A stretch of 64,000 bases of DNA, taken from positions 57,823 to 121,822 of the forward strand of contig NIVC01002648.1 in the NCBI GenBank assembly GCA_002269645.1, written 5' to 3'. The notes beneath the pieces are model-generated. The model searched no databases, was not told the origin of the DNA, and saw only the letters and a program-made list of their open reading frames with translations. The stretch is from Macrostomum lignano. Taxonomy: Eukaryota. The first letter of the stretch is position 1. Every line of letters starts with the position of its first letter. The translations under genes were made by a program, and so were the position numbers. Below, one piece after another: positions 1 to 64,000 of the stretch.

Positions 1-42
1 CGGCTCCACTAAATGAGAAATCGGCTCCACTAAATGAGAAAT
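1..42. repeat. 21-bp tandem repeat (cggctccactaaatgagaaat), two copies, cut by the window edge
   Basis: Direct repeat read from the sequence at 1 and 22. Confidence 0.8.
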
Positions 43-611
43 CCGAAAAATGAGAAAATGAAAGCTACTCAAGTATCACATTCTGCTACTATTCAAATAC
101 ACAGTTGGCATCAGAAGTACTCCGAATTATTTGTTTTGTACTTTTATTGAAACCGTGCACAAGCCGAGCGCCAGAAATTTCTACTTTCATTGCACTCGAA
201 ATGCACGCCTGGCACGAGGCCAAAAGTAATTAAGAAATTAATTTTAAACTCTTGAATGCTAATGGATTCCAGCTCTGCAGAAGTTCTGCATAAAAGACTT
301 TTGGTATGAGGGACTGTGAGAAACACTGAAGCCTGGAACAGGAAAACCAGTCCGACACTCAGATGATGAGAGATTAAAGGTGGGCGGCGGTCTCGCTGAC
401 TAAAATCAGTTATTATAGATATTCTTTGCATTGCGGCTCTATACGAAAATAGGCAAGTTTTCCACCATGAACATTCAGCAATGAGATCGTTACGCAGGTG
501 GATGTGTTGTTAAATGCTTGTCAGTCAGTCAGTAATTAGCAGAATCAGACAGACAAGACTCAATCTATAGGCTATAAAGTCCTGCCTGAAAAATGATCTC
601 GCCATGTATGA

Positions 612-1195
612 TTCTCACGCTTTGAATGAGAATCTCACTCTATGATTCTTTGAATGATAATCTCACTCTATGATTCTTTGAATGAGAACCTCACTGTATA
701 TGATTCTTTGAATGATAATCTCACTCTATGATTCTTTGAATGAGAACCTCACTGTATATGATTCTTTGAATGATAATCTCACTCTATGATTCTTTGAATG
801 AGAATCTCACTCTATGATTCTTTGAATGAGAATCTCACTCTATGATTCTTTGAATGAGAATCTCACTGTATATGATTCTCACACTTTGAATGAGAATCTC
901 ACTGCATGATTCTCACACTTTGAAAGAGAATCTCACTGCATGATTCTCACGCTTTGAATGAGAATCTCACTGCATGATTCTCACACTTTGAAAGAGAACC
1001 TCACTGCATGATTCTCACACACTTTGAATGAGAATCTCACTCTATGATTCTCATGCCTTGAATGAGAATCTCACTGCATGATTCTCACGCTTTGAATTGA
1101 GAATCTAACTGCATGATTCTCACGCTTTGAATGAGAATCTCACTGCATGATTCTCACGCTTTGAATGAGAATCTCACTGCATGATTCTCACACTC
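612..1195. repeat. Minisatellite with 28-38 bp units (tttgaatgagaatctcact[ct/gc]atgattc[tcacgc])
   Basis: Repeated core tttgaatgagaatctcact. Each unit carries an inverted pair tgagaatc...gattctca. Confidence 0.9.
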
Positions 1196-1959
1196 TGATT
1201 ATCATACTTTATGATTCTTGTGTTTCGAAGGAAATTGCAGAACTAAAAAGAGAATATATATGATTATTGACTAAAGAGAAATCAAAGCTCTGCACTTAAC
1301 TGATGTAATCGATGCGACAACTTTGAAGCATTTCAACTTTGTTTTATTTTAAGCCAGTTCAAACAAAGTCTGTAGCACACTATCCGTGCAAGTTTTCACA
1401 TATCTATTTCTAATGGGGTATACCGACCGTTTAACGAATACCTACAATTCAACTGAAAACCAAATCAGTCAGTTAATCAATCCATCATTTCTGACTGTTC
1501 GATTTGAGAATCGTGCTCATTTATTTTATTTTGACAAAAACCGTGACTCAAACTCATGGAAAGACAGGTTTGGGATTCGTTGTCAAGATGGGCCGTGCGT
1601 TGGCTATGGAAGTTCGAGTCACTGATCTTCATCAGACGCTAAAAAACGGGTTTTCGACTTTAGGAGGAAACTTTATTCCATGGCCTATAGCTATTCCCAC
1701 CTTTGCATTGGCATTTGTTTGCTTTGGAGGGGATTTTTTCCCCGAATTCCCCTTACCCTGTGGTTGTGGCACGAATCCGGGCTGGGGACTGACTGACAAA
1801 TATCTGATCGCTTGAATTTCATTTTACCAAATAGAGTGAAATCCAGGTCAACTAACAGGCCCCATCAGTAAGTCTTTTGGCATTGGCAGAGCTGTGATTT
1901 GGTGTGGCACCTGTCTAAATAAATTATTTATCACCTCTTAGATTTTTTCTTCCCCACCT

Positions 1960-2384
1960 AGATTGGCGCTTATTAGATTGGCAAACTCTAGATCGGCAAC
2001 GCCTAGATCGGCAACCCCTAGATCGGCAACCCCTAGATTGGCAACCCCTAGATCGGCAACCCCTAGATCGGCAACCCCTAGATCGGCAACCCCTAGATCG
2101 GCGAACCCTAGATCGGCAACCCCTAGATCGGCAACCCCTAGATCGGCAACCCCTAGATTGTCAACCCCTAGATTGTCAACTCCTAGATTGGCAACCCCTA
2201 GATTGGCAACCCCTAGATCGGCAACCCCTAGATCGGCAACCCCTAGATCAGCAACCCCTAGATTGGCAACCCCTAGATCGGCAACCCCTAGATTGGCAAC
2301 CACTAGATTGGCAACCCCTAGATCGGCAACCCCTAGATCGGCAACCCCTAGATCGGCAACCCCTAGATCGGCAACCCCTAGATC
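1960..2384. repeat. 15-bp minisatellite (cctagatcggcaacc), about 28 copies
   Basis: Direct reading. Explains ORFs 1938..2303 and 1963..2388. Confidence 0.95.
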
Positions 2385-3112
2385 GTAAATCGGCAGCTCC
2401 TGGCTATTGCGACTCGCCGCCTCAAGGTTGAAGCGCCTAAAATAATATATTAATAATAATTACGTGTATAATACGAGTATAGGCCTTAGGGCGACTTAAC
2501 ATTATTTAAAATTTTTTTAGCTTTCAAAAACGAATAGTCGCGTGTATAGCAAAAGCCGAATGAGTCAGTCAGCCTTTGACACTCGTTGGGCTTCAAGCTT
2601 TCGCACCTATAGGTTTTCTTGAGGTGGTGCAAAGGTGACAGTCGCGCTAATTACTTTACAAATTCTCTTTGTTTCTCACGCGCTTAAGCCTCAAACTTTC
2701 GTGGCCTTTTGTTGGTTGGGTCCATTCGAATCAGTCGGGCCCACCCGCAGGGAATTGCATCCATGATGCTTGATATTTGACTTGCTTAATGACGACTTTA
2801 ATATAATATCAATATTTATTCGATCATGATATAACTAACATATGATGCGCTGTGCACACATCTCTAGACACGACACTTTATTTGAGCCTTTAAACAAAAC
2901 CTCATGAGTTAATCAAGGAAAGTTAATTATTCACTGCAAATGGTGTCAATGGGTCCATGGACAACTTACTTAGAAGGACGCTTTTTTCTATAGAAGGGTT
3001 TTTCTCGACCAAATTTGTCTATGGCAAAACCCCATGCCATGAAGCGCTGGGCAAAAAAACAAATCTGTTATGAGAATTGCCATGCACTTTCTCCAGAATT
3101 GATAGTTTTTCT

Positions 3113-3398
3113 TGATAATAATAATAATAATAATTGATTACACCTGCCCCAATTGGGCCAGCTGTGCAACTGACAGCTCAGCCGCAGCTATTGCGCGGCG
3201 CATCTGAAGGCTGCGTACGGCTGTTCAGTCCAAGGTCTGGGGAGTATCGCAAAACACACCCTCAATTACCGCAGCTAATGCTGGCACCCATTTTACAGCT
3301 CTTGCTCAAGGACACAAGTTGTTCCAGTGTGATCTGGAATCGAACCCCCGACGTTTAAGTCGTGAGTCCAACGTTCTACGAGCGTAACTACAACCTCG
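3113..3398 (-). mobile_element. tRNA-derived SINE
   Basis: Minus strand has a tRNA-like head with Pol III B-box GGTTCGATTCC (plus 3336-3346), then tgtgtccttgagcaag and gtaaaatgggtgccagc blocks typical of metazoan tRNA-SINE cores, and a (TTA)n tail (plus 3115-3134). Confidence 0.7.
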
Positions 3399-4329
3399 AT
3401 AAACTTGAGAACCTCGGACGATGCTTGCTTCATTCATTTGGATTTGGAAATCCATAAGGTGAGATAAGCAATTTGACCCTGACATTCGAAGTAGTTTGCT
3501 CTGACATTCCCAAGTGGCTCCTTTGACATTCCTGACGTATTTACATGTAGTAAGCCCACAATATTTCACTTAGATATCTCATACGAACTACTAATAGTTA
3601 ATCTACTAAATCCTTATAGAATACACGAGCATTTAGTATTATTATTACTTAGAGGAGTAAGAGGATCTGATCTAACCGAGAGAGCTAGGGGCGGGGTGGA
3701 ACCAGGGGAATGGAATGGGATTGGGAATTGGGAATTGGGAAGGGTTGGGAATGAATATCTGAGGATATTCATGGCCGAAGCGCTGAATGTTTAGCTTAAT
3801 GGGTCATAAAGGCACACGAGTTGCACAAGCCGCCAAGGCGATTGTCATGGCCTCTGGGGATTTTAAGGCATTCCTTCCTTCCCTCCATAGACCAGCATTT
3901 TATCCCCCCCCTTATTTCGTCTCCGACTCCCCTCGACACCCTCCCACCCAGGGAGCGAAGTGAAAATGATGTGACAAGCCGCCGGGTGGTTGGGGTGGGC
4001 GCAGCTGCCTTTGGTTTAGTTTTCATAGTAGTATTGTGTTCGTGGCGTATGTATAAGGACGGGACTAAACTAAAACTATATAAGAGAGAAGACAACAAGG
4101 GACGCATTAGAGAAAGGGGAGGAGGCCGACTTGCGGCCGCGGCGGGGGGTTTAGTTACGCTAAATCAGCTTGCGCAAGTCCTCTTATGCAAGATGTGGTG
4201 GGTGAGAAGGCCTTGAGGGGAAAGGCAAGGCGCCGCCTGTTGGAACTTGGACGGCCGCTTGCGAGGTGTTGTCGGTTTGTTGGAGTAAAATGGGGTTGTG
4301 GGGTGGGCCGCCAGCCAGGTCGCGCGCCC

Positions 4330-4436
4330 ATTGGCTGGGCGGATCCATGGGGGTGGGGGTTGGAGGGCAGGCAGGCGCGCTGTTCCGAAATCGCTCTCTC
4401 TCCCCCAGGCAGAGGGCGCGGGCAGGGCTATTAAAG
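4330..4436 (+). promoter_or_regulatory. Candidate Pol II promoter of the orphan ORF: inverted CCAAT, GC-box, TATA-like
   Basis: ATTGG 4330-4334, GGGCGG 4337-4342 and TATTAAAG 4429-4436 in canonical order, about 130 nt upstream of ATG 4564. Confidence 0.35.
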
Positions 4437-4563
4437 TTGCGATCCAAGCGAAGGCTTCCAAATTACACCAAGACCAAAGGCTGCCAGTAAGCACAGAGCA
4501 TCAACGGTGTTTGATCTGCAGTTTCACCAAAGCCCTGCTAACTTCAGCATCTCTGCCTGCACG

Positions 4564-5306
4564 ATGCCAGCCGCAGTGACTCCATTCGAGCAGTTCAGCA
4601 AAGCCGAGTCGCATCTCATCAAGCGGCTTGGCAGACACGCTGACGAGCGAATCTTTGAGCTGAGCACTTGGGAATCAGCTGATCGGGATCTGCTCGGTCT
4701 GTTCCCCGCCATCTCCAGCGCTCTCACTGTGCTCAACGATGACCAAAAACTGAGGCACGAGTCCGCGACCTCACCAGATGATACGCAGCGATCATCGCCC
4801 TGCTCCCTGACCGGATCCTCATCCTCAGACTCCTCCGGCGCCTCATCCTCATCATGCGTGTCCGCCTTATCAGCTTCATCTCGCAGCTCAGCTGGTGGTG
4901 CAGCCTCCCCCAACGGCCAGAAGCCTGCGGCTGCCAGGTGGTGCCAGCCCGGCTTGAAGGACCTGCAGCTTCTTGCCAGCAAGGAGGACGTGGCCAGCCT
5001 CCCAGAGCCTCATCAATCGAAGAGGTGCTGGCCCTGCTCAGCAAGGATGACGTCATCGTGGTGCCCTGCGCTCACGGCGGCTACATTCTGTACGCGGTGA
5101 CCTACTTGGACGATCTGGTGGCACAGCAGCCGCCGACTGTGATCCCTCCGAGTCCTGACGACCCGGCAACCAAGCTGAGCCCAGAGGTGTTCAACTTGTT
5201 CCTGCAGAACGAGGAGCTGCTGAGCCGCGGACAGGACACCTCGCTGCTCGGAGTCCCGCCTGCTCTGTCATCAGTGAAGGCCAGACGCGGTGTTTATACT
5301 AAATAG
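4564..5306 (+). CDS. Intronless orphan protein (~247 aa) with one -1 frameshift near 5007
   Basis: GC-rich coding-like codons across ORFs 4507..5100 and 4854..5306. Adding one G at ccagag^cctca joins them as ...KEDVASLPEASSIEEVLALLSKDDVIVVPCAHGGYILYAVTYLDD.... No family recognised. Confidence 0.5.
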
Positions 5307-7159
5307 TTTCCTGGAAATCCGAACATTATTTCTTAGAAAGCAGACAAGCGTACTTTAGGTATTTTTTAATAATTTGTTAAATCTGCCTATATCCAGAGAC
5401 TTGGCTAGCCCGATCGGGAATAATATTGTATTCAAGCTTTTAATTTGTATAAGTAGCACCAGCATTGCCTGCAGGTTTCTAGCTTTCTAGCTAAACAGAA
5501 ATTTCAACCACTTTTTATGTTTTTTAGCCCGTCGTTCGTTAAATTTAGTTATTTCGTTAGTTTTTATTGTTGGTATCGATCGTTTTTGTCGTTAATTTTA
5601 CTTATAATACTACTGCTAATAGTATTGATTTTTTATACTGTACTGTTATGTTTTAGTATTTATTCATATAGGCAAAATCTCGGTTTGAGTAAACAATATT
5701 AAAATTATTTCAGATTGCACAAACTTGTTCTTATCCATTTTGTGTGAATAAGGACACGGTGTACTTGCTAATCTGTTCCTGTCTCTTACTTGCTTGCACT
5801 GGACTGGACTCGGGTTTATGTATAATTTCTTTTTACTTTGAAACTTTGTAGTTTCAAGTTTATTTTTTGCATTGCGTTTATATTAGCCACCTGCAGGTCT
5901 TCATGTGCTAAGATTTTCTAATAATTTTTCTATACTGAAAGTCTGAAACAACTGCCTTATTTTATTTCATGATCTGCGATTTAAAGAAACATAAAAGGAC
6001 AAAGAAGGTTGCTCCTTGACCAGATGGTTTATCTGGCTTAAACCTGATTTTTCTGTACAGCGTGTTTGTTTTAGTGCGTTACAATTTAGTTCTTGTGTGT
6101 CTGTGTACTTTCAATTTCATTTTTTTATGTTGATCCGTCAGTCTTTGTGTAGTTTTATAATATTCCCAAGTTTTATATTTATTTTTATTCTGTTTATTCA
6201 ATAGTTATTTTGTTATTGTGCATGCTAATTAGCCCGCATAGAAGTGAATCATTTGTTTAGTTAGCATTTCTATACATATCTGTGTAACTTTTTTGGTACA
6301 AGTCAAAACATTGCTCTCATAGCAGCCTGTCTGTTCCAATGTTTAAAAAAATCCTCGAGTATCCTGCTATAATTAATTAATCAAAAACAAAATACACTGC
6401 CTGCATAAACATGGCCCTTACAAAAAAGCTATTTATGCTAAAAATCGCTGCTTCAATCCCGATTTAAACGGAAGTCCCACTACAAAATGATCAGCAAAAA
6501 TTGATTTTGAAAGCGTGCAGCGTGTCTTGACGCTTGCTAGCGCGACCCACTCGACCAGGCTGAGTATTGGGAGCTCTGCTTTTTTCCAGGGCTTTTTTCC
6601 GGTTGGAGAAGCGCTTCCTGGCCACGCCTCGGTGACTCGCATCCCCCCCTCTCTTGAAGGTCTCGTGTTACGCCATGACAACTTTTTTATCTATATATTA
6701 GCTATTCAGCCTATTGTGAATACGCGCTTATACTTAAATGGCTCTATACGACTTTTTGGGGGAGTTGGTTGAGGATCTTTCCTTAGCTAATACTACGATC
6801 TCCTCCCACCGAGCCAAGGAGATACAGCTGGTATATTCAATGGGGGATCTGATCGAAGCTCTACCACCAGATTGCGACACACTCGGTTGCTTCCATGCAC
6901 CTGGGGGGGGGGGGCGTGGCGCCGTAGGCTTAGGAGCTGCAACCCTGTCATTAGTGAGGCGAGGGCTCTATATGGCAGGGATGGGGTATGGCTTCCAGTC
7001 TATTTAGAGTTTAAGTGACGGCTTTACTGTAAGCTTTTTTATCGACATCGGGCAGAATTAGCCTATGCATATCTTCCATGCGAGTGAATAAGTTCATGGC
7101 TGAACTGATTTCTTGAGTTCTTGACTGAAGCATTCATGAATTCATGACTGAGTAAGTGA

Positions 7160-8270
7160 CCATAACTGAGTTCATGACAGTATGATTGAGTTCATGACAG
7201 TGATTGAGTTCATGACAGTATGATTGAGTTCATGACAGTGATTGAGTTCATGACAGTATGATTGAGTTCATGACAGTATGATTGAGTTCATGACAGTATG
7301 ATTGAGTTCATGACAGTGATTAAGTTCATGACAGTGATTGAGTTCATGACAGTATGATTGAGTTCATGACAGTGATTAAGTTCATGACAGTGATTGAGTT
7401 CATGACAGTATGATTGAGTTCATGACAGTGATTAAGTTCATGACAGTATGATTGAGTTCATGACAGTGATTAAGTTCATGACAGTATGATTGAGTTCATG
7501 ACAGTATGATTGAGTTCATGACAGTATGATTGAGTTCATGACAGTATGATTGAGTTCATGACAGTATGATTGAGTTCATGACAGTGATTGAGTTCATGAC
7601 AGTGATTAAGTTCATGACAGTATGATTGAGTTCATGACAGTATGATTGAGTTCATGACAGTGATTGAGTTCATGACAGTATGATTGAGTTCATGACAGTA
7701 TGATTGAGTTCATGACAGTATGATTGAGTTCATGACAGTATGATTGAGTTCATGACAGTGATTGAGTTCATGACAGTATGATTGAGTTCATGACAGTATG
7801 ATTGAGTTCATGACAGTATGATTGAGTTCATGACAGTATGATTGAGTTCATGACAGTATGATTGAGTTCATGACAGTATGATTGAGTTCATGACAGTATG
7901 ATTGAGTTCATGACAGTGATTGAGTTCATGACAGTATGATTGAGTTCATGACAATGATTGAGTTCATGACAGTGATTGAGTTCATGACAGTATGATTGAG
8001 TTCATGACAATGATTTAGTTCATGACAGTATGATTGAGTTCATGACAGTGATTAAGTTCATGACAGTACGATTGAGTTCATGACAGAATTAATGACTGAG
8101 TAAGTGACCACAACTGAGTTCATGACAGTATGATTGAGTTCATGACAGTATGATTGAGTTCATGATAGTATGATTGAGTTCATGACAGTATGACAGTATG
8201 ATTGAGTTCATGACAGTGATTGAGTTCATGACAGTATGATTGAGTTTGTGATCATAACTGAGTTCATGAC
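7160..8270. repeat. 20/18-bp minisatellite (gagttcatgacagt[at]gatt)
   Basis: Direct reading, about 55 copies. Confidence 0.95.
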
Positions 8271-9199
8271 AGAATCTATGATTGATCTCATGACAGTTTA
8301 TGTCTGAGTTCATTCGTGACTGAATTCATGACTTCATGATTGAGTTTTTGGGTTCATGACAGAGTTCATGATTTCATGCCAGAACTTGTGGCTTCATCAA
8401 TGCATAAATGAGTGAATGAGGGAATGCGCAAAGAGCCTCGCCAGGGTTATGCTAGTAGACCGAGTAACCCGAGAAGGAATGAGTTCATGGGCCACTAAAC
8501 CATTGATCTAGCATGATCGAGATGGACAAGACAATCCAGCATCATTAGTGTCCACGCGGGGTTACAATGATTACACAACAACAATAAGCATTGCTCGAGT
8601 CTGAATGCATTCAAAATACCGGTTACTCCGATGAGGCGTATTGAATCTCCATACAGACTAAATTTGTATCGATGAGAACTTATAAACCAAGATGATAATA
8701 ATCGGATCGAAAATATGACTGCTCGAATCTCGAGTTTCTATGAATCAAGAGAGGCAGGAAGTCAAAGGCCATCTGAATAAAAAATCTTGAAAAGCTTGGA
8801 TTTTAGAGGCGATTTCTTCAAAGAAATTTATCTTCGAGTCAAGTCAAGAAACGAATGAAGGTCACGCACCGCTTGCTCCGCTGCGCAATTTTTGGAGCTT
8901 TGCACTGAGAAGCCAACTATTCGAATTCGAAATCAATGGGCCGCGAGCAGGCGGGCGTGCGATTTGGGGAGATGAAGATTGAGAGATAGAGATTTCATTG
9001 GGGGCAGGAGAAAGATCCTCCTGTGGGATAAAAATGACAGGGCAGCTGGCTTTTTCCCCTCTGACTTACCACTGTAGAGTCTCGGCTACACAGTAAATAT
9101 TGAACACGAGAGGCTGACTGCGTAGGCATTTAGATGGGAGAAAAGTTCAAAATTCATGAGGAAACTTTGGCAAAGCAAGCTGTGGTGAGATTGCACAAA

Positions 9200-10682
9200 G
9201 GAAGAAGAGAGAGGGGAGAGGGAAAAGAAAGAGTAAAGATGAAGGACAAGAGAGGAGACAGTTTGGGAGAGAGTATAGAACAGCAAAGAGAGAGAGAAGA
9301 GAAAGGATAGGGGAGAAAAGAGGAGAGAGGGGAGAGGGAGAGGAGAGACTGGAGAGGGGGAGAGGGAGACGAGAGAGGAGAGAGGAAAGTGGAGAGAGAG
9401 AGAAGAGAGAGAAGAGTGTAGAGAGAGGAGAAAGGTGAGTGAAAAGAGAGGTGAGGTGAGTGAAGAGAGAAGACAGAGGTGAGTGAAGAGAGAAGACAGA
9501 GGTGAGTGAAGAGAGAAGACAGAGGTGAGTGAAGAGAGAAGAGAGAGGTGAGTGAAGAGAGAAGAGAGAGGTGAGTGAAGAGAGAAGATAGAGGTGAGTG
9601 AAGAGAGAAGAGAGAGGTGAGTGAAGAGAGAAGAGAGAGGTGAGTGAAGAGAGAAGAGAGAGGTGAGTGAAGAGAGAAGAGAGAGGTGAGTGAAGAGAGA
9701 AGACAGAGGTGAGTGAAGAGAGAAGACAGAGGTGAGTGAAGAGAGAAGAGAGAGGTGAGTGAAGAGAGAAGATAGAGGTGAGTGAAGAGAGAAGAGAGAG
9801 GTGAGTGAAGAGAGAAGAGAGAGGTGAGTGAAGAGAGAAGATAGAGGTGAGTGAAGAGAGAAGAGAGAGGTGAGTGGAGAGAGAAGACAGAGGTGAGTGA
9901 AGAGAGAAGAGAGAGGTGAGTGAAGAGAGAAGACAGAGGTGAGTGAAGAGAGAAGACAGAGGTGAGTGAAGAGAGAAGAGAGAGGTGAGTGAAGAGAGAA
10001 GATAGAGGTGAGTGAAGAGAGAAGAGAGAGGTGAGTGAAGAGAGAAGAGAGAGGTGAGTGAAGAGAGAAGATAGAGGTGAGTGAAGAGAGAAGAGAGAGG
10101 TGAGTGAAGAGAGAAGAGAGAGGTGAGTGAAGAGAGAAGAGAGAGGTGAGTGAAGAGAGAAGAGAGAGGTGAGTGAAGAGAGAAGACAGAGGTGAGTGAA
10201 GAGAGAAGAGAGAGGTGAGTGAAGAGAGAAGACAGAGGTGAGTGAAGAGAGAAGAGAGAGGTGAGTGGAGAGAGAAGACAGAGGTGAGTGGAGAGAGAAG
10301 ACAGAGGTGAGTGGAGAGAGAAGACAGAGGTGAGTGGAGAGAGAAGACAGAGGTGAGTGAAGAGAGAAGACAGAGGTGAGTGAAGAGAGAAGACAGAGGT
10401 GAGTGGAGAGAGAAGACAGAGGTGAGTGGAGAGAGAAGACAGAGGTGAGTGGAGAGAGAAGACAGAGGTGAGTGAAGAGAGAAGACAGAGGTGAGTGAAG
10501 AGAGAAGACAGAGGTGAGTGGAGAGAGAAGACAGAGGTGAGTGGAGAGAGAAGACAGAGGTGAGTGGAGAGAGAAGACAGAGGTGAGTGAAGAGAGAAGA
10601 CAGAGGTGAGTGAAGAGAGAAGACAGAGGTGAGTGAAGAGAGAAGACAGAGGTGAGTGAAGAGAGAAGAGAGAGGTGAGTGG
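9200..10682. repeat. GA-rich low-complexity tract (9200-9450) grading into a 22-bp minisatellite (gaggtgagtgaagagagaaga[c/g/t]a), about 56 copies
   Basis: Direct reading. Explains ORFs 9086..10714 and 9154..10794. Confidence 0.95.
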
Positions 10683-11261
10683 AGTGAGTAGTCAGGCCAG
10701 GAAGCTGAACGCATATCAATACGCTCATATGGATGACAGAATCCCGGCTAGATACATGTAAGTGCGTGACGCAGGACACTCCGACGACACTCACAGACTA
10801 CCAAAACTATGACCGAGGATGGCGGGTCATATAGGAACAACCTTAAGTGGGCTACTGTCACTGTCACGACAGTAACCCAAATTATAATAAGGCATCAATG
10901 CCCACCTCTATTGTAGCCATGCAAACAATCTTAGCAGTCACTTTAGCTGGCTGCCAAAGTTGAATTTCTGCATTCAGCGCATATAGCGATAGGAGAAATA
11001 GTTACTAAGGCGCTGGTAAAACTGAAGAATATGACGAATACGTTCAAGTGTTCAAGGCGATGCAGTTGTGTATATAATATAGCTAATGATCTACAATATT
11101 TTCTTTGTTACAACCACGTTGGAATGAAATAAGGGGGCCTACAAGGACTTCCTTCAGCCTGGATACTATTATTGACTTTCTCTTTTTCTGCATTGTTTTG
11201 GTCACTATATAAGAATCTGGTCAGGCGAAATGCTTAGCTATGATCATAAAATTGTTTATAA

Positions 11262-12590
11262 CAGGGGTCGGCAAAGCCCGCGAAACCTCTCTATCTCGGG
11301 CCTCGGGCTCTTTGAAACTTCACAATAGCAATCCGGCCCGCTCAAGGCTTGTCTCTTCTCAGCTCTTACCCTTCTCTATTCTCTCGTCTCTCATCCCCCC
11401 TGCTCTGTTCTCTTTTCTCTCGTCTCTCATCTCCCCTTCTCTATTCTCTTTTCTCTCGTCTCTCATCTCCCTTTCTCTATTCTTTCTTCTCTCGTCTCTC
11501 ATCCCCCCTGCTCTGTTCTCTTTTCTCTCGTCTCCCCTTCTCTATTCTCTTTTCTCTCGTCTCTCATCTCCCTTTCTCTATTCTTTCTTCTCTCATCTCT
11601 CATCCCCCCTGCTCTGTTCTCTTTTCTCGCGTCTCTCATCCCCCCTGCTCTGTTCTCTTTTCTCTCGTCTCTCATCCCCCCTGCTCTGTTCTCTTTTCTC
11701 TCGTCTCTCATCCCCCCTGCTCTGTTCTCTTTTCTCGCGTCTCTCATCCCCCCCTGCTCTGTTCTCTTTTCTCTCGTCTCTCATCTCCCTTTTTCTATTC
11801 TTTCTTCTCTCATCTCTCATCCCCCCTGCTCTGTTCTCTTTTCTCGCGTCTCTCATCCCCCCTGCTCTGTTCTCTGTTCTCTCGTCTCTCATCCCCCCTG
11901 CTCTGTTCTCTTTTCTCTCGTCTCTCATCCCCCCTGCTCTGTTCTCTTTTCTCTCGTCTCTCATCCCCCCCTGCTCTGTTCTCTTTTCTCTCGTCTCTCA
12001 TCCCCCCCTGCTCTGTTCTCTTTTCTCTCGTCTCTCATCCCCCCCTGCTCTGTTCTCTTTTCTCTCGTCTCTCATCTCCCTTTCTCTATTCTTTCTTCTC
12101 TCATCTCTCATCCCCCCTGCTCTGTTCTCTTTTCTCGCGTCTCTCATCCCCCCTGCTCTGTTCTCTTTTCTCGCGTCTCTCATCCCCCCTGCTCTGTTCT
12201 CTTTTCTCGCGTCTCTCATCCCCCCTGCTCTGTTCTCTTTTCTCGCGTCTCTCATCCCCCCTGCTCTGTTCTCTTTTCTCGCGTCTCTCATCCCCCCTGC
12301 TCTGTTCTCTTTTCTCGCGTCTCTCATCCCCCCCTGCTCTGTTCTCTTTTCTCTCGTCTCTCATCCCCCTTCTCTATTCTTTATCCTCTCTTTTTTCTCC
12401 TCTCTCCCCTTCTTTGTTCTCTCTTTTCCCTCGTCTCAACACTCTCCCATTTTATATTCTCTCTTCTCGTTTCTCTCATGTCTCCCATTCTCTAATCCCT
12501 CTATTCTATTTTTTCTCCTTTCCTCTCTCATCTGGCCCGCAGCCAAGAGCTGGATTATTTATCTGGCCCTCGAGGTAGAAAAAGTTTTCA
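11262..12590 (+). mobile_element. Non-autonomous hAT (Charlie-like) element with an internal CT-rich 36-bp minisatellite
   Basis: 5' end CAGGGGTCGGCAAA..., subterminal cggcccg motifs, degenerate 3' end tggccctcgaggtagaaaaagtt. Shares aacttcacaatag(c/a)aatccggcccgctcaag with 50620-50643. The 36-bp unit explains the MRDARKENRAGG ORFs. Confidence 0.65.
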
Positions 12591-12950
12591 ATACGGATAT
12601 GAAGTCAAATTTGAATTCCATCCACTTTCTTTTGACTTTCTGTACACAAGAAATTTCAGCATGCAACAGCAGATAGATTTAGTATTTTTATACAATCGAA
12701 AAATAACATTTGCACAATAAATTCGTAAAATATAGAGACAGAAAGCAAAATGTGTGGATTATTATTGATAGAGAATATCGACAAATCTGCTATTATCTTT
12801 AACTGCTTGTAAGGTTAACTACTTGCGTGAATGCTACTGAAGAAAAGAATGTTTTAAGTAGTATGGTTGACACTATCGGCTAGGATAAATCATAGTTATT
12901 TTAGAGGTACTGCATGATAATTCAGAAAAGATGGCGATCACTCGCTAAAT

Positions 12951-14450
12951 CCCAGATCCCCAGATTAAGCTACCACCATCCCAGATCCCCAGATTAAGCT
13001 ACCACCATCCCAGATCCCCAGATTAAGCTACCACCATCCCAGATCCCCAGATTAAGCTACCACCATCCCAGATCCCCAGATTAAGCTACCACCTCCCAGA
13101 TCCCCAGATTAAGCTACCACCCTCCCAGATCCCCAGATTAAGCTACCACCATCCCAGATCCCCAGATTAAGCTACCACCATCCCAGATCCCCAGATTAAG
13201 CTACCACCTCCCAGATCCCCAGATTAAGCTACCACCCTCCCAGATCCCCAGATTAAGCTACCACCATCCCAGATCCCCAGATTAAGCTACCACCATCCCA
13301 GATCCCCAGATTAAGCTACCACCATCCCAGATCCCCAGATTAGGCTTTCACCCTCCCAGATCCCCAGATTAAGCTACCACCATCCCAGATCCCCAGATTA
13401 AGCTACCACCATCCCAGATCCCCAGATTAGGCTTTCACCCTCCCAGATCCCCAGATTAAGCTAGCACCCTCCCAGATCCCCAGATTAAGCTACCACCATC
13501 CCAGATCCCCAGATTAAGCTACCACCTCCCAGATCCCCAGATTAAGCTACCACCTCCCAGATCCCCAGATTAAGCTACCACCCTCCCAGATCCCCAGATT
13601 AAGCTACCACCATCCCAGATCCCCAGATTAAGCTACCACCATCCCAGATCCCCAGATTAGGCTTTCACCCTCCCAGATCCCCAGATTAAGCTACCACCAT
13701 CCCAGATCCCCAGATTAAGCTACCACCATCCCAGATCCCCAGATTAGGCTTTCACCCTCCCAGATCCCCAGATTAAGCTAGCACCCTCCCAGATCCCCAG
13801 ATTAAGCTACCACCATCCCAGATCCCCAGATTAAGCTACCACCATCCCAGATCCCCAGATTAAGCTACCACCTCCCAGATCCCCAGATTAAGCTACCACC
13901 TCCCAGATCCCCAGATTAAGCTACCACCATCCCAGATCCCCAGATTAAGCTACCACCCTCCCAGATCCCCAGATTAAGCTACCACCATCCCAGATCCCCA
14001 GATTAAGCTACCACCTCCCAGATCCCCAGATTAAGCTACCACCCTCCCAGATCTCCAGATTAGGCTTTCACCCTCCCAGATCTCCAGATTAAGCTACCAC
14101 CCTCCCAGATCCCCAGATTAGGCTTTCACCCTCCCAGATCCCCAGATTAAGCTACCACCCTCTCAGATCCCCAGATTAAGCTACCACCCTCCCAGATCCC
14201 CAGATTAGGCTTTCACCCTCCCAGATCCCCAGATTAAGCTACCACCCTCCCAGATCCCCAGATTAGGCTTTCACCCTCTCAGATCCCCAGATTAAGCTAC
14301 CACCCTCCCAGATCCCCAGATTAGGCTTTCACCCTCCCAGATCCCCAGATTAAGCTACCACCCTCCCAGATCCCCAGATTAGGCTTTCACCCTCCCAGAT
14401 CCCCAGATTAAGCTACCACCCTCCCAGATCCCCAGATTAGGCTACCCATT
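12951..14450. repeat. 29-bp minisatellite (cccagatccccagattaagctaccaccat), about 51 copies
   Basis: Direct reading. Variant unit ...gattaggctttcaccct is enriched at the right end. Confidence 0.95.
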
Positions 14451-14619
14451 AAGCTATCCTAACTATAACGCTTACATGTAACCTCAAATTAAGCTATTTA
14501 GATTGCTTTTTAGTATTGCGAAATTTTTGACTTATCAAAAAACTTCGAAAAATAAAAATCCTTTTTTTCTACTTGCAGTAGCTGAAATATTGCAGACTTT
14601 AAATTTAGGCCTGTTCTCA

Positions 14620-17600
14620 TCACAAAACCGACACCCCCGTAGTGTTGGGAAACAGGCAGGCCAGCAAGCTGCCCAGAGTCATCAGGCCGGCCGCTGAGAT
14701 CAAAGGCCCGGCGCAGCCGGCGTCAATTAGAGCGCCAAACATCAGGTTGCTAAGCAACGAAGCCACGCGAGACAGAGCGCCGGAGACGCCTAGCGCGGTA
14801 GATCGTAGTCCAGTTGGCAGCAGCTCAGTTGAGACAACTCCCAGAGCATTCCAACCGCTGGCTGACAGGCCGGCAAAGGCGCAGGACAGAGCCAGGGCCT
14901 GCCACTGAACCCGGACTGTGGCTACTAGGAATACGCTGACCGCAGTGAGCAGCATGCTGGCTGACAGGATGGTCCGCCTGCCCAGCCGGTCCATCAGTAC
15001 AATCTAAATGGGAAATAACAATAAATCTCAAGGCTTTTTTAGCTACTGCAAGTAGCATAATGAGAGAATTACAGGAAGAAAGTATTTGGTGTTGGAATAG
15101 TTATAATAGCACTTAATACAAAAGCTGTGGGAAATGACAAGGTATGGGAATTGACAAGGTGTGGGAATTTAACAAGGTGTGGGAATTTAACAAGGTGTGG
15201 GAATTGACAAGGTGTGGGAATTGACAAGGTGTGGGAATTGACAAGGTGTGGGAATTGACAAGGTGTGGGAATTAACAAGGTGTGGGAATTGACAAGGTGT
15301 GGGAATTGACAAGGTGTGGGAATTGACAAGGTGTGGGAATTGACAAGGTGTGGGAATTGACAAGGTGTGGGAATTTAACAAGGTGTGGGAATTGACAAGG
15401 TGTGGGAATTGACAAGGTGTGGGAATTGACAAGGTGTGGGAATTGACAAGGGGTGGGAATTTAACAAGGTGTGGGAATTTAACAAGGTGTGGGAATTGAC
15501 AAGATGTGGGAATTGACAAGGTGTGGGAATTTAACAAGGTGTGGGAATTAACAAGGTATGGGAATTGACAAGGTGTGGGAATTTAACAAGGTGTGGGAAT
15601 TAACAAGGGGTGTGGGAATTGACAAGGTATGGGAATTGACAAGGTGTGGGAATTGACAAGGTGTGGGAATTGACAAGGTGTGGGAATTGACAAGGGGTGT
15701 GGGAATTGACAAGGTATTTGAATTGACAAGGTGTGGGAATTGACAAGGTGTGGGAATTTAACAAGGTGTGGGAATTTAACAAGGTGTGGGAATTGACAAG
15801 GGGTGTGGGAATTGACAAGGTGTTTGAATTGACAAGGTGTGGGAATTGACAAGGTGTGGGAATTGACAAGGTGTGGGAATTGACAAGGTGTGGGAATTGA
15901 CAAGGTGTGGGAATTTAACAAGGTGTGGGAATTGACAAGGTGTGGGAATTGACAAGGTGTGGGAATTGACAAGGGGTGGGAATTTAACAAGGTGTGGGAA
16001 TTGACAAGGTGTGGGAATTGACAAGGTGTGGGAATTGACAAGGTGTGGGAATTTAACAAGGTGTGGGAATTAACAAGGTATGGGAATTGACAAGGTGTGG
16101 GAATTTAACAAGGTGTGGGAATTAACAAGGGGTGTGGGAATTGACAAGGTATGGGAATTGACAAGGTGTGGGAATTGACAAGGTGTGGGAATTGACAAGG
16201 TGTGGGAATTGACAAGGGGTGTGGGAATTGACAAGGGGTGTGGGAATTGACAAGGTGTTTGAATTTAACAAGGTGTGGGAATTGACAAGGTGTGGGAATT
16301 GACAAGGTGTGGGAATTGACAAGGTGTGGGAATTAACAAGGTGTGGGAATTTAACAAGGTGTGGGAATTTAACAAGGTGTGGGAATTTAACAAGGTGTGG
16401 GAATTTAACAAGGTGTGGGAATTTAACAAGGTGTGGGAATTGACAAGGTGTGGGAATTAACAAGGTGTGGGAATTGACAAGGGGTGTGGGAATTGACAAG
16501 GGGTGGGAATTTAACAAGGTGTGGGAATTTAACAAGGTGTGGGAATTGACAAGGGGTGTGGGAATTGACAAGGTATGGGAATTGACAAGGTGTGGGAATT
16601 GACAAGGTGTGGGAATTGACAAGGTGTGGGAATTGACAAGGTGTGGGAATTGACAAGGTGTGGGACAAGGTGTGGGAATTGACAAGGTGTGGGAATTGAC
16701 AAGGTGTGGGAATTTAACAAGGTGTGGGAATTGACAAGGTGTGGGAATTGACAAGGTGTGAGAATTGACAAGGTGTGGGAATTTAACAAGGTGTGGGAAT
16801 TAACAAGGTATGGGAATTGACAAGGTGTGGGAATTTAACAAGGTGTGGGAATTAACAAGGGGTGTGGGAATTGACAAGGTATGGGAATTGACAAGGTGTG
16901 GGAATTGACAAGGTGTGGGAATTGACAAGGTGTGGGAATTGACAAGGGGTGTGGGAATTGACAAGGGGTGTGGGAATTGACAAGGGGTGTGGGAATTGAC
17001 AAGGTGTTTGAATTTAACAAGGTGTGGGAATTGACAAGGTGTGGGAATTGACAAGGTGTGGGAATTGACAAGGTGTGGGAATTAACAAGGTGTGGGAATT
17101 TAACAAGGTGTGGGAATTTAACAAGGTGTGGGAATTTAACAAGGTGTGGGAATTTAACAAGGTGTGGGAATTTAACAAGGTGTGGGAATTGACAAGGTGT
17201 GGGAATTGACAAGGTGTGGGAATTGACAAGGGGTGTGGGAATTGACAAGGGGTGGGAATTTAACAAGGTGTGGGAATTTAACAAGGTGTGGGAATTGACA
17301 AGGGGTGTGGGAATTGACAAGGTATGGGAATTGACAAGGTGTGGGAATTGACAAGGTGTGGGAATTGACAAGGTGTGGGAATTGACAAGGTGTGGGAATT
17401 GACAAGGTGTGGGACAAGGTGTGGGAATTGACAAGGTGTGGGAATTGACAAGGTGTGGGACAAGGTGTGGGAATTGACAAGGTGTGGGAATTGACAAGGT
17501 GTGGGAATTTAACAAGGTGTGGGAATTGACAAGGTGTGGGAATTGACAAGGTGTGGGAATTGACAAGGTGTGGGAATTGACAAGGGGTGGGAATTTAACA

Positions 17601-20600
17601 AGGTGTGGGAATTTAACAAGGTGTGGGAATTGACAAGGTGTGGGAATTGACAAGGTGTGGGAATTTAACAAGGTGTGGGAATTAACAAGGTGTGGGAATT
17701 GACAAGGTGTGGGAATTTAACAAGGTGTGGGAATTAACAAGGGGTGTGGGAATTGACAAGGTATGGGAATTGACAAGGTGTGGGAATTGACAAGGTGTGG
17801 GAATTGACAAGGTGTGGGAATTGACAAGGGGTGTGGGAATTGACAAGGTGTTTGAATTGACAAGGTGTGGGAATTGACAAGGTGTGGGAATTGACAAGGT
17901 GTGGGAATTGACAAGGTGTGGGAATTGACAAGGTGTGGGAATTGACAAGGTGTGGGAATTGACAAGGTGTGGGAATTGACAAGGTGTGGGAATTAACAAG
18001 GTGTGGGAATTTAACAAGGTGTGGGAATTTAACAAGGTGTGGGAATTTAACAAGGTGTGGGAATTGACAAGGTGTGGGAATTGACAAGGTGTGGGAATTG
18101 ACAAGGGGTGTGGGAATTGACAAGGGGTGGGAATTTAACAAGGTGTGGGAATTTAACAAGGTGTGGGAATTGACAAGGGGTGTGGGAATTGACAAGGTGT
18201 GGGAATTGACAAGGTGTGGGAATTGACAAGGTGTGGGAATTGACAAGGTGTGGGAATTGACAAGGTGTGGGAATTGACAAGGCACAAAACATGCCATAAG
18301 ATTAGGCTCAAACCAAAAACTAGGACAATAACAATACATTTCGCTAGAAGGCACTCACAGACAGCAGATTTCCAGGCAGGTTGCTGGCATTCACCAAGAA
18401 GCTCTCCATGTAGGGCCGGCTGGCGGACAGCACCTGGGGACTGCAGGCGTTGCTATCGCTGTCGTTAAAAGCTGAGCTGCCGTTGATCCCGGAGCCCAGA
18501 CTGCAAGCGGAGCCGCCATAGGCTTCTACTCGTTTGAACAGTTCGGGAAACCACAGCAGCAAGCCATAGTAACCAAATGCAAGGCTGAATTGAACTCCAA
18601 TGAGCAGCAGCACTGGGCGGCGGTGACGGCGGGAGAACAGGTCCAGCAGGCTGCGCAGCATCTGGGCGCAGCGCCCCATGCGACTGCGCGGCGGGCGCGA
18701 CACCGAACTGCGCATGAACACCCGGCTGAAGGCCTGCGGGGTGTTCAGTGTGGGCTTTCTGTAATGGGATGTCTAGTAAGGGATTTCCGGAGTGGGATTT
18801 CTACTAGGGGTTTCCAGTGTGGGATTTTCCAGTGTGGGAATTCCCAGTGTGGGATTTCCCAGCTAGTGTGGGATTATCGAGTGTGGGATTTTCCAGTGTG
18901 GGATTTTCCAGTGTGGGATTTTCCAGTGTGGGATTTTCCAGTGTGGGATTTCCCAGTCACGGGATTTTCCAGTGTGGGATTTTCCAGTGTGGGGTTTTCC
19001 AGTGTGGGATTTTTCAGTGTGGGATTTTCCAGTATGGGATATTCCAGTGTGGGATTTCCCAGTGTGGGATTTCCCAGTGTGGGATTTCCCAGTCACGGGA
19101 TTTTCCAGTGTGGGGTTTTCCAGTGTGGGATTTTCCAGTGTGGGATTTTTCAGTGTGGGATTTTCCAGTGTGGGATTTCCCAGTGTGGGATTTTCCAGTG
19201 TGGGGTTTTTCAGTGTGGGATTTTCCAATGTGGGATTTTTCAGTGTGGGATTTTCCAGTGTGGGATATTCCAGTGTGGGATTTCCCAGTGTGGGATTTCC
19301 CAGTGTGGGATTTTCCAGTTTGTGAGATTTTCTAGTGTGGGATATTCCAGTGTGGGATTTTCCAGTGTGGGATTTTCCAGTGTGGGATTGGGAATGTTAG
19401 AGTGGGAATATGGAAAAGCAAATATGGGATCTTGAGCTTCGGTTTCTATCCATGCAATGTCTCTGCAAGAATGAGTGCTTCTGGGGTTTCCAATATGGGA
19501 TTATGTTATGTAGAGACACGATTAGGGAATGAGGAAAGCATTATAATAAATAATAGTCATACCGGAACTTCTTGTATGCCGTTTCCAGCAGCCACTCGGT
19601 TCATGAGGGCGGTGGCTTCGTCAACGCGGCCCATCTGCAAGGGTTAAACTAATTTGTTAGAGGCTGTAGGTGAGCGATTAAGAGCCAAATTTCAGGTAAT
19701 CCTGAACTACCAGAGACAATCCTGAACTATCAGAGACAATCCTGAACTACCAGAGACAATCCTGAACTACCAGAGACAATCCTGAAATACCAGAGACAAT
19801 CCTGAACTACCAGAGACAATCTTGAACTACCAGAGACAATCCTAAACTACCAGAGACAATCTTGAACTACCAGAGGCAATTCTAAACTACCAGAGACAAT
19901 CCTGAACTACCAGAGACAATCCTGAACTACCAGAGGCAATCCTGAACTATCAGAGACAATCCTAAACTACTAGGAACAACCCTGAACTATCGGAAACAAT
20001 CTTGAACTACCAGAGGCAATCCTGAACTATCAAAGACAATCCTGAACTACCAGAGACAATCTTGAACTACCAGAGACAATCTTGAACTACCATAGACAGT
20101 CCTAAACTACCAGAGACAATCCTAAACTACCAGAGACAATCTTGAACTACCAGAGACAATCTTGAACTACCAGAGACAATCCTGAACTACCAGAGACAAT
20201 CCTAAACTACCAGAGACAATCCTGAACTACCAGAGACAATCCTAAACTACCAGAGACAATCCTGAACTACCAGAGACAATCCTGAACACAGAGGCAATCC
20301 TGAACTATCAGAGACAAACCTGAACTATCAGAGACAAACCTGAACTATCAGAGACAATCCTAAACTACCAGAGGCAATCCTGAACTATCAGACACAATTC
20401 TGAACTACCAGAGACAATCCTGAACTATCAGAGGCAATCCTGAACTATCTGAGACAATCCTGAACTACCAGAGACAATCCTGAACTACCAGAGACAATCC
20501 TGAACTACCAGAGACAATTCTGAACTACCAGAGACAATCCTGAACTACCAGAGACAATCCTGAACTATCAGACAATGAGACAATCCTGAACTACCAGAGG

Positions 20601-23600
20601 AAATCCTGAACTATCAAAGACAATCCTGAAGTACCATAGAAAGTCCTAAACTACCAAAGACAATCCTGAAGTACCATGAACCACCCTGAACCATCGGAGA
20701 CATTCCTGAACTACCAGAGACAAATCTGAAGTGCAGCAGACACTGCTAGACTAGCACACAAAGAGACACACAAAGACAATCCTGAACTACCAGAGCACCC
20801 CTCTCACCTGCAGGAGATACTTGGGACTCTCAGGCACGCAGGGAAACAGCGCAGCTGACGTCAGACTTGGCAGGCTGCACAACGCCACAAACAGTCGCCA
20901 GGAATGAAAAGGCACACTCCCGCCAAACAGGTTGAACGGGGTCCAGCCAGGCCGAGGCACAACAAGCCAGGCTCCCGCTGCCGTGATCAGCCCGCCGAGC
21001 ATCCAGCAGCACGACAGAGCGGCCACCGCGGCGCCACGACGCCTCCTAGACTGCCACTCGGAATAGTAGGAGAAAATGACGGGATAAGAGCCGCCAACGC
21101 CCAATCCGGACAAGAACCTCAACGCTAGGAAGGTCCAGAAGTTTGGCGCCAGGCAGGACGCCAGACCGCCTGTGGCGTTCACCGTCAACGACCAGATTAG
21201 CGTCGCTCGACGACCAACAGCGTCGCCTGCGGCACCCCAGAGCAGGCCGCCGACAAGCATGCCAGCAAAGATTACAGCGTTCAATGCGCCTTTGTCGAAG
21301 CTGGTGAGCCCCAGGTCGCACTCGGCAGCTGGCAGGATGAAGGAGACGCAAACGATTTCTACGGCATCGGAGGTGCAGGCCCAGGCGCACAGGGACATCA
21401 CGGCCAGGTGGAGACGGCCGTAGCCAGCTTGGTCCAGAGCGGTCTCGATGTCCACGTCTCCGTCCTTGCCGGCGACCACTGAGGCTGCGTCTGCCGGTTT
21501 GATGGGGGAAGATATGCTGGCTTAGCAACTGACACTCTGGGAGGCTGGCCCAGCAACTGACACTCTGGGAGGCTGGCCCAGCAACTGACACTCTGGGAGG
21601 CTGGCCCAGCAACTGACACTCTGGGAGACTGACCCAGCAACTGAGGATCTGGGATGCTGGCCCAGCAACTGAGGATCTGGGATGCTGGCCCAGCAACTGA
21701 GGACCTGGGAGGCTGGCCCAGCAACTGAGGATCTGGGAGGCTGGCCAAGTAACTGACACTCTGGGAGGCTGGCCCAGCAACTGAGGATCTGGGATGCTGG
21801 CCCAGCAACTGAGGATCTGGGATGCTGGCCCAGCAACTGAGGATCTGGGAGGCTGGCCCAGCAACTGAGGATCTGGGATGCTGGCCAAGTAACTGACACT
21901 CTGGGAGGCTGGCCCAGCAACTGACACTCTGGGAGGCTGGCCCAGTAACTGAGGATTTGGGAGGCTGGCACAGTAACTGACACTCTGGGAGGCTGGCCCA
22001 GCAACTGAGGACCTGGGAGGCTGGCCAAGTAACTGACACTCTGGGAGGCTGGCCCAGCAACTGACACTCTGGGAGGCTGGCCCAGTAACTGAGGATTTGG
22101 GAGGCTGGCCCAGTAATTGACACTCTGGGAGGCTGGCCCAGCAACTGAGGACCTGGGAGGCTGGCCCAGCAACTGAGGACTTGGGAGGCTGGCCCAGTAA
22201 CTGACACTCTGGGAGGCTGGCCCAGTAACTGACACTCTGGGAGGCTGGCCCCCCACGCAATGGTTTAAAATCTTAAATCCTACGAAAAGAAACTGTTAAA
22301 TATCCAAAATCCTACAAAAGCAACGGTTTAAAAATCCCAAATACTACAAAATCAACGGTTTAAAAATCCCAAATTCTACCAAAGCAAGGGTTTAAAAATC
22401 CCAAATCCTACAAAAGCAACGGTTTAAAAATCCCAAATCCTACAAAAGCAACGGTTTAAAAATCCCGAATCCTACAAAAGCAACGGTTTAAAAACCCCAA
22501 ATCCTACAAAAGCAACGGTTTAAAAATCCAAAATCCTACAAAAGCAACGGTTTAAAAATCCCAAATCCTACAAAAGCAACGGTTTAAAAATCCCAAATTC
22601 TACAAAAGCAACGGTTTAAAAATCCCAAATTCTACAAAAGCAACGGTTTAAAAATCCCAAGTCCTACAAAAGCAACGGTTTAAAAATCCCAAATTCTACA
22701 AAAGCAACGGTTTAAAAATCCCAAATCCTACAAAAGCAACGGTTTAAAAATCCCGAATCCTACAAAAGCAACGGTTTAAAAATCCCAAGTCCTACAAAAG
22801 CAACGGTTTAAAAATCCCAAGTCCTACAAAAGCAACGGTTTAAAAATCCCAAATTCTACAAAAGCAACGGTTTAAAAATCCCGAATTCTACAAAAGCAAC
22901 GGTTTAAAAATCCCAAATTCTACAAAAGCAACGGTTTAAAAATCCCGAATTCTACAAAAGCAACGGTTTAAAAATCCCAAGTCCTACAAAAGCAACGGTT
23001 TAAAAATCCCAAATTCTACAAAAGCAACGGTTTAAAAATCCCGAATTCTACAAAAGCAACGGTTTAAAAATCCCGAATCCTACAAAAGCAACGGTTTAAA
23101 AATCCCAAGTCCTACAAAAGCAACGGTTTAAAAATCCCAAGTCCTACAAAAGCAACGGTTTAAAAATCCCAAATTCTACAAAAGCAACGGTTTAAAAATC
23201 CCAAGTCCTACAAAAGCAACGGTTTAAAAATCCCAAATCCTACAAAAGCAACGGTTTAAAAATCCCAAGTCCTACAAAAGCAACGGTTTAAAAATCCCAA
23301 ATTCTACAAAAGCAACGGTTTAAAAATCCCAAGTCCTACAAAAGCAACGGTTTAAAAATCCCAAATCCTACAAAAGCAACGGTTTAAAAATCCCAAGTCC
23401 TACAAAAGAAACAGTTTAAAAGTTTAAAACTTCGGACTTTAAATAGAGCAGGCAGTCCGAGTGTCTCACCAACAAAGGAAGTTTCATTGATATCTCTAAA
23501 ATTAAAAATACTCTTTTCCCATTCTTCAGAGAAATGTTCTGTTGGACCTAAATAGAGAAACGCATGTTAGTAGTATGAGGAACATTATAGGTAAAATTAC

Positions 23601-23963
23601 AAGAAATGTTTGAAAGTCTTCGTGTATAGCAACTATAAGTGTTGCTGAATATGCTAAACCGCACCACCTGCAATCTCTAGCTCTGCCTTTCGAGCTCCAA
23701 TTCTTATCGGATAGATAAACAAGCATATGTGGTATGCTTTTAGCATACTGGCGCAAATTCAACGCAATATGCATGTACGTAATACGAGCGTAATATGAAA
23801 GGTTAACAATGCTAAGCAAGCAAAATTCTTTAACGGTAAATGTATTATACTTTTATCTAAGCTAACTCCAAGCTTGAACTTTTCCAATCATTTATTACGT
23901 ACCATCGGATATTAGCGGCCTCTCATCGCTAGGCGCTTCATCGCTATGGTAACTATCAAACAT
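14620..23963 (-). CDS. SV2: SV2-family (synaptic vesicle glycoprotein 2-like) MFS transporter, 6 exons, ~550 aa
   Basis: Exons 23963-23903, 23547-23470, 21490-20808, 19634-19563, 18733-18359, 15003-14620; all GT-AG and phase-consistent, 1653 nt. Motifs DAVEIVCVSFILP, GDAVGRR, WRLFVALCSLPS, PESPKYLL, FGYYGLLLWFPELF, MDRLGRR, STELLPTGLRSTA. Exons 1-2 are less certain than exons 3-6. Symbol is family-level. Confidence 0.88.
15130..18283. repeat. 17-bp minisatellite (ggtgtgggaattgacaa), about 180 copies, in SV2-like intron 5
   Basis: Direct reading, with irregular higher-order blocks. Explains all SIPTPCQFPHLVNSHTL ORFs. Confidence 0.97.
18795..19388. repeat. 15-bp minisatellite (agtgtgggattttcc) in SV2-like intron 4
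   Basis: Direct reading. Confidence 0.95.
19700..20660. repeat. 20-bp minisatellite (cctgaactaccagagacaat) in SV2-like intron 3
   Basis: Direct reading. Confidence 0.95.
21525..22250. repeat. 28-bp minisatellite (agcaactgacactctgggaggctggccc) in SV2-like intron 2
   Basis: Direct reading. Reverse complement of the array at 31030-31250. Confidence 0.95.
22262..23410. repeat. 32-bp minisatellite (cctacaaaagcaacggtttaaaaatcccaaat) in SV2-like intron 2
   Basis: Direct reading, period 32 (tacaaaag at 22441 and 22473). Confidence 0.95.
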
Positions 23964-24117
23964 GCCGGCTGGTTAACATTTACGATTTGGTGACTGCGGG
24001 CACAGAAAGGAGCAATATTTTCCAATAGAAACATGCTAATTCTTCTTGGGGTGTTGCTATTAGTAGTCTATGAGCTATCTTAATGAAATGGAGCTTACTC
24101 AGGGACCACGCCTTAAA

Positions 24118-24432
24118 GAGGGAGAGAGGATATAGCGGCCCATTCAAGGACCACTGAAGAGAGGATATAGCGGCCCATTCAAGGACCACTGAAGAGAGGA
24201 TATAGCGGCCCATTCAAGGACCACTGAAGAGAGGATATAGCGGCCCATTCAAGGACCACTGAAGAGAGGATATAGCGGCCCATTCAAGGACCACTGAAGA
24301 GAGGATATAGCGGCCCATTCAAGGACCACTGAAGAGAGGATATAGCGGCCCATTCAAGGACCACTGAAGAGAGGATATAGCGGCCCATTCAAGGACCACT
24401 GAAGAGAGGATATAGCGGCCCATTCAAGGACC
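24118..24432. repeat. 35-bp minisatellite (gaagagaggatatagcggcccattcaaggaccact), about 9 copies, between AKR and SV2-like
   Basis: Direct reading. Confidence 0.95.
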
Positions 24433-24944
24433 TTTTAGAAATATCGATAGATCTGAACTAGAAAATTTAAATCGGAAATATTCTATGCATTATAAAATTT
24501 ATTAAAACAATAAAGTCAAGACTGTTCAAAAAGGATAATAAAGGTCTATTTAGCAGAAGTTCATGAAATCAATTAACCAATAAGCAGATAATCTTTTGTT
24601 CGCGATTAGCACCACAGAAACACTCCTGTCATTGATAGCGAGTAAGAAATCAAATCAAATTTGTATAGAAGGCTGGTAATAAATACAATATATTGCACTC
24701 TGGGCTTTTAGCAAGCTTAAAAGCTGATTTATAAATCGTCCTAAATGGTAAAATAGCCTAGAAAGAATCAAAATATGGAAAAAACATTGCATTTCGCTCA
24801 AGTAATTTAAATAATTATATTTAAGCTATGAAAAATTAAAAAAGTAACTTTTGGTCATTGTTTAATTTGATCTTTAATCGACTAAAACAAAAAATCTCCG
24901 CAACGATGATAAACACCGGAACCTGCGCGCCGATTTGAATTTGC

Positions 24945-26962
24945 TTAAAATGGCTCCTTGAATGGATAATATTTGTGATGCGCAACCCTGCAAATTTTAG
25001 ATGGAAAACAAAAGTGTATAAACTTAATCTTGAAACAAAAAGTTAATGTATCAACGAAGATATAAAAATAAAGTACAGTTAAAAGTACAAACCATTCAAG
25101 CAAAACGGCTCTGTAGTCTTTGTTAAAAGCGGCGATTTGCTCCACTTCTTCTTTAGTCAGAGAAAAGTCAAGAACCTGAAACGCAAGCGTTTAAAAATGT
25201 TAATTTGAATTCGTAATAATATTAAATGGTGATATATTGAAAATAAAGAATGATGGGAGGGCCTTGATAATAGAAATAAGGTCCAAGATTAGATAAAAAA
25301 GGTTATTGAATCAAATGTGAGGCTCTCGGACCAGAAATGGGGCTCTCGACAAGAAATGAGGCTCTCGGACCAGAAATGAGACTTCTTGGACTAAAAATGA
25401 GGCTCTCGGACCAGAAATGAGGTTCTCAGACCAGAAATGAGGCTCTCGAACCAGAAATGAGGCTCTCAGACTATAAATGAGGCTCTCATGAGGCTCTCGG
25501 CCCATAAATGAAGCTTTTGAATGAGAAATAGGGTGCTCTTGAATGAGAAACCTGGATTAGAAGGCTAGCACATCACTCACGTCAAGATTTTCTTTCATCC
25601 TTTCAGGCTTGACAGACTTTGGCACAACGCCGACATTTCGTTCTAGCTGGAATCGCAGCACCACCTGGGCCGGAGATTTCCCGTATTTGGCGCCGATAGC
25701 TTTCAATAGCGGTTCGTCAAGTAGCTGAGGATCGCCCGGCTTTGCCCAGGGTCGCTTCGGGCTGCCCAACGGGCTGTAGGCTACAACAGTTATGCCCGCG
25801 CGCTGGGCGAAGTCAATCAGGCGGCCATTCAGGAAATAGGGCGAGCTCTCTATCTGCAGGCAGGCTGGGGGAATTCGGCAGTTGGCTAGGATCCGGCCCA
25901 GCTGCTCGGAGTTGAAGTTCGACACGCCGACTGCCTTAGCAAGGCCTTCGTCTACCAGCTGCTCCATGGCCTGCACGGATTGATGGTTGGATTGGGGCGA
26001 TTCTCAGGGTTGGATTGGGGCGATTCTCAGGCTTGGATTGGGGCGATTCTCAGGCTTGGATTGGGGCGATTCTCAGGGTTGGGTTGGGGCGATTCTCAGG
26101 GTTGGATTGGGGCGATTCTCAGGGTTGGATTGGGGCGATTCTCAGGGTTGGTTTATGGCTACTTTAAAAAAGCTAGTTTAAGGTCATCTCAAGAAACGCA
26201 CCTTCCAAGTATCGAGATAATCTACTTCGGAGAAAATAAACTTTCCATTTTCGTCTTTTGGAAAAAATTCTCGATCTTCCTGCAATGAACAGCAAGGTAT
26301 CAAGTGAGATATTAAGGAAATGAAAGGAAAATATAAATAAAACTGCTCTTTGTTTTACAATCAACTCACCACGTAAGCCATAGGCCAATGAATTAAATAC
26401 AAATCGAGATAGGAGAGCTTAAGATTCTCCAGCGACTTTTTGCAGGCTACTTTGACCAAGTCAGGCCGGTGGTAGGTGTTCCACAGCTTGCTAGTCACAA
26501 ACAAGTCCTCTCTGCAGACTGCTCCCTCGCTTAGCTTGGCTGCAATGGCATCACCGACCTCATCCTCATTGCCATATGCAGCAGCGCAGTCAATGTGCCT
26601 ATAGCCTACATCAATTGCTGCTTTTACAGCAGAACAGACTTCACCTTTAGGAGCCTAAAAAGTGATTAGATAAATATGTTGATTTTAGCAACTTATACAT
26701 TTTACGCTCGTACATATTTGAAACAATTTGAATTTCGTACACATATTTAAATTATACATAGTAAAAGTTATTGTCTAAATGTACAAATCATCCTAAAATT
26801 TTCAAATTAACACTCAATTCAAATGAATTTAATCAAAAATATTGTAAGATAACAAATATAGATGTCATACTAGTGTATGTTATAGAGGAACATTATGTTT
26901 ACCTGCCAAGTACCAAGACCAACAGAAGGAATTTTGAATCCAGTTTTGGAAGAAAGATACAT
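24945..26962 (-). CDS. AKR1: Aldo-keto reductase, AKR1A/AKR1B-like, 6 exons, 312 aa
   Basis: Exons 26962-26903, 26654-26370, 26279-26202, 25970-25581, 25175-25093, 24987-24945; all GT-AG and phase-consistent. Motifs [70 protein letters not shown]. Catalytic D/Y/K/H intact. Symbol is family-level. Confidence 0.95.
25313..25505. repeat. 20-bp minisatellite (aatgaggctctcggaccaga) in AKR intron 4
   Basis: Direct reading. Confidence 0.9.
25988..26150. repeat. 23-bp minisatellite (gattggggcgattctcagggttg) in AKR intron 3
   Basis: Direct reading, period 23. Confidence 0.9.
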
Positions 26963-27472
26963 TATGCTCAGCCTTAAACTTTAAACTTAAGACAGTCACT
27001 GCCAAAGCCACACAAAAATAAAAAAAGCAAAAATAACAGTAACAGGAATAGCTCTTATAATTTTTTTAGATTTTAAATCTAATTTTAAAAGGAATGGCAC
27101 GAGTCCTGTGTCTAATAACAAACAGATTACAACCTTTTAGAAACTAGGTTACTAATGAAAAAATTCGAGAATGTTAACTAACACACTAGTAGTTGACTTT
27201 GAATGAATTATTTAAAAGAATTTAAACTGAATTTAAAAGACATGGTCAAGCATTGCATACAAGTAATGAAAACTAATTTTCTAGTATTTTATACAGAACT
27301 AAAAAAAATATACTTTGAAACTATTGTCATGATACTCATAAAAAAGTAATAAGAGTTTTTTGCTTTTTTGAAGTGTTTTACTATTAGTCACAAAAAGCAG
27401 CATTTTAAATGTTTTCGTACGTCACGAGTTATATAAAACTGAGAATCTCAGTACATTTCATTTTAAGTTTAG

Positions 27473-27734
27473 GGGCCTCTTCATATTACCAATTCCAGAA
27501 CCAGAATCGGTTCGGAATTCCAAGAAAAACAGCAGTATAACTATTAAACTCTGTTAATATTTGACTGCCTTAACAACCTAATTCTTAGCACAATTTTTCA
27601 CTTTCTTCTTGGCGATTGTCATTCAATAATAAAAACTTAATTGCGCGTATCTCCCTCTCGTTATGGAGACAAAAAGTTATACTTCACAAATTGGTTCTGG
27701 TTCTGGAACCAGAGCAAGCAATATGAAAAGGCCC
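27473..27734. mobile_element. PIF/Harbinger-like MITE (~260 bp)
   Basis: TIRs gggcctcttcatatt and aatatgaaaaggccc (14/15 match), subterminal inverted ttccagaaccagaa, 3-bp TAG on both sides. Superfamily inferred from GGG termini and the 3-bp TSD. Confidence 0.6.
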
Positions 27735-29774
27735 TAGGTCAGATTCTGGACTAGGATGGGATTTATTTGGTTCTTTTTAATTCTTAATTTATCGCTAATA
27801 AGCCTCTATAAAGTTTCTCGCCTTGGCTGCATAGCCATTGACAGCTTTTACACCACACCAGAAATACCTTGATGCTTAAGCCACATTCTATTTTGACAAA
27901 AAATTCTTTAGCCAATTAGCCCTAGACCATGTGACTCTAAATAAAAATCATTTTAAGCTTTAAAATAAAACAAAGCTAATTTTCAATTGTATAGCATAGT
28001 GCATGTTGTGTAATATAATATTTAAGTATTTATAATTGGTTAAATTAATTTATTGTTTGATTAAATATAGGCCTAGCTATGTATAATTACATTACAACAA
28101 TTGTGACAAAATCAATTATTTATTATATTTTAACTAGATTTATAAAAAGCAAGAATGCATGGCTAGAAAGTAAAATGCTTTTTTTGTAATATTATATAAA
28201 CATATGTTTTATTTGACTTATTAAATGTCAAATGAAATTTGTTTTTTCTTAAAAAAAACTCACAATTCTATTGATTTGCCAAGGTGTAAACTATTTTTTT
28301 AATTCTAGAATGCATTGAGCATATTAAATTGTATATCAACCATTTTTTGTGTATTGTTATATAAGCAAATATACTAAAAACTAATATAGGCCTAATACAA
28401 AGCCCATAGGCCATAACTCAAGTCATATTCTAAAAACTTTGTATAAAATGTTATTAAGTATAATTTTGTTAAAAATATTTATATTGAAACCAATATATAG
28501 TAATTTTAATAAAGTTATTAATTTTATATTTAACTATAAAGTATTCTATGATACCAATTCTGCAATACAGCTTATATTAAATAGTATTACAAATTTATAC
28601 TTTTTTGCTAAAAGTTTTTACTGTTAATGGCTAAATATAATAATCTATTAGAATTATATCTTCTTATTTAGTTAAAACTAAGATAGTGCATTAATTATAT
28701 TGTATACTTGTTCTAAAGTTATTTTATATCTAAAGCTAACTAGATTGATCAATTGACCGGCTAGGTTTAATGCGTATCTCCTCCTAGACAGCTGGCAAAT
28801 TAAATGCAAGACTTATATCTATCAATGAAGAATTTTCCTATGCAACAAATAAGCTATTTTATTGTTGAAATTTTTAAAATTATTTGAAAAGTTTGAAAAA
28901 TGCAGAAAACATTTCTTGTAACCTTCTTTGGCCACTTTGCTTCTCTAATATAAAGTTGGTAGCATGTTTGTAAAAAGAACCACCCTAACCTTTGCCCATG
29001 GGTTGCTATATATTTGAGGGGGTGGATGACACATGTTCTATGTTTAATGCAAATAACCTTTTGGGTGCTCGAGCCATGTTGTATTGAGATTGCAATTAAA
29101 TTTTAATGATTCCCCTGAAACAGGGGTCAAGTTGAGTATATAGGGGTAGATGCTAGAATGAAATTCAGGATGTCTTATAGCATGTATATACTATAAAAAC
29201 CTAATAATATAATTGAGGATTTTGTTTACCATTAGAGGCAAGGACTATATATCCTTGTGTACTTTAAGCAGTATTATTATAATTATCAAGAGGCATTATT
29301 GTCTATTTTGCTAATTGATCTAACTAGGTATAAGTATATAGATATGCATTATACAATTATCTATATAGATATACACAGGAATATATACATACCAACAAGT
29401 ATATGCACATAGGAATGTACATATGCAAGCAAACAATCATAGAGGTGTTTAAATATACACAAATACACATATAGTAGTAATCTTTAAACTTTATTTATTG
29501 TTAAGCATGTATACTTCACTGTGCCTTGGCCTTCAAAGGTGTTAATTGCACAAGTAAAAACAAGTTGAGATTCCAATTTAGCCCCCAAATTAATGCAATC
29601 TGCATTTGGAATCGAGCCCAGACCATTGGCAATGCTGGATCACTAGGCTAAGACCCCTTACAAAGTTTTTATGCTTTTTAAACAAAACAAGTATGATTTT
29701 TACTATACATAATTAGTCTCAAATACTTTAATGCATGCAGTTAGTTCCTCACCATAAGCATTGAAACTGAAACA

Positions 29775-32610
29775 ATGTCTGACTCAGAAAGTGGCGACTT
29801 TGAAAGTGCCGACGAAGAGGCAATGGTTGATAAGCCTACAGTAGAAAAGAACTCAAATTCAACTGAGAATGTTGAAACTAACAATGCTAATCCTCACCCA
29901 GCTCCTGTAGTGATGAACCAGCCTCCAACTGCTGCTGAAGCTGATGCAGCTGGTCCCAATGTGGAACTCAGCTATGGCGAAGGCGCTGCTGGAGGCGGCG
30001 GCGGCAGCGGCTGGACCTCCTGGGGTCTGTCGTGGGGCCAAAGTCTGATCTCCGGCGCGAAGTCCGGCGTGACAGTCCTAGCCAAAGAGCTGGGCGACGG
30101 CATTGGCACAGTGTCCCGTACTGTAGAATCGGTGCTTGACGCCCCGTCGCCCGAGGACATGGCCAGCGATGGCGGAGCTGCTACTCAGGCTGCTACTGAA
30201 GACTCGCAGCAGCAGCAAAAACCGCAAGAGCAGGAGCAGCAAGAAGGCAAAGCCGATCAAAATGCGGACAGCGGCAGCGAATCCGGCTGGCTGAAGTCAA
30301 GCTGGCGCGTTGGCGGCGCCTTGACTTCCTCAGTGACGCAGACGGGCAGCTACTTGGTCACTGGCGGCCTCGACCTGTTAGAAACGCTCGGCAAACGGAC
30401 TATGGACGCTTTGCAAGAAACCGATCCGGGATTTCAGCGCACAAAAGTGCTACTTGGCCGGGGCAGGCGGCCGAACTTGTCCGAACTGCTCCGGGAGGCT
30501 CAGGCTAGCGGCGGGTCCAACGCCGCCGCCGCCGCTGCCGCCGCCTCCTCCAGCGACTCTACCGACGTCGCCGCCGATGCCGACATTGATTCAGCTGATT
30601 TCGCTTGCCAATTCGATCGATTAAACGGCTCGGCCTATTTGGACGGCCTGCAGACTCTGGCCGGCCAGTGCGAGCTCCGCCTGCAGGCCAAGTTGTCCAC
30701 TCGGCCTGGTATGCGGCCGACTATGGCCGAGATTTTGGCCCGACTCGAACGGGTCCGAGCCGAACCAGGCGACGACGAGGCGGAGGACAGCTCGGTCAAG
30801 CCGGAGACGCTCGAAGCGGCGCTGGCGGCCCTGCCCGATCAGTTTGGCCCGGCCAATGCCTGGCTGAGCAAAGCGGTTGCCGCCGACTGCCTGCCTGCCG
30901 ACAGCGGAGACGGGGAGGAGGGCTCGTCCGATAAGGATATTGTTGGGCTGCAGGTTTGTGACTCATCGATATCTGTTCATGCTGGGCTACCAGCCATCCT
31001 ATCTAAACTGGTCAGTCTATGCCGCCCCACTCCCAGATGCTCAGTTGCTGGACCAGCCTCCCAGATCTTCAGTTGCTCCGCCAGCCTCCCAGATCCTTCA
31101 ATTGCTGGGCCAGCCTCCCAGATCCTCAGTTGATGGGCCAGCCTCCCAGAGTGTCAGTTGCTGGGCCAGCCTCCTAGATCCTCAGTTGCTGGGCCAGCCT
31201 CTCAGAGTGTCAGTTGCTGTGCCAGCCTCCCAGATCCTCAGTTGCTGCGTCACCCAGAGAAGTTGCTGGGGCCACCCGAAGAAGTTGCTGGGGCCACCCG
31301 GAGAAGTTGCTGGGGCCACCCAGAGAAGTTGCTGCGTCACCCAGAGAAGTTGCTGGGGCCACCCGAAGAAGTTGCTGGGGCCACCCGGAGAAGTTGCTGG
31401 GGCCACCCGAAGAAGTTGCTGGGGCCACCCGAAGAAGTTGCTGGGGCCACCCGGAGAAGTTGCTGGGGCCACCCAGAGAAGTTGCTGCGTCACCCAGAGA
31501 AGTTGCTGGGGCCACCCGAAGAAGTTGCTGGGGCCACCCGAAGAAGTTGCTGGGGCCACCCGAAGAAGTTGCTGGGGCCACCCGAAGAAGTTGCTGGGGC
31601 CACCCGGAGAAGTTGCTGGGGCCACCCAGAGAAGTTGCTGCGTCACCCAGAGAAGTTGCTGGGGCCACCCGGAGAAGTTGCTGGGGCCACCCGAAGAAGT
31701 TGCTGGGGCCACCCGGAGAAGTTGCTGGGGCCACCCGAAGAAGTTGCTGGGGCCACCCGAAGAAGTTGCTGGGCCACCCGGAGAAGTTGCTGGGGCCACC
31801 CGGAGAAGTTGCTGGGGCCACCCAGAGAAGTTGCTGGGGCCACCCGGAGAAGTTGCTGGGGCCACCCAGAGAAGTTGCTGCGTCACCCAGAGAAGTTGCT
31901 GGGGCCACCCGAAGAAGTTGCTGGGGCCACCCGGAGAAGTTGCTGGGGCCACCCAGAGAAGTTGCTGCGTCACCCAGAGAAGTTGCTGGGGCCACCCGGA
32001 GAAGTTGCTGGGGCCACCCGGAGAAGTTGCTGGGGCCACCCGGAGAAGTTGCTGCGTCACCCACAATCCAGGTCCTTATACTCAGCCGCCGCCCTCGTTA
32101 ACTGTAACCCTTTTCCTAGTAATCATCCTTTAGTTTAAATTCTGTTTACTATAAGTAGTACAGATAAAAAGCCACATTAATCTCCATGTTAAAACTGTGC
32201 AGGTGGACTGTGTCCGCCGCCTGGCCGCCCTGACGGCCGCCACTATGCATTATTTATTGAAGGCGGCCAGCCTGGCCTCGGCTGCGGCCGAAGCGTCGTC
32301 TGATTCGGCAGCCGCCGCCGCGGCCGATTCGGCTACTAAGCTGGTTGGCCTCTGCTTCGCTCTGATTGGCTGCGCCGATGCTGTACGAGAGAGAGCCTGT
32401 ATTCTCATCCAGGCAGCCGCCAGCGGCGCTGAAGGTGTCGAAGCTTCCGCTGCCACCTCAGTTGACGAGCACGCGGTGAATCAGGCGATGACTCAGGTCA
32501 TCTTGGAAGCCGAAGGAGCCAAAGCCTACCTGCAGGATGCATTCCTATTATTGGCTCCCGTGTTGCAGCTGGCCGCGCTTGAAGAGCCAGTGGCTACTGC
32601 TAGTAGCTGA
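29775..32610 (+). CDS. FAM114A2: FAM114A (Noxp20 family) protein, 2 exons, 528 aa
   Basis: Exons 29775-30953 and 32203-32610 (phase 0). Family motifs SWGQSLISGAK, GGLDLLETLGKRTMDALQETDPGFQRTK, LSELLREA, AYLQDAFLLLAPVLQ. Confidence 0.9.
31030..32060. repeat. Compound minisatellite in the FAM114A intron: 28-bp unit switching to a 22/21-bp unit (agttgctggggccacccgaaga)
   Basis: Direct reading. Explains ORFs 30877..32138. Confidence 0.95.
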
Positions 32611-32708
32611 TTGGAATATTGTAACTTATTTTCCTGCTTGCATAATTCGTATACTTTTGATGATACACAAAATTCCGTAGTAACTATATTATGATTAAAA
32701 GTATTCCA

Positions 32709-32768
32709 TTACTACTACTACTACGACTACTACTACTGCTACTACTACTACTACTACTACTGCTATTG

Positions 32769-32858
<90 letters not shown>

Positions 32859-32867
32859 ATACTACTG

Positions 32868-32902
<35 letters not shown>

Positions 32903-32915
32903 GCTACTACTACTG

Positions 32916-32951
<36 letters not shown>

Positions 32952-33008
32952 ATACTACTACTACTAGTAATACTACTACTACTACTACTACTACTACTGC
33001 TACTGCTA
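32709..33008. repeat. (TAC)n microsatellite downstream of the FAM114A stop
   Basis: Direct reading. Explains the poly-L/S/V ORFs. Confidence 0.97.
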
Positions 33009-33627
33009 CAGCAAGATTTTTTGGAAGCACTGTGTAACATTTTCGCACATCCAACAATATTTTAGAAGTGTGTCAACAGTAAATAATGACTATTTATGTT
33101 TGTCATTAAATATTAAATTCAAACTTCAAACTTCATTCCTAAGATTGGTTTGGATTCTGTGAATATCATTATACTGTATTAGATTACTGTGTAAAGTTGC
33201 AGATAATAATCTACTAATAAAATATTGTATCCGAAGCAAACGCTTGGTATTTGGGATCGATTATTTTCGAGCTATGAAAATTTCAGGCACAAAAATTTAA
33301 TGCTTTGTTTGGTTCTACAAACTTTTCTAATAGTCGTTTGTCTTTCTAAAAATATCAATTATGATTTATGATTTATTTTGGTGATAGTTATCTGTCTGCT
33401 CATGACAGTTTTTTTGAGATCTTAATGGTCTGTATGTGCGACTTAACACGGCTGAATACTATCCTAATTTATGCCCATGAAAGTTCTTGTTTGCCATTAT
33501 CCGACTGGCTTCTTTGTTCAAAATATTCAGCTGCAATCTGAACTTTCAAGTGTGCTTTGGTGCTCTGTTTTAATTTTATTGATGGCTATTGTCATTAGCT
33601 AGTTGCTGCACACCCAACTGTTAGTAC

Positions 33628-34172
33628 TGAAGTCCCCCCATTTATTCCCCAACAGTCAGTCCTGAAGTCCCCCCATTTATTCCCCAACAGTCAGTCCTGA
33701 AGTCCCCCCATTTATTCCCCATCACAGTCCTAAAGTCCCATTTATTCCCCAACACAGTCCCGAAGTCTCCCATTTATTCCCCAGCACAGTCCTGAAGTCC
33801 CCCCATTTATTCCCCAACAGTCAGTCCTGAAGTCCCCCCATTTATTCCCCAACAGTCAGTCCCGAAGTCTCCCATTTATTCCCCATCACAGTCCTGAAGT
33901 CCCCCCATTTATTCCCCAACAGTCAGTCCTGAAGTCCCCCCATTTATTCCCCAACAGTCAGTCCTGAAGTCCCCCCATTTATTCCCCAACAGTCAGTCCT
34001 GAAGTCCCCCATTTATTCCCCAACGGTCAGTCCTAAAGTCCCCCCATTTATTCCCCAACAGTCAGTCCTGAAGTCCCCCCATTTATTCCCCAACAGTCAG
34101 TCCTGTAGTCCTCCCATTTATTCCCCATCACAGTCCTAAAGTCCATTTATTCCCCAGCACAGTCCTGAAGTC
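33628..34172 (+). repeat. 35-bp minisatellite (gaagtccccccatttattccccaacagtcagtcct) upstream of the SMG7 start exon
   Basis: Direct reading. Reverse complement of 37078-37950. Confidence 0.95.
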
Positions 34173-34244
34173 TAATGCAGTGTCTAATCTCATGTACTTT
34201 TAATTGTCTTATGGATTATCTATAGTCTGATTGGCATTGTTGCT

Positions 34245-37200
34245 ATGACAACATCAGACACTCTGCTAGCCCGGGCCAAAGACCCTGTCAGCCAGCTATT
34301 GGCTCTGGCAGAAGAGCAGCGTCTGCTTTTGCAGCAGCAGCAGAAGCAGCAGTCCTCGTCCTCGGAGTCGGCAACTTCAAATAATTTGGATCCGTTCCAG
34401 CCAGGCTGGCTCAATAGGCTGGCCCTGTGCGACAGCCTGAGCCGCCTGCTGTTTCTAGACATGGAGACTGCATTGGATCGCAAATTCGAGCAAGAATTGT
34501 GGAATGTCTGCTTCAAGGAGCCGGTTGCCGCTGCTCAGCGGGAAGCTAAACTAGCCGGCTCGTCTGGTCAGGCAAAACTGGCCGCTCTGCTTGAGTATGG
34601 CATTGGGTTTTATACTAACTTATTGCACGAACTCTGTACCGTGTTTCAGGTGAGTGCTGGGACACTTTGACTCTGACTCTTACTGGTTGTCTTTCTCTAC
34701 GACTTCTAATGATCCTCATAGTCTCCTAATGAGTCACATAGTCCCCTAATGACTCTCATAGTCTCCTAATGACTCTCATAGTCTCCTAATGACTCTCATA
34801 GTCTCCTAATGACTCTCATAGTCTCCTAATGACTCTCATAGTCTCCTAATGACTCTCATAGTCTCCTAATGACTCTCATAGTCTCCTAATCGCTCTCATA
34901 GCCTCCTAATGACTCTCATATTATCCAAATGACTCTCATAGTCTCCTAATGACTCTCATAGTCTCCTAATGACTCTCATAGTCTCCTAATGACCCTCATA
35001 GTCTCCTAATAACTCTCATAGTCTCATAATGACTCTCATAGTCTGCTTATCAGTCTCACAGTTTTTTAATGACTCAAATCGCATCCCAATGACTATGCAG
35101 GTAAGCCTGCCGTGCCGCAAGCGCCAGTCCCACGGTCCAGTACTGGAACCGGTGGTACTCCGAGTCAAAGCCAAATGGCCAACAGCTGGGTCACTGGCCT
35201 ACCTGTGCCAGCACTGTCTAGTTCACCTGGGCGACCTGTGCCGCTATCAGCGCAGACTGGACCAAGCCAAGCTGTATTACAACTGGGCAGTGCAGACCTG
35301 CCCTAGTAACGGGCATCCGTTTAACCAGTTGGCTATATTGGCTAGTCAGGAGGAGAATAGACAGGTAATAAATGCTTGCGCTTGGAAGCCTTGTAATGTC
35401 TTGTCTGATATGTGAGCAGGCACTGTGTAATCTGTGAGCAGGCACTGTTTAATCTGTGAGCAGGCACTGTGTAATCTGTGAGCAGGCACTGTGTAATCTG
35501 TGAGCAGGCACTGTGTAATCTGTGAGCAGGCACTGTGTAATCTGTGAGCAGGCACTGTGTAATCTGTGAGCAGGCACTGTTTAATCTGTGAGCAGGCACT
35601 GTGTAATCTGTGAGCAGGCACTGTGTAATCTGTGAGCAGGCACTGTTTAATCTGTGAGCAGGCACTGTGCAATCTGTGAACAGGCACTGTGTAATCTGTG
35701 AGCAGGCACTGTTTAATCTGTGAGCAGGCACTGTGCAATCTGTGAGCAGGCAGTGTAATCTGTGAGCAGGCACTGTGCAATCTGTGAGCAGGCACTGTTT
35801 AATCTGTGAGCAGGCACTGTGCAATCTGTGAGCAGGCACTGTTTAATCTGTGAGCAGGCACTGTGCAATCTGTGAGCAGGCACTGTTTAATCTGTGAGCA
35901 GGCACTGTGTAATCTGTGAGCAGGCACTGTGTAATCTGTGAGCAGGCACTGTTTAATCTGTGAGCAGGCACTGTGCAATCTGTGAACAGGCACTGTGTAA
36001 TCTGTGAGCAGGCACTGTTTAATCTGTGAGCAGGCACTGTGCAATCTGTGAGCAGGCAGTGTAATCTGTGAGCAGGCACTGTGTAATCTGTGAGCAGGCA
36101 CTGTTTAATCTGTGAGCAGGCACTGTGCAATCTGTGAGCAGGCAGTGTAATCTGTGAGCAGGCACTGTGCAATCTGTGAGCAGGCACTGTTTAATCTGTG
36201 AGCAGGCACTGTGCAATCTGTGAGCAGGCACTGTTTAATCTGTGAGCAGGCACTGTGCAATCTGTGAGCAGGCACTGTTTAATCTGTGAGCAGGCACTGT
36301 GCAATCTGTGAGCAGGCACTGTTTAATCTGTGAGCAGGCACTGTGCAATCTGTGAGCAGGCACTGTGTAATCTGTGAGCAGGCACTGTGCAATCTGTGAG
36401 CAGGCACTGTTTAATCTGTGAGCAGGCACTGTGCAATCTGTGAGCAGGCACTGTGCAATATGTGAGCAGGCACTGTTTAATCTGTGAGCAGGCACTGTGC
36501 AATCTGTGAACAGGCACTGTGTAATCTGTGAGCAGGCACTGTGCAATCTGTGAGCAGGCACTGTGTAATCTGTGAGCAGGCACTGTGCAATCTGTGAGCA
36601 GGCACAGTTTAATCTGTATTTCCCCCGTAGTGAAATCCTCGACCCTTGCCCCCTCCCAGGTGGCCACATTCTTTCACTACATCCGAGCAATGTCTTGTGC
36701 CACGCCGTTCACCGCCGCTCGAGCCAATCTTGAAAAACTGCTGACCAGTCAGGCTCACTCGGCCAAAACCTGTTTGTCCGCGGCCGGATCCGGACACGAG
36801 CGTCCGGGTGTGCTGTTTCTGCACTATCACGCCCTGCTCATAGCCGCCAGAGATGTTGCTAGGGCCAAGCAGCTGTGGGACGCTTTTGTGGCCGCCTATG
36901 CTCTGCGGCCTGACACGAACTGGGAGGACTGCGTGCATCTGGTGGCCATTCACGCATTTGCTATGCATAGGATGCTTGCCCAGGTTTGTTTTTTGGGCTA
37001 AACTAACGTCATTGAGACTGGGCCCTTCGGGATGTTTGACAATCATCGGGACCGTAAATGTGGCTTTATGTCTGTAAATAAATGGGAGACTTCAGGACTG
37101 TGCTGGGAGTAAATGGAAGGCTTCAGGACTGACTGTTGGGGAATAAATGGGGGGACTTCAGGACTGACTGTTGGGGAATAAATGGGGGGACTTCAGGACT

Positions 37201-40200
37201 GACTGTTGGGAAATAAATGGGAGGCTTCAGTACTGACTGTTGGGAAATAAATAGGAGGCTTCAGTACTGACTGTTGGGAAATAAATGGGAGGCTTCAGTA
37301 CTGACTGTTGGGAAATAAATGGGAGGCTTCAGTACTGACTGTTGGGAAATAAATGGGAGGCTTCAGGACTGACTGTTGGGGAATAAATGGGGGGACTTCA
37401 GGACTGACTGTTGGGAAATAAATGGGGGGACTTCAGGACTGACTGTTGGGGAATAAATGGGGGGACTTCAGGACTGACTGTTGGGGAATAAATGGGAGGC
37501 TTCAGGACTGACTGTTGGGGAATAAATGGGGGGAATTCAGGACTGACTGTTGGGGAATAAATGGGGGGACTTCAGGACTGACTGTTGGGGAATAAATGGG
37601 GGGACTTCAGGACTGACTGTTGGGGAATAAATAGGAGGCTTCAAGACTGACTGTTGGGAAATAAATGGGGGGACTTCAGGACTGACTGTTGGGGAATAAA
37701 TGGGGGGACTTCAGGACTGACTGTTGGGGAATAAATAGGAGGCTTCAGGACTGACTGTTGGGGAATAAATGGGGGGACTTCAGGACTGACTGTTGGGGAA
37801 TAAATGGGGGGACTTCAGGACTGACTGTTGGGGAATAAATGGGGGGACTTCAGGACTGACTGTTGGGAAATAAATGGGGGGACTTCAGGACTGACTGTTG
37901 GGGAATAAATGGGGGGACTTCAGGACTGACTGTTGGGGAATAAATGGGAGGTCTGTTTATTTAGCCTGCACTAAAGTCACGCTACTCGCGTTGGACAGGG
38001 CGAACCCGACAACTCTGAGCTGCTGTTGCTGCAACGCCACGCCACCGCTCAGTTGATGGAGCTCCTAGCGGACATCAGCCACGCAGCTCTGGCATCGTCC
38101 ATCCCCACAGCTGCCGCCGCTGCTGCCGCCCTCGCCTCACCGCCGCAGCTGGCGGGCCTGCACACCCTGCTGCGCTGGTGCAATCTCAAGCCTGCCGCCA
38201 GCCTGCAGCATCAGCGAGGCCTAGCCCGGCTGGCCTGTCTGCTCAATAGATTACAATCAATTCTAATTGCTAATCAAGCCAGCCAATCAGTTAGCAACGA
38301 TTGGGAACAGCGATGCTTATTATTGCCCGAAATGCAGTTGCTTCAAGGCTTTCTGCCGCTGTTTCCTAAGCTTCGATCCGTGCAGCAGCAGCAGCAACAG
38401 AGTAATCCCAGCCAGCAGAAATTGGCTCAATTATCCTCTGATTCTATTGGCCAACTCCGGGCCAATGCCTGCGTCCAGTTTGGCCTCCGCTTGGCCGCCA
38501 GTCTGCCCGCCTGTCTGCTGGCCCAGCAGGCACCTGGCAGCGACGCCACTGCCGCTTGGAGCTTTACCGCCCCGGCCGACACCGCCGCTGCCGGCCCGGC
38601 TGCTGTAAATAAACAGGAGAAACACTCGACTACTCCGCCTAAGAGACCCAATGCTCGTCAGCAAAATGTAGCTTTGCAATCACTGCTTAGCAACCGCGGG
38701 CCCTCGGCTCAGGCAGCGGCTGCTTCGGCGACTCCAGCTTCACCAGTTTCAACTTCGTCTGCTGAGGATTCGGCATCGTCTTCGTCGACACAGCCGCGTG
38801 GCAAACTTGTACTGTCGTCTGAGATTGCTAGGAGTATACAGGTTGGTGGCTGGGGGCACCGGATTGGGATTGGCCCCACAGCGGCAACCCTAGACTCATC
38901 CGGCAACCCTAGACTCATCCGGCAACCCTAGACTCATCCGGCAACCCTAGACTCATCCGGCAACCCTAGACTCATCCGACAACCCTAGACTCATCCGACA
39001 ACCCTAGACTCATCCGGCAACCCTAGACTCATCCGACAACCCTAGACTCATCCGGCAACCCTAGACTCATCCGACAACCCTAGACTTATCCGCCAAACCC
39101 AGACTGACCCGGCAACCCAAACTGAACTGGCAACCCCAAACTGACCTGGCAACCCCAAACTGACCCGGCAACCCAAACTGACCTGGCAACCCCAAACTGA
39201 CCCGGCAACCCCAAATTGACTCAGCAACCCCAAACTGACCCGGCAACCCCAAACTGACCCGGCAACCCCAAATTGACTCAGCAACCCCAAACTGACCCGG
39301 CAACCCCAAATTGACTCAGCAACCCCAAACTGACCCGGCAACCCCAAACTGACCCGGCAACCCCAAATTGACTCAGCAACCCCAAACTGACCCGGCAACC
39401 CCAAACTGACCCGGCAACCCCAAATTGACTCAGCAACCCCAAACTGACCCGGCAACCCCAAACTGACCCGGCAACCCCAAATTGACTCAGCAACCCCAAA
39501 CTGACCCGGCAACCCCAAACTGACCCGGCAACCCCAAACTGACCCGGCAACCCCAAATTGACTCAGCAACCCTAAACTGACCCGGCAACCCCAAACTGAC
39601 CCGGCAACCCCAAATTGACTCAGCAACCCCAAACTGACCCGGCAACCCCAAACTGACCCGGCAACCCCAAATTGACTCAGCAACCCCAAACTGACCCGGC
39701 AACCCCAAACTGACCCGGCAACCCCAAATTGACTCAGCAACCCCAAACTGACCCGGCAACCCCAAACTGACCCGGCAACCCCAAATTGACTCAGCAACCC
39801 CAAACTGACCCGGCAACCCCAAATTGACTCAGCAACCCCAAACTGACCCGGCAACCCCAAATTGACTCAGCAACCCCAAACTGACCCGGCAACCCCAAAC
39901 TGACCCGGCAACCCCAAATTGACTCAGCAACCCCAAACTGACCCGGCAACCCCAAACTGACCCGGCAACCCCAAATTGACTCAGCAACCCCAAACTGACC
40001 CGGCAACCCCAAACTGACCCGGCAACCCCAAATTGACTCAGCAACCCCAAACTGACCCGGCAACCCCAAACTGACCCGGCAACCCCAAACTGACCCGGCA
40101 ACCCCAAATTGACTCAGCAACCCCAAACTGACCCGGCAACCCCAAACTGACCCGGCAACCCCAAATTGACTCAGCAACCCCAGACTGACCCGGCAACCCC

Positions 40201-41050
40201 AAACTGACCCGGCAACCCAAACTGACCCGGCAACCCCAAACTGACCCGGCAACCCCAAATTGACTCAGCAACCCCAGACTGACCCGGCAACCCCAAACTG
40301 ACCTGGCAACCCCAAATTGACTCAGCAACCCCAGACTGACCCGGCAACCCCAGACTGACCCGGCAACCCCAAATTGACTCAGCAACCCCAGACTGACCCG
40401 GCAACCCCAAACTGACCCGGCAACCCCAAATTGACTCAGCAACCCCAAACTGACCCGGCAACCCCAGATCGACTGACCTAGAGTCAGTCCGGCAGTTTCT
40501 CAACCCCTCTGTTGCCCCGCAGGAGCACGCAGCTCAAGTGGCGTCAGCCAAAGCCACAGAGGCCGAGCAGCAATCTCAGTCGAATTCTAACAATGGTTCG
40601 TCGGCAAGCGCCAGTCAGCATCAGCAGCAAAGGCTGCAGCAACAGCAGCAGCAATCAACTCATCGAATTCAGCAGTTACCGCCTCGGTTTCAAAGAAAGC
40701 TTCTTGGGCAACAACAGCAACAACAACAGCAACAGCAAAAACAACAGCAACAACAACAAACTCTGTCGCTTCTAGCCAAAAAGGAGTCCGAACCGATCTT
40801 TCCAGCTGCTCTGTTCCAATGCCCGCCACCTGGCTCTCCTCCCGCCGCTGCAACTGGCCGCTCTTCAGCCGAGCAACAGCCGACTCTGCCTTCGCAGCCG
40901 CCGTTGTCATCGTCCTCGTCTCTGATTGGTCCGCCCAGCTGGCCAATAGGAGCCGTTCCTTCATTAGAGAGTCTAATACAGAACCAGCCGCAGCAGCAGC
41001 AGTTTAATAACACTCTACAGTTTCCATCGAATTGGCCGCCTAAAAACTGA
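34245..41050 (+). CDS. SMG7: SMG7 nonsense-mediated decay factor (EST1/14-3-3-like N-terminal domain, Q/S/P-rich tail), 5 exons, ~787 aa
   Basis: Exons 34245-34649, 35101-35364, 36660-36983, 37999-38841, 40523-41050; all phase 0. Motifs DMETALDRKFEQELWNVCFK, FYTNLLHELCTVF-VSLPCR, YLCQHCLVHLGDLCRY, PSNGHPFNQLAILAS, FHYIRAMSCATPFTAARANL match SMG7. ELCTVF..LPCR is SMG7-like rather than SMG5/6-like, and there is no PIN domain. Confidence 0.9.
34710..35045. repeat. 20-bp minisatellite (atagtctcctaatgactctc) in SMG7 intron 1
   Basis: Direct reading. Confidence 0.93.
35411..36615. repeat. 22-bp minisatellite (gtgagcaggcactgtgtaatct) in SMG7 intron 2
   Basis: Direct reading. Confidence 0.95.
37078..37950 (-). 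repeat. 35-bp minisatellite (caggactgactgttggggaataaatggggggactt) in SMG7 intron 3, inverted relative to 33628-34172
   Basis: The consensus unit is the exact reverse complement of the upstream unit. Confidence 0.95.
38882..40470. repeat. 19-bp minisatellites in SMG7 intron 4 (cggcaaccctagactcatc, then ggcaaccccaaactgaccc with a 57-bp higher-order unit)
   Basis: Direct reading. The 19-aa periodicity of the antisense ORFs equals 3 x 19 bp. Confidence 0.95.
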
Positions 41051-41487
41051 TTCAACCATCTATTTATGATTTTTTCTAAGAAAAGCGCTTTAACCGCTTT
41101 CTAAGAATTGCGAATTTGCACCTCTAAGTGTTTTTATAGAGATTTATTACTTCATCTAAACTTTAATAAACTTTCTCTAATTAAAGTTTGAGCAACTTTG
41201 TCACTTAGTCCGTATATATGGATGCCGATCCTATATTTGCGCACTGTCCTACTTATTAGTAGCCAGTTCTTCGCGATTAATGTATTTCAGTAGGATATCG
41301 GATCGCTTTCATTAAATAATTGCTTTACTCTTCGGCCAGTTCCAGTTTCTTGATATTTCAATCGTCAACTGCAGAACCTATTTATAATCATTCTTAATTA
41401 TTAACTATAAAGTCGAATGAATACTTTCGACTCAACAAGTTAATGTCAGTTTTTATTTGCCTATGTCTTATTGTATCTTTTAATACT

Positions 41488-44215
41488 CCAGTTAGACACT
41501 GCTGCTGCCCTCTCTGATCCCTCAGTTAGACACAGCTGCTGCCCTCTCTGATCCCTCAGTTAGACACAGCTGCTGCCCTCTCTGATCCCTCAGTTAGACA
41601 CAGCTGCTGCCCTCTCTGATCCCTCAGTTAGACACAGCTGCTGCCCTCTCTGATCCCTCAGTTAGACACAGCTGCTGCCCTCTCTGATCCCTCAGTTAGA
41701 CACAGCTGCTGCCCTCTCTGATCCCTCAGTTAGACACAGCTGCTGCCCTATCTGATCCCTCAGTTAGACACAGCTGCTGCCCTCTCTGATCCCTCAGTTA
41801 GACACAGCTGCTGCCCTCTCTGATCCCTCAGTTAGACACAGCTGCTGCCCTCTCTGATCCCTCAGTTAGACACAGCTGCTGCCCTCTCTGATCCCTCAGT
41901 TAGACACAGCTGCTGCCCTATCTGATCCCTCAGTTAGACACAGCTGCTGCCCTATCTGATCCCTCAGTTAGACACAGCTGCTGCCCTCTCTGATCCCTCA
42001 GTTAGACACAGCTGCTGCCCTCTCTGATCCCTCAGTTAGACACAGCTGCTGCCCTCTCTGATCCCTCAGTTAGACACAGCTGCTGCCCTCTCTGATCCCT
42101 CAGTTAGACACAGCTGCTGCCCTCTCTGATCCCTCAGTTAGACACAGCTGCTGCCCTCTCTGATCCCTCAGTTAGACACAGCTGCTGCCCTCTCTGATCC
42201 CTCAGTTAGACACAGCTGCTGCCCTCTCTGATCCCTCAGTTAGACACAGCTGCTGCCCTCTCTGATCCCTCAGTTAGACACAGCTGCTGCCCTCTCTGAT
42301 CCCTCAGTTAGACACAGCTGCTGCCCTCTCTGATCCCTCAGTTAGACACAGCTGCTGCCCTCTCTGATCCCTCAGTTAGACACAGCTGCTGCCCTCTCTG
42401 ATCCCTCAGTTAGACACAGCTGCTGCCCTCTCTGATCCCTCAGTTAGACACAGCTGCTGCCCTATCTGATCCCTCAGTTAGACACAGCTGCTGCCCTATC
42501 TGATCCCTCAGTTAGACACAGCTGCTGCCCTCTCTGATCCCTCAGTTAGACACAGCTGCTGCCCTCTCTGATCCCTCAGTTAGACACAGCTGCTGCCCTC
42601 TCTGATCCCTCAGTTAGACACAGCTGCTGCCCTCTCTGATCCCTCAGTTAGACACAGCTGCTGCCCTCTCTGATCCCTCAGTTAGACACAGCTGCTGCCC
42701 TCTCTGATCCCTCAGTTAGACACAGCTGCTGCCCTCTCTGATCCCTCAGTTAGACACAGCTGCTGCCCTCTCTGATCCCTCAGTTAGACACAGCTGCTGC
42801 CCTATCTGATCCCTCAGTTAGACACAGCTGCTGCCCTCTCTGATCCCTCAGTTAGACACAGCTGCTGCCCTCTCTGATCCCTCAGTTAGACACAGCTGCT
42901 GCCCTCTCTGATCCCTCAGTTAGACACAGCTGCTGCCCTCTCTGATCCCTCAGTTAGACACAGCTGCTGCCCTATCTGATCCCTCAGTTAGACACAGCTG
43001 CTGCCCTATCTGATCCCTCAGTTAGACACAGCTGCTGCCCTCTCTGATCCCTCAGTTAGACACAGCTGCTGCCCTCTCTGATCCCTCAGTTAGACACAGC
43101 TGCTGCCCTCTCTGATCCCTCAGTTAGACACAGCTGCTGCCCTCTCTGATCCCTCAGTTAGACACAGCTGCTGCCCTCTCTGATCCCTCAGTTAGACACA
43201 GCTGCTGCCCTCTCTGATCCCTCAGTTAGACACAGCTGCTGCCCTCTCTGATCCCTCAGTTAGACACAGCTGCTGCCCTCTCTGATCCCTCAGTTAGACA
43301 CAGCTGCTGCCCTCTCTGATCCCTCAGTTAGACACAGCTGCTGCCCTCTCTGATCCCTCAGTTAGACACAGCTGCTGCCCTCTCTGATCCCTCAGTTAGA
43401 CACAGCTGCTGCCCTCTCTGATCCCTCAGTTAGACACAGCTGCTGCCCTCTCTGATCCCTCAGTTAGACACAGCTGCTGCCCTCTCTGATCCCTCAGTTA
43501 GACACAGCTGCTGCCCTATCTGATCCCTCAGTTAGACACAGCTGCTGCCCTATCTGATCCCTCAGTTAGACACAGCTGCTGCCCTCTCTGATCCCTCAGT
43601 TAGACACAGCTGCTGCCCTCTCTGATCCCTCAGTTAGACACAGCTGCTGCCCTCTCTGATCCCTCAGTTAGACACAGCTGCTGCCCTCTCTGATCCCTCA
43701 GTTAGACACAGCTGCTGCCCTCTCTGATCCCTCAGTTAGACACAGCTGCTGCCCTCTCTGATCCCTCAGTTAGACACAGCTGCTGCCCTCTCTGATCCCT
43801 CAGTTAGACACAGCTGCTGCCCTCTCTGATCCCTCAGTTAGACACAGCTGCTGCCCTCTCTGATCCCTCAGTTAGACACAGCTGCTGCCCTCTCTGATCC
43901 CTCAGTTAGACACAGCTGCTGCCCTCTCTGATCCCTCAGTTAGACACAGCTGCTGCCCTCTCTGATCCCTCAGTTAGACACAGCTGCTGCCCTCTCTGAT
44001 CCCTCAGTTAGACACAGCTGCTGCCCTCTCTGATCCCTCAGTTAGACACAGCTGCTGCCCTCTCTGATCCCTCAGTTAGACACAGCTGCTGCCCTCTCTG
44101 ATCACTCAGTTAGACACAGCTGCTGCCCTCTCTGATCCCTCAGTCAGACACAGGTGCTGCCCTATCTGATCCCTCAGTTAGACACAGCTGCTGCCCTCTC
44201 TGTTCCCTCAATCAG
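41488..44215. repeat. 34-bp minisatellite (ctcagttagacacagctgctgccctctctgatcc), about 80 near-identical copies, between SMG7 and TANGO1
   Basis: Direct reading, period 34. Within the array body I found only a C>A variant. Confidence 0.97.
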
Positions 44216-44538
44216 ACACAGGTGCTTCCCTATCTGATCCTTCATATTTACAGCAGTTATTGAATTTTGATATTTTAATACTTCACCTTTCAGCCGACCA
44301 GCGGCAGTCCACCAAGGGGCTGTGAGTACAGTATCGCTAAGCGCTACTATTAGACAGTAGTAAAAGATAACAAAGAAAGCTGGTGAGATCAACTAGACAA
44401 AAGAAGCAGCAGGAGCAGCAGCAGAAGAAATCTATACAATCTTCCAAGAAAACGAACCCAAAGCAGCAAAGACAGTCTGCTATTAAAAGCGAAGCCTCTG
44501 ACGGAAGCAACGTTGCAGGCAACATTAACAGCCTAGCC

Positions 44539-47500
44539 ATGTCCTCTGAATATGCTTCTGCTTTTTCTATTAGCTGGCTTAGATTGCCTTTGCTATTACC
44601 GTTGCTTGCCTCGCTGCTTCTAACGCCAAGTTTGATTGTATTAATTCAATCGGTTGCACCAACTGCCAGTGTAAATCTGCCAGATCGTCTGCTGTGCGTT
44701 GACAGACGCTGCTCGGAGCCAGTCAGCTCCGCCAGAGTGTTGAACTCGGCTGGCTCTGTTCACGGCGATCTTCGCTCGGTTAGCGCCGGTTCTCGCGTAC
44801 TAATATTAGGCAAAGAGGTTGGCGTTAGTAGGGATAGGCAGACCCTGTGGCTAATTAAATTTAACGACGTAGTCGGCCTATTCGATAAGTCTTATTTTAA
44901 AGAGGTTGGCAAAAGATACGACTCCGATGATCTCATAGAGGTGAACTATCCGCCCAGATCAGTTGGTGTCGACGATCTAGACGATGACGACGACGAGACT
45001 GAGTCGAAGCCAGAGCGACCGCCGCCTGGCCCTGTTGGCAGTCCGGATGTTCCGCCGCTGCAACCGGATACGCAGACTTTACAGGCTCCACCAACTGCTA
45101 TTCAAAATGACGAAACCGAATCTTCACCGGATGCTAACCTTAAAGAGCCTGAAGTTAAACCTGGAGATAAGCCTGAAGCTAAACCTGGAGATAAGCCTGA
45201 AGCAAAACCTGGAGATAAGCCTGAAGATAAGCAGGAAGCTAAACCTGGAGATAAGCCTGAAGCTAAACCTGGAGATAAACCTGGAGATAAGCAGGAAGCT
45301 AAACCTGTAGATAAGCAGGAAGCTAAACCTGAAGATAAGCCTGAAGTTAAACCTGGAGATAAACCTGGAGATAAGCAGGAAGCTAAACCTGAAGAAAAGC
45401 CTGAAGCTAAATCTGAAGATAAGCCTGAAGCTAAACCTGGAGATAAGCAGGAAGCTAAACCTGATGATAAGCCTGAAGCTAAATCTGAAGATAAGCCTGA
45501 AGCTAAACCTGGAGATAAGCCTGAAGCTAAACCTGGAGATAAGCAGGAAGCTAAACCTGGAGATAAGCAGGAAGCTAAACCTGTAGATAAGCAGGAAGCT
45601 AAACCTGTAGATAAGCAGGAAGCTAAACCTGGAGATAAGCCTGAAGCTAAACCTGGAGATAAGCAGGAAGCTAAACCTGTAGATAAGCAGGAAGCTAAAC
45701 CTGGAAGCGATTATGTTTCGAAAGGATTTTTTGACTCAGTGTCCTCTTTCTTTAGCGGAAAGAAAAGTTCGCCTGACGATGCCAATGAAAAGAAGGACAA
45801 AATTGAAGACAAGAAAGATGCCAACAGCTCAGCTGAAAGTGAACACAAAACTAGCGATTCGCCTGGTGATCCATCTGCTAATGCGGGCATTCCAGCATCG
45901 CCTGCAGTTGATGCACAGGGTGATCTCTCTTCTGGTGCTAAAGAGTCGTCTGTCCTTGATGAGAGGAAGGATGCTTCTAATAGTAAGCAAGAATCCAAAG
46001 ACAGGGCAGCTTCTGGTGTCGAAAAAAGCGCATCCGTTGGCTCTCCAGAGGAACAATCACACGGAGTGGATGATCAAAAAGACAGGACACCGTCTAGCAA
46101 AAATTTGCCTAGCAATGAAACGCAACAGTCAGTTGATAAAGCTTCCACCGATGCTGTAGCACAAACGAATACTAGTCAATCAGATACTCAGCGGTCTCAG
46201 CCACCAGAGATTCAAAAGCAGCAGCCTTCCTCAGAGGATGCAAAAACCCAAGAACAACAAACTCCACCAAAAGATGAAAGAAATCTGGGCCAGCAACCTC
46301 CACCAGTAAGAGATGAAAAACAGGCTCAGCAGCCTCCACCAGTGGGAGATGAAGCACAGGCTAAGCAGCCTCCACCAGTGGGAGGTGAAGCACGGGCTAA
46401 GCAGCCTCCACCAGTGGGAGATGAAGCACAGGCTCAGAAACCTCCACCAGTTGATGAAGCACAGGCTCAGCAACCTCCACCAGTGGGAGATAAATCCCAG
46501 TCGGAACAACCTTCACTAGACGCAGATAAGATTCAGGCGCAGCCACTTCCACCAGAAGCACAGGGAACTGAGAAGAAACCTCAACCAGAGCCAGAGAAAA
46601 TGCCGGAGCAACAATCCAAATCAGATTCGGAAAAGACTCAGGCGCAGCAGCTGAGTCCATCAACAGAACCACCAAAGACTCAGGTGGATCATCCGTCTCA
46701 GTCGAAAGAGGGACCATCGGAATCAGGGTCCCAAAACACTTCGGTTGAGCAGTCCCATCCAGAATTGCCGAACACTCAGTCGCAACAGGCTAAGCCTGAT
46801 CAAGACCAAGTCAAACAGCAGGGTAAAGTTGATTCCGAACCCGTGGCTACTCCTGCGCCACCGATTGCTCAACCGACACCCCCGGCTTCATCTCAGCCTT
46901 TGACGCCGCCGCCGCCACCACCGCCTTCGCCGCCACCATCATCCGGCCCTGAGCAGCCACCAGTTTCAATTGAGCCGACGCCAAATCAGGATGTTAAAGA
47001 AGAAAAACCGGCTAAACCGGATGAAGCAGCAAAGCAAATCGACAAGCCGCCACCGCCAGCCTCTGACACGGCTGGACCGCCAACCGCAGGCGCCAAGACT
47101 TCGTCGCCTTCTTCATCATCAACGGCAGCTTCCGACTCTAAGAAATCAGCCGATCAGGGCATCGATCCGGGTCGCTACACTCGAACCGACTCGGGGCCTC
47201 AGCAGCCTCCGCCGCAGCCGCCGAATGCGCAAGAGTCGGAGGGAAATGCATCGTCTGGCGACACTGATGTCGATGATAACAATGTCGAATTAGCGACAAA
47301 GCGTCGCTGCTTAACCTGGCTAACAGGCCGATATCCGGCTGTCCGACTGGCTAAGGCTGGAGTTGACGCAGCCTCGCCAATGGTGCCAGATTGGCTAGTT
47401 CAGTTAGTTGAAACCGTGCCAGTCTCCGCTTGGCTACCAATGAGCGCCAAGAGTCAAGCGCTGGCACTGCTCACTCTGGTAGTGATGCTGGCCGTGTCGT

Positions 47501-48548
47501 TGCTTGCCCGCTGCTGTCTGTGCAGGCGCGACTGGCGCCGGGAATGCCTCGGCGCTCTGGCGCTGACTCGCCGACTAGAAGAACAACTTGGCGAGAAGGA
47601 CGCTTTGAATGGTCGCCTAGCCGAGGATCTGGCCGCGGCCAGGGCGGAGGCTGCCGGCGCTGCCGGTGGCGCGGCCGACTGGCGCGGCAAGATGGAGGCG
47701 GCCAAAGCCGACTGGGAGGCGGAGCGCGCCCGACTACGCAGTCAAATTGTCGAGTCTGAACGACGAATTGGCGAGTTAGAAGCCCGAACTGGTGAACTAG
47801 ACGGCCGGCTGACTGCCGAGATTGATCGAGGAGACAGGGACAGGGAGGAGGCGGCCGCGAAGGTGTTCGAGTTTGAAGAGGTGAAGATTTAAGTCTATGA
47901 TGCTAGATCTGCATGTAGATATGTCAATCGCAAAACACCTACTCTTCTTCTTTCTATCAGTAGCATAATTAGCGTTTTATGCTTTCTTAAGTTAACTCAT
48001 TAAAAATGCAAAAACGCTTCGTATTTAGCTACTATAGCTATAGATGTGTTAGTTAGCTATATTGTGTTGAGAAAGTCAGACTGAATTTAGGGGTACACAC
48101 GAACTTAGCCCAAGTTGGCCTACCGACTGGTATATTTATACTTATATATTCATTTAGCTGCGACAGATCAATATCGGAAAACAGGTGTACATAGCATATG
48201 TACATATCTGCAAACCAACTACACAACAGTATGAAAAGCTGTTTGTCTGGGCTTTTAATGTACGAGTATAAACAGTAGAGATTATTAGAAATTATAGAAA
48301 TTATTAAAATGGAGAATTACGCTACATAAATAATGATCGTACTGAAAGAATAGGAGTTCAGTCAGTCTTAACTCAGTTCGGCGCACTGAGTCAGTCTTAC
48401 TCAGTCTCAAGTAATCTAACAGTTACTTGTAGCATTTCTCATCGTTTCAAGCAGTGTGTACACAATGATCCCCTAGACGATTGTCTGTCTGTCTGTCTGG
48501 CTATCTGTCTGTGTCTGTCTGTCTGTCTGTATGTCTGTCTGTCTGTTA

Positions 48549-48580
<32 letters not shown>

Positions 48581-51500
48581 TTCTTTGTCTGCTCTGTCTC
48601 TTTGTCCGTCCACCTGGGTCGTTCTCAAAACTTCGGTTCAATATAGTATAACAAATCTCAGCAATTTATTAGAATATAGCACTGTCCTGCGACTTTTTAG
48701 GAAATAATTGTTAGCAAAAATAAATAAAAGCAAAGGTTTTATACGGGAAAAATCTAATAAAGAAGCTGTTATCAGCTTCAATATGCCAAATTGAAGTTAT
48801 CGCGCTGTCAAATCATACGTTTTTGTGAATGAAGCCAATCAAGTTTTTGCAAAAAGAGTCAATTTTCTTAGCCACAGCAAAAACTTTTGCAGCGATTGTA
48901 TTTTCAGAAGTAATGCACATCCTAAATATCCGTTTGGTTCCTTTTCACTGCTTAAGTTGGCTAAATAACATTAAAAATTACGAATTTGTAAATTTCCAAA
49001 TTCAGACAGCATGCGATAAACCGGTTGATAAATTAATGGAAACGAATCTTCATTGAAAATATTTTTATTAGTGAAAGCATTAGTTCAAACATTTATGCTT
49101 TCAGCCTTATTTAAAGTATAGTCTAGTGTTTAGAAAGCCTTTCATTAAAAAGTATTTTGATAATTCACAAAAAATATCCACTATCAGAGAGCACAGTTTT
49201 TATTCTATAAGTGCACTATAACTCAGACCTCGAAAATCATTTGAAAACAAAACTTCACACACATAAGGCACCCATCCTGAGGTGGTGCAAAAGTAATAAT
49301 TTTTTTAAATTTGAATAACCATATGGGTATAGTAAGCAATAATGTCAATATTTAGGAATTTTTTCATAAATTTAGTCTATAAGTGGAGTATAACTCAGAC
49401 TTGGACAAACAAATCAAGACAAAACTTCACACACATAAAGCACCCATCATAAGGTGGTGCAAAAGTTATACTGTTTTAAATTGTGAATAAGTATCTGGGT
49501 AATAGTAAGCAATAATGTCAATATTTAAGCATTTTTTCATTAATTTAGTCTATAAGTGCAGTATAACTCAGACTTGGAAAAACAAAACAAGACAAAACTT
49601 CACACACATAAAGCATCCATCCTAAGGTGGTGCAAAAATCCACATTTTCTAAAATTTGAATAATTGTATGGGTATAGTAAGCAATAATGTCAATATTTAA
49701 GCATTTTTGCATAAATTTAGTCTATAAGTGCAGTATAACTCAGACTTGGACAAACAAATCAAGACAAATCTTCACACACATAAAGCACCCATCATAAGGT
49801 GGTGCAAAAGTTATACTGTTTTAAATTGTGAATAAGTATCTGGGTAATAATAAGCAATAATGACAATATTTAGGCTTTTTTTATTAATTTTGTCTATAAG
49901 TGCAGTATAACTCAGGCTTGGAGAACTAAATCAAGACAAAACTTCACACACAAAGAACCCACCCTAAGGTGGTGCAAAAGCTGTAATATTTTGTATTTTT
50001 AAGATGCAATTGTGTATAAGAAGTATAAATAATATCATTATTTAGGGATTTTTTAGATTTTTCAATGTGAAAAAAGTCAGATTGTACAACCCTTTTAATA
50101 ACAGGACTTCTCTCGCATAAAGTAGCTAATCTTGAAGCTTTAAATTCAAAATGATCTGCACGGTTTCTGTTTCCATTTAAGTTTCTATTATGTTGGTGTT
50201 CTTTAATAAACTATCTGTGCACATTATGTAATTTGTTATCTTTTTAAGTAGCCTCTGTAAATATATTGGGACGCTAGATTTCGCGCGACTGGATTTCACG
50301 TGAATGGATTTCGCGTGACTGGATTTCACACGACTGAATTTAAATACATTTACAACAACAAATACTTCCATCTAAACCTTCTAGTCTAACTCGAATCCAG
50401 TCGCGCGAAATCCAGTCCCGCAATTTCTAGCGTCCCAATATATTTTAAACCTCATTCAATGATGATCTCCAGCAGGAAATAGAAGGAAAATAGGAGAGAA
50501 AATCAGGCAACCAGCACTTTCAGATAAGAATATGGGGGATCCCGCACGATTTAAGCTAGAGGCAGCAAGCCTGCGGACCAAATGAGGCCCTCAAAGCCCT
50601 CGTGTTCTTTAAAACTTCACAATAGAAATCCGGCCCGCTCAAGTTTTGTGTCTCTTTTCAGCTCTCTTCTCTCCTCTCTTCTTCTCTCCTCTCCTTTCCT
50701 CTCACTTCTCTCTCCTCTCCTCTCCTCTCTCCCCTTCTCACCCTTCTCTCTTCTCTTTTCGCCTCTCCTCTCGTCTTCTCTCCTCTCCCTTTTCTCTCTT
50801 CTCCTCTCTTCTCCTTTCCTCCTCTCTTTTTTCTTCTTCCTTCTCTTCTCTCTCCTCTCCTAATTCATTTCTCTTCTCTTCACCTCTCTTCTCCTTTATT
50901 CCCTTGCCTCTGCTTTCTCTCAGCATTGCGTGCAACATTGTGTGCAGCATTCTGCTCGTTCAATGGAAGAGAAATGACTTGAAATAATTTTATATACAAT
51001 CGGTGGATGATGATATTGATGTGGAGCAGCTTCTCCCAGATTACAGTCCAGTCCTGCAAGATTTTATATAAACCAGACCTAAGCTCCAAGCTAAGAACGG
51101 AAAACTGTAGATTGAGATTGACTATCTGCAAAATGGATTTATATGGTGCCAGTAATATAAGTTCCCCATTATTCTGACACATGAAAAACTACGATTACTC
51201 CTAATGCACAACTGCAATGCAATTGCCATGTTGTCGCTTCTAAACGTATATATTTCTCATAAAATATGCCACATTATGAATTCACCAACCATGCTGGTAA
51301 TTTTGGGCATTAAATTTAATCTTAGAAGCATTGTGATCATTTTTAAATCAAATTTTGATCATTATTGGTGCTTCTTATTGGTCAGGGGCGTCGGAACCGG
51401 GGGGGGGGGCATGGGGAAGCCCCCTGCACTTTTTAGCATGATCCTGCAGTTGCCCTTTTTGAATTTAAGGCAAGTGTCGGCCGGTATTCGGCTTTGGCTT

Positions 51501-53444
51501 TTCTGAGTCTTGAAAGCTAATAAATGTATCTGAAATACAATTTGAAAATTCTGGTTGGGGTGATTTTTGACACGCGAATTTTTTCAGCTTTCAGCCTTAT
51601 ATTATACAAAATACTTTACAAATACATTACAGTTGGTTTTTAATTGAGTTTCTCATTCAATTTTACCTAATTTAAATCGAAATTGCTACTTACCAAATCG
51701 ATACCTGCAATAAGATATATTTTAAAAAAAGCATAATATATCATATTGAAAAGTCAGTATGAGAGTTGAGGTATAAAAGTGTTTTAATTTTTCCTCAATT
51801 TTCCATATAAATCTGGTTGTAATATCAGTAATAAATATTGATATCCTGAGAAACCTTATATTGCTTAGAAATGAAAATTTATATTTAGATTGCTTGTTTC
51901 AGCTACCAGTAATGATAAGCTATTTATTTAAACGATGTAACCCTTTGGATTCTTTCAGTAAATTCAATTCAGTTAATGGAGTTCCCGTATTGATTTATTA
52001 GTTATGATAATGATTATTATGACAGTTAAGATGTTTTATTTCTACTTTCAAAGAAATAGAAGAAAGAAGAAGAAAGCAAGAAACAAATAAGCAAGCACAA
52101 AGAAAATCTACGGACTAATAGCTTAAATTTTTTATACATCGCGTAGCCGTAGCGTGGTATTGTAGCTGAGCGCAATAAATAATGTCAATTTAATACATTC
52201 TCCGTTTAGGAAGTCAAAATCATTCGGTGTAATCAAAATTTATCATATTAACAAATACGCAGTCCCATTATATCGAAAAAAGACATTAGTTAAATGCTAG
52301 TTTAGTCGTGCTATATCTTTATGTTTTTAAGTAAAAATATTTTCTCTAAATATTATATTTAGCATATAAAAATTAGTCTCGTAATTTTCTGACGGTGCAA
52401 ATAAACAAATCAGCTTCTAATTGTAAAATAAAGTGTTTTCTCTGCTTTTATCCATGTTTTCGCAATATATCATCACTACTCTTGTGTTTAACATCGCTGG
52501 TTAACTGATTCCTTTAGAAAAATATTATTTTCACTACTAGTGTCCCAAGTTTTGAGAACGACCCACCTGTTAGCAGAATTTGAATTTTATTATTTTGAAC
52601 ACATTTAATTATAAACGGGGGTGCCAATATGTGTGACTTTTGGCCATAGACGTATTTAAATTGTCGAATATATAAGACCTACAGACTTATCATAGTTCTG
52701 CAATACACAATACGCACTCGCCCATCCGCGCCTGCAGAAACTGGAAGCAGCCCAGGCCGAACAGCAGCGCCTGTACAACCAGGCCTCCGAGTACTACAAT
52801 AGGATGACCGAGATGCAGTCCGAGCTGGACAGGGCCAATCAGGAAGCCGAGCAGTGTCGGGCTGAGAATGCTACGCTGAGACAGTCGCTTGACAATCTGC
52901 TGGCTAAGCTGGGCTCCGACGATGCGGCAGCGGCAGCGAACGACAACGACGACGATGAGGAGGGTGCCGATGAAGGCGACGGAGAAGGCCAATCAGAAGA
53001 TGAGGAGGATGATGATGAGGATCAACGCGACGCGCCCGACGGTGGCGAGAACGGCGCCGGGGACGACGACGATGCCGCCGACAGCGACAGTGCGTCGACA
53101 CGATGTCGGCGTCGACGTCGGCTGCAGAAACGGCGTCAGAGACGACAAGAAATCCAACTGCAACGTCAGGAGCAGCGCGCCGATTTGATTCGTCGCCTGC
53201 TGGACGCCGAAGCGGCCAGACGCGAGCTGGAGGAGCTGCGGTCGCGTCAGGAGCAGTTTGAGAGTCACGCCAGAGCTGAGGCGGCCAGCCGCTTGGAGTT
53301 GGAGAATGAGCTCAGCGCGGTGCGAGCCGAACAGGCCACCCTAAGAGAGGATCGGGACAAGGCCTGCACCGAACTGAAGGTTTGTTGTAGCAGCAGCAGT
53401 AGTAGTACTAGTAGTAGTAGTGGTGGTAGTAGTTATAGTAGTAT

Positions 53445-53499
<55 letters not shown>

Positions 53500-53624
53500 A
53501 GTAGTTATAGTAGTAGTAGTAGTAGTAGAAGTAGTAGTAGTAGTAGTGGTGGTAGTAGTTATAGTAGTAGTAGTAGTAGTAGTAGTACTAGTAGTAGTAG
53601 TGGTGGTAGTAGTTATAGTAGTAT

Positions 53625-53664
<40 letters not shown>

Positions 53665-53681
53665 AGTAGTTATAGTAGTAT

Positions 53682-53712
<31 letters not shown>

Positions 53713-54930
53713 AGTAGTTATAGTAGTAGTAGTAGTAGTATTACTAGTAGTAGTAGTACTCGTAGTAGTTATAGTAGTAGCAGCAGTAGCAGTAGTAGTA
53801 TTGATAGTAGTAGTATATCATTTCGGGGTCTAGTTTAGACTTTTAACTTGGTCAGCGAGCACCAATTTTGCTATACATCTTTAGGTTATGACTTAGTCAT
53901 AAAGTATAAAGCCTTGAGGACACCTAGTATGGAAAAATGTTTTCTTGACGAATTATATCTCAAGTTTTTAAGCCTGAGAAAAATTGCAACTCTTTAGTAT
54001 GGAACAAAAACAAAATAATAAAGAGACGAAATTGGCAGAATCGGTGCCAGCTGTCGAATTTTAAAGGACTGAACAAAGGTTTCTAAATTTTCATTTAGAA
54101 TTTGAGCTTTGCCTTACTTCTAGCCATGGACAATTGAAACGAGGAACTGTCTAAATAGAAACTTTAAATACTGTTCTGAAGATAGAATGGCAAAATTGCA
54201 GCCCGCTTTCCCGCCTCCCATCCTGCAGGTGCTCCGCGACTACTTCAAAGACCGGGAGTGCGAGTGGCAACGCCGGCTCGGCCAGCAGGAGCTCACGCGC
54301 CAGTCTGACGCCAGCGCCACGGCCAGCGCCCAGCAGCGCCTGGATGAGCAGCGCGCCGAAATTGACCAGCTGCGCGCCCGGCTCGAAGCCACGCAGTCGG
54401 AGCTGGCCGAGGCCGAGCGAGTGCACAGGCGGAGAATCGGCGACCTGGAGAAGCGGGCCCACGACTCCTGGCTGGCAGCCAAAGCTGCCGAGCGTCAGCT
54501 CAGCGAAGTCAAAGACGACAATTCGGCGTTGCGGGCGAAGCTCACCGCCCTGGGCAGTCGGCCGCCGCCGGCGCCAATGTTCAGCATCGGCCGGCCCAGC
54601 TCCCGGTCCTCTGTTGGCTCCGACAGGCGGTCCGCGCAGCAACCGCTGCTGCTGCCGCCACCTCCGCCGCCGATGCTGCAGTCGAACATGCCGCTGCCGC
54701 CTCCGCCGCCGCCGCCGATCTTCCCGATAATGACGTCGCCAGGCAGCGCCGCCGGTTCGGCCATGTCGGCGTCTCCGGCACCGCAGGCGCAATACTCGAT
54801 GCCGCCGTTGCCGCCGCCGCCGCCGCCTCCGCCTCTGTCGATGCCGATGCAGCAGAATGCTTCTTCAATGTCGGCAGCCGGCCCCAGTCAGAGTGTCGGT
54901 CGGCGTCGCACGGGTGGAAATGGTCGATGA
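44539..54930 (+). CDS. MIA3: TANGO1/MIA3 ER-export cargo receptor, 3 exons, ~1560 aa
   Basis: Exons 44539-47880 (alternative donor 47862), 52738-53379, 54229-54930; all phase 0. Signal peptide; MIA SH3-like domain (DRLLCVDRRCSEPVS...LILGKE...LWLIKFNDVVGLFDKSYF); long acidic/Pro lumenal region; TM (LALLTLVVMLAVSLLA); two coiled coils including VLRDYFKDRE; C-terminal PPP-rich domain. Confidence 0.9.
45150..45705 (+). repeat. Coding minisatellite in TANGO1 exon 1 (KPEAKPGD/KQEAKPGD, 12/24-bp units); a second 36-bp repeat (QQPPPVGDEAQA) lies at about 46290-46500
   Basis: Direct reading of the DNA and its translation. Confidence 0.9.
48482..48600. repeat. (GTCT)n microsatellite in TANGO1 intron 1
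   Basis: Direct reading. Confidence 0.95.
49205..49985. repeat. Diverged ~172-bp tandem repeat, about 4.5 copies
   Basis: ctataagtg recurs at about 49206, 49377, 49549, 49721 and 49894. Shared blocks aaaacttcacacacataa, aggtggtgcaaaa, gcaataatgtcaatattta. Confidence 0.85.
50268..50436. mobile_element. 169-bp MITE with TIR GGGACGCTAGA and 8-bp TSD AATATATT
   Basis: aatatatt|gggacgctaga...tctagcgtccc|aatatatt. Subterminal repeats tttcgcgcgactggat on the left and their reverse complement on the right. Superfamily not assigned. Confidence 0.75.
50566..50930 (+). mobile_element. Second, degenerate copy of the hAT-like element at 11262, with a CT low-complexity core
   Basis: aacttcacaatagaaatccggcccgctcaag followed by a CT-rich tract, as at 11316-11346. 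Confidence 0.55.
51383..51500 (+). mobile_element. Probable 5' end of a hAT-type non-autonomous element
   Basis: CAGGGGCGTCGGAACCGGGGGGGGGG...gccccc terminus style. No matching 3' TIR found. Confidence 0.3.
53390..53815. repeat. (AGT)n microsatellite in TANGO1 intron 2
   Basis: Direct reading. Confidence 0.97.
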
Positions 54931-55469
54931 TTTCCGGTCGCGAAGGAAATTCTCCAAGTTTTTGCAAGTTAAATTATATTGATTTTAATTTAATTGCTTC
55001 TATTATTAATTATCTTAGCTAATTAGTCTAATAATTGATTTGTTGGACTGCCCCATAGTTCATTCCTCTCTCCCTGTCTGCCTCGCGACTCTCCTTTTTG
55101 CGTTGTTTTGTTGTGTTAAATTTTAAAACAACAATCTGTAGAATTGTTGCGAGTAGTTGCGAGTTGCAAGTTGCGAGTAGTATATAAAGAATACGTTCCT
55201 TGCCCGCTATATTTGTTAGAGAAGATTTTTCTGAGAGCTTTATTTGTCCGTACTAATCGTTAATAATTGAATATGGGAATTTGCGCAATTAAATACAGTG
55301 CAAGTGAAAGTACTAGAAGTACCTTTTATTGCATGTTTCTCGAAATGCTGTCTGCAAGTTTGCTTTGCCTAGCATTGGTTTTCACCTCCCCTACTTCCTG
55401 GATGGAGTCCATCGCATGAATTTTGCTGCGTGTCACTAATCATTTGTGTCCTTTGATGTGGGACCGCAG

Positions 55470-55562
55470 TCTGTCTTCTGTCTGTCTGTCTTAGTGTCTG
55501 TCTGTCTGTCTGTCTGTCTGCCTGTCTGTCTGTCTGTCTGTCTTAGTGTCTGTCTGTCTGCC

Positions 55563-55609
<47 letters not shown>

Positions 55610-55618
55610 ATGTCTTAG

Positions 55619-55653
<35 letters not shown>

Positions 55654-55674
55654 ATGTCTTAGTGTCTGTCTTAG

Positions 55675-55755
<81 letters not shown>

Positions 55756-55758
55756 TAG

Positions 55759-55789
<31 letters not shown>

Positions 55790-55790
55790 G

Positions 55791-55858
<68 letters not shown>

Positions 55859-55873
55859 TAGTGTCTGTCTTAG

Positions 55874-55926
<53 letters not shown>

Positions 55927-55930
55927 TAGT
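55470..55930. repeat. (GTCT)n microsatellite with tagt interruptions
   Basis: Direct reading. Confidence 0.97.
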
Positions 55931-56483
55931 GTCGCATCACGGCACAGCAGTCAGTCCTAAGCATGAAAAATCAGCCCTGTTCACAAAAACAGACTGTCGA
56001 GTCCTCCAGCTCGCTTCCATGCGCCATGTTTGTTGCTGTGTTGGCTAACCAATGAACTTTACTTCAATCAATGTTTTCCGGCTTGCTATATCTGTCATTA
56101 TTAACATCGCGTATTTCAATTGTGCATTGAGCTGCTACTGGCATTGCCTCCGTTTTTGTTTGCTTGCTTGTTTCAACTTTCTCAAAATTTACGGTGTCGG
56201 TTGCTGTTTGCTTGTTCAACTGCTATGGACTAACCGTTTGCTTTCACATTCTGTAACAGTCTGCTATGGGTTGGTTGTCTTACATGTACGCTATCTACTA
56301 CTATGAATATGATTTATTAATGGTCTACTATTTTATCTCTGTTCTGTGTGAAAATAATTACTGTAATTCATTATATAATAAGCAGCGACTCACGAAATAT
56401 ATTATAAGAAAATATTGAAAAAGAAGCGGACAATTTTGACTCACTCTCCATGCCATTGCAGATCTGTTGAAAACAACGTCAAG

Positions 56484-59231
56484 ATGGCGGTTATCAAATT
56501 TGCGACTTTTGAATCCGCAATCCTTTATATTTTTAAGCGCATTTTGTGTTGTCCAGCCTACTGTAAGTAGCTTGAATGCGCGCTAGTAGAACTACGAATA
56601 TCTTCGATAAACAAGAGACTCATCTGCATAGTTTAGACTAAGCCAACCGAAACAAAACACATATTGCATGCACGCGTTGAATTGAAAGTCGAATTTCAAA
56701 CCGAATGTATCGCATGTTATTTTCAGTAGTACATGGTGCAAACTGCAATTTTCGACAGTTTCTTTTAAATCCAACTTTAGCTGGAAAAAGCATGCAGATT
56801 GCTTTTCTCTTGCGCTAAAAAGTTGCTTGAACATTTCTTCGCGTTAAAACACTTTTGTTTTAAACTGCTGGTTGAGCTTTGAGAAAAACAGACGAATGGA
56901 GTTTTGATTTTGTCAATTGGGTTTCGCGATGTTCAAATCGACCGGTTTGCAATGACTGTGTTAAATCCATCATTGCATTTTTTTCTCCTCTGTGAATTAC
57001 ATAAATTCACTTATAGATGCGATTTTCGGCAATAACTTTGCTTCATCCAGATAACATAAAACACCCAGTAAAATTACCTCTTTGTTCTTTTTTGCTGCCT
57101 TCATTTTAGAGCAAAATTTAAAGGAATTGATCCGTTTGTATCAATCCCAATGCATTGATCAGTGTGTATCAATCCCAATGCATTGATCAGTGTGTATCAA
57201 TCCCAATGCATTGATCAGTGTGTATCAATCCCAATGCATTGATCAGTGTGTATCAATCCCAATGCATTGATCAGTGTGTATCAATCCCAATGCATTGATC
57301 AGTGTATCAATCCCAATGCATTGATCAGTGTGTATCAATCCCAATGCATTGATCAGTGTGTATCAATCCCAATGCATTGATCAGTGTGTATCAATCCCAA
57401 TGCATTGATCAGTGTGTATCAATCCCAATGCATTGATCAGTGTGTATCAATCCCAATGCATTGATCAGTGTGTATCAATCCCAATGCATTGATCAGTGTG
57501 TATCAATCCCAATGCATTGATCAGTGTATCAATCCCAATGCATTGATCAGTGTGTATCAATCCCAATGCATTGATCAGTGTGCATCAATCCCAATGCATT
57601 GATCAGTGTGTATCAATCCCAATGCATTGATCAGTGTGTATCAATCCCAATGCATTGATCAGTGTGTATCAATCCCAATGCATTGATCAGTGTGTATCAA
57701 TCCCAATGCATTGATCAGTGTGTATCAATCCCAATGCATTGATCAGTGCATCAATCCCAATGCATTGATCAGTGTGCATCAATCCCAATGCATTGATCAG
57801 TGTGTATCAATCCCAATGCATTGATCAGTGTGTATCAATCCCAATGCATTGATCAGTGTATCAATCCCAATGCATTGATCAGTGTATCAATCCCAATGCA
57901 TTGATCAGTGTGTATCAATCCCAATGCATTGATCAGTGTGTATCAATCCCAATGCATTGATCAGTGTGTATCAATCCCAATGCATTGATCAGTGTGTATC
58001 AATCCCAATGCATTGATCAGTGTGTATCAATCCCAATGCATTGATCAGTGTGTATCAATCCCAATGCATTGATCAGTGTGTATCAATCCCAATGCATTGA
58101 TCAGTGTGTATCAATCCCAATGCATTGATCAGTGTGTATCAATCCCAATGCATTGATCAGTGTGTATCAATCCCAATGCATTGATCAGTGTGTATCAATC
58201 CCAATGCATTGATCAGTGTGTATCAATCCCAATGCATTGATCAGTGTGTATCAATCCCAATGCATTGATCAGTGTGTATCAATCCCAATGCATTGATCAG
58301 TGTGTATCAATCCCAATGCATTGATCAGTGTGTATCAATCCCAATGCATTGATCAGTGTGCATCAATCCCAATGAATTGATCAGTGTGTATCAATCCCAA
58401 TGCATTGATCAGTGTGCATCAATCCCAATGAAGTCTTTTTTGCACATGCACAACGCTGAAAATTAAATGAACGCCAGAAGCTGCCGCAGCGATTTTGGCC
58501 ATCAATCAATCAGCTATGAGCGTAAGTGGCTCTTTGTGGGCAGCCTCTCTCCCAGCAGATGATGGTACGAACGTATTTCATCAATTTTCCAATTTTTCAC
58601 TAATTGAAATCGTGGGGCGTCCGCTGATTGTTGTCAACGCTGAAGACACACGGACCAATTCATTTCCAAAAATTTATAAATTAGCAAGACAGGTAAGAAG
58701 CCTTGCTATATTTGCACAAGTTCGAACTATCGCTAAAAGTCAATGCTAATCTGTTCAACTTTAGAAAAGAACCTATTGATAAAATTCATGTTTCTGGAAC
58801 AGCTCGATTTATTTGTGTGTTGCGTTTTCCATGATTTCTTGGAAAACTTTTGAAGGCCTGTTTTTCGTACTGAACTCGATTTTTGCAGACTGTTTGATGT
58901 CTCAATTTGAAATGCAAGTTTTCAGAATCAGAAAAATCATTCGGCCTTCAATTATTCTTTTCTTAGAAACCAAGTGTCCACTCGTGACTTTCTATACTTC
59001 TATTGACTATTGGTCCCTGCATCGTCGACTGATGGTATCTTTAGAGAGTGGCGCTATAGACTATGACGTAATAACCCTTCCCTGCTTTCCTAAACATCTC
59101 TTGTTTATACCCATCCATCACTCTCGGCATTGACTCTATAGAAAACCGATGAAACTCCACAGATCCTGGACGGTGCAGAACCGATCAAAATTATTCTCCT
59201 AGCTATTATTTGTTTTAATGCTTTCTCATAG
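56484..59231 (+). CDS. Candidate small orphan gene (~94 aa, 3 exons)
   Basis: caagATGGCG start; exon 56484-56562 ends at GTAAGT (phase 1); exon 58556/58559-58692 (phase 1 in, CAG|GTAAGA out); tentative exon 59163-59231 with a weak acceptor. No homology recognised. Confidence 0.33.
57135..58430. repeat. 28-bp minisatellite (tgcattgatcagtgtgtatcaatcccaa), about 46 copies
   Basis: Direct reading. Confidence 0.97.
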
Positions 59232-59654
59232 ACACTTCCTCGTAGATACTACGAGCAAATGGTGTCCGCGGTGCGGTCTCTCCCCACATCCTCCCAGAGC
59301 CTAGGATATCCCCTAGGAGGATCGAGATGAACTGCACACATACAGCTCTTATCTCCCTGCCACCCCAGCAGAAGATGTCTGTCCTTATCTCTTGGCCAGC
59401 GAGGGTTTTGTGTATTTTTTATCTTCACAGCGTCATCATCGCATATGCCAGTGGCGCCATATTTTATTACGTTCGTAGCTAAGCTGTAGGTTGGACGTTG
59501 GTTAAAAATGCTAGCTCGGTTTGTTCCTATTCGATGCAAATATTAGAAAGAAATTATTAATTTTGTTTTTGGTTTTGTAAACGCAAACCGCTATGCAAAA
59601 TTTCCAGGCATTATAGCAACAGATGCTGTCATAAAATACTGAAGGAGCGGAAGC

Positions 59655-59930
59655 TGTAATGAAATCTCGCAACGAAGGGGATGAAGCTGTCATGAAATAC
59701 AGAGGGGGCGGAAGCTGTCATGAAATACAGAGGGGGCGGAAGCTGTCATGAAATACAGAGGGGGCGGAAGATGTCATGAAATACAGAGGGGCGGAAGCTG
59801 TCATGAAATACAGAGGGGGCGGAAGCTGTCATGAAATACAGAGGGGGCGGAAGCTGTCATGAAATACAGAGGGGGCGGAAGCTGTCATGAAATACAGAGG
59901 GGGCGGAAGCTGTCATGAAATACAGAGGGG
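59655..59930. repeat. 28-bp minisatellite (gaaatacagagggggcggaagctgtcat), about 9 copies
   Basis: Direct reading. Confidence 0.93.
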
Positions 59931-60496
59931 GTGGGAAACTGTTAATAATATAGATTAAATGTCATAAAAAGTCAAGCAGCACAGGGGCGGAAGCTGTCAG
60001 AAATGAACTGTAAAAACCAGATTCATAATAACTAAAGTATACTTTAAGAAATCAACTTTCACTGCATGCATCTCAGCCATATGTAATCAAGGATCGGTGT
60101 GTATCATGCACTGTTCCTTTGTAATGCTGCGCAGGGATGACAGATAGTGAAGGAGATTGGCTGCTGTGGCTGCCTGTAATTCTCCCAAATATGTCAGACC
60201 GGGGGGGGGGGGTCCGCCCTTCCTTTCCCAGCAGACGCGTTGTCGGTTAACAGTAAAATTTATTACTGTCAAAAAGCAGGTGCCCAGCAACTAAGCGCAT
60301 GCTGTGTCCTATGCGTATGTGTATCAAGAATGTGTGCTACTGTCGACTTGGAAAACGCAATCGTTTCTATGGATTTTGTTACATCCGGACTGCCTCTGAC
60401 GCTGGGCAGGCTTAGAAAGCTATAGTTGCTTTATAACATTGTAGTTGATAACTCTGATTGTGTTGAAATTCAATTTGGCCTTCTGGGAACTCCGCT

Positions 60497-60720
60497 GTCT
60501 CATTGGGTCTTTGTCGGCTGTGTCATTGGGGTCTTTGTCCGCTGTCTCATTGGGGTCTTTGTCCGCTGTCTCATTGGGGTCCTTGTCCGCTGTCTCATTG
60601 GGGTCTTTGTCCGCTGTGTCATTGGGGTCCTTGTCCGCTGTCTCATTGGGGTCCTTGTCCGCTGTGCCATTGGGGTCCTTGTCCGCTGTGCCATTGGGTC
60701 TTTGTCCGCTGTCTCATTGG
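60497..60720. repeat. 24-bp minisatellite (cattggggtctttgtccgctgtct)
   Basis: Direct reading. Confidence 0.93.
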
Positions 60721-60874
60721 GCTCCTTGAGCGCGACCTCTGTTGTCAAAATATCAAAAAGCCGAAAAACGCGCCAAACATACTACTCACCAGCTTGTTAA
60801 TCCTATTTTCCGGCCGCGACTCTCTGGTTGGCTGGCTGAATATTTTGTTTGAACCAGCAGCAAATCGAAATCTC

Positions 60875-60920
60875 AGGCCAATGAGCGAGCGGCCTCACAG
60901 TGCGGATTAACCATAAAAAG
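60875..60920 (+). promoter_or_regulatory. Candidate protocadherin promoter (CCAAT plus TATA-like CATAAAAAG)
   Basis: gccaatgag at about 60877 and ccataaaaag at about 60911, roughly 80 and 45 nt before ATG 60957. Confidence 0.3.
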
Positions 60921-60956
60921 TTGGCAGGCCCTGGCCGCAACTGACAGCTCGGGAAA

Positions 60957-63742
60957 ATGCCGCCGCCTCAACTTCGCGCTTGGAGGTTGCTGACCGTACT
61001 GGCCGCCTTGGCTGCGTCCGCCGCCGCTGCCGGGTCCCCTATCGTCTTCCAGCTGGACGAAGACGACGGCCGAATGCCGCCGCCGCCGACGTCCGCCGAA
61101 CAGCAGCGTCGGCAGCTCCGCCAGATCGGACGGCTGGACGTCGGCCAGGCCTCTTCCAGCGCCTCACCGATCCGATTCACCCTGCTGCGCGCTCCCGGCG
61201 ACACTCTGGCTGGCCAGTTCGACGTCGACTCCGACAGAGGCGCGGTCAGCTACCGGGGCGCCAGAATCGACCGAGACAGCCTCTGCGCCACCACCGGCGC
61301 CTGCTGCGACTCCAGCCGTCAGGTCTGCGTCATCCAGCTGCGGGTGCGCGCCATCAACCCGTCCGCTCCGGACAGCAGCCGCAGCCTGCTGGTGGAGATT
61401 CACCTGCGCGACGTCAACGACAACGCGCCCAGCTTCCCCAGGCCGGAACTCCAGCTGACGCTGGACGAGAACGGTCACCAGGGCGAGGAGATCGCGCTGC
61501 CAGCCTCTACGGACGCCGACGCTGGCGAGAACGGCATCGAGAGCTACGAGCTTGTCGGCGACACTGCGGGACACTTCCAGCTGAGGACGAGCGGCGGCGG
61601 CGGCCGTCCGGAGCCCAGGCTGCTGGTGACGAAGCCGCTGGACCGGAGGAGACGCCGGAGCTCCGGTTAACCCTGGTGGCCCGCGATGGCGGCGACCCGC
61701 GCCTGTCTGGCCAGCTCCGCATCCGCGTCCGCGTCAACGACAAAAACGACGAGACGCCTCGGTTTCATCTGGACGGACTGCGGCCGCCGCTGACTGTCCG
61801 GCTGTCCGAGACGCATCCGGCTGGAGCCGACCAGCCGTTCCTGCTGCTGAACGCCACCGACTCCGACGCTGGCCTCAACTCCCGCCTGCGCTACCGGCTG
61901 CGCGACTCTCAGCAACGCGCCCAGTCTCTATTCTTCATCAACCCGTCCACTGGAGCTCTCAGCCTCGCCAGCCAGCTGGACTACGAGCGGGCGCCGGTGC
62001 ACACTCTGGTCGTCGAGGCTGTCGATCGGGACGGCGGCTTCGCCAGCGGCGGCGTCGCTTCGCGCACCGGCAGCGTCACGCTGACGATCAGCGTCTTGGA
62101 CGTCAACGACGAGGCGCCGGTGATCGTGCTGACGTCGCTCAGCTCAGATGGTCAGTTGAGCGTCGACGAGAACAAACCGCCGGACACTCTGGTGGCCTGG
62201 CTGACGGTCTCTGACGCTGACAGCAGCGGAGTCCGCGGGGTCGACTGCCGACTTGGAGACGACAAAAGAGATTCCGGCGGCAGCGGCGGCGGCTTCCGCC
62301 TGCTGGCAAAGTCGAGCACGGTGGGCCTCGACCAGCAAGAGTTCGAGCTGAGGACCGCTCGGCAGCTGGACGCCGAGACGAGCCCGAAGGTGAACCTGAC
62401 GATCGTCTGTACGGACCGCGGCAAGCCGCCGTTGAGCAGCAGACGCAGCATTCGCGTGATCGTCAACAACCTCAACGACAACGCACCGACATTCCAGGTG
62501 CCGGGTGCCGGTGGCCAGCCGCCGCTGCGCGCTCAGCGTCCCGGAGAACCGGCGGCCCGGCTGGCTCGTCTGCGGTCTCAACGCCACCGACGCCGACGGT
62601 GACGCGATCCGATTCGAGCTGCTCGAGTTCGGTCGGGCGCCGTTTCGACTGGACGAACGGACCGGCCGGCTGTACGCGACCGAGAGCTTCGACAGGGAGC
62701 TGGTGGACGAGTATCACCTGCGGTGGGTGCAGCTTGCTTTCTTAGGTTGCACGGTCTCAAATTTTGGTTTTCATAGTGCCGACGGACCTACTAGCGATGA
62801 GACAATAAGATTAACGACCGGATTAGCAACAGGATTAGCATCTGGATTAGCAACTGGATTAGCAAATGGATTAGCAACAGGATTAGCATCTGGATTAGCA
62901 TCTGGATTAGCATCTGGATTAGCAACTAGATTAACAACTGGATTAGCAACTGGATTAGCATATGGATTAGCATCTGGATTAGCATCTGGATTAGCAACTG
63001 GATTAGCATCTGGATTAGCATCTGGATTAGCAACTGGATTAGCAACTGGATTAGCATCTGGATTAGCAACTGGATTAGCATCTGGATTAGCATCTGGATT
63101 AGCATCTGGATTAGCAACTGGATTAGCATCTGGATTAGCATCTGGATTAGCAACTGGATTAGCAACTGGATTAGCATCTGGATTAGCAACTGGATTAGCA
63201 ACTGGATTAGCAACAGATTAGCATCTGGATTAGCATCTGGATTAGCATCTGGATTAGCAACTGGATTAGCAACTGGATTAGCAACTGGATTAGCAACTGG
63301 ATTAGCAACTGGATTAGCAACTGGATTAGCAACTGGATTAGCAACTAACCTGAACCTACAAGGTCCGCGCCACCGACCTCGGCAAGCGCCGCTCCTCTCC
63401 TCGCGCCGCTCGACGTTATCGTCAAAATCAGCGACGTCAACGACAATCCGCCCAGCTTCCCGCCCGGCACCGTCTACGAATTCACTGTGTCCGAGTCGGC
63501 CGAACCCGGACAGCCGTTAGGCGTACTTCGAGCTGACGATCCGGACGCCGGAGAAAATGGCCGGGTAGTACAGCCTGGCCGAGTTCGCGGCGCGGCGTCG
63601 ATTCAGACTCGATCCGGACACCGGACAGCTGTCCACCCGCGAAGCTGGACAGGGAGGTGGACGGACCGAGGCACAGCTTCACGGTCTGGGCTGTGGATGG
63701 TGGCCGGGTCAGGAGAACGCCACGGCTCAGGTCACAGTCCTG
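60957..63742 (+). CDS. Protocadherin-like cadherin (signal peptide plus ~6 EC repeats), continuing beyond the window; several single-base indels
   Basis: Cadherin calcium motifs [57 protein letters not shown]. Exon 1 is 60957 to about 62722; exon 2 is about 63363-63742 (donor GTGAGT). Frame breaks near 61645, 62530, 63390, 63570 and 63640. Confidence 0.85.
62820..63346. repeat. 12-bp minisatellite (ggattagca[a/t]ct) in protocadherin intron 1
   Basis: Direct reading. Confidence 0.95.
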
Positions 63743-63767
63743 GTGAGTGCCTTGGGAGATGATGGTA

Positions 63768-64000
63768 GAGGAGACAGGTAGATAGACAGTGAGAAGGAGA
63801 CAGGTAGATAGACAGTGAGAAGGAGACAGGTAGTAGACAGTGAGAAGGAGACAGTTAGATAGACCGTAGAAGGAGACAGGTAGATAGACAGTGAGAAGGA
63901 GACAGGTAGATAGACCGTGAGAAGGAGACAGTTAGATAGACAGTGAGAAGGAGACAGGTAGATAGACAGTGAGAAGGAGACAGGTAGACAGACCGTGAGG
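63768..64000. repeat. 26-bp minisatellite (gagaaggagacaggtagatagacagt) in protocadherin intron 2
   Basis: Direct reading, runs to the window end. Confidence 0.9.

What the first reader, a model, noticed from the sequence alone, without database searches (positions are those of the whole stretch)
14620..54930. Candidate pair of divergent trans-spliced operons from one array-free bidirectional promoter
Seen: AKR then SV2-like run leftward, and FAM114A, SMG7, TANGO1 run rightward, from a 2.8-kb very AT-rich spacer (26963-29740) that has no tandem array. Each downstream gene has a 3'-splice-site-like AG shortly before its ATG: 23995-23994 (30 nt), 34224-34225 (19 nt), 44292-44293 and 44517-44518; FAM114A also has one (29739-29740, 34 nt). 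AATAAA follows each upstream gene (24503-24498 on minus, 33216, 41165). Removing arrays leaves only about 0.5-0.8 kb of unique DNA between cistrons, and the spacers carry arrays just as introns do. Known: flatworms including Macrostomum use spliced-leader trans-splicing, which can resolve polycistronic RNA. Inference: two operons whose intercistronic outrons have been inflated by minisatellites.
Basis: partly seen in the sequence, partly recalled or inferred. Interest (0 to 1): 0.75.

Follow-up and report, generated by a model that had tools for sequence, protein, structure and literature searches.

The report
Compact five-gene cluster; operons unproven
Five ordinary animal genes lie in two back-to-back runs with very little unique DNA between neighbours, which fits the published distance rule for flatworm operons, but DNA alone cannot show that they are operons, and the idea of repeat-swollen operon spacers is already published.

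Summary
I rebuilt all five genes as intact spliced reading frames: AKR and an SV2/SVOP-like transporter run leftward, and FAM114A, SMG7 and a TANGO1-like gene run rightward from a 2.8-kb AT-rich, array-free spacer.

After arrays are removed, stop-to-ATG spacing is 671, 774 and 732 nt, and AATAAA-to-acceptor spacing is 168, 418 and 341 nt. All are under the 1-kb repeat-adjusted limit that Ustyantsev & Berezikov (2021) used to call Macrostomum lignano operons.

The signals themselves are weak:
- AATAAA occurs at background frequency.
- The acceptor-like AG beats chance only for SV2-like (p≈0.03) and TANGO1 44518 (p≈0.03).
- The SMG7 site is at chance (p≈0.66).
- TANGO1's 44518 acceptor probably closes a local 5'UTR intron, with donors at 44322 and 44383.

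Nothing supports "one bidirectional promoter". The source organism could not be verified: the best protein hits are about 60% identical, and none is from a flatworm. No RNA data were reachable, so spliced-leader addition and polycistronic transcription remain untested.

Verdict: a plausible, unproven new member of a known kind, of low-to-moderate interest. One new observation is that all three spacer arrays carry a sense-strand acceptor-like site in nearly every unit.

The parts
14620..23963 (-). SV2/SVOP-like MFS transporter gene. It has 4 coding exons (23963-23903, 21490-20808, 18733-18359, 15003-14620), giving 500 aa. The introns are filled with five minisatellite arrays.
   Evidence: The spliced model gives one intact ORF. 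Pfam MFS_1 1.3e-31 and Sugar_tr 6.3e-29.
23994..23995 (-). Candidate trans-splice acceptor of the SV2-like gene (CTCCTTTCTGTGCCCGCAG|TCACC), 30 nt before the ATG.
   Evidence: Read. Its acceptor score equals the median of cis introns, with null p=0.026. No donor scoring 6.1 or more lies between the AKR stop and this site. A spliced-leader ATG would open only a 7-codon upstream ORF.
24123..24432 (-). Array of 35-bp units, 8.9 copies, 100% identical, in the AKR-to-SV2-like spacer. Each unit carries CCTCTCTTCAG|TGG on the sense strand.
   Evidence: TRF. Eight sense-strand matches to [T/C]TNCAG and none antisense. 25.8 acceptor-like sites per kb on the sense strand.
24498..24503 (-). AATAAA 441 nt after the AKR stop codon. 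Two ATTAAA hexamers lie closer, at +66 and +78.
24945..26962 (-). Aldo-keto reductase gene. It has 6 exons (26962-26903, 26654-26370, 26279-26202, 25970-25581, 25175-25093, 24987-24945), giving 312 aa.
   Evidence: Model. Pfam Aldo_ket_red. About 60% identity over 97-99% of its length to animal AKR1B-like proteins.
26963..29774 (.). Divergent intergenic spacer between the AKR and FAM114A start codons. It is AT-rich (GC 0.23-0.36) and free of arrays, tRNA genes and ORFs. It is the presumed site of one or two promoters.
29739..29740 (+). Acceptor-like AG (AATGCATGCAG|TTAG) 34 nt before the FAM114A ATG.
   Evidence: Null p=0.16.
29775..32610 (+). FAM114A (DUF719) gene. It has 2 coding exons (29775-30953, 32203-32610), giving 529 aa plus the stop codon. 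The intron holds 28-bp and 22-bp arrays.
   Evidence: Pfam DUF719 1.3e-35. Splice junction and intact ORF.
33216..33221 (+). AATAAA 605 nt after the FAM114A stop codon, beyond a (TAC)100 microsatellite at 32710-33009. ATTAAA hexamers lie at +83, +494 and +501.
33613..34172 (+). Array of 35-bp units, 16.6 copies, in the FAM114A-to-SMG7 spacer. It is the reverse complement of the array in SMG7 intron 3 (37077-37951).
   Evidence: TRF. Inverted arms up to 242 nt at 96% complementarity. 39 acceptor-like sites per kb on the sense strand.
34224..34225 (+). It is weak. An alternative AG lies at 34179-34180 (TAATGCAG|TG).
   Evidence: Null p=0.66. A spliced-leader ATG would give a 53-codon overlapping upstream ORF at 34225, against a 15-codon non-overlapping one at 34180.
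34245..41050 (+). SMG7 gene. It has 5 coding exons (34245-34649, 35101-35364, 36660-36983, about 37999-38841, 40523-41050), giving 787 aa.
   Evidence: Intact ORF. PDB 1ya0 human SMG7, E=1.8e-53. Pfam EST1 and EST1_DNA_bind. The exon-4 acceptor is uncertain.
41165..41170 (+). AATAAA 114 nt after the SMG7 stop codon.
41489..44244 (+). Array of 34-bp units, 81 copies, 98% matches. It fills most of the SMG7-to-TANGO1 spacer. Each unit carries CCCTCTCTGATCCCTCAG| on the sense strand.
   Evidence: TRF. 80 sense-strand pyrimidine-tract/YAG sites and none antisense. 25 acceptor-like sites per kb on the sense strand.
44292..44293 (+). Distal TANGO1 acceptor (CACCTTTCAG|CCGACC). It matches [T/C]TNCAG perfectly and is the better candidate site for spliced-leader addition to this gene.
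   Evidence: Scores.
44322..44518 (+). Probable 5'UTR intron of TANGO1. The donor is GCT|GTGAGTA at 44322, or CTG|GTGAGAT at 44383. The acceptor is TTGCAG|GC at 44517-44518, 20 nt before the ATG.
   Evidence: Donor scores 5.7 and 8.7. Acceptor null p=0.034. The join spliced-leader ATG + 44294-44321 + 44519 onward reads in frame into the main ATG with no stop.
44539..54930 (+). TANGO1/MIA3-like gene. It has 3 coding exons (44539-47880, 52738-53379, 54229-54930), giving 1561 aa. The protein has a signal peptide, an MIA-like N-terminal domain, a long repetitive disordered region, a hydrophobic segment, coiled coils and a proline-rich C-terminus.
   Evidence: Intact ORF. Splice sites. Only a weak MIA match, E=0.12, so the name rests mainly on architecture.

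Best explanation
This is a compact cluster of five conserved, housekeeping-type genes in a minisatellite-rich bilaterian genome. The genes form two same-strand runs that diverge from a 2.8-kb AT-rich intergenic region.

The most likely reading is that at least one same-strand junction is a spliced-leader-resolved polycistron of the kind already catalogued in Macrostomum lignano. AKR to SV2/SVOP-like is the strongest candidate, and SMG7 to TANGO1-like is second.

Proposed mechanism: RNA polymerase II starts somewhere in the spacer and reads through the first gene. The upstream mRNA is cleaved and polyadenylated. The downstream cistron is released and capped when a spliced leader is added at an acceptor that has no cis donor upstream (23994 for SV2-like, 44293 for TANGO1). 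TANGO1 then removes a short 5'UTR intron (44322 or 44383 to 44518).

The short ancestral intercistronic regions, about 170-420 nt, were later enlarged by young tandem arrays.

Shown here: gene models, spacing, splice-site quality and absence of upstream donors.
Inferred: transcription through the spacers, spliced-leader addition, promoter location, and that the organism trans-splices at all.

The spacer is best described as a shared divergent intergenic region, not as a demonstrated single bidirectional promoter.
For: - The genes are same-strand, uninterrupted neighbours with intact models.
- Repeat-adjusted spacing is 168, 418 and 341 nt from AATAAA to acceptor, and 671, 774 and 732 nt from stop to ATG. 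The next junction is 3,718 nt. The published M. lignano operon limit is 1 kb after repeat subtraction, and that paper reports that repeats add substantially to operon spacers (PMC8629364).
- The SV2-like acceptor scores like a median cis acceptor (null p=0.026). No comparable cis donor lies in the 949 nt back to the AKR stop codon.
- TANGO1 has a perfect [T/C]TNCAG acceptor at 44293, followed by donor and acceptor signals of a small 5'UTR intron.
- Across six start codons in the window, acceptor-like sites lie just upstream more often than chance (Fisher p=0.014).
- Conserved genes are the class most often trans-spliced in M. lignano: 45% of conserved genes, and 15% of all genes lie in operons (PMC8629364).
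- The arrays in the spacers are young (100% and 98% unit identity), which fits recent inflation of short spacers.
Against: - No RNA evidence of any kind could be reached.
- The organism is unverified. The M. lignano spliced leader is absent from the window, as would be expected anyway. An SMG7 query found no relative in 5.8 billion protein clusters, although the eukaryote-containing collection should hold any annotated close relative. The AKR's best hits are only about 60% identical, and none is a flatworm.
- The SMG7 acceptor is at chance level and is awkward if the spliced leader's ATG is read.
- The adjusted spacings of 168-418 nt exceed the roughly 100-nt mode of M. lignano operons. That leaves room for compact promoters.
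- Closer ATTAAA hexamers make the 3' ends uncertain.
- Each spacer array offers 8-80 competing acceptor-like sites upstream of the proposed one.
- A read-through precursor would contain inverted arrays that are 96% complementary.
Confidence: 0.4

Rival explanations
1. Each gene is its own transcription unit. Compact promoters lie in the short unique DNA, or at the array edges, upstream of SV2-like, SMG7 and TANGO1. Some or all of the genes are still spliced-leader trans-spliced, but on their own short outrons. The close spacing only reflects a gene-dense neighbourhood.
For: - In M. lignano about 60% of trans-spliced genes are not in operons (PMC8629364).
- The adjusted spacings of 168-418 nt are larger than the roughly 100-nt operon mode.
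- 127 nt, 53 nt and 49 nt of unique DNA lie between the array ends and the acceptors, plus 370 nt and 300 nt before the arrays.
- In C. elegans, TSSs cannot be inferred from spliced-leader sites and sequence alone (PMC3730108).
Against: - For SV2-like, only about 170 nt of non-array DNA separates the AKR AATAAA from the acceptor, which is very little for a promoter plus an outron.
- No TATA-like element was seen when reading these segments. The core promoter grammar of this organism is unknown, so this is weak evidence.
Confidence: 0.3
2. There is no spliced-leader trans-splicing at this locus, or in this organism at all. These are conventional capped, monocistronic genes. The AGs before the ATGs are either chance (SMG7, AKR, FAM114A) or cis acceptors of 5'UTR introns whose first exons lie upstream (TANGO1, possibly SV2-like and cadherin).
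For: - The organism is unverified.
- Three of the five proposed or possible acceptors are at chance level.
- The TANGO1 acceptor at 44518 has proper cis donors 136-197 nt upstream.
- AATAAA after each gene is expected of any gene, and by chance.
Against: - No donor of cis quality was found upstream of the SV2-like acceptor, right back to the AKR stop codon.
- Good acceptors within 20-35 nt of start codons are enriched overall (p=0.014).
- Spacings are very short for three independent promoters plus 5'UTR first exons.
Confidence: 0.25

Closest known systems
Macrostomum lignano spliced-leader trans-spliced operons, with intergenic distances enlarged by repeats (Ustyantsev & Berezikov 2021, PMC8629364; transcriptional units of Wudarski et al. 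2017, PMC5730564)
   Same: - Same-strand neighbours with repeat-adjusted spacing under 1 kb.
- Tandem repeats fill the spacers.
- Conserved genes.
- Run sizes of two and three genes, the commonest operon sizes there (75% and 18%).
- An acceptor just upstream of the ATG.
   Different: - Here there is no evidence from spliced-leader reads, poly(A)-site (T-fill) reads or precursor RNA.
- The organism is not verified.
- The adjusted spacings (168-418 nt) lie above the roughly 100-nt mode.
- Only TANGO1 matches the [T/C]TNCAG motif exactly.
C. elegans operons, and bidirectional promoters of trans-spliced genes (PMC3730108)
   Same: - Downstream cistrons would be resolved by spliced-leader addition.
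- First genes can themselves be trans-spliced, so their TSSs are hidden in an outron.
- Divergent gene pairs can share a promoter region.
   Different: - C. elegans uses a dedicated SL2 and spacers of about 100 nt without arrays.
- Its candidate bidirectional promoters have TSS pairs 60-160 bp apart. Here the ATGs are 2,812 bp apart and the TSSs are unknown.
Divergent strand-switch regions of kinetoplastids. Two polycistronic units diverge from one initiation region (established knowledge; T. brucei transcription start regions are discussed in PMC9566855, listed).
   Same: Two head-to-head runs of same-strand genes leave one intergenic region. The cistrons are resolved by trans-splicing coupled to polyadenylation.
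   Different: Kinetoplastid units hold tens to hundreds of genes, and every gene is trans-spliced. Here the runs hold 2 and 3 genes in an animal genome with ordinary introns, and the shared initiation region is only conjecture.

Membership tests
M. lignano-type spliced-leader trans-spliced operon (criteria of PMC8629364) | Immediately adjacent genes in the same orientation, with no opposite-strand gene between them | tested here: met
   AKR then SV2-like on the minus strand; FAM114A, SMG7 and TANGO1-like on the plus strand. No other ORF, Pfam hit, tRNA or Rfam hit lies in the spacers.
M. lignano-type spliced-leader trans-spliced operon (criteria of PMC8629364) | Intergenic distance under 1 kb after repeats are subtracted | tested here: met
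   168, 418 and 341 nt from AATAAA to acceptor. The upper bounds from stop to ATG are 671, 774 and 732 nt. Only tandem arrays were subtracted; the 3' ends are inferred from hexamers.
M. lignano-type spliced-leader trans-spliced operon (criteria of PMC8629364) | The downstream gene carries the spliced leader (spliced-leader reads at its first exon) | not testable with these tools
   No transcript data could be reached. Protein-collection searches found no close relative of these genes, so no cDNA contigs could be fetched.
M. lignano-type spliced-leader trans-spliced operon (criteria of PMC8629364) | Acceptor motif [T/C]TNCAG at the outron/exon junction (present at about 44% of sites in the paper) | tested here: inconclusive
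   TANGO1 44293 (TTTCAG) and 44518 (TTGCAG) match exactly. SV2-like (CCGCAG) and FAM114A (ATGCAG) each have one mismatch. SMG7 is CTATAG, with TAG rather than CAG. The motif occurs 2.5 times per kb per strand in the window.
M. lignano-type spliced-leader trans-spliced operon (criteria of PMC8629364) | The source organism uses this spliced leader (that is, it is a Macrostomum) | tested here: inconclusive
   - The 35-nt spliced leader is absent from the window, which is uninformative.
- Rfam finds nothing.
- The AKR's best hits are about 60% identical and come from assorted bilaterians, with no flatworm among the best 120.
- SMG7 has no relative in the collection.
- The array units are not in the literature.
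Outron (an acceptor with no upstream cis donor; Conrad et al. 1993 as summarised in PMC8629364) | [quoted passage not shown] | tested here: inconclusive
   - Met for SV2-like. The acceptor has p=0.026, and the best upstream donor scores 6.0 against a cis median of about 10.
- Met for TANGO1 44293.
- Not met for TANGO1 44518, which has donors at 44322 and 44383.
- The SMG7 acceptor is itself at chance level.
Bidirectional promoter | Two divergent TSSs within a short shared region (60-160 bp in C. elegans, PMC3730108; under about 1 kb by the usual vertebrate convention, from my own knowledge) | tested here: inconclusive
   The TSSs are unknown. The ATGs are 2,812 bp apart, and no shared motif or symmetry was found in the spacer. 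The feature is neither shown nor excluded.

The most novel reading that the evidence does not exclude
The arrays in the spacers may not be passive filler. All three intercistronic arrays carry a pyrimidine-tract/CAG acceptor-like site on the sense strand of nearly every unit (8, about 22 and about 69-80 sites) and none on the antisense strand. Only 3 of the other 53 array-strand combinations in the window do so.

If the spacers are transcribed, these arrays would be tandem 'landing pads' for spliced-leader addition, or decoys. They could cut up the precursor, help 3'-end formation of the upstream gene, or tune how much productive downstream mRNA is made.

In addition, the inverted arrays that flank SMG7 exons 1-3 would form a stem of several hundred base pairs in the precursor. 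Standard pipelines would miss such events, because reads inside arrays map to many places.
Probability: 0.1. Interest if true: 0.55.

Novelty: new member of a known kind. Interest (0 to 1): 0.25.

Why it matters
If confirmed, this locus would be one more example, with an unusually clear layout, of animal operons whose intercistronic regions have been enlarged by young minisatellites. It would also show that polymerase and the processing machinery tolerate 0.3-2.8 kb of near-perfect tandem repeat between cistrons. SMG7, a nonsense-mediated-decay factor, and TANGO1, an ER-export factor, would then be co-transcribed.

The general phenomenon is already described genome-wide for M. lignano. Public tracks of spliced-leader, poly(A)-site and TSS reads exist that would settle this locus in minutes. 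The finding is therefore a look-up, not a discovery.

The part worth pursuing is the strand-specific presence of acceptor-like sites in every unit of the spacer arrays.

Tried and rejected
1. Fetching transcripts through the protein collection.
- A chimeric SMG7 + TANGO1 N-terminal query returned nothing, probably because low-complexity words filled the candidate list.
- A clean SMG7 query also returned nothing.
- The full AKR query found only relatives at 61% identity or less.
- Ten raw window ORFs are not in the collection.
- So no cDNA or genome contigs of this organism could be pulled, and the organism stays unidentified.

2. The spliced-leader sequence, Rfam and tRNA scans found nothing in the window.

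3. Supplements of the M. lignano genome and annotation papers hold no gene tables with SMG7, FAM114A, MIA3 or SV2.

4. The array units do not occur in the searchable literature.

5. A fully position-specific acceptor matrix built from 15 sites was too noisy. It scored the visually good AKR site poorly. I replaced it with a pooled pyrimidine-tract model.

6. I considered that the spacer arrays arose by duplication of the genuine acceptor region. I rejected this because the units do not resemble the unique acceptor sequences.

7. I considered hidden genes or RNA genes in the 2.8-kb spacer and found none.

Full report
**What is there.** The window is eukaryotic and extremely rich in minisatellites. 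TRF reports 67 rows, and arrays fill most introns and intergenic DNA. Exons are GC-rich and unique non-coding DNA is AT-rich. I rebuilt all five genes as spliced models, and each gives a single intact reading frame.
- Aldo-keto reductase: 6 exons, 312 aa, minus strand, ATG 26962, stop 24945.
- SV2/SVOP-like MFS transporter: 4 coding exons, 500 aa, minus strand, ATG 23963, stop 14620.
- FAM114A/DUF719: 2 exons.
- SMG7: 5 exons, 787 aa. It matches PDB 1ya0 at E=1.8e-53.
- TANGO1/MIA3-like: 3 coding exons, 1561 aa. The name rests on architecture, because the MIA SH3 match is only E=0.12.

A cadherin gene starts at 60957 on the plus strand.

**Check of the observation.** Every coordinate in the finding is right.
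- The five AG dinucleotides and their distances to the start codons are correct.
- The three AATAAA hexamers are where stated.
- The spacer at 26963-29774 is AT-rich and array-free. It also lacks ORFs above 68 aa, tRNA genes and Rfam hits.
- Unique DNA between coding regions is 671, 774 and 732 nt. From AATAAA to the proposed acceptor it is 168, 418 and 341 nt.

**Is it more than chance?**
- AATAAA is not. It occurs 1.5 times per kb per strand in unique non-coding DNA. SMG7 contains 27 sense copies, mostly in the intron-3 array. The SV2-like stop has no AATAAA or ATTAAA within 1.5 kb downstream, and TANGO1 has only one ATTAAA. Closer ATTAAA hexamers exist after AKR and FAM114A.
- For the acceptors, I built a model from the 15 cis acceptors of this window. 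I then asked how often an equal or better AG lies 5-45 nt upstream of a random unique non-coding position. The results are SV2-like 0.026, TANGO1 (44518) 0.034, cadherin 0.10, FAM114A 0.16, AKR 0.36 and SMG7 0.66, with a combined p of 0.014 (an earlier, noisier version is).
- So start codons in this window tend to sit just behind a splice acceptor. Individually, only two sites stand out, and the SMG7 site does not.

**Refinements.**
- A donor scan found no donor of cis quality between the AKR stop codon and the SV2-like acceptor, nor upstream of the SMG7 ATG. That is the outron configuration.
The acceptor at 44518 therefore most likely closes a local 5'UTR intron, and 44293 (TTTCAG, a perfect [T/C]TNCAG) is the candidate site for spliced-leader addition.
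- The M. lignano spliced leader ends in ATG (PMC8629364), so I checked reading frames. At the SV2-like, FAM114A and TANGO1 44518 sites it would open upstream ORFs of only 6-8 codons. At SMG7 34225 it would open a 53-codon ORF that overlaps the start codon out of frame. The join of spliced leader + 44294-44321 + 44519 onward runs in frame into the TANGO1 ATG.

**What is known.**
- Wudarski et al. 2017 (PMC5730564) mapped spliced-leader reads, poly(A) sites and RAMPAGE TSSs on the M. lignano genome. They found that about 7% of transcriptional units are polycistronic precursors.
- Ustyantsev & Berezikov 2021 (PMC8629364) report that 30% of genes are trans-spliced and 15% lie in operons, mostly of two or three genes. 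They also show that repeats add substantially to operon intergenic distances. After repeat subtraction, the spacing between trans-spliced genes peaks near 100 bp, and 1 kb is their operon threshold.
All three junctions here pass the published distance criterion, whereas TANGO1 to cadherin does not at 3.7 kb.

**What could not be shown.**
- I could not reach any RNA evidence.
- The protein collection contains eukaryotes but no close relative of this organism. The AKR's best hits are about 60% identical and come from annelid, hemichordate, brachiopod and arthropod species. No flatworm is among the best 120 hits. SMG7 found nothing, and raw ORFs are not on record.
- The Macrostomum attribution, and hence the premise that this organism trans-splices, is unverified.
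- Nothing in the sequence speaks for a single bidirectional promoter. The two ATGs are 2.8 kb apart. Candidate bidirectional promoters of trans-spliced C. elegans genes have TSS pairs 60-160 bp apart, and that study stresses that TSSs cannot be inferred from spliced-leader sites and sequence (PMC3730108).

**Most likely mechanism.** I give 0.4 to the reading that at least one junction is a real spliced-leader-resolved polycistron, most probably AKR to SV2-like. I give 0.3 to independent promoters with or without trans-splicing of each gene's own outron. I give 0.25 to no trans-splicing at all, with the acceptors being chance or 5'UTR-intron sites. The high unit identity of the spacer arrays (100% and 98%) suggests recent expansion inside spacers that were once short.

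**A new observation.**
- Using the same acceptor model without exon positions, all three spacer arrays carry about one strong acceptor-like site per unit on the sense strand (25-39 per kb) and none on the antisense strand.
- Among the other 53 array-strand combinations in the window, only three reach 15 per kb, and one of those is the inverted copy of a spacer array.
- The chance that the three spacer arrays all fall in the top six of 56 is about 0.0007.
- Three caveats apply: the threshold was chosen after seeing the data, n=3, and the score is driven largely by C-richness.
- The AKR-to-SV2-like array has 8 exact [T/C]TNCAG matches on the sense strand, and the SMG7-to-TANGO1 array has 80 pyrimidine-tract/YAG sites.
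- The FAM114A-to-SMG7 array is the reverse complement of the array in SMG7 intron 3, with arms up to 242 nt at 96% complementarity. A read-through precursor would therefore carry a long stem that brackets SMG7 exons 1-3.

**Verdict.** The decisive data probably exist in public tracks. Interest is low to moderate.

Noticed in passing
window 24123-24432, 33613-34172, 41489-44244: All three arrays that lie between same-strand genes carry about one pyrimidine-tract/CAG acceptor-like site per unit on the sense strand (25-39 per kb) and none on the antisense strand. Only 3 of the other 53 array-strand combinations do so. The threshold was chosen after the fact, n=3, and C-richness is a confound.
   Followed up: partly
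window 33613-34172 versus 37077-37951: The 35-bp array upstream of SMG7 is the reverse complement of the array in SMG7 intron 3, with arms up to 242 nt at 96% complementarity. If both are transcribed in one precursor, they form a long stem that brackets SMG7 exons 1-3.
   Followed up: partly
window 37077-37951: The array in SMG7 intron 3 puts about 25 AATAAA hexamers on the sense strand inside the gene; there are 27 sense AATAAA between the ATG and the stop. The hexamer alone therefore cannot direct polyadenylation here.
   Followed up: yes
window 44294-44518: A probable 28-nt or 89-nt 5'UTR mini-exon of TANGO1 is followed by a 197-nt or 136-nt intron. With the 28-nt version, an ATG at the 3' end of a spliced leader would read in frame, without a stop, into the annotated start codon, adding 17 residues before the signal peptide.
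   Followed up: partly
window 21516-22251 and 31030-31247: The same 28-bp minisatellite family (GCTGGCCCAGCAACTGA...CTGGGAG) lies in SV2-like intron 1 and in the FAM114A intron. The copies are on opposite DNA strands, so they have the same orientation in the two transcripts. The arrays at 1974-2385 and 38882-40466 share the core CGGCAACCCC. Minisatellite families are dispersed across the window.
   Followed up: no
window 11240-12676 and 50582-50987: Two CT-rich arrays are preceded by similar flanking sequence, which translates as ...SLKLHN(S/R)NPARS.... This suggests a common mobile or duplicated origin.
   Followed up: no
window about 61638-61654: The cadherin gene switches reading frame inside a conserved ...KPLDR|[16 protein letters not shown]... 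motif. The sequence GACCGGAGGAG appears to lack one G. This is either a homopolymer error in the assembly or a real frameshift or pseudogene.
   Followed up: partly
window about 27472-27740: There is a short element with imperfect terminal inverted repeats (GGGGCCTCTTCATATT...CCAGAACCAGA / TCTGGTTCTGGAACC...AATATGAAAAGGCCC) inside the divergent spacer. It looks like a MITE. I saw it by eye, and the gapless repeat tool did not find it.
   Followed up: no
window 45146-45705 and 46258-46555: Two tandem arrays (24/48-bp and 36-bp units) lie inside TANGO1 exon 1 and are translated in frame, as PEAKPGDK-type and QQPPPVGDEA-type repeats. Minisatellite expansion in this genome therefore also reaches coding sequence.
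   Followed up: no
window 60927: The cadherin gene also has an acceptor-like site (GTTGGCAG|GC) 29 nt before its ATG, with null p=0.10. This is part of a general tendency in the window for start codons to follow an acceptor.
   Followed up: partly
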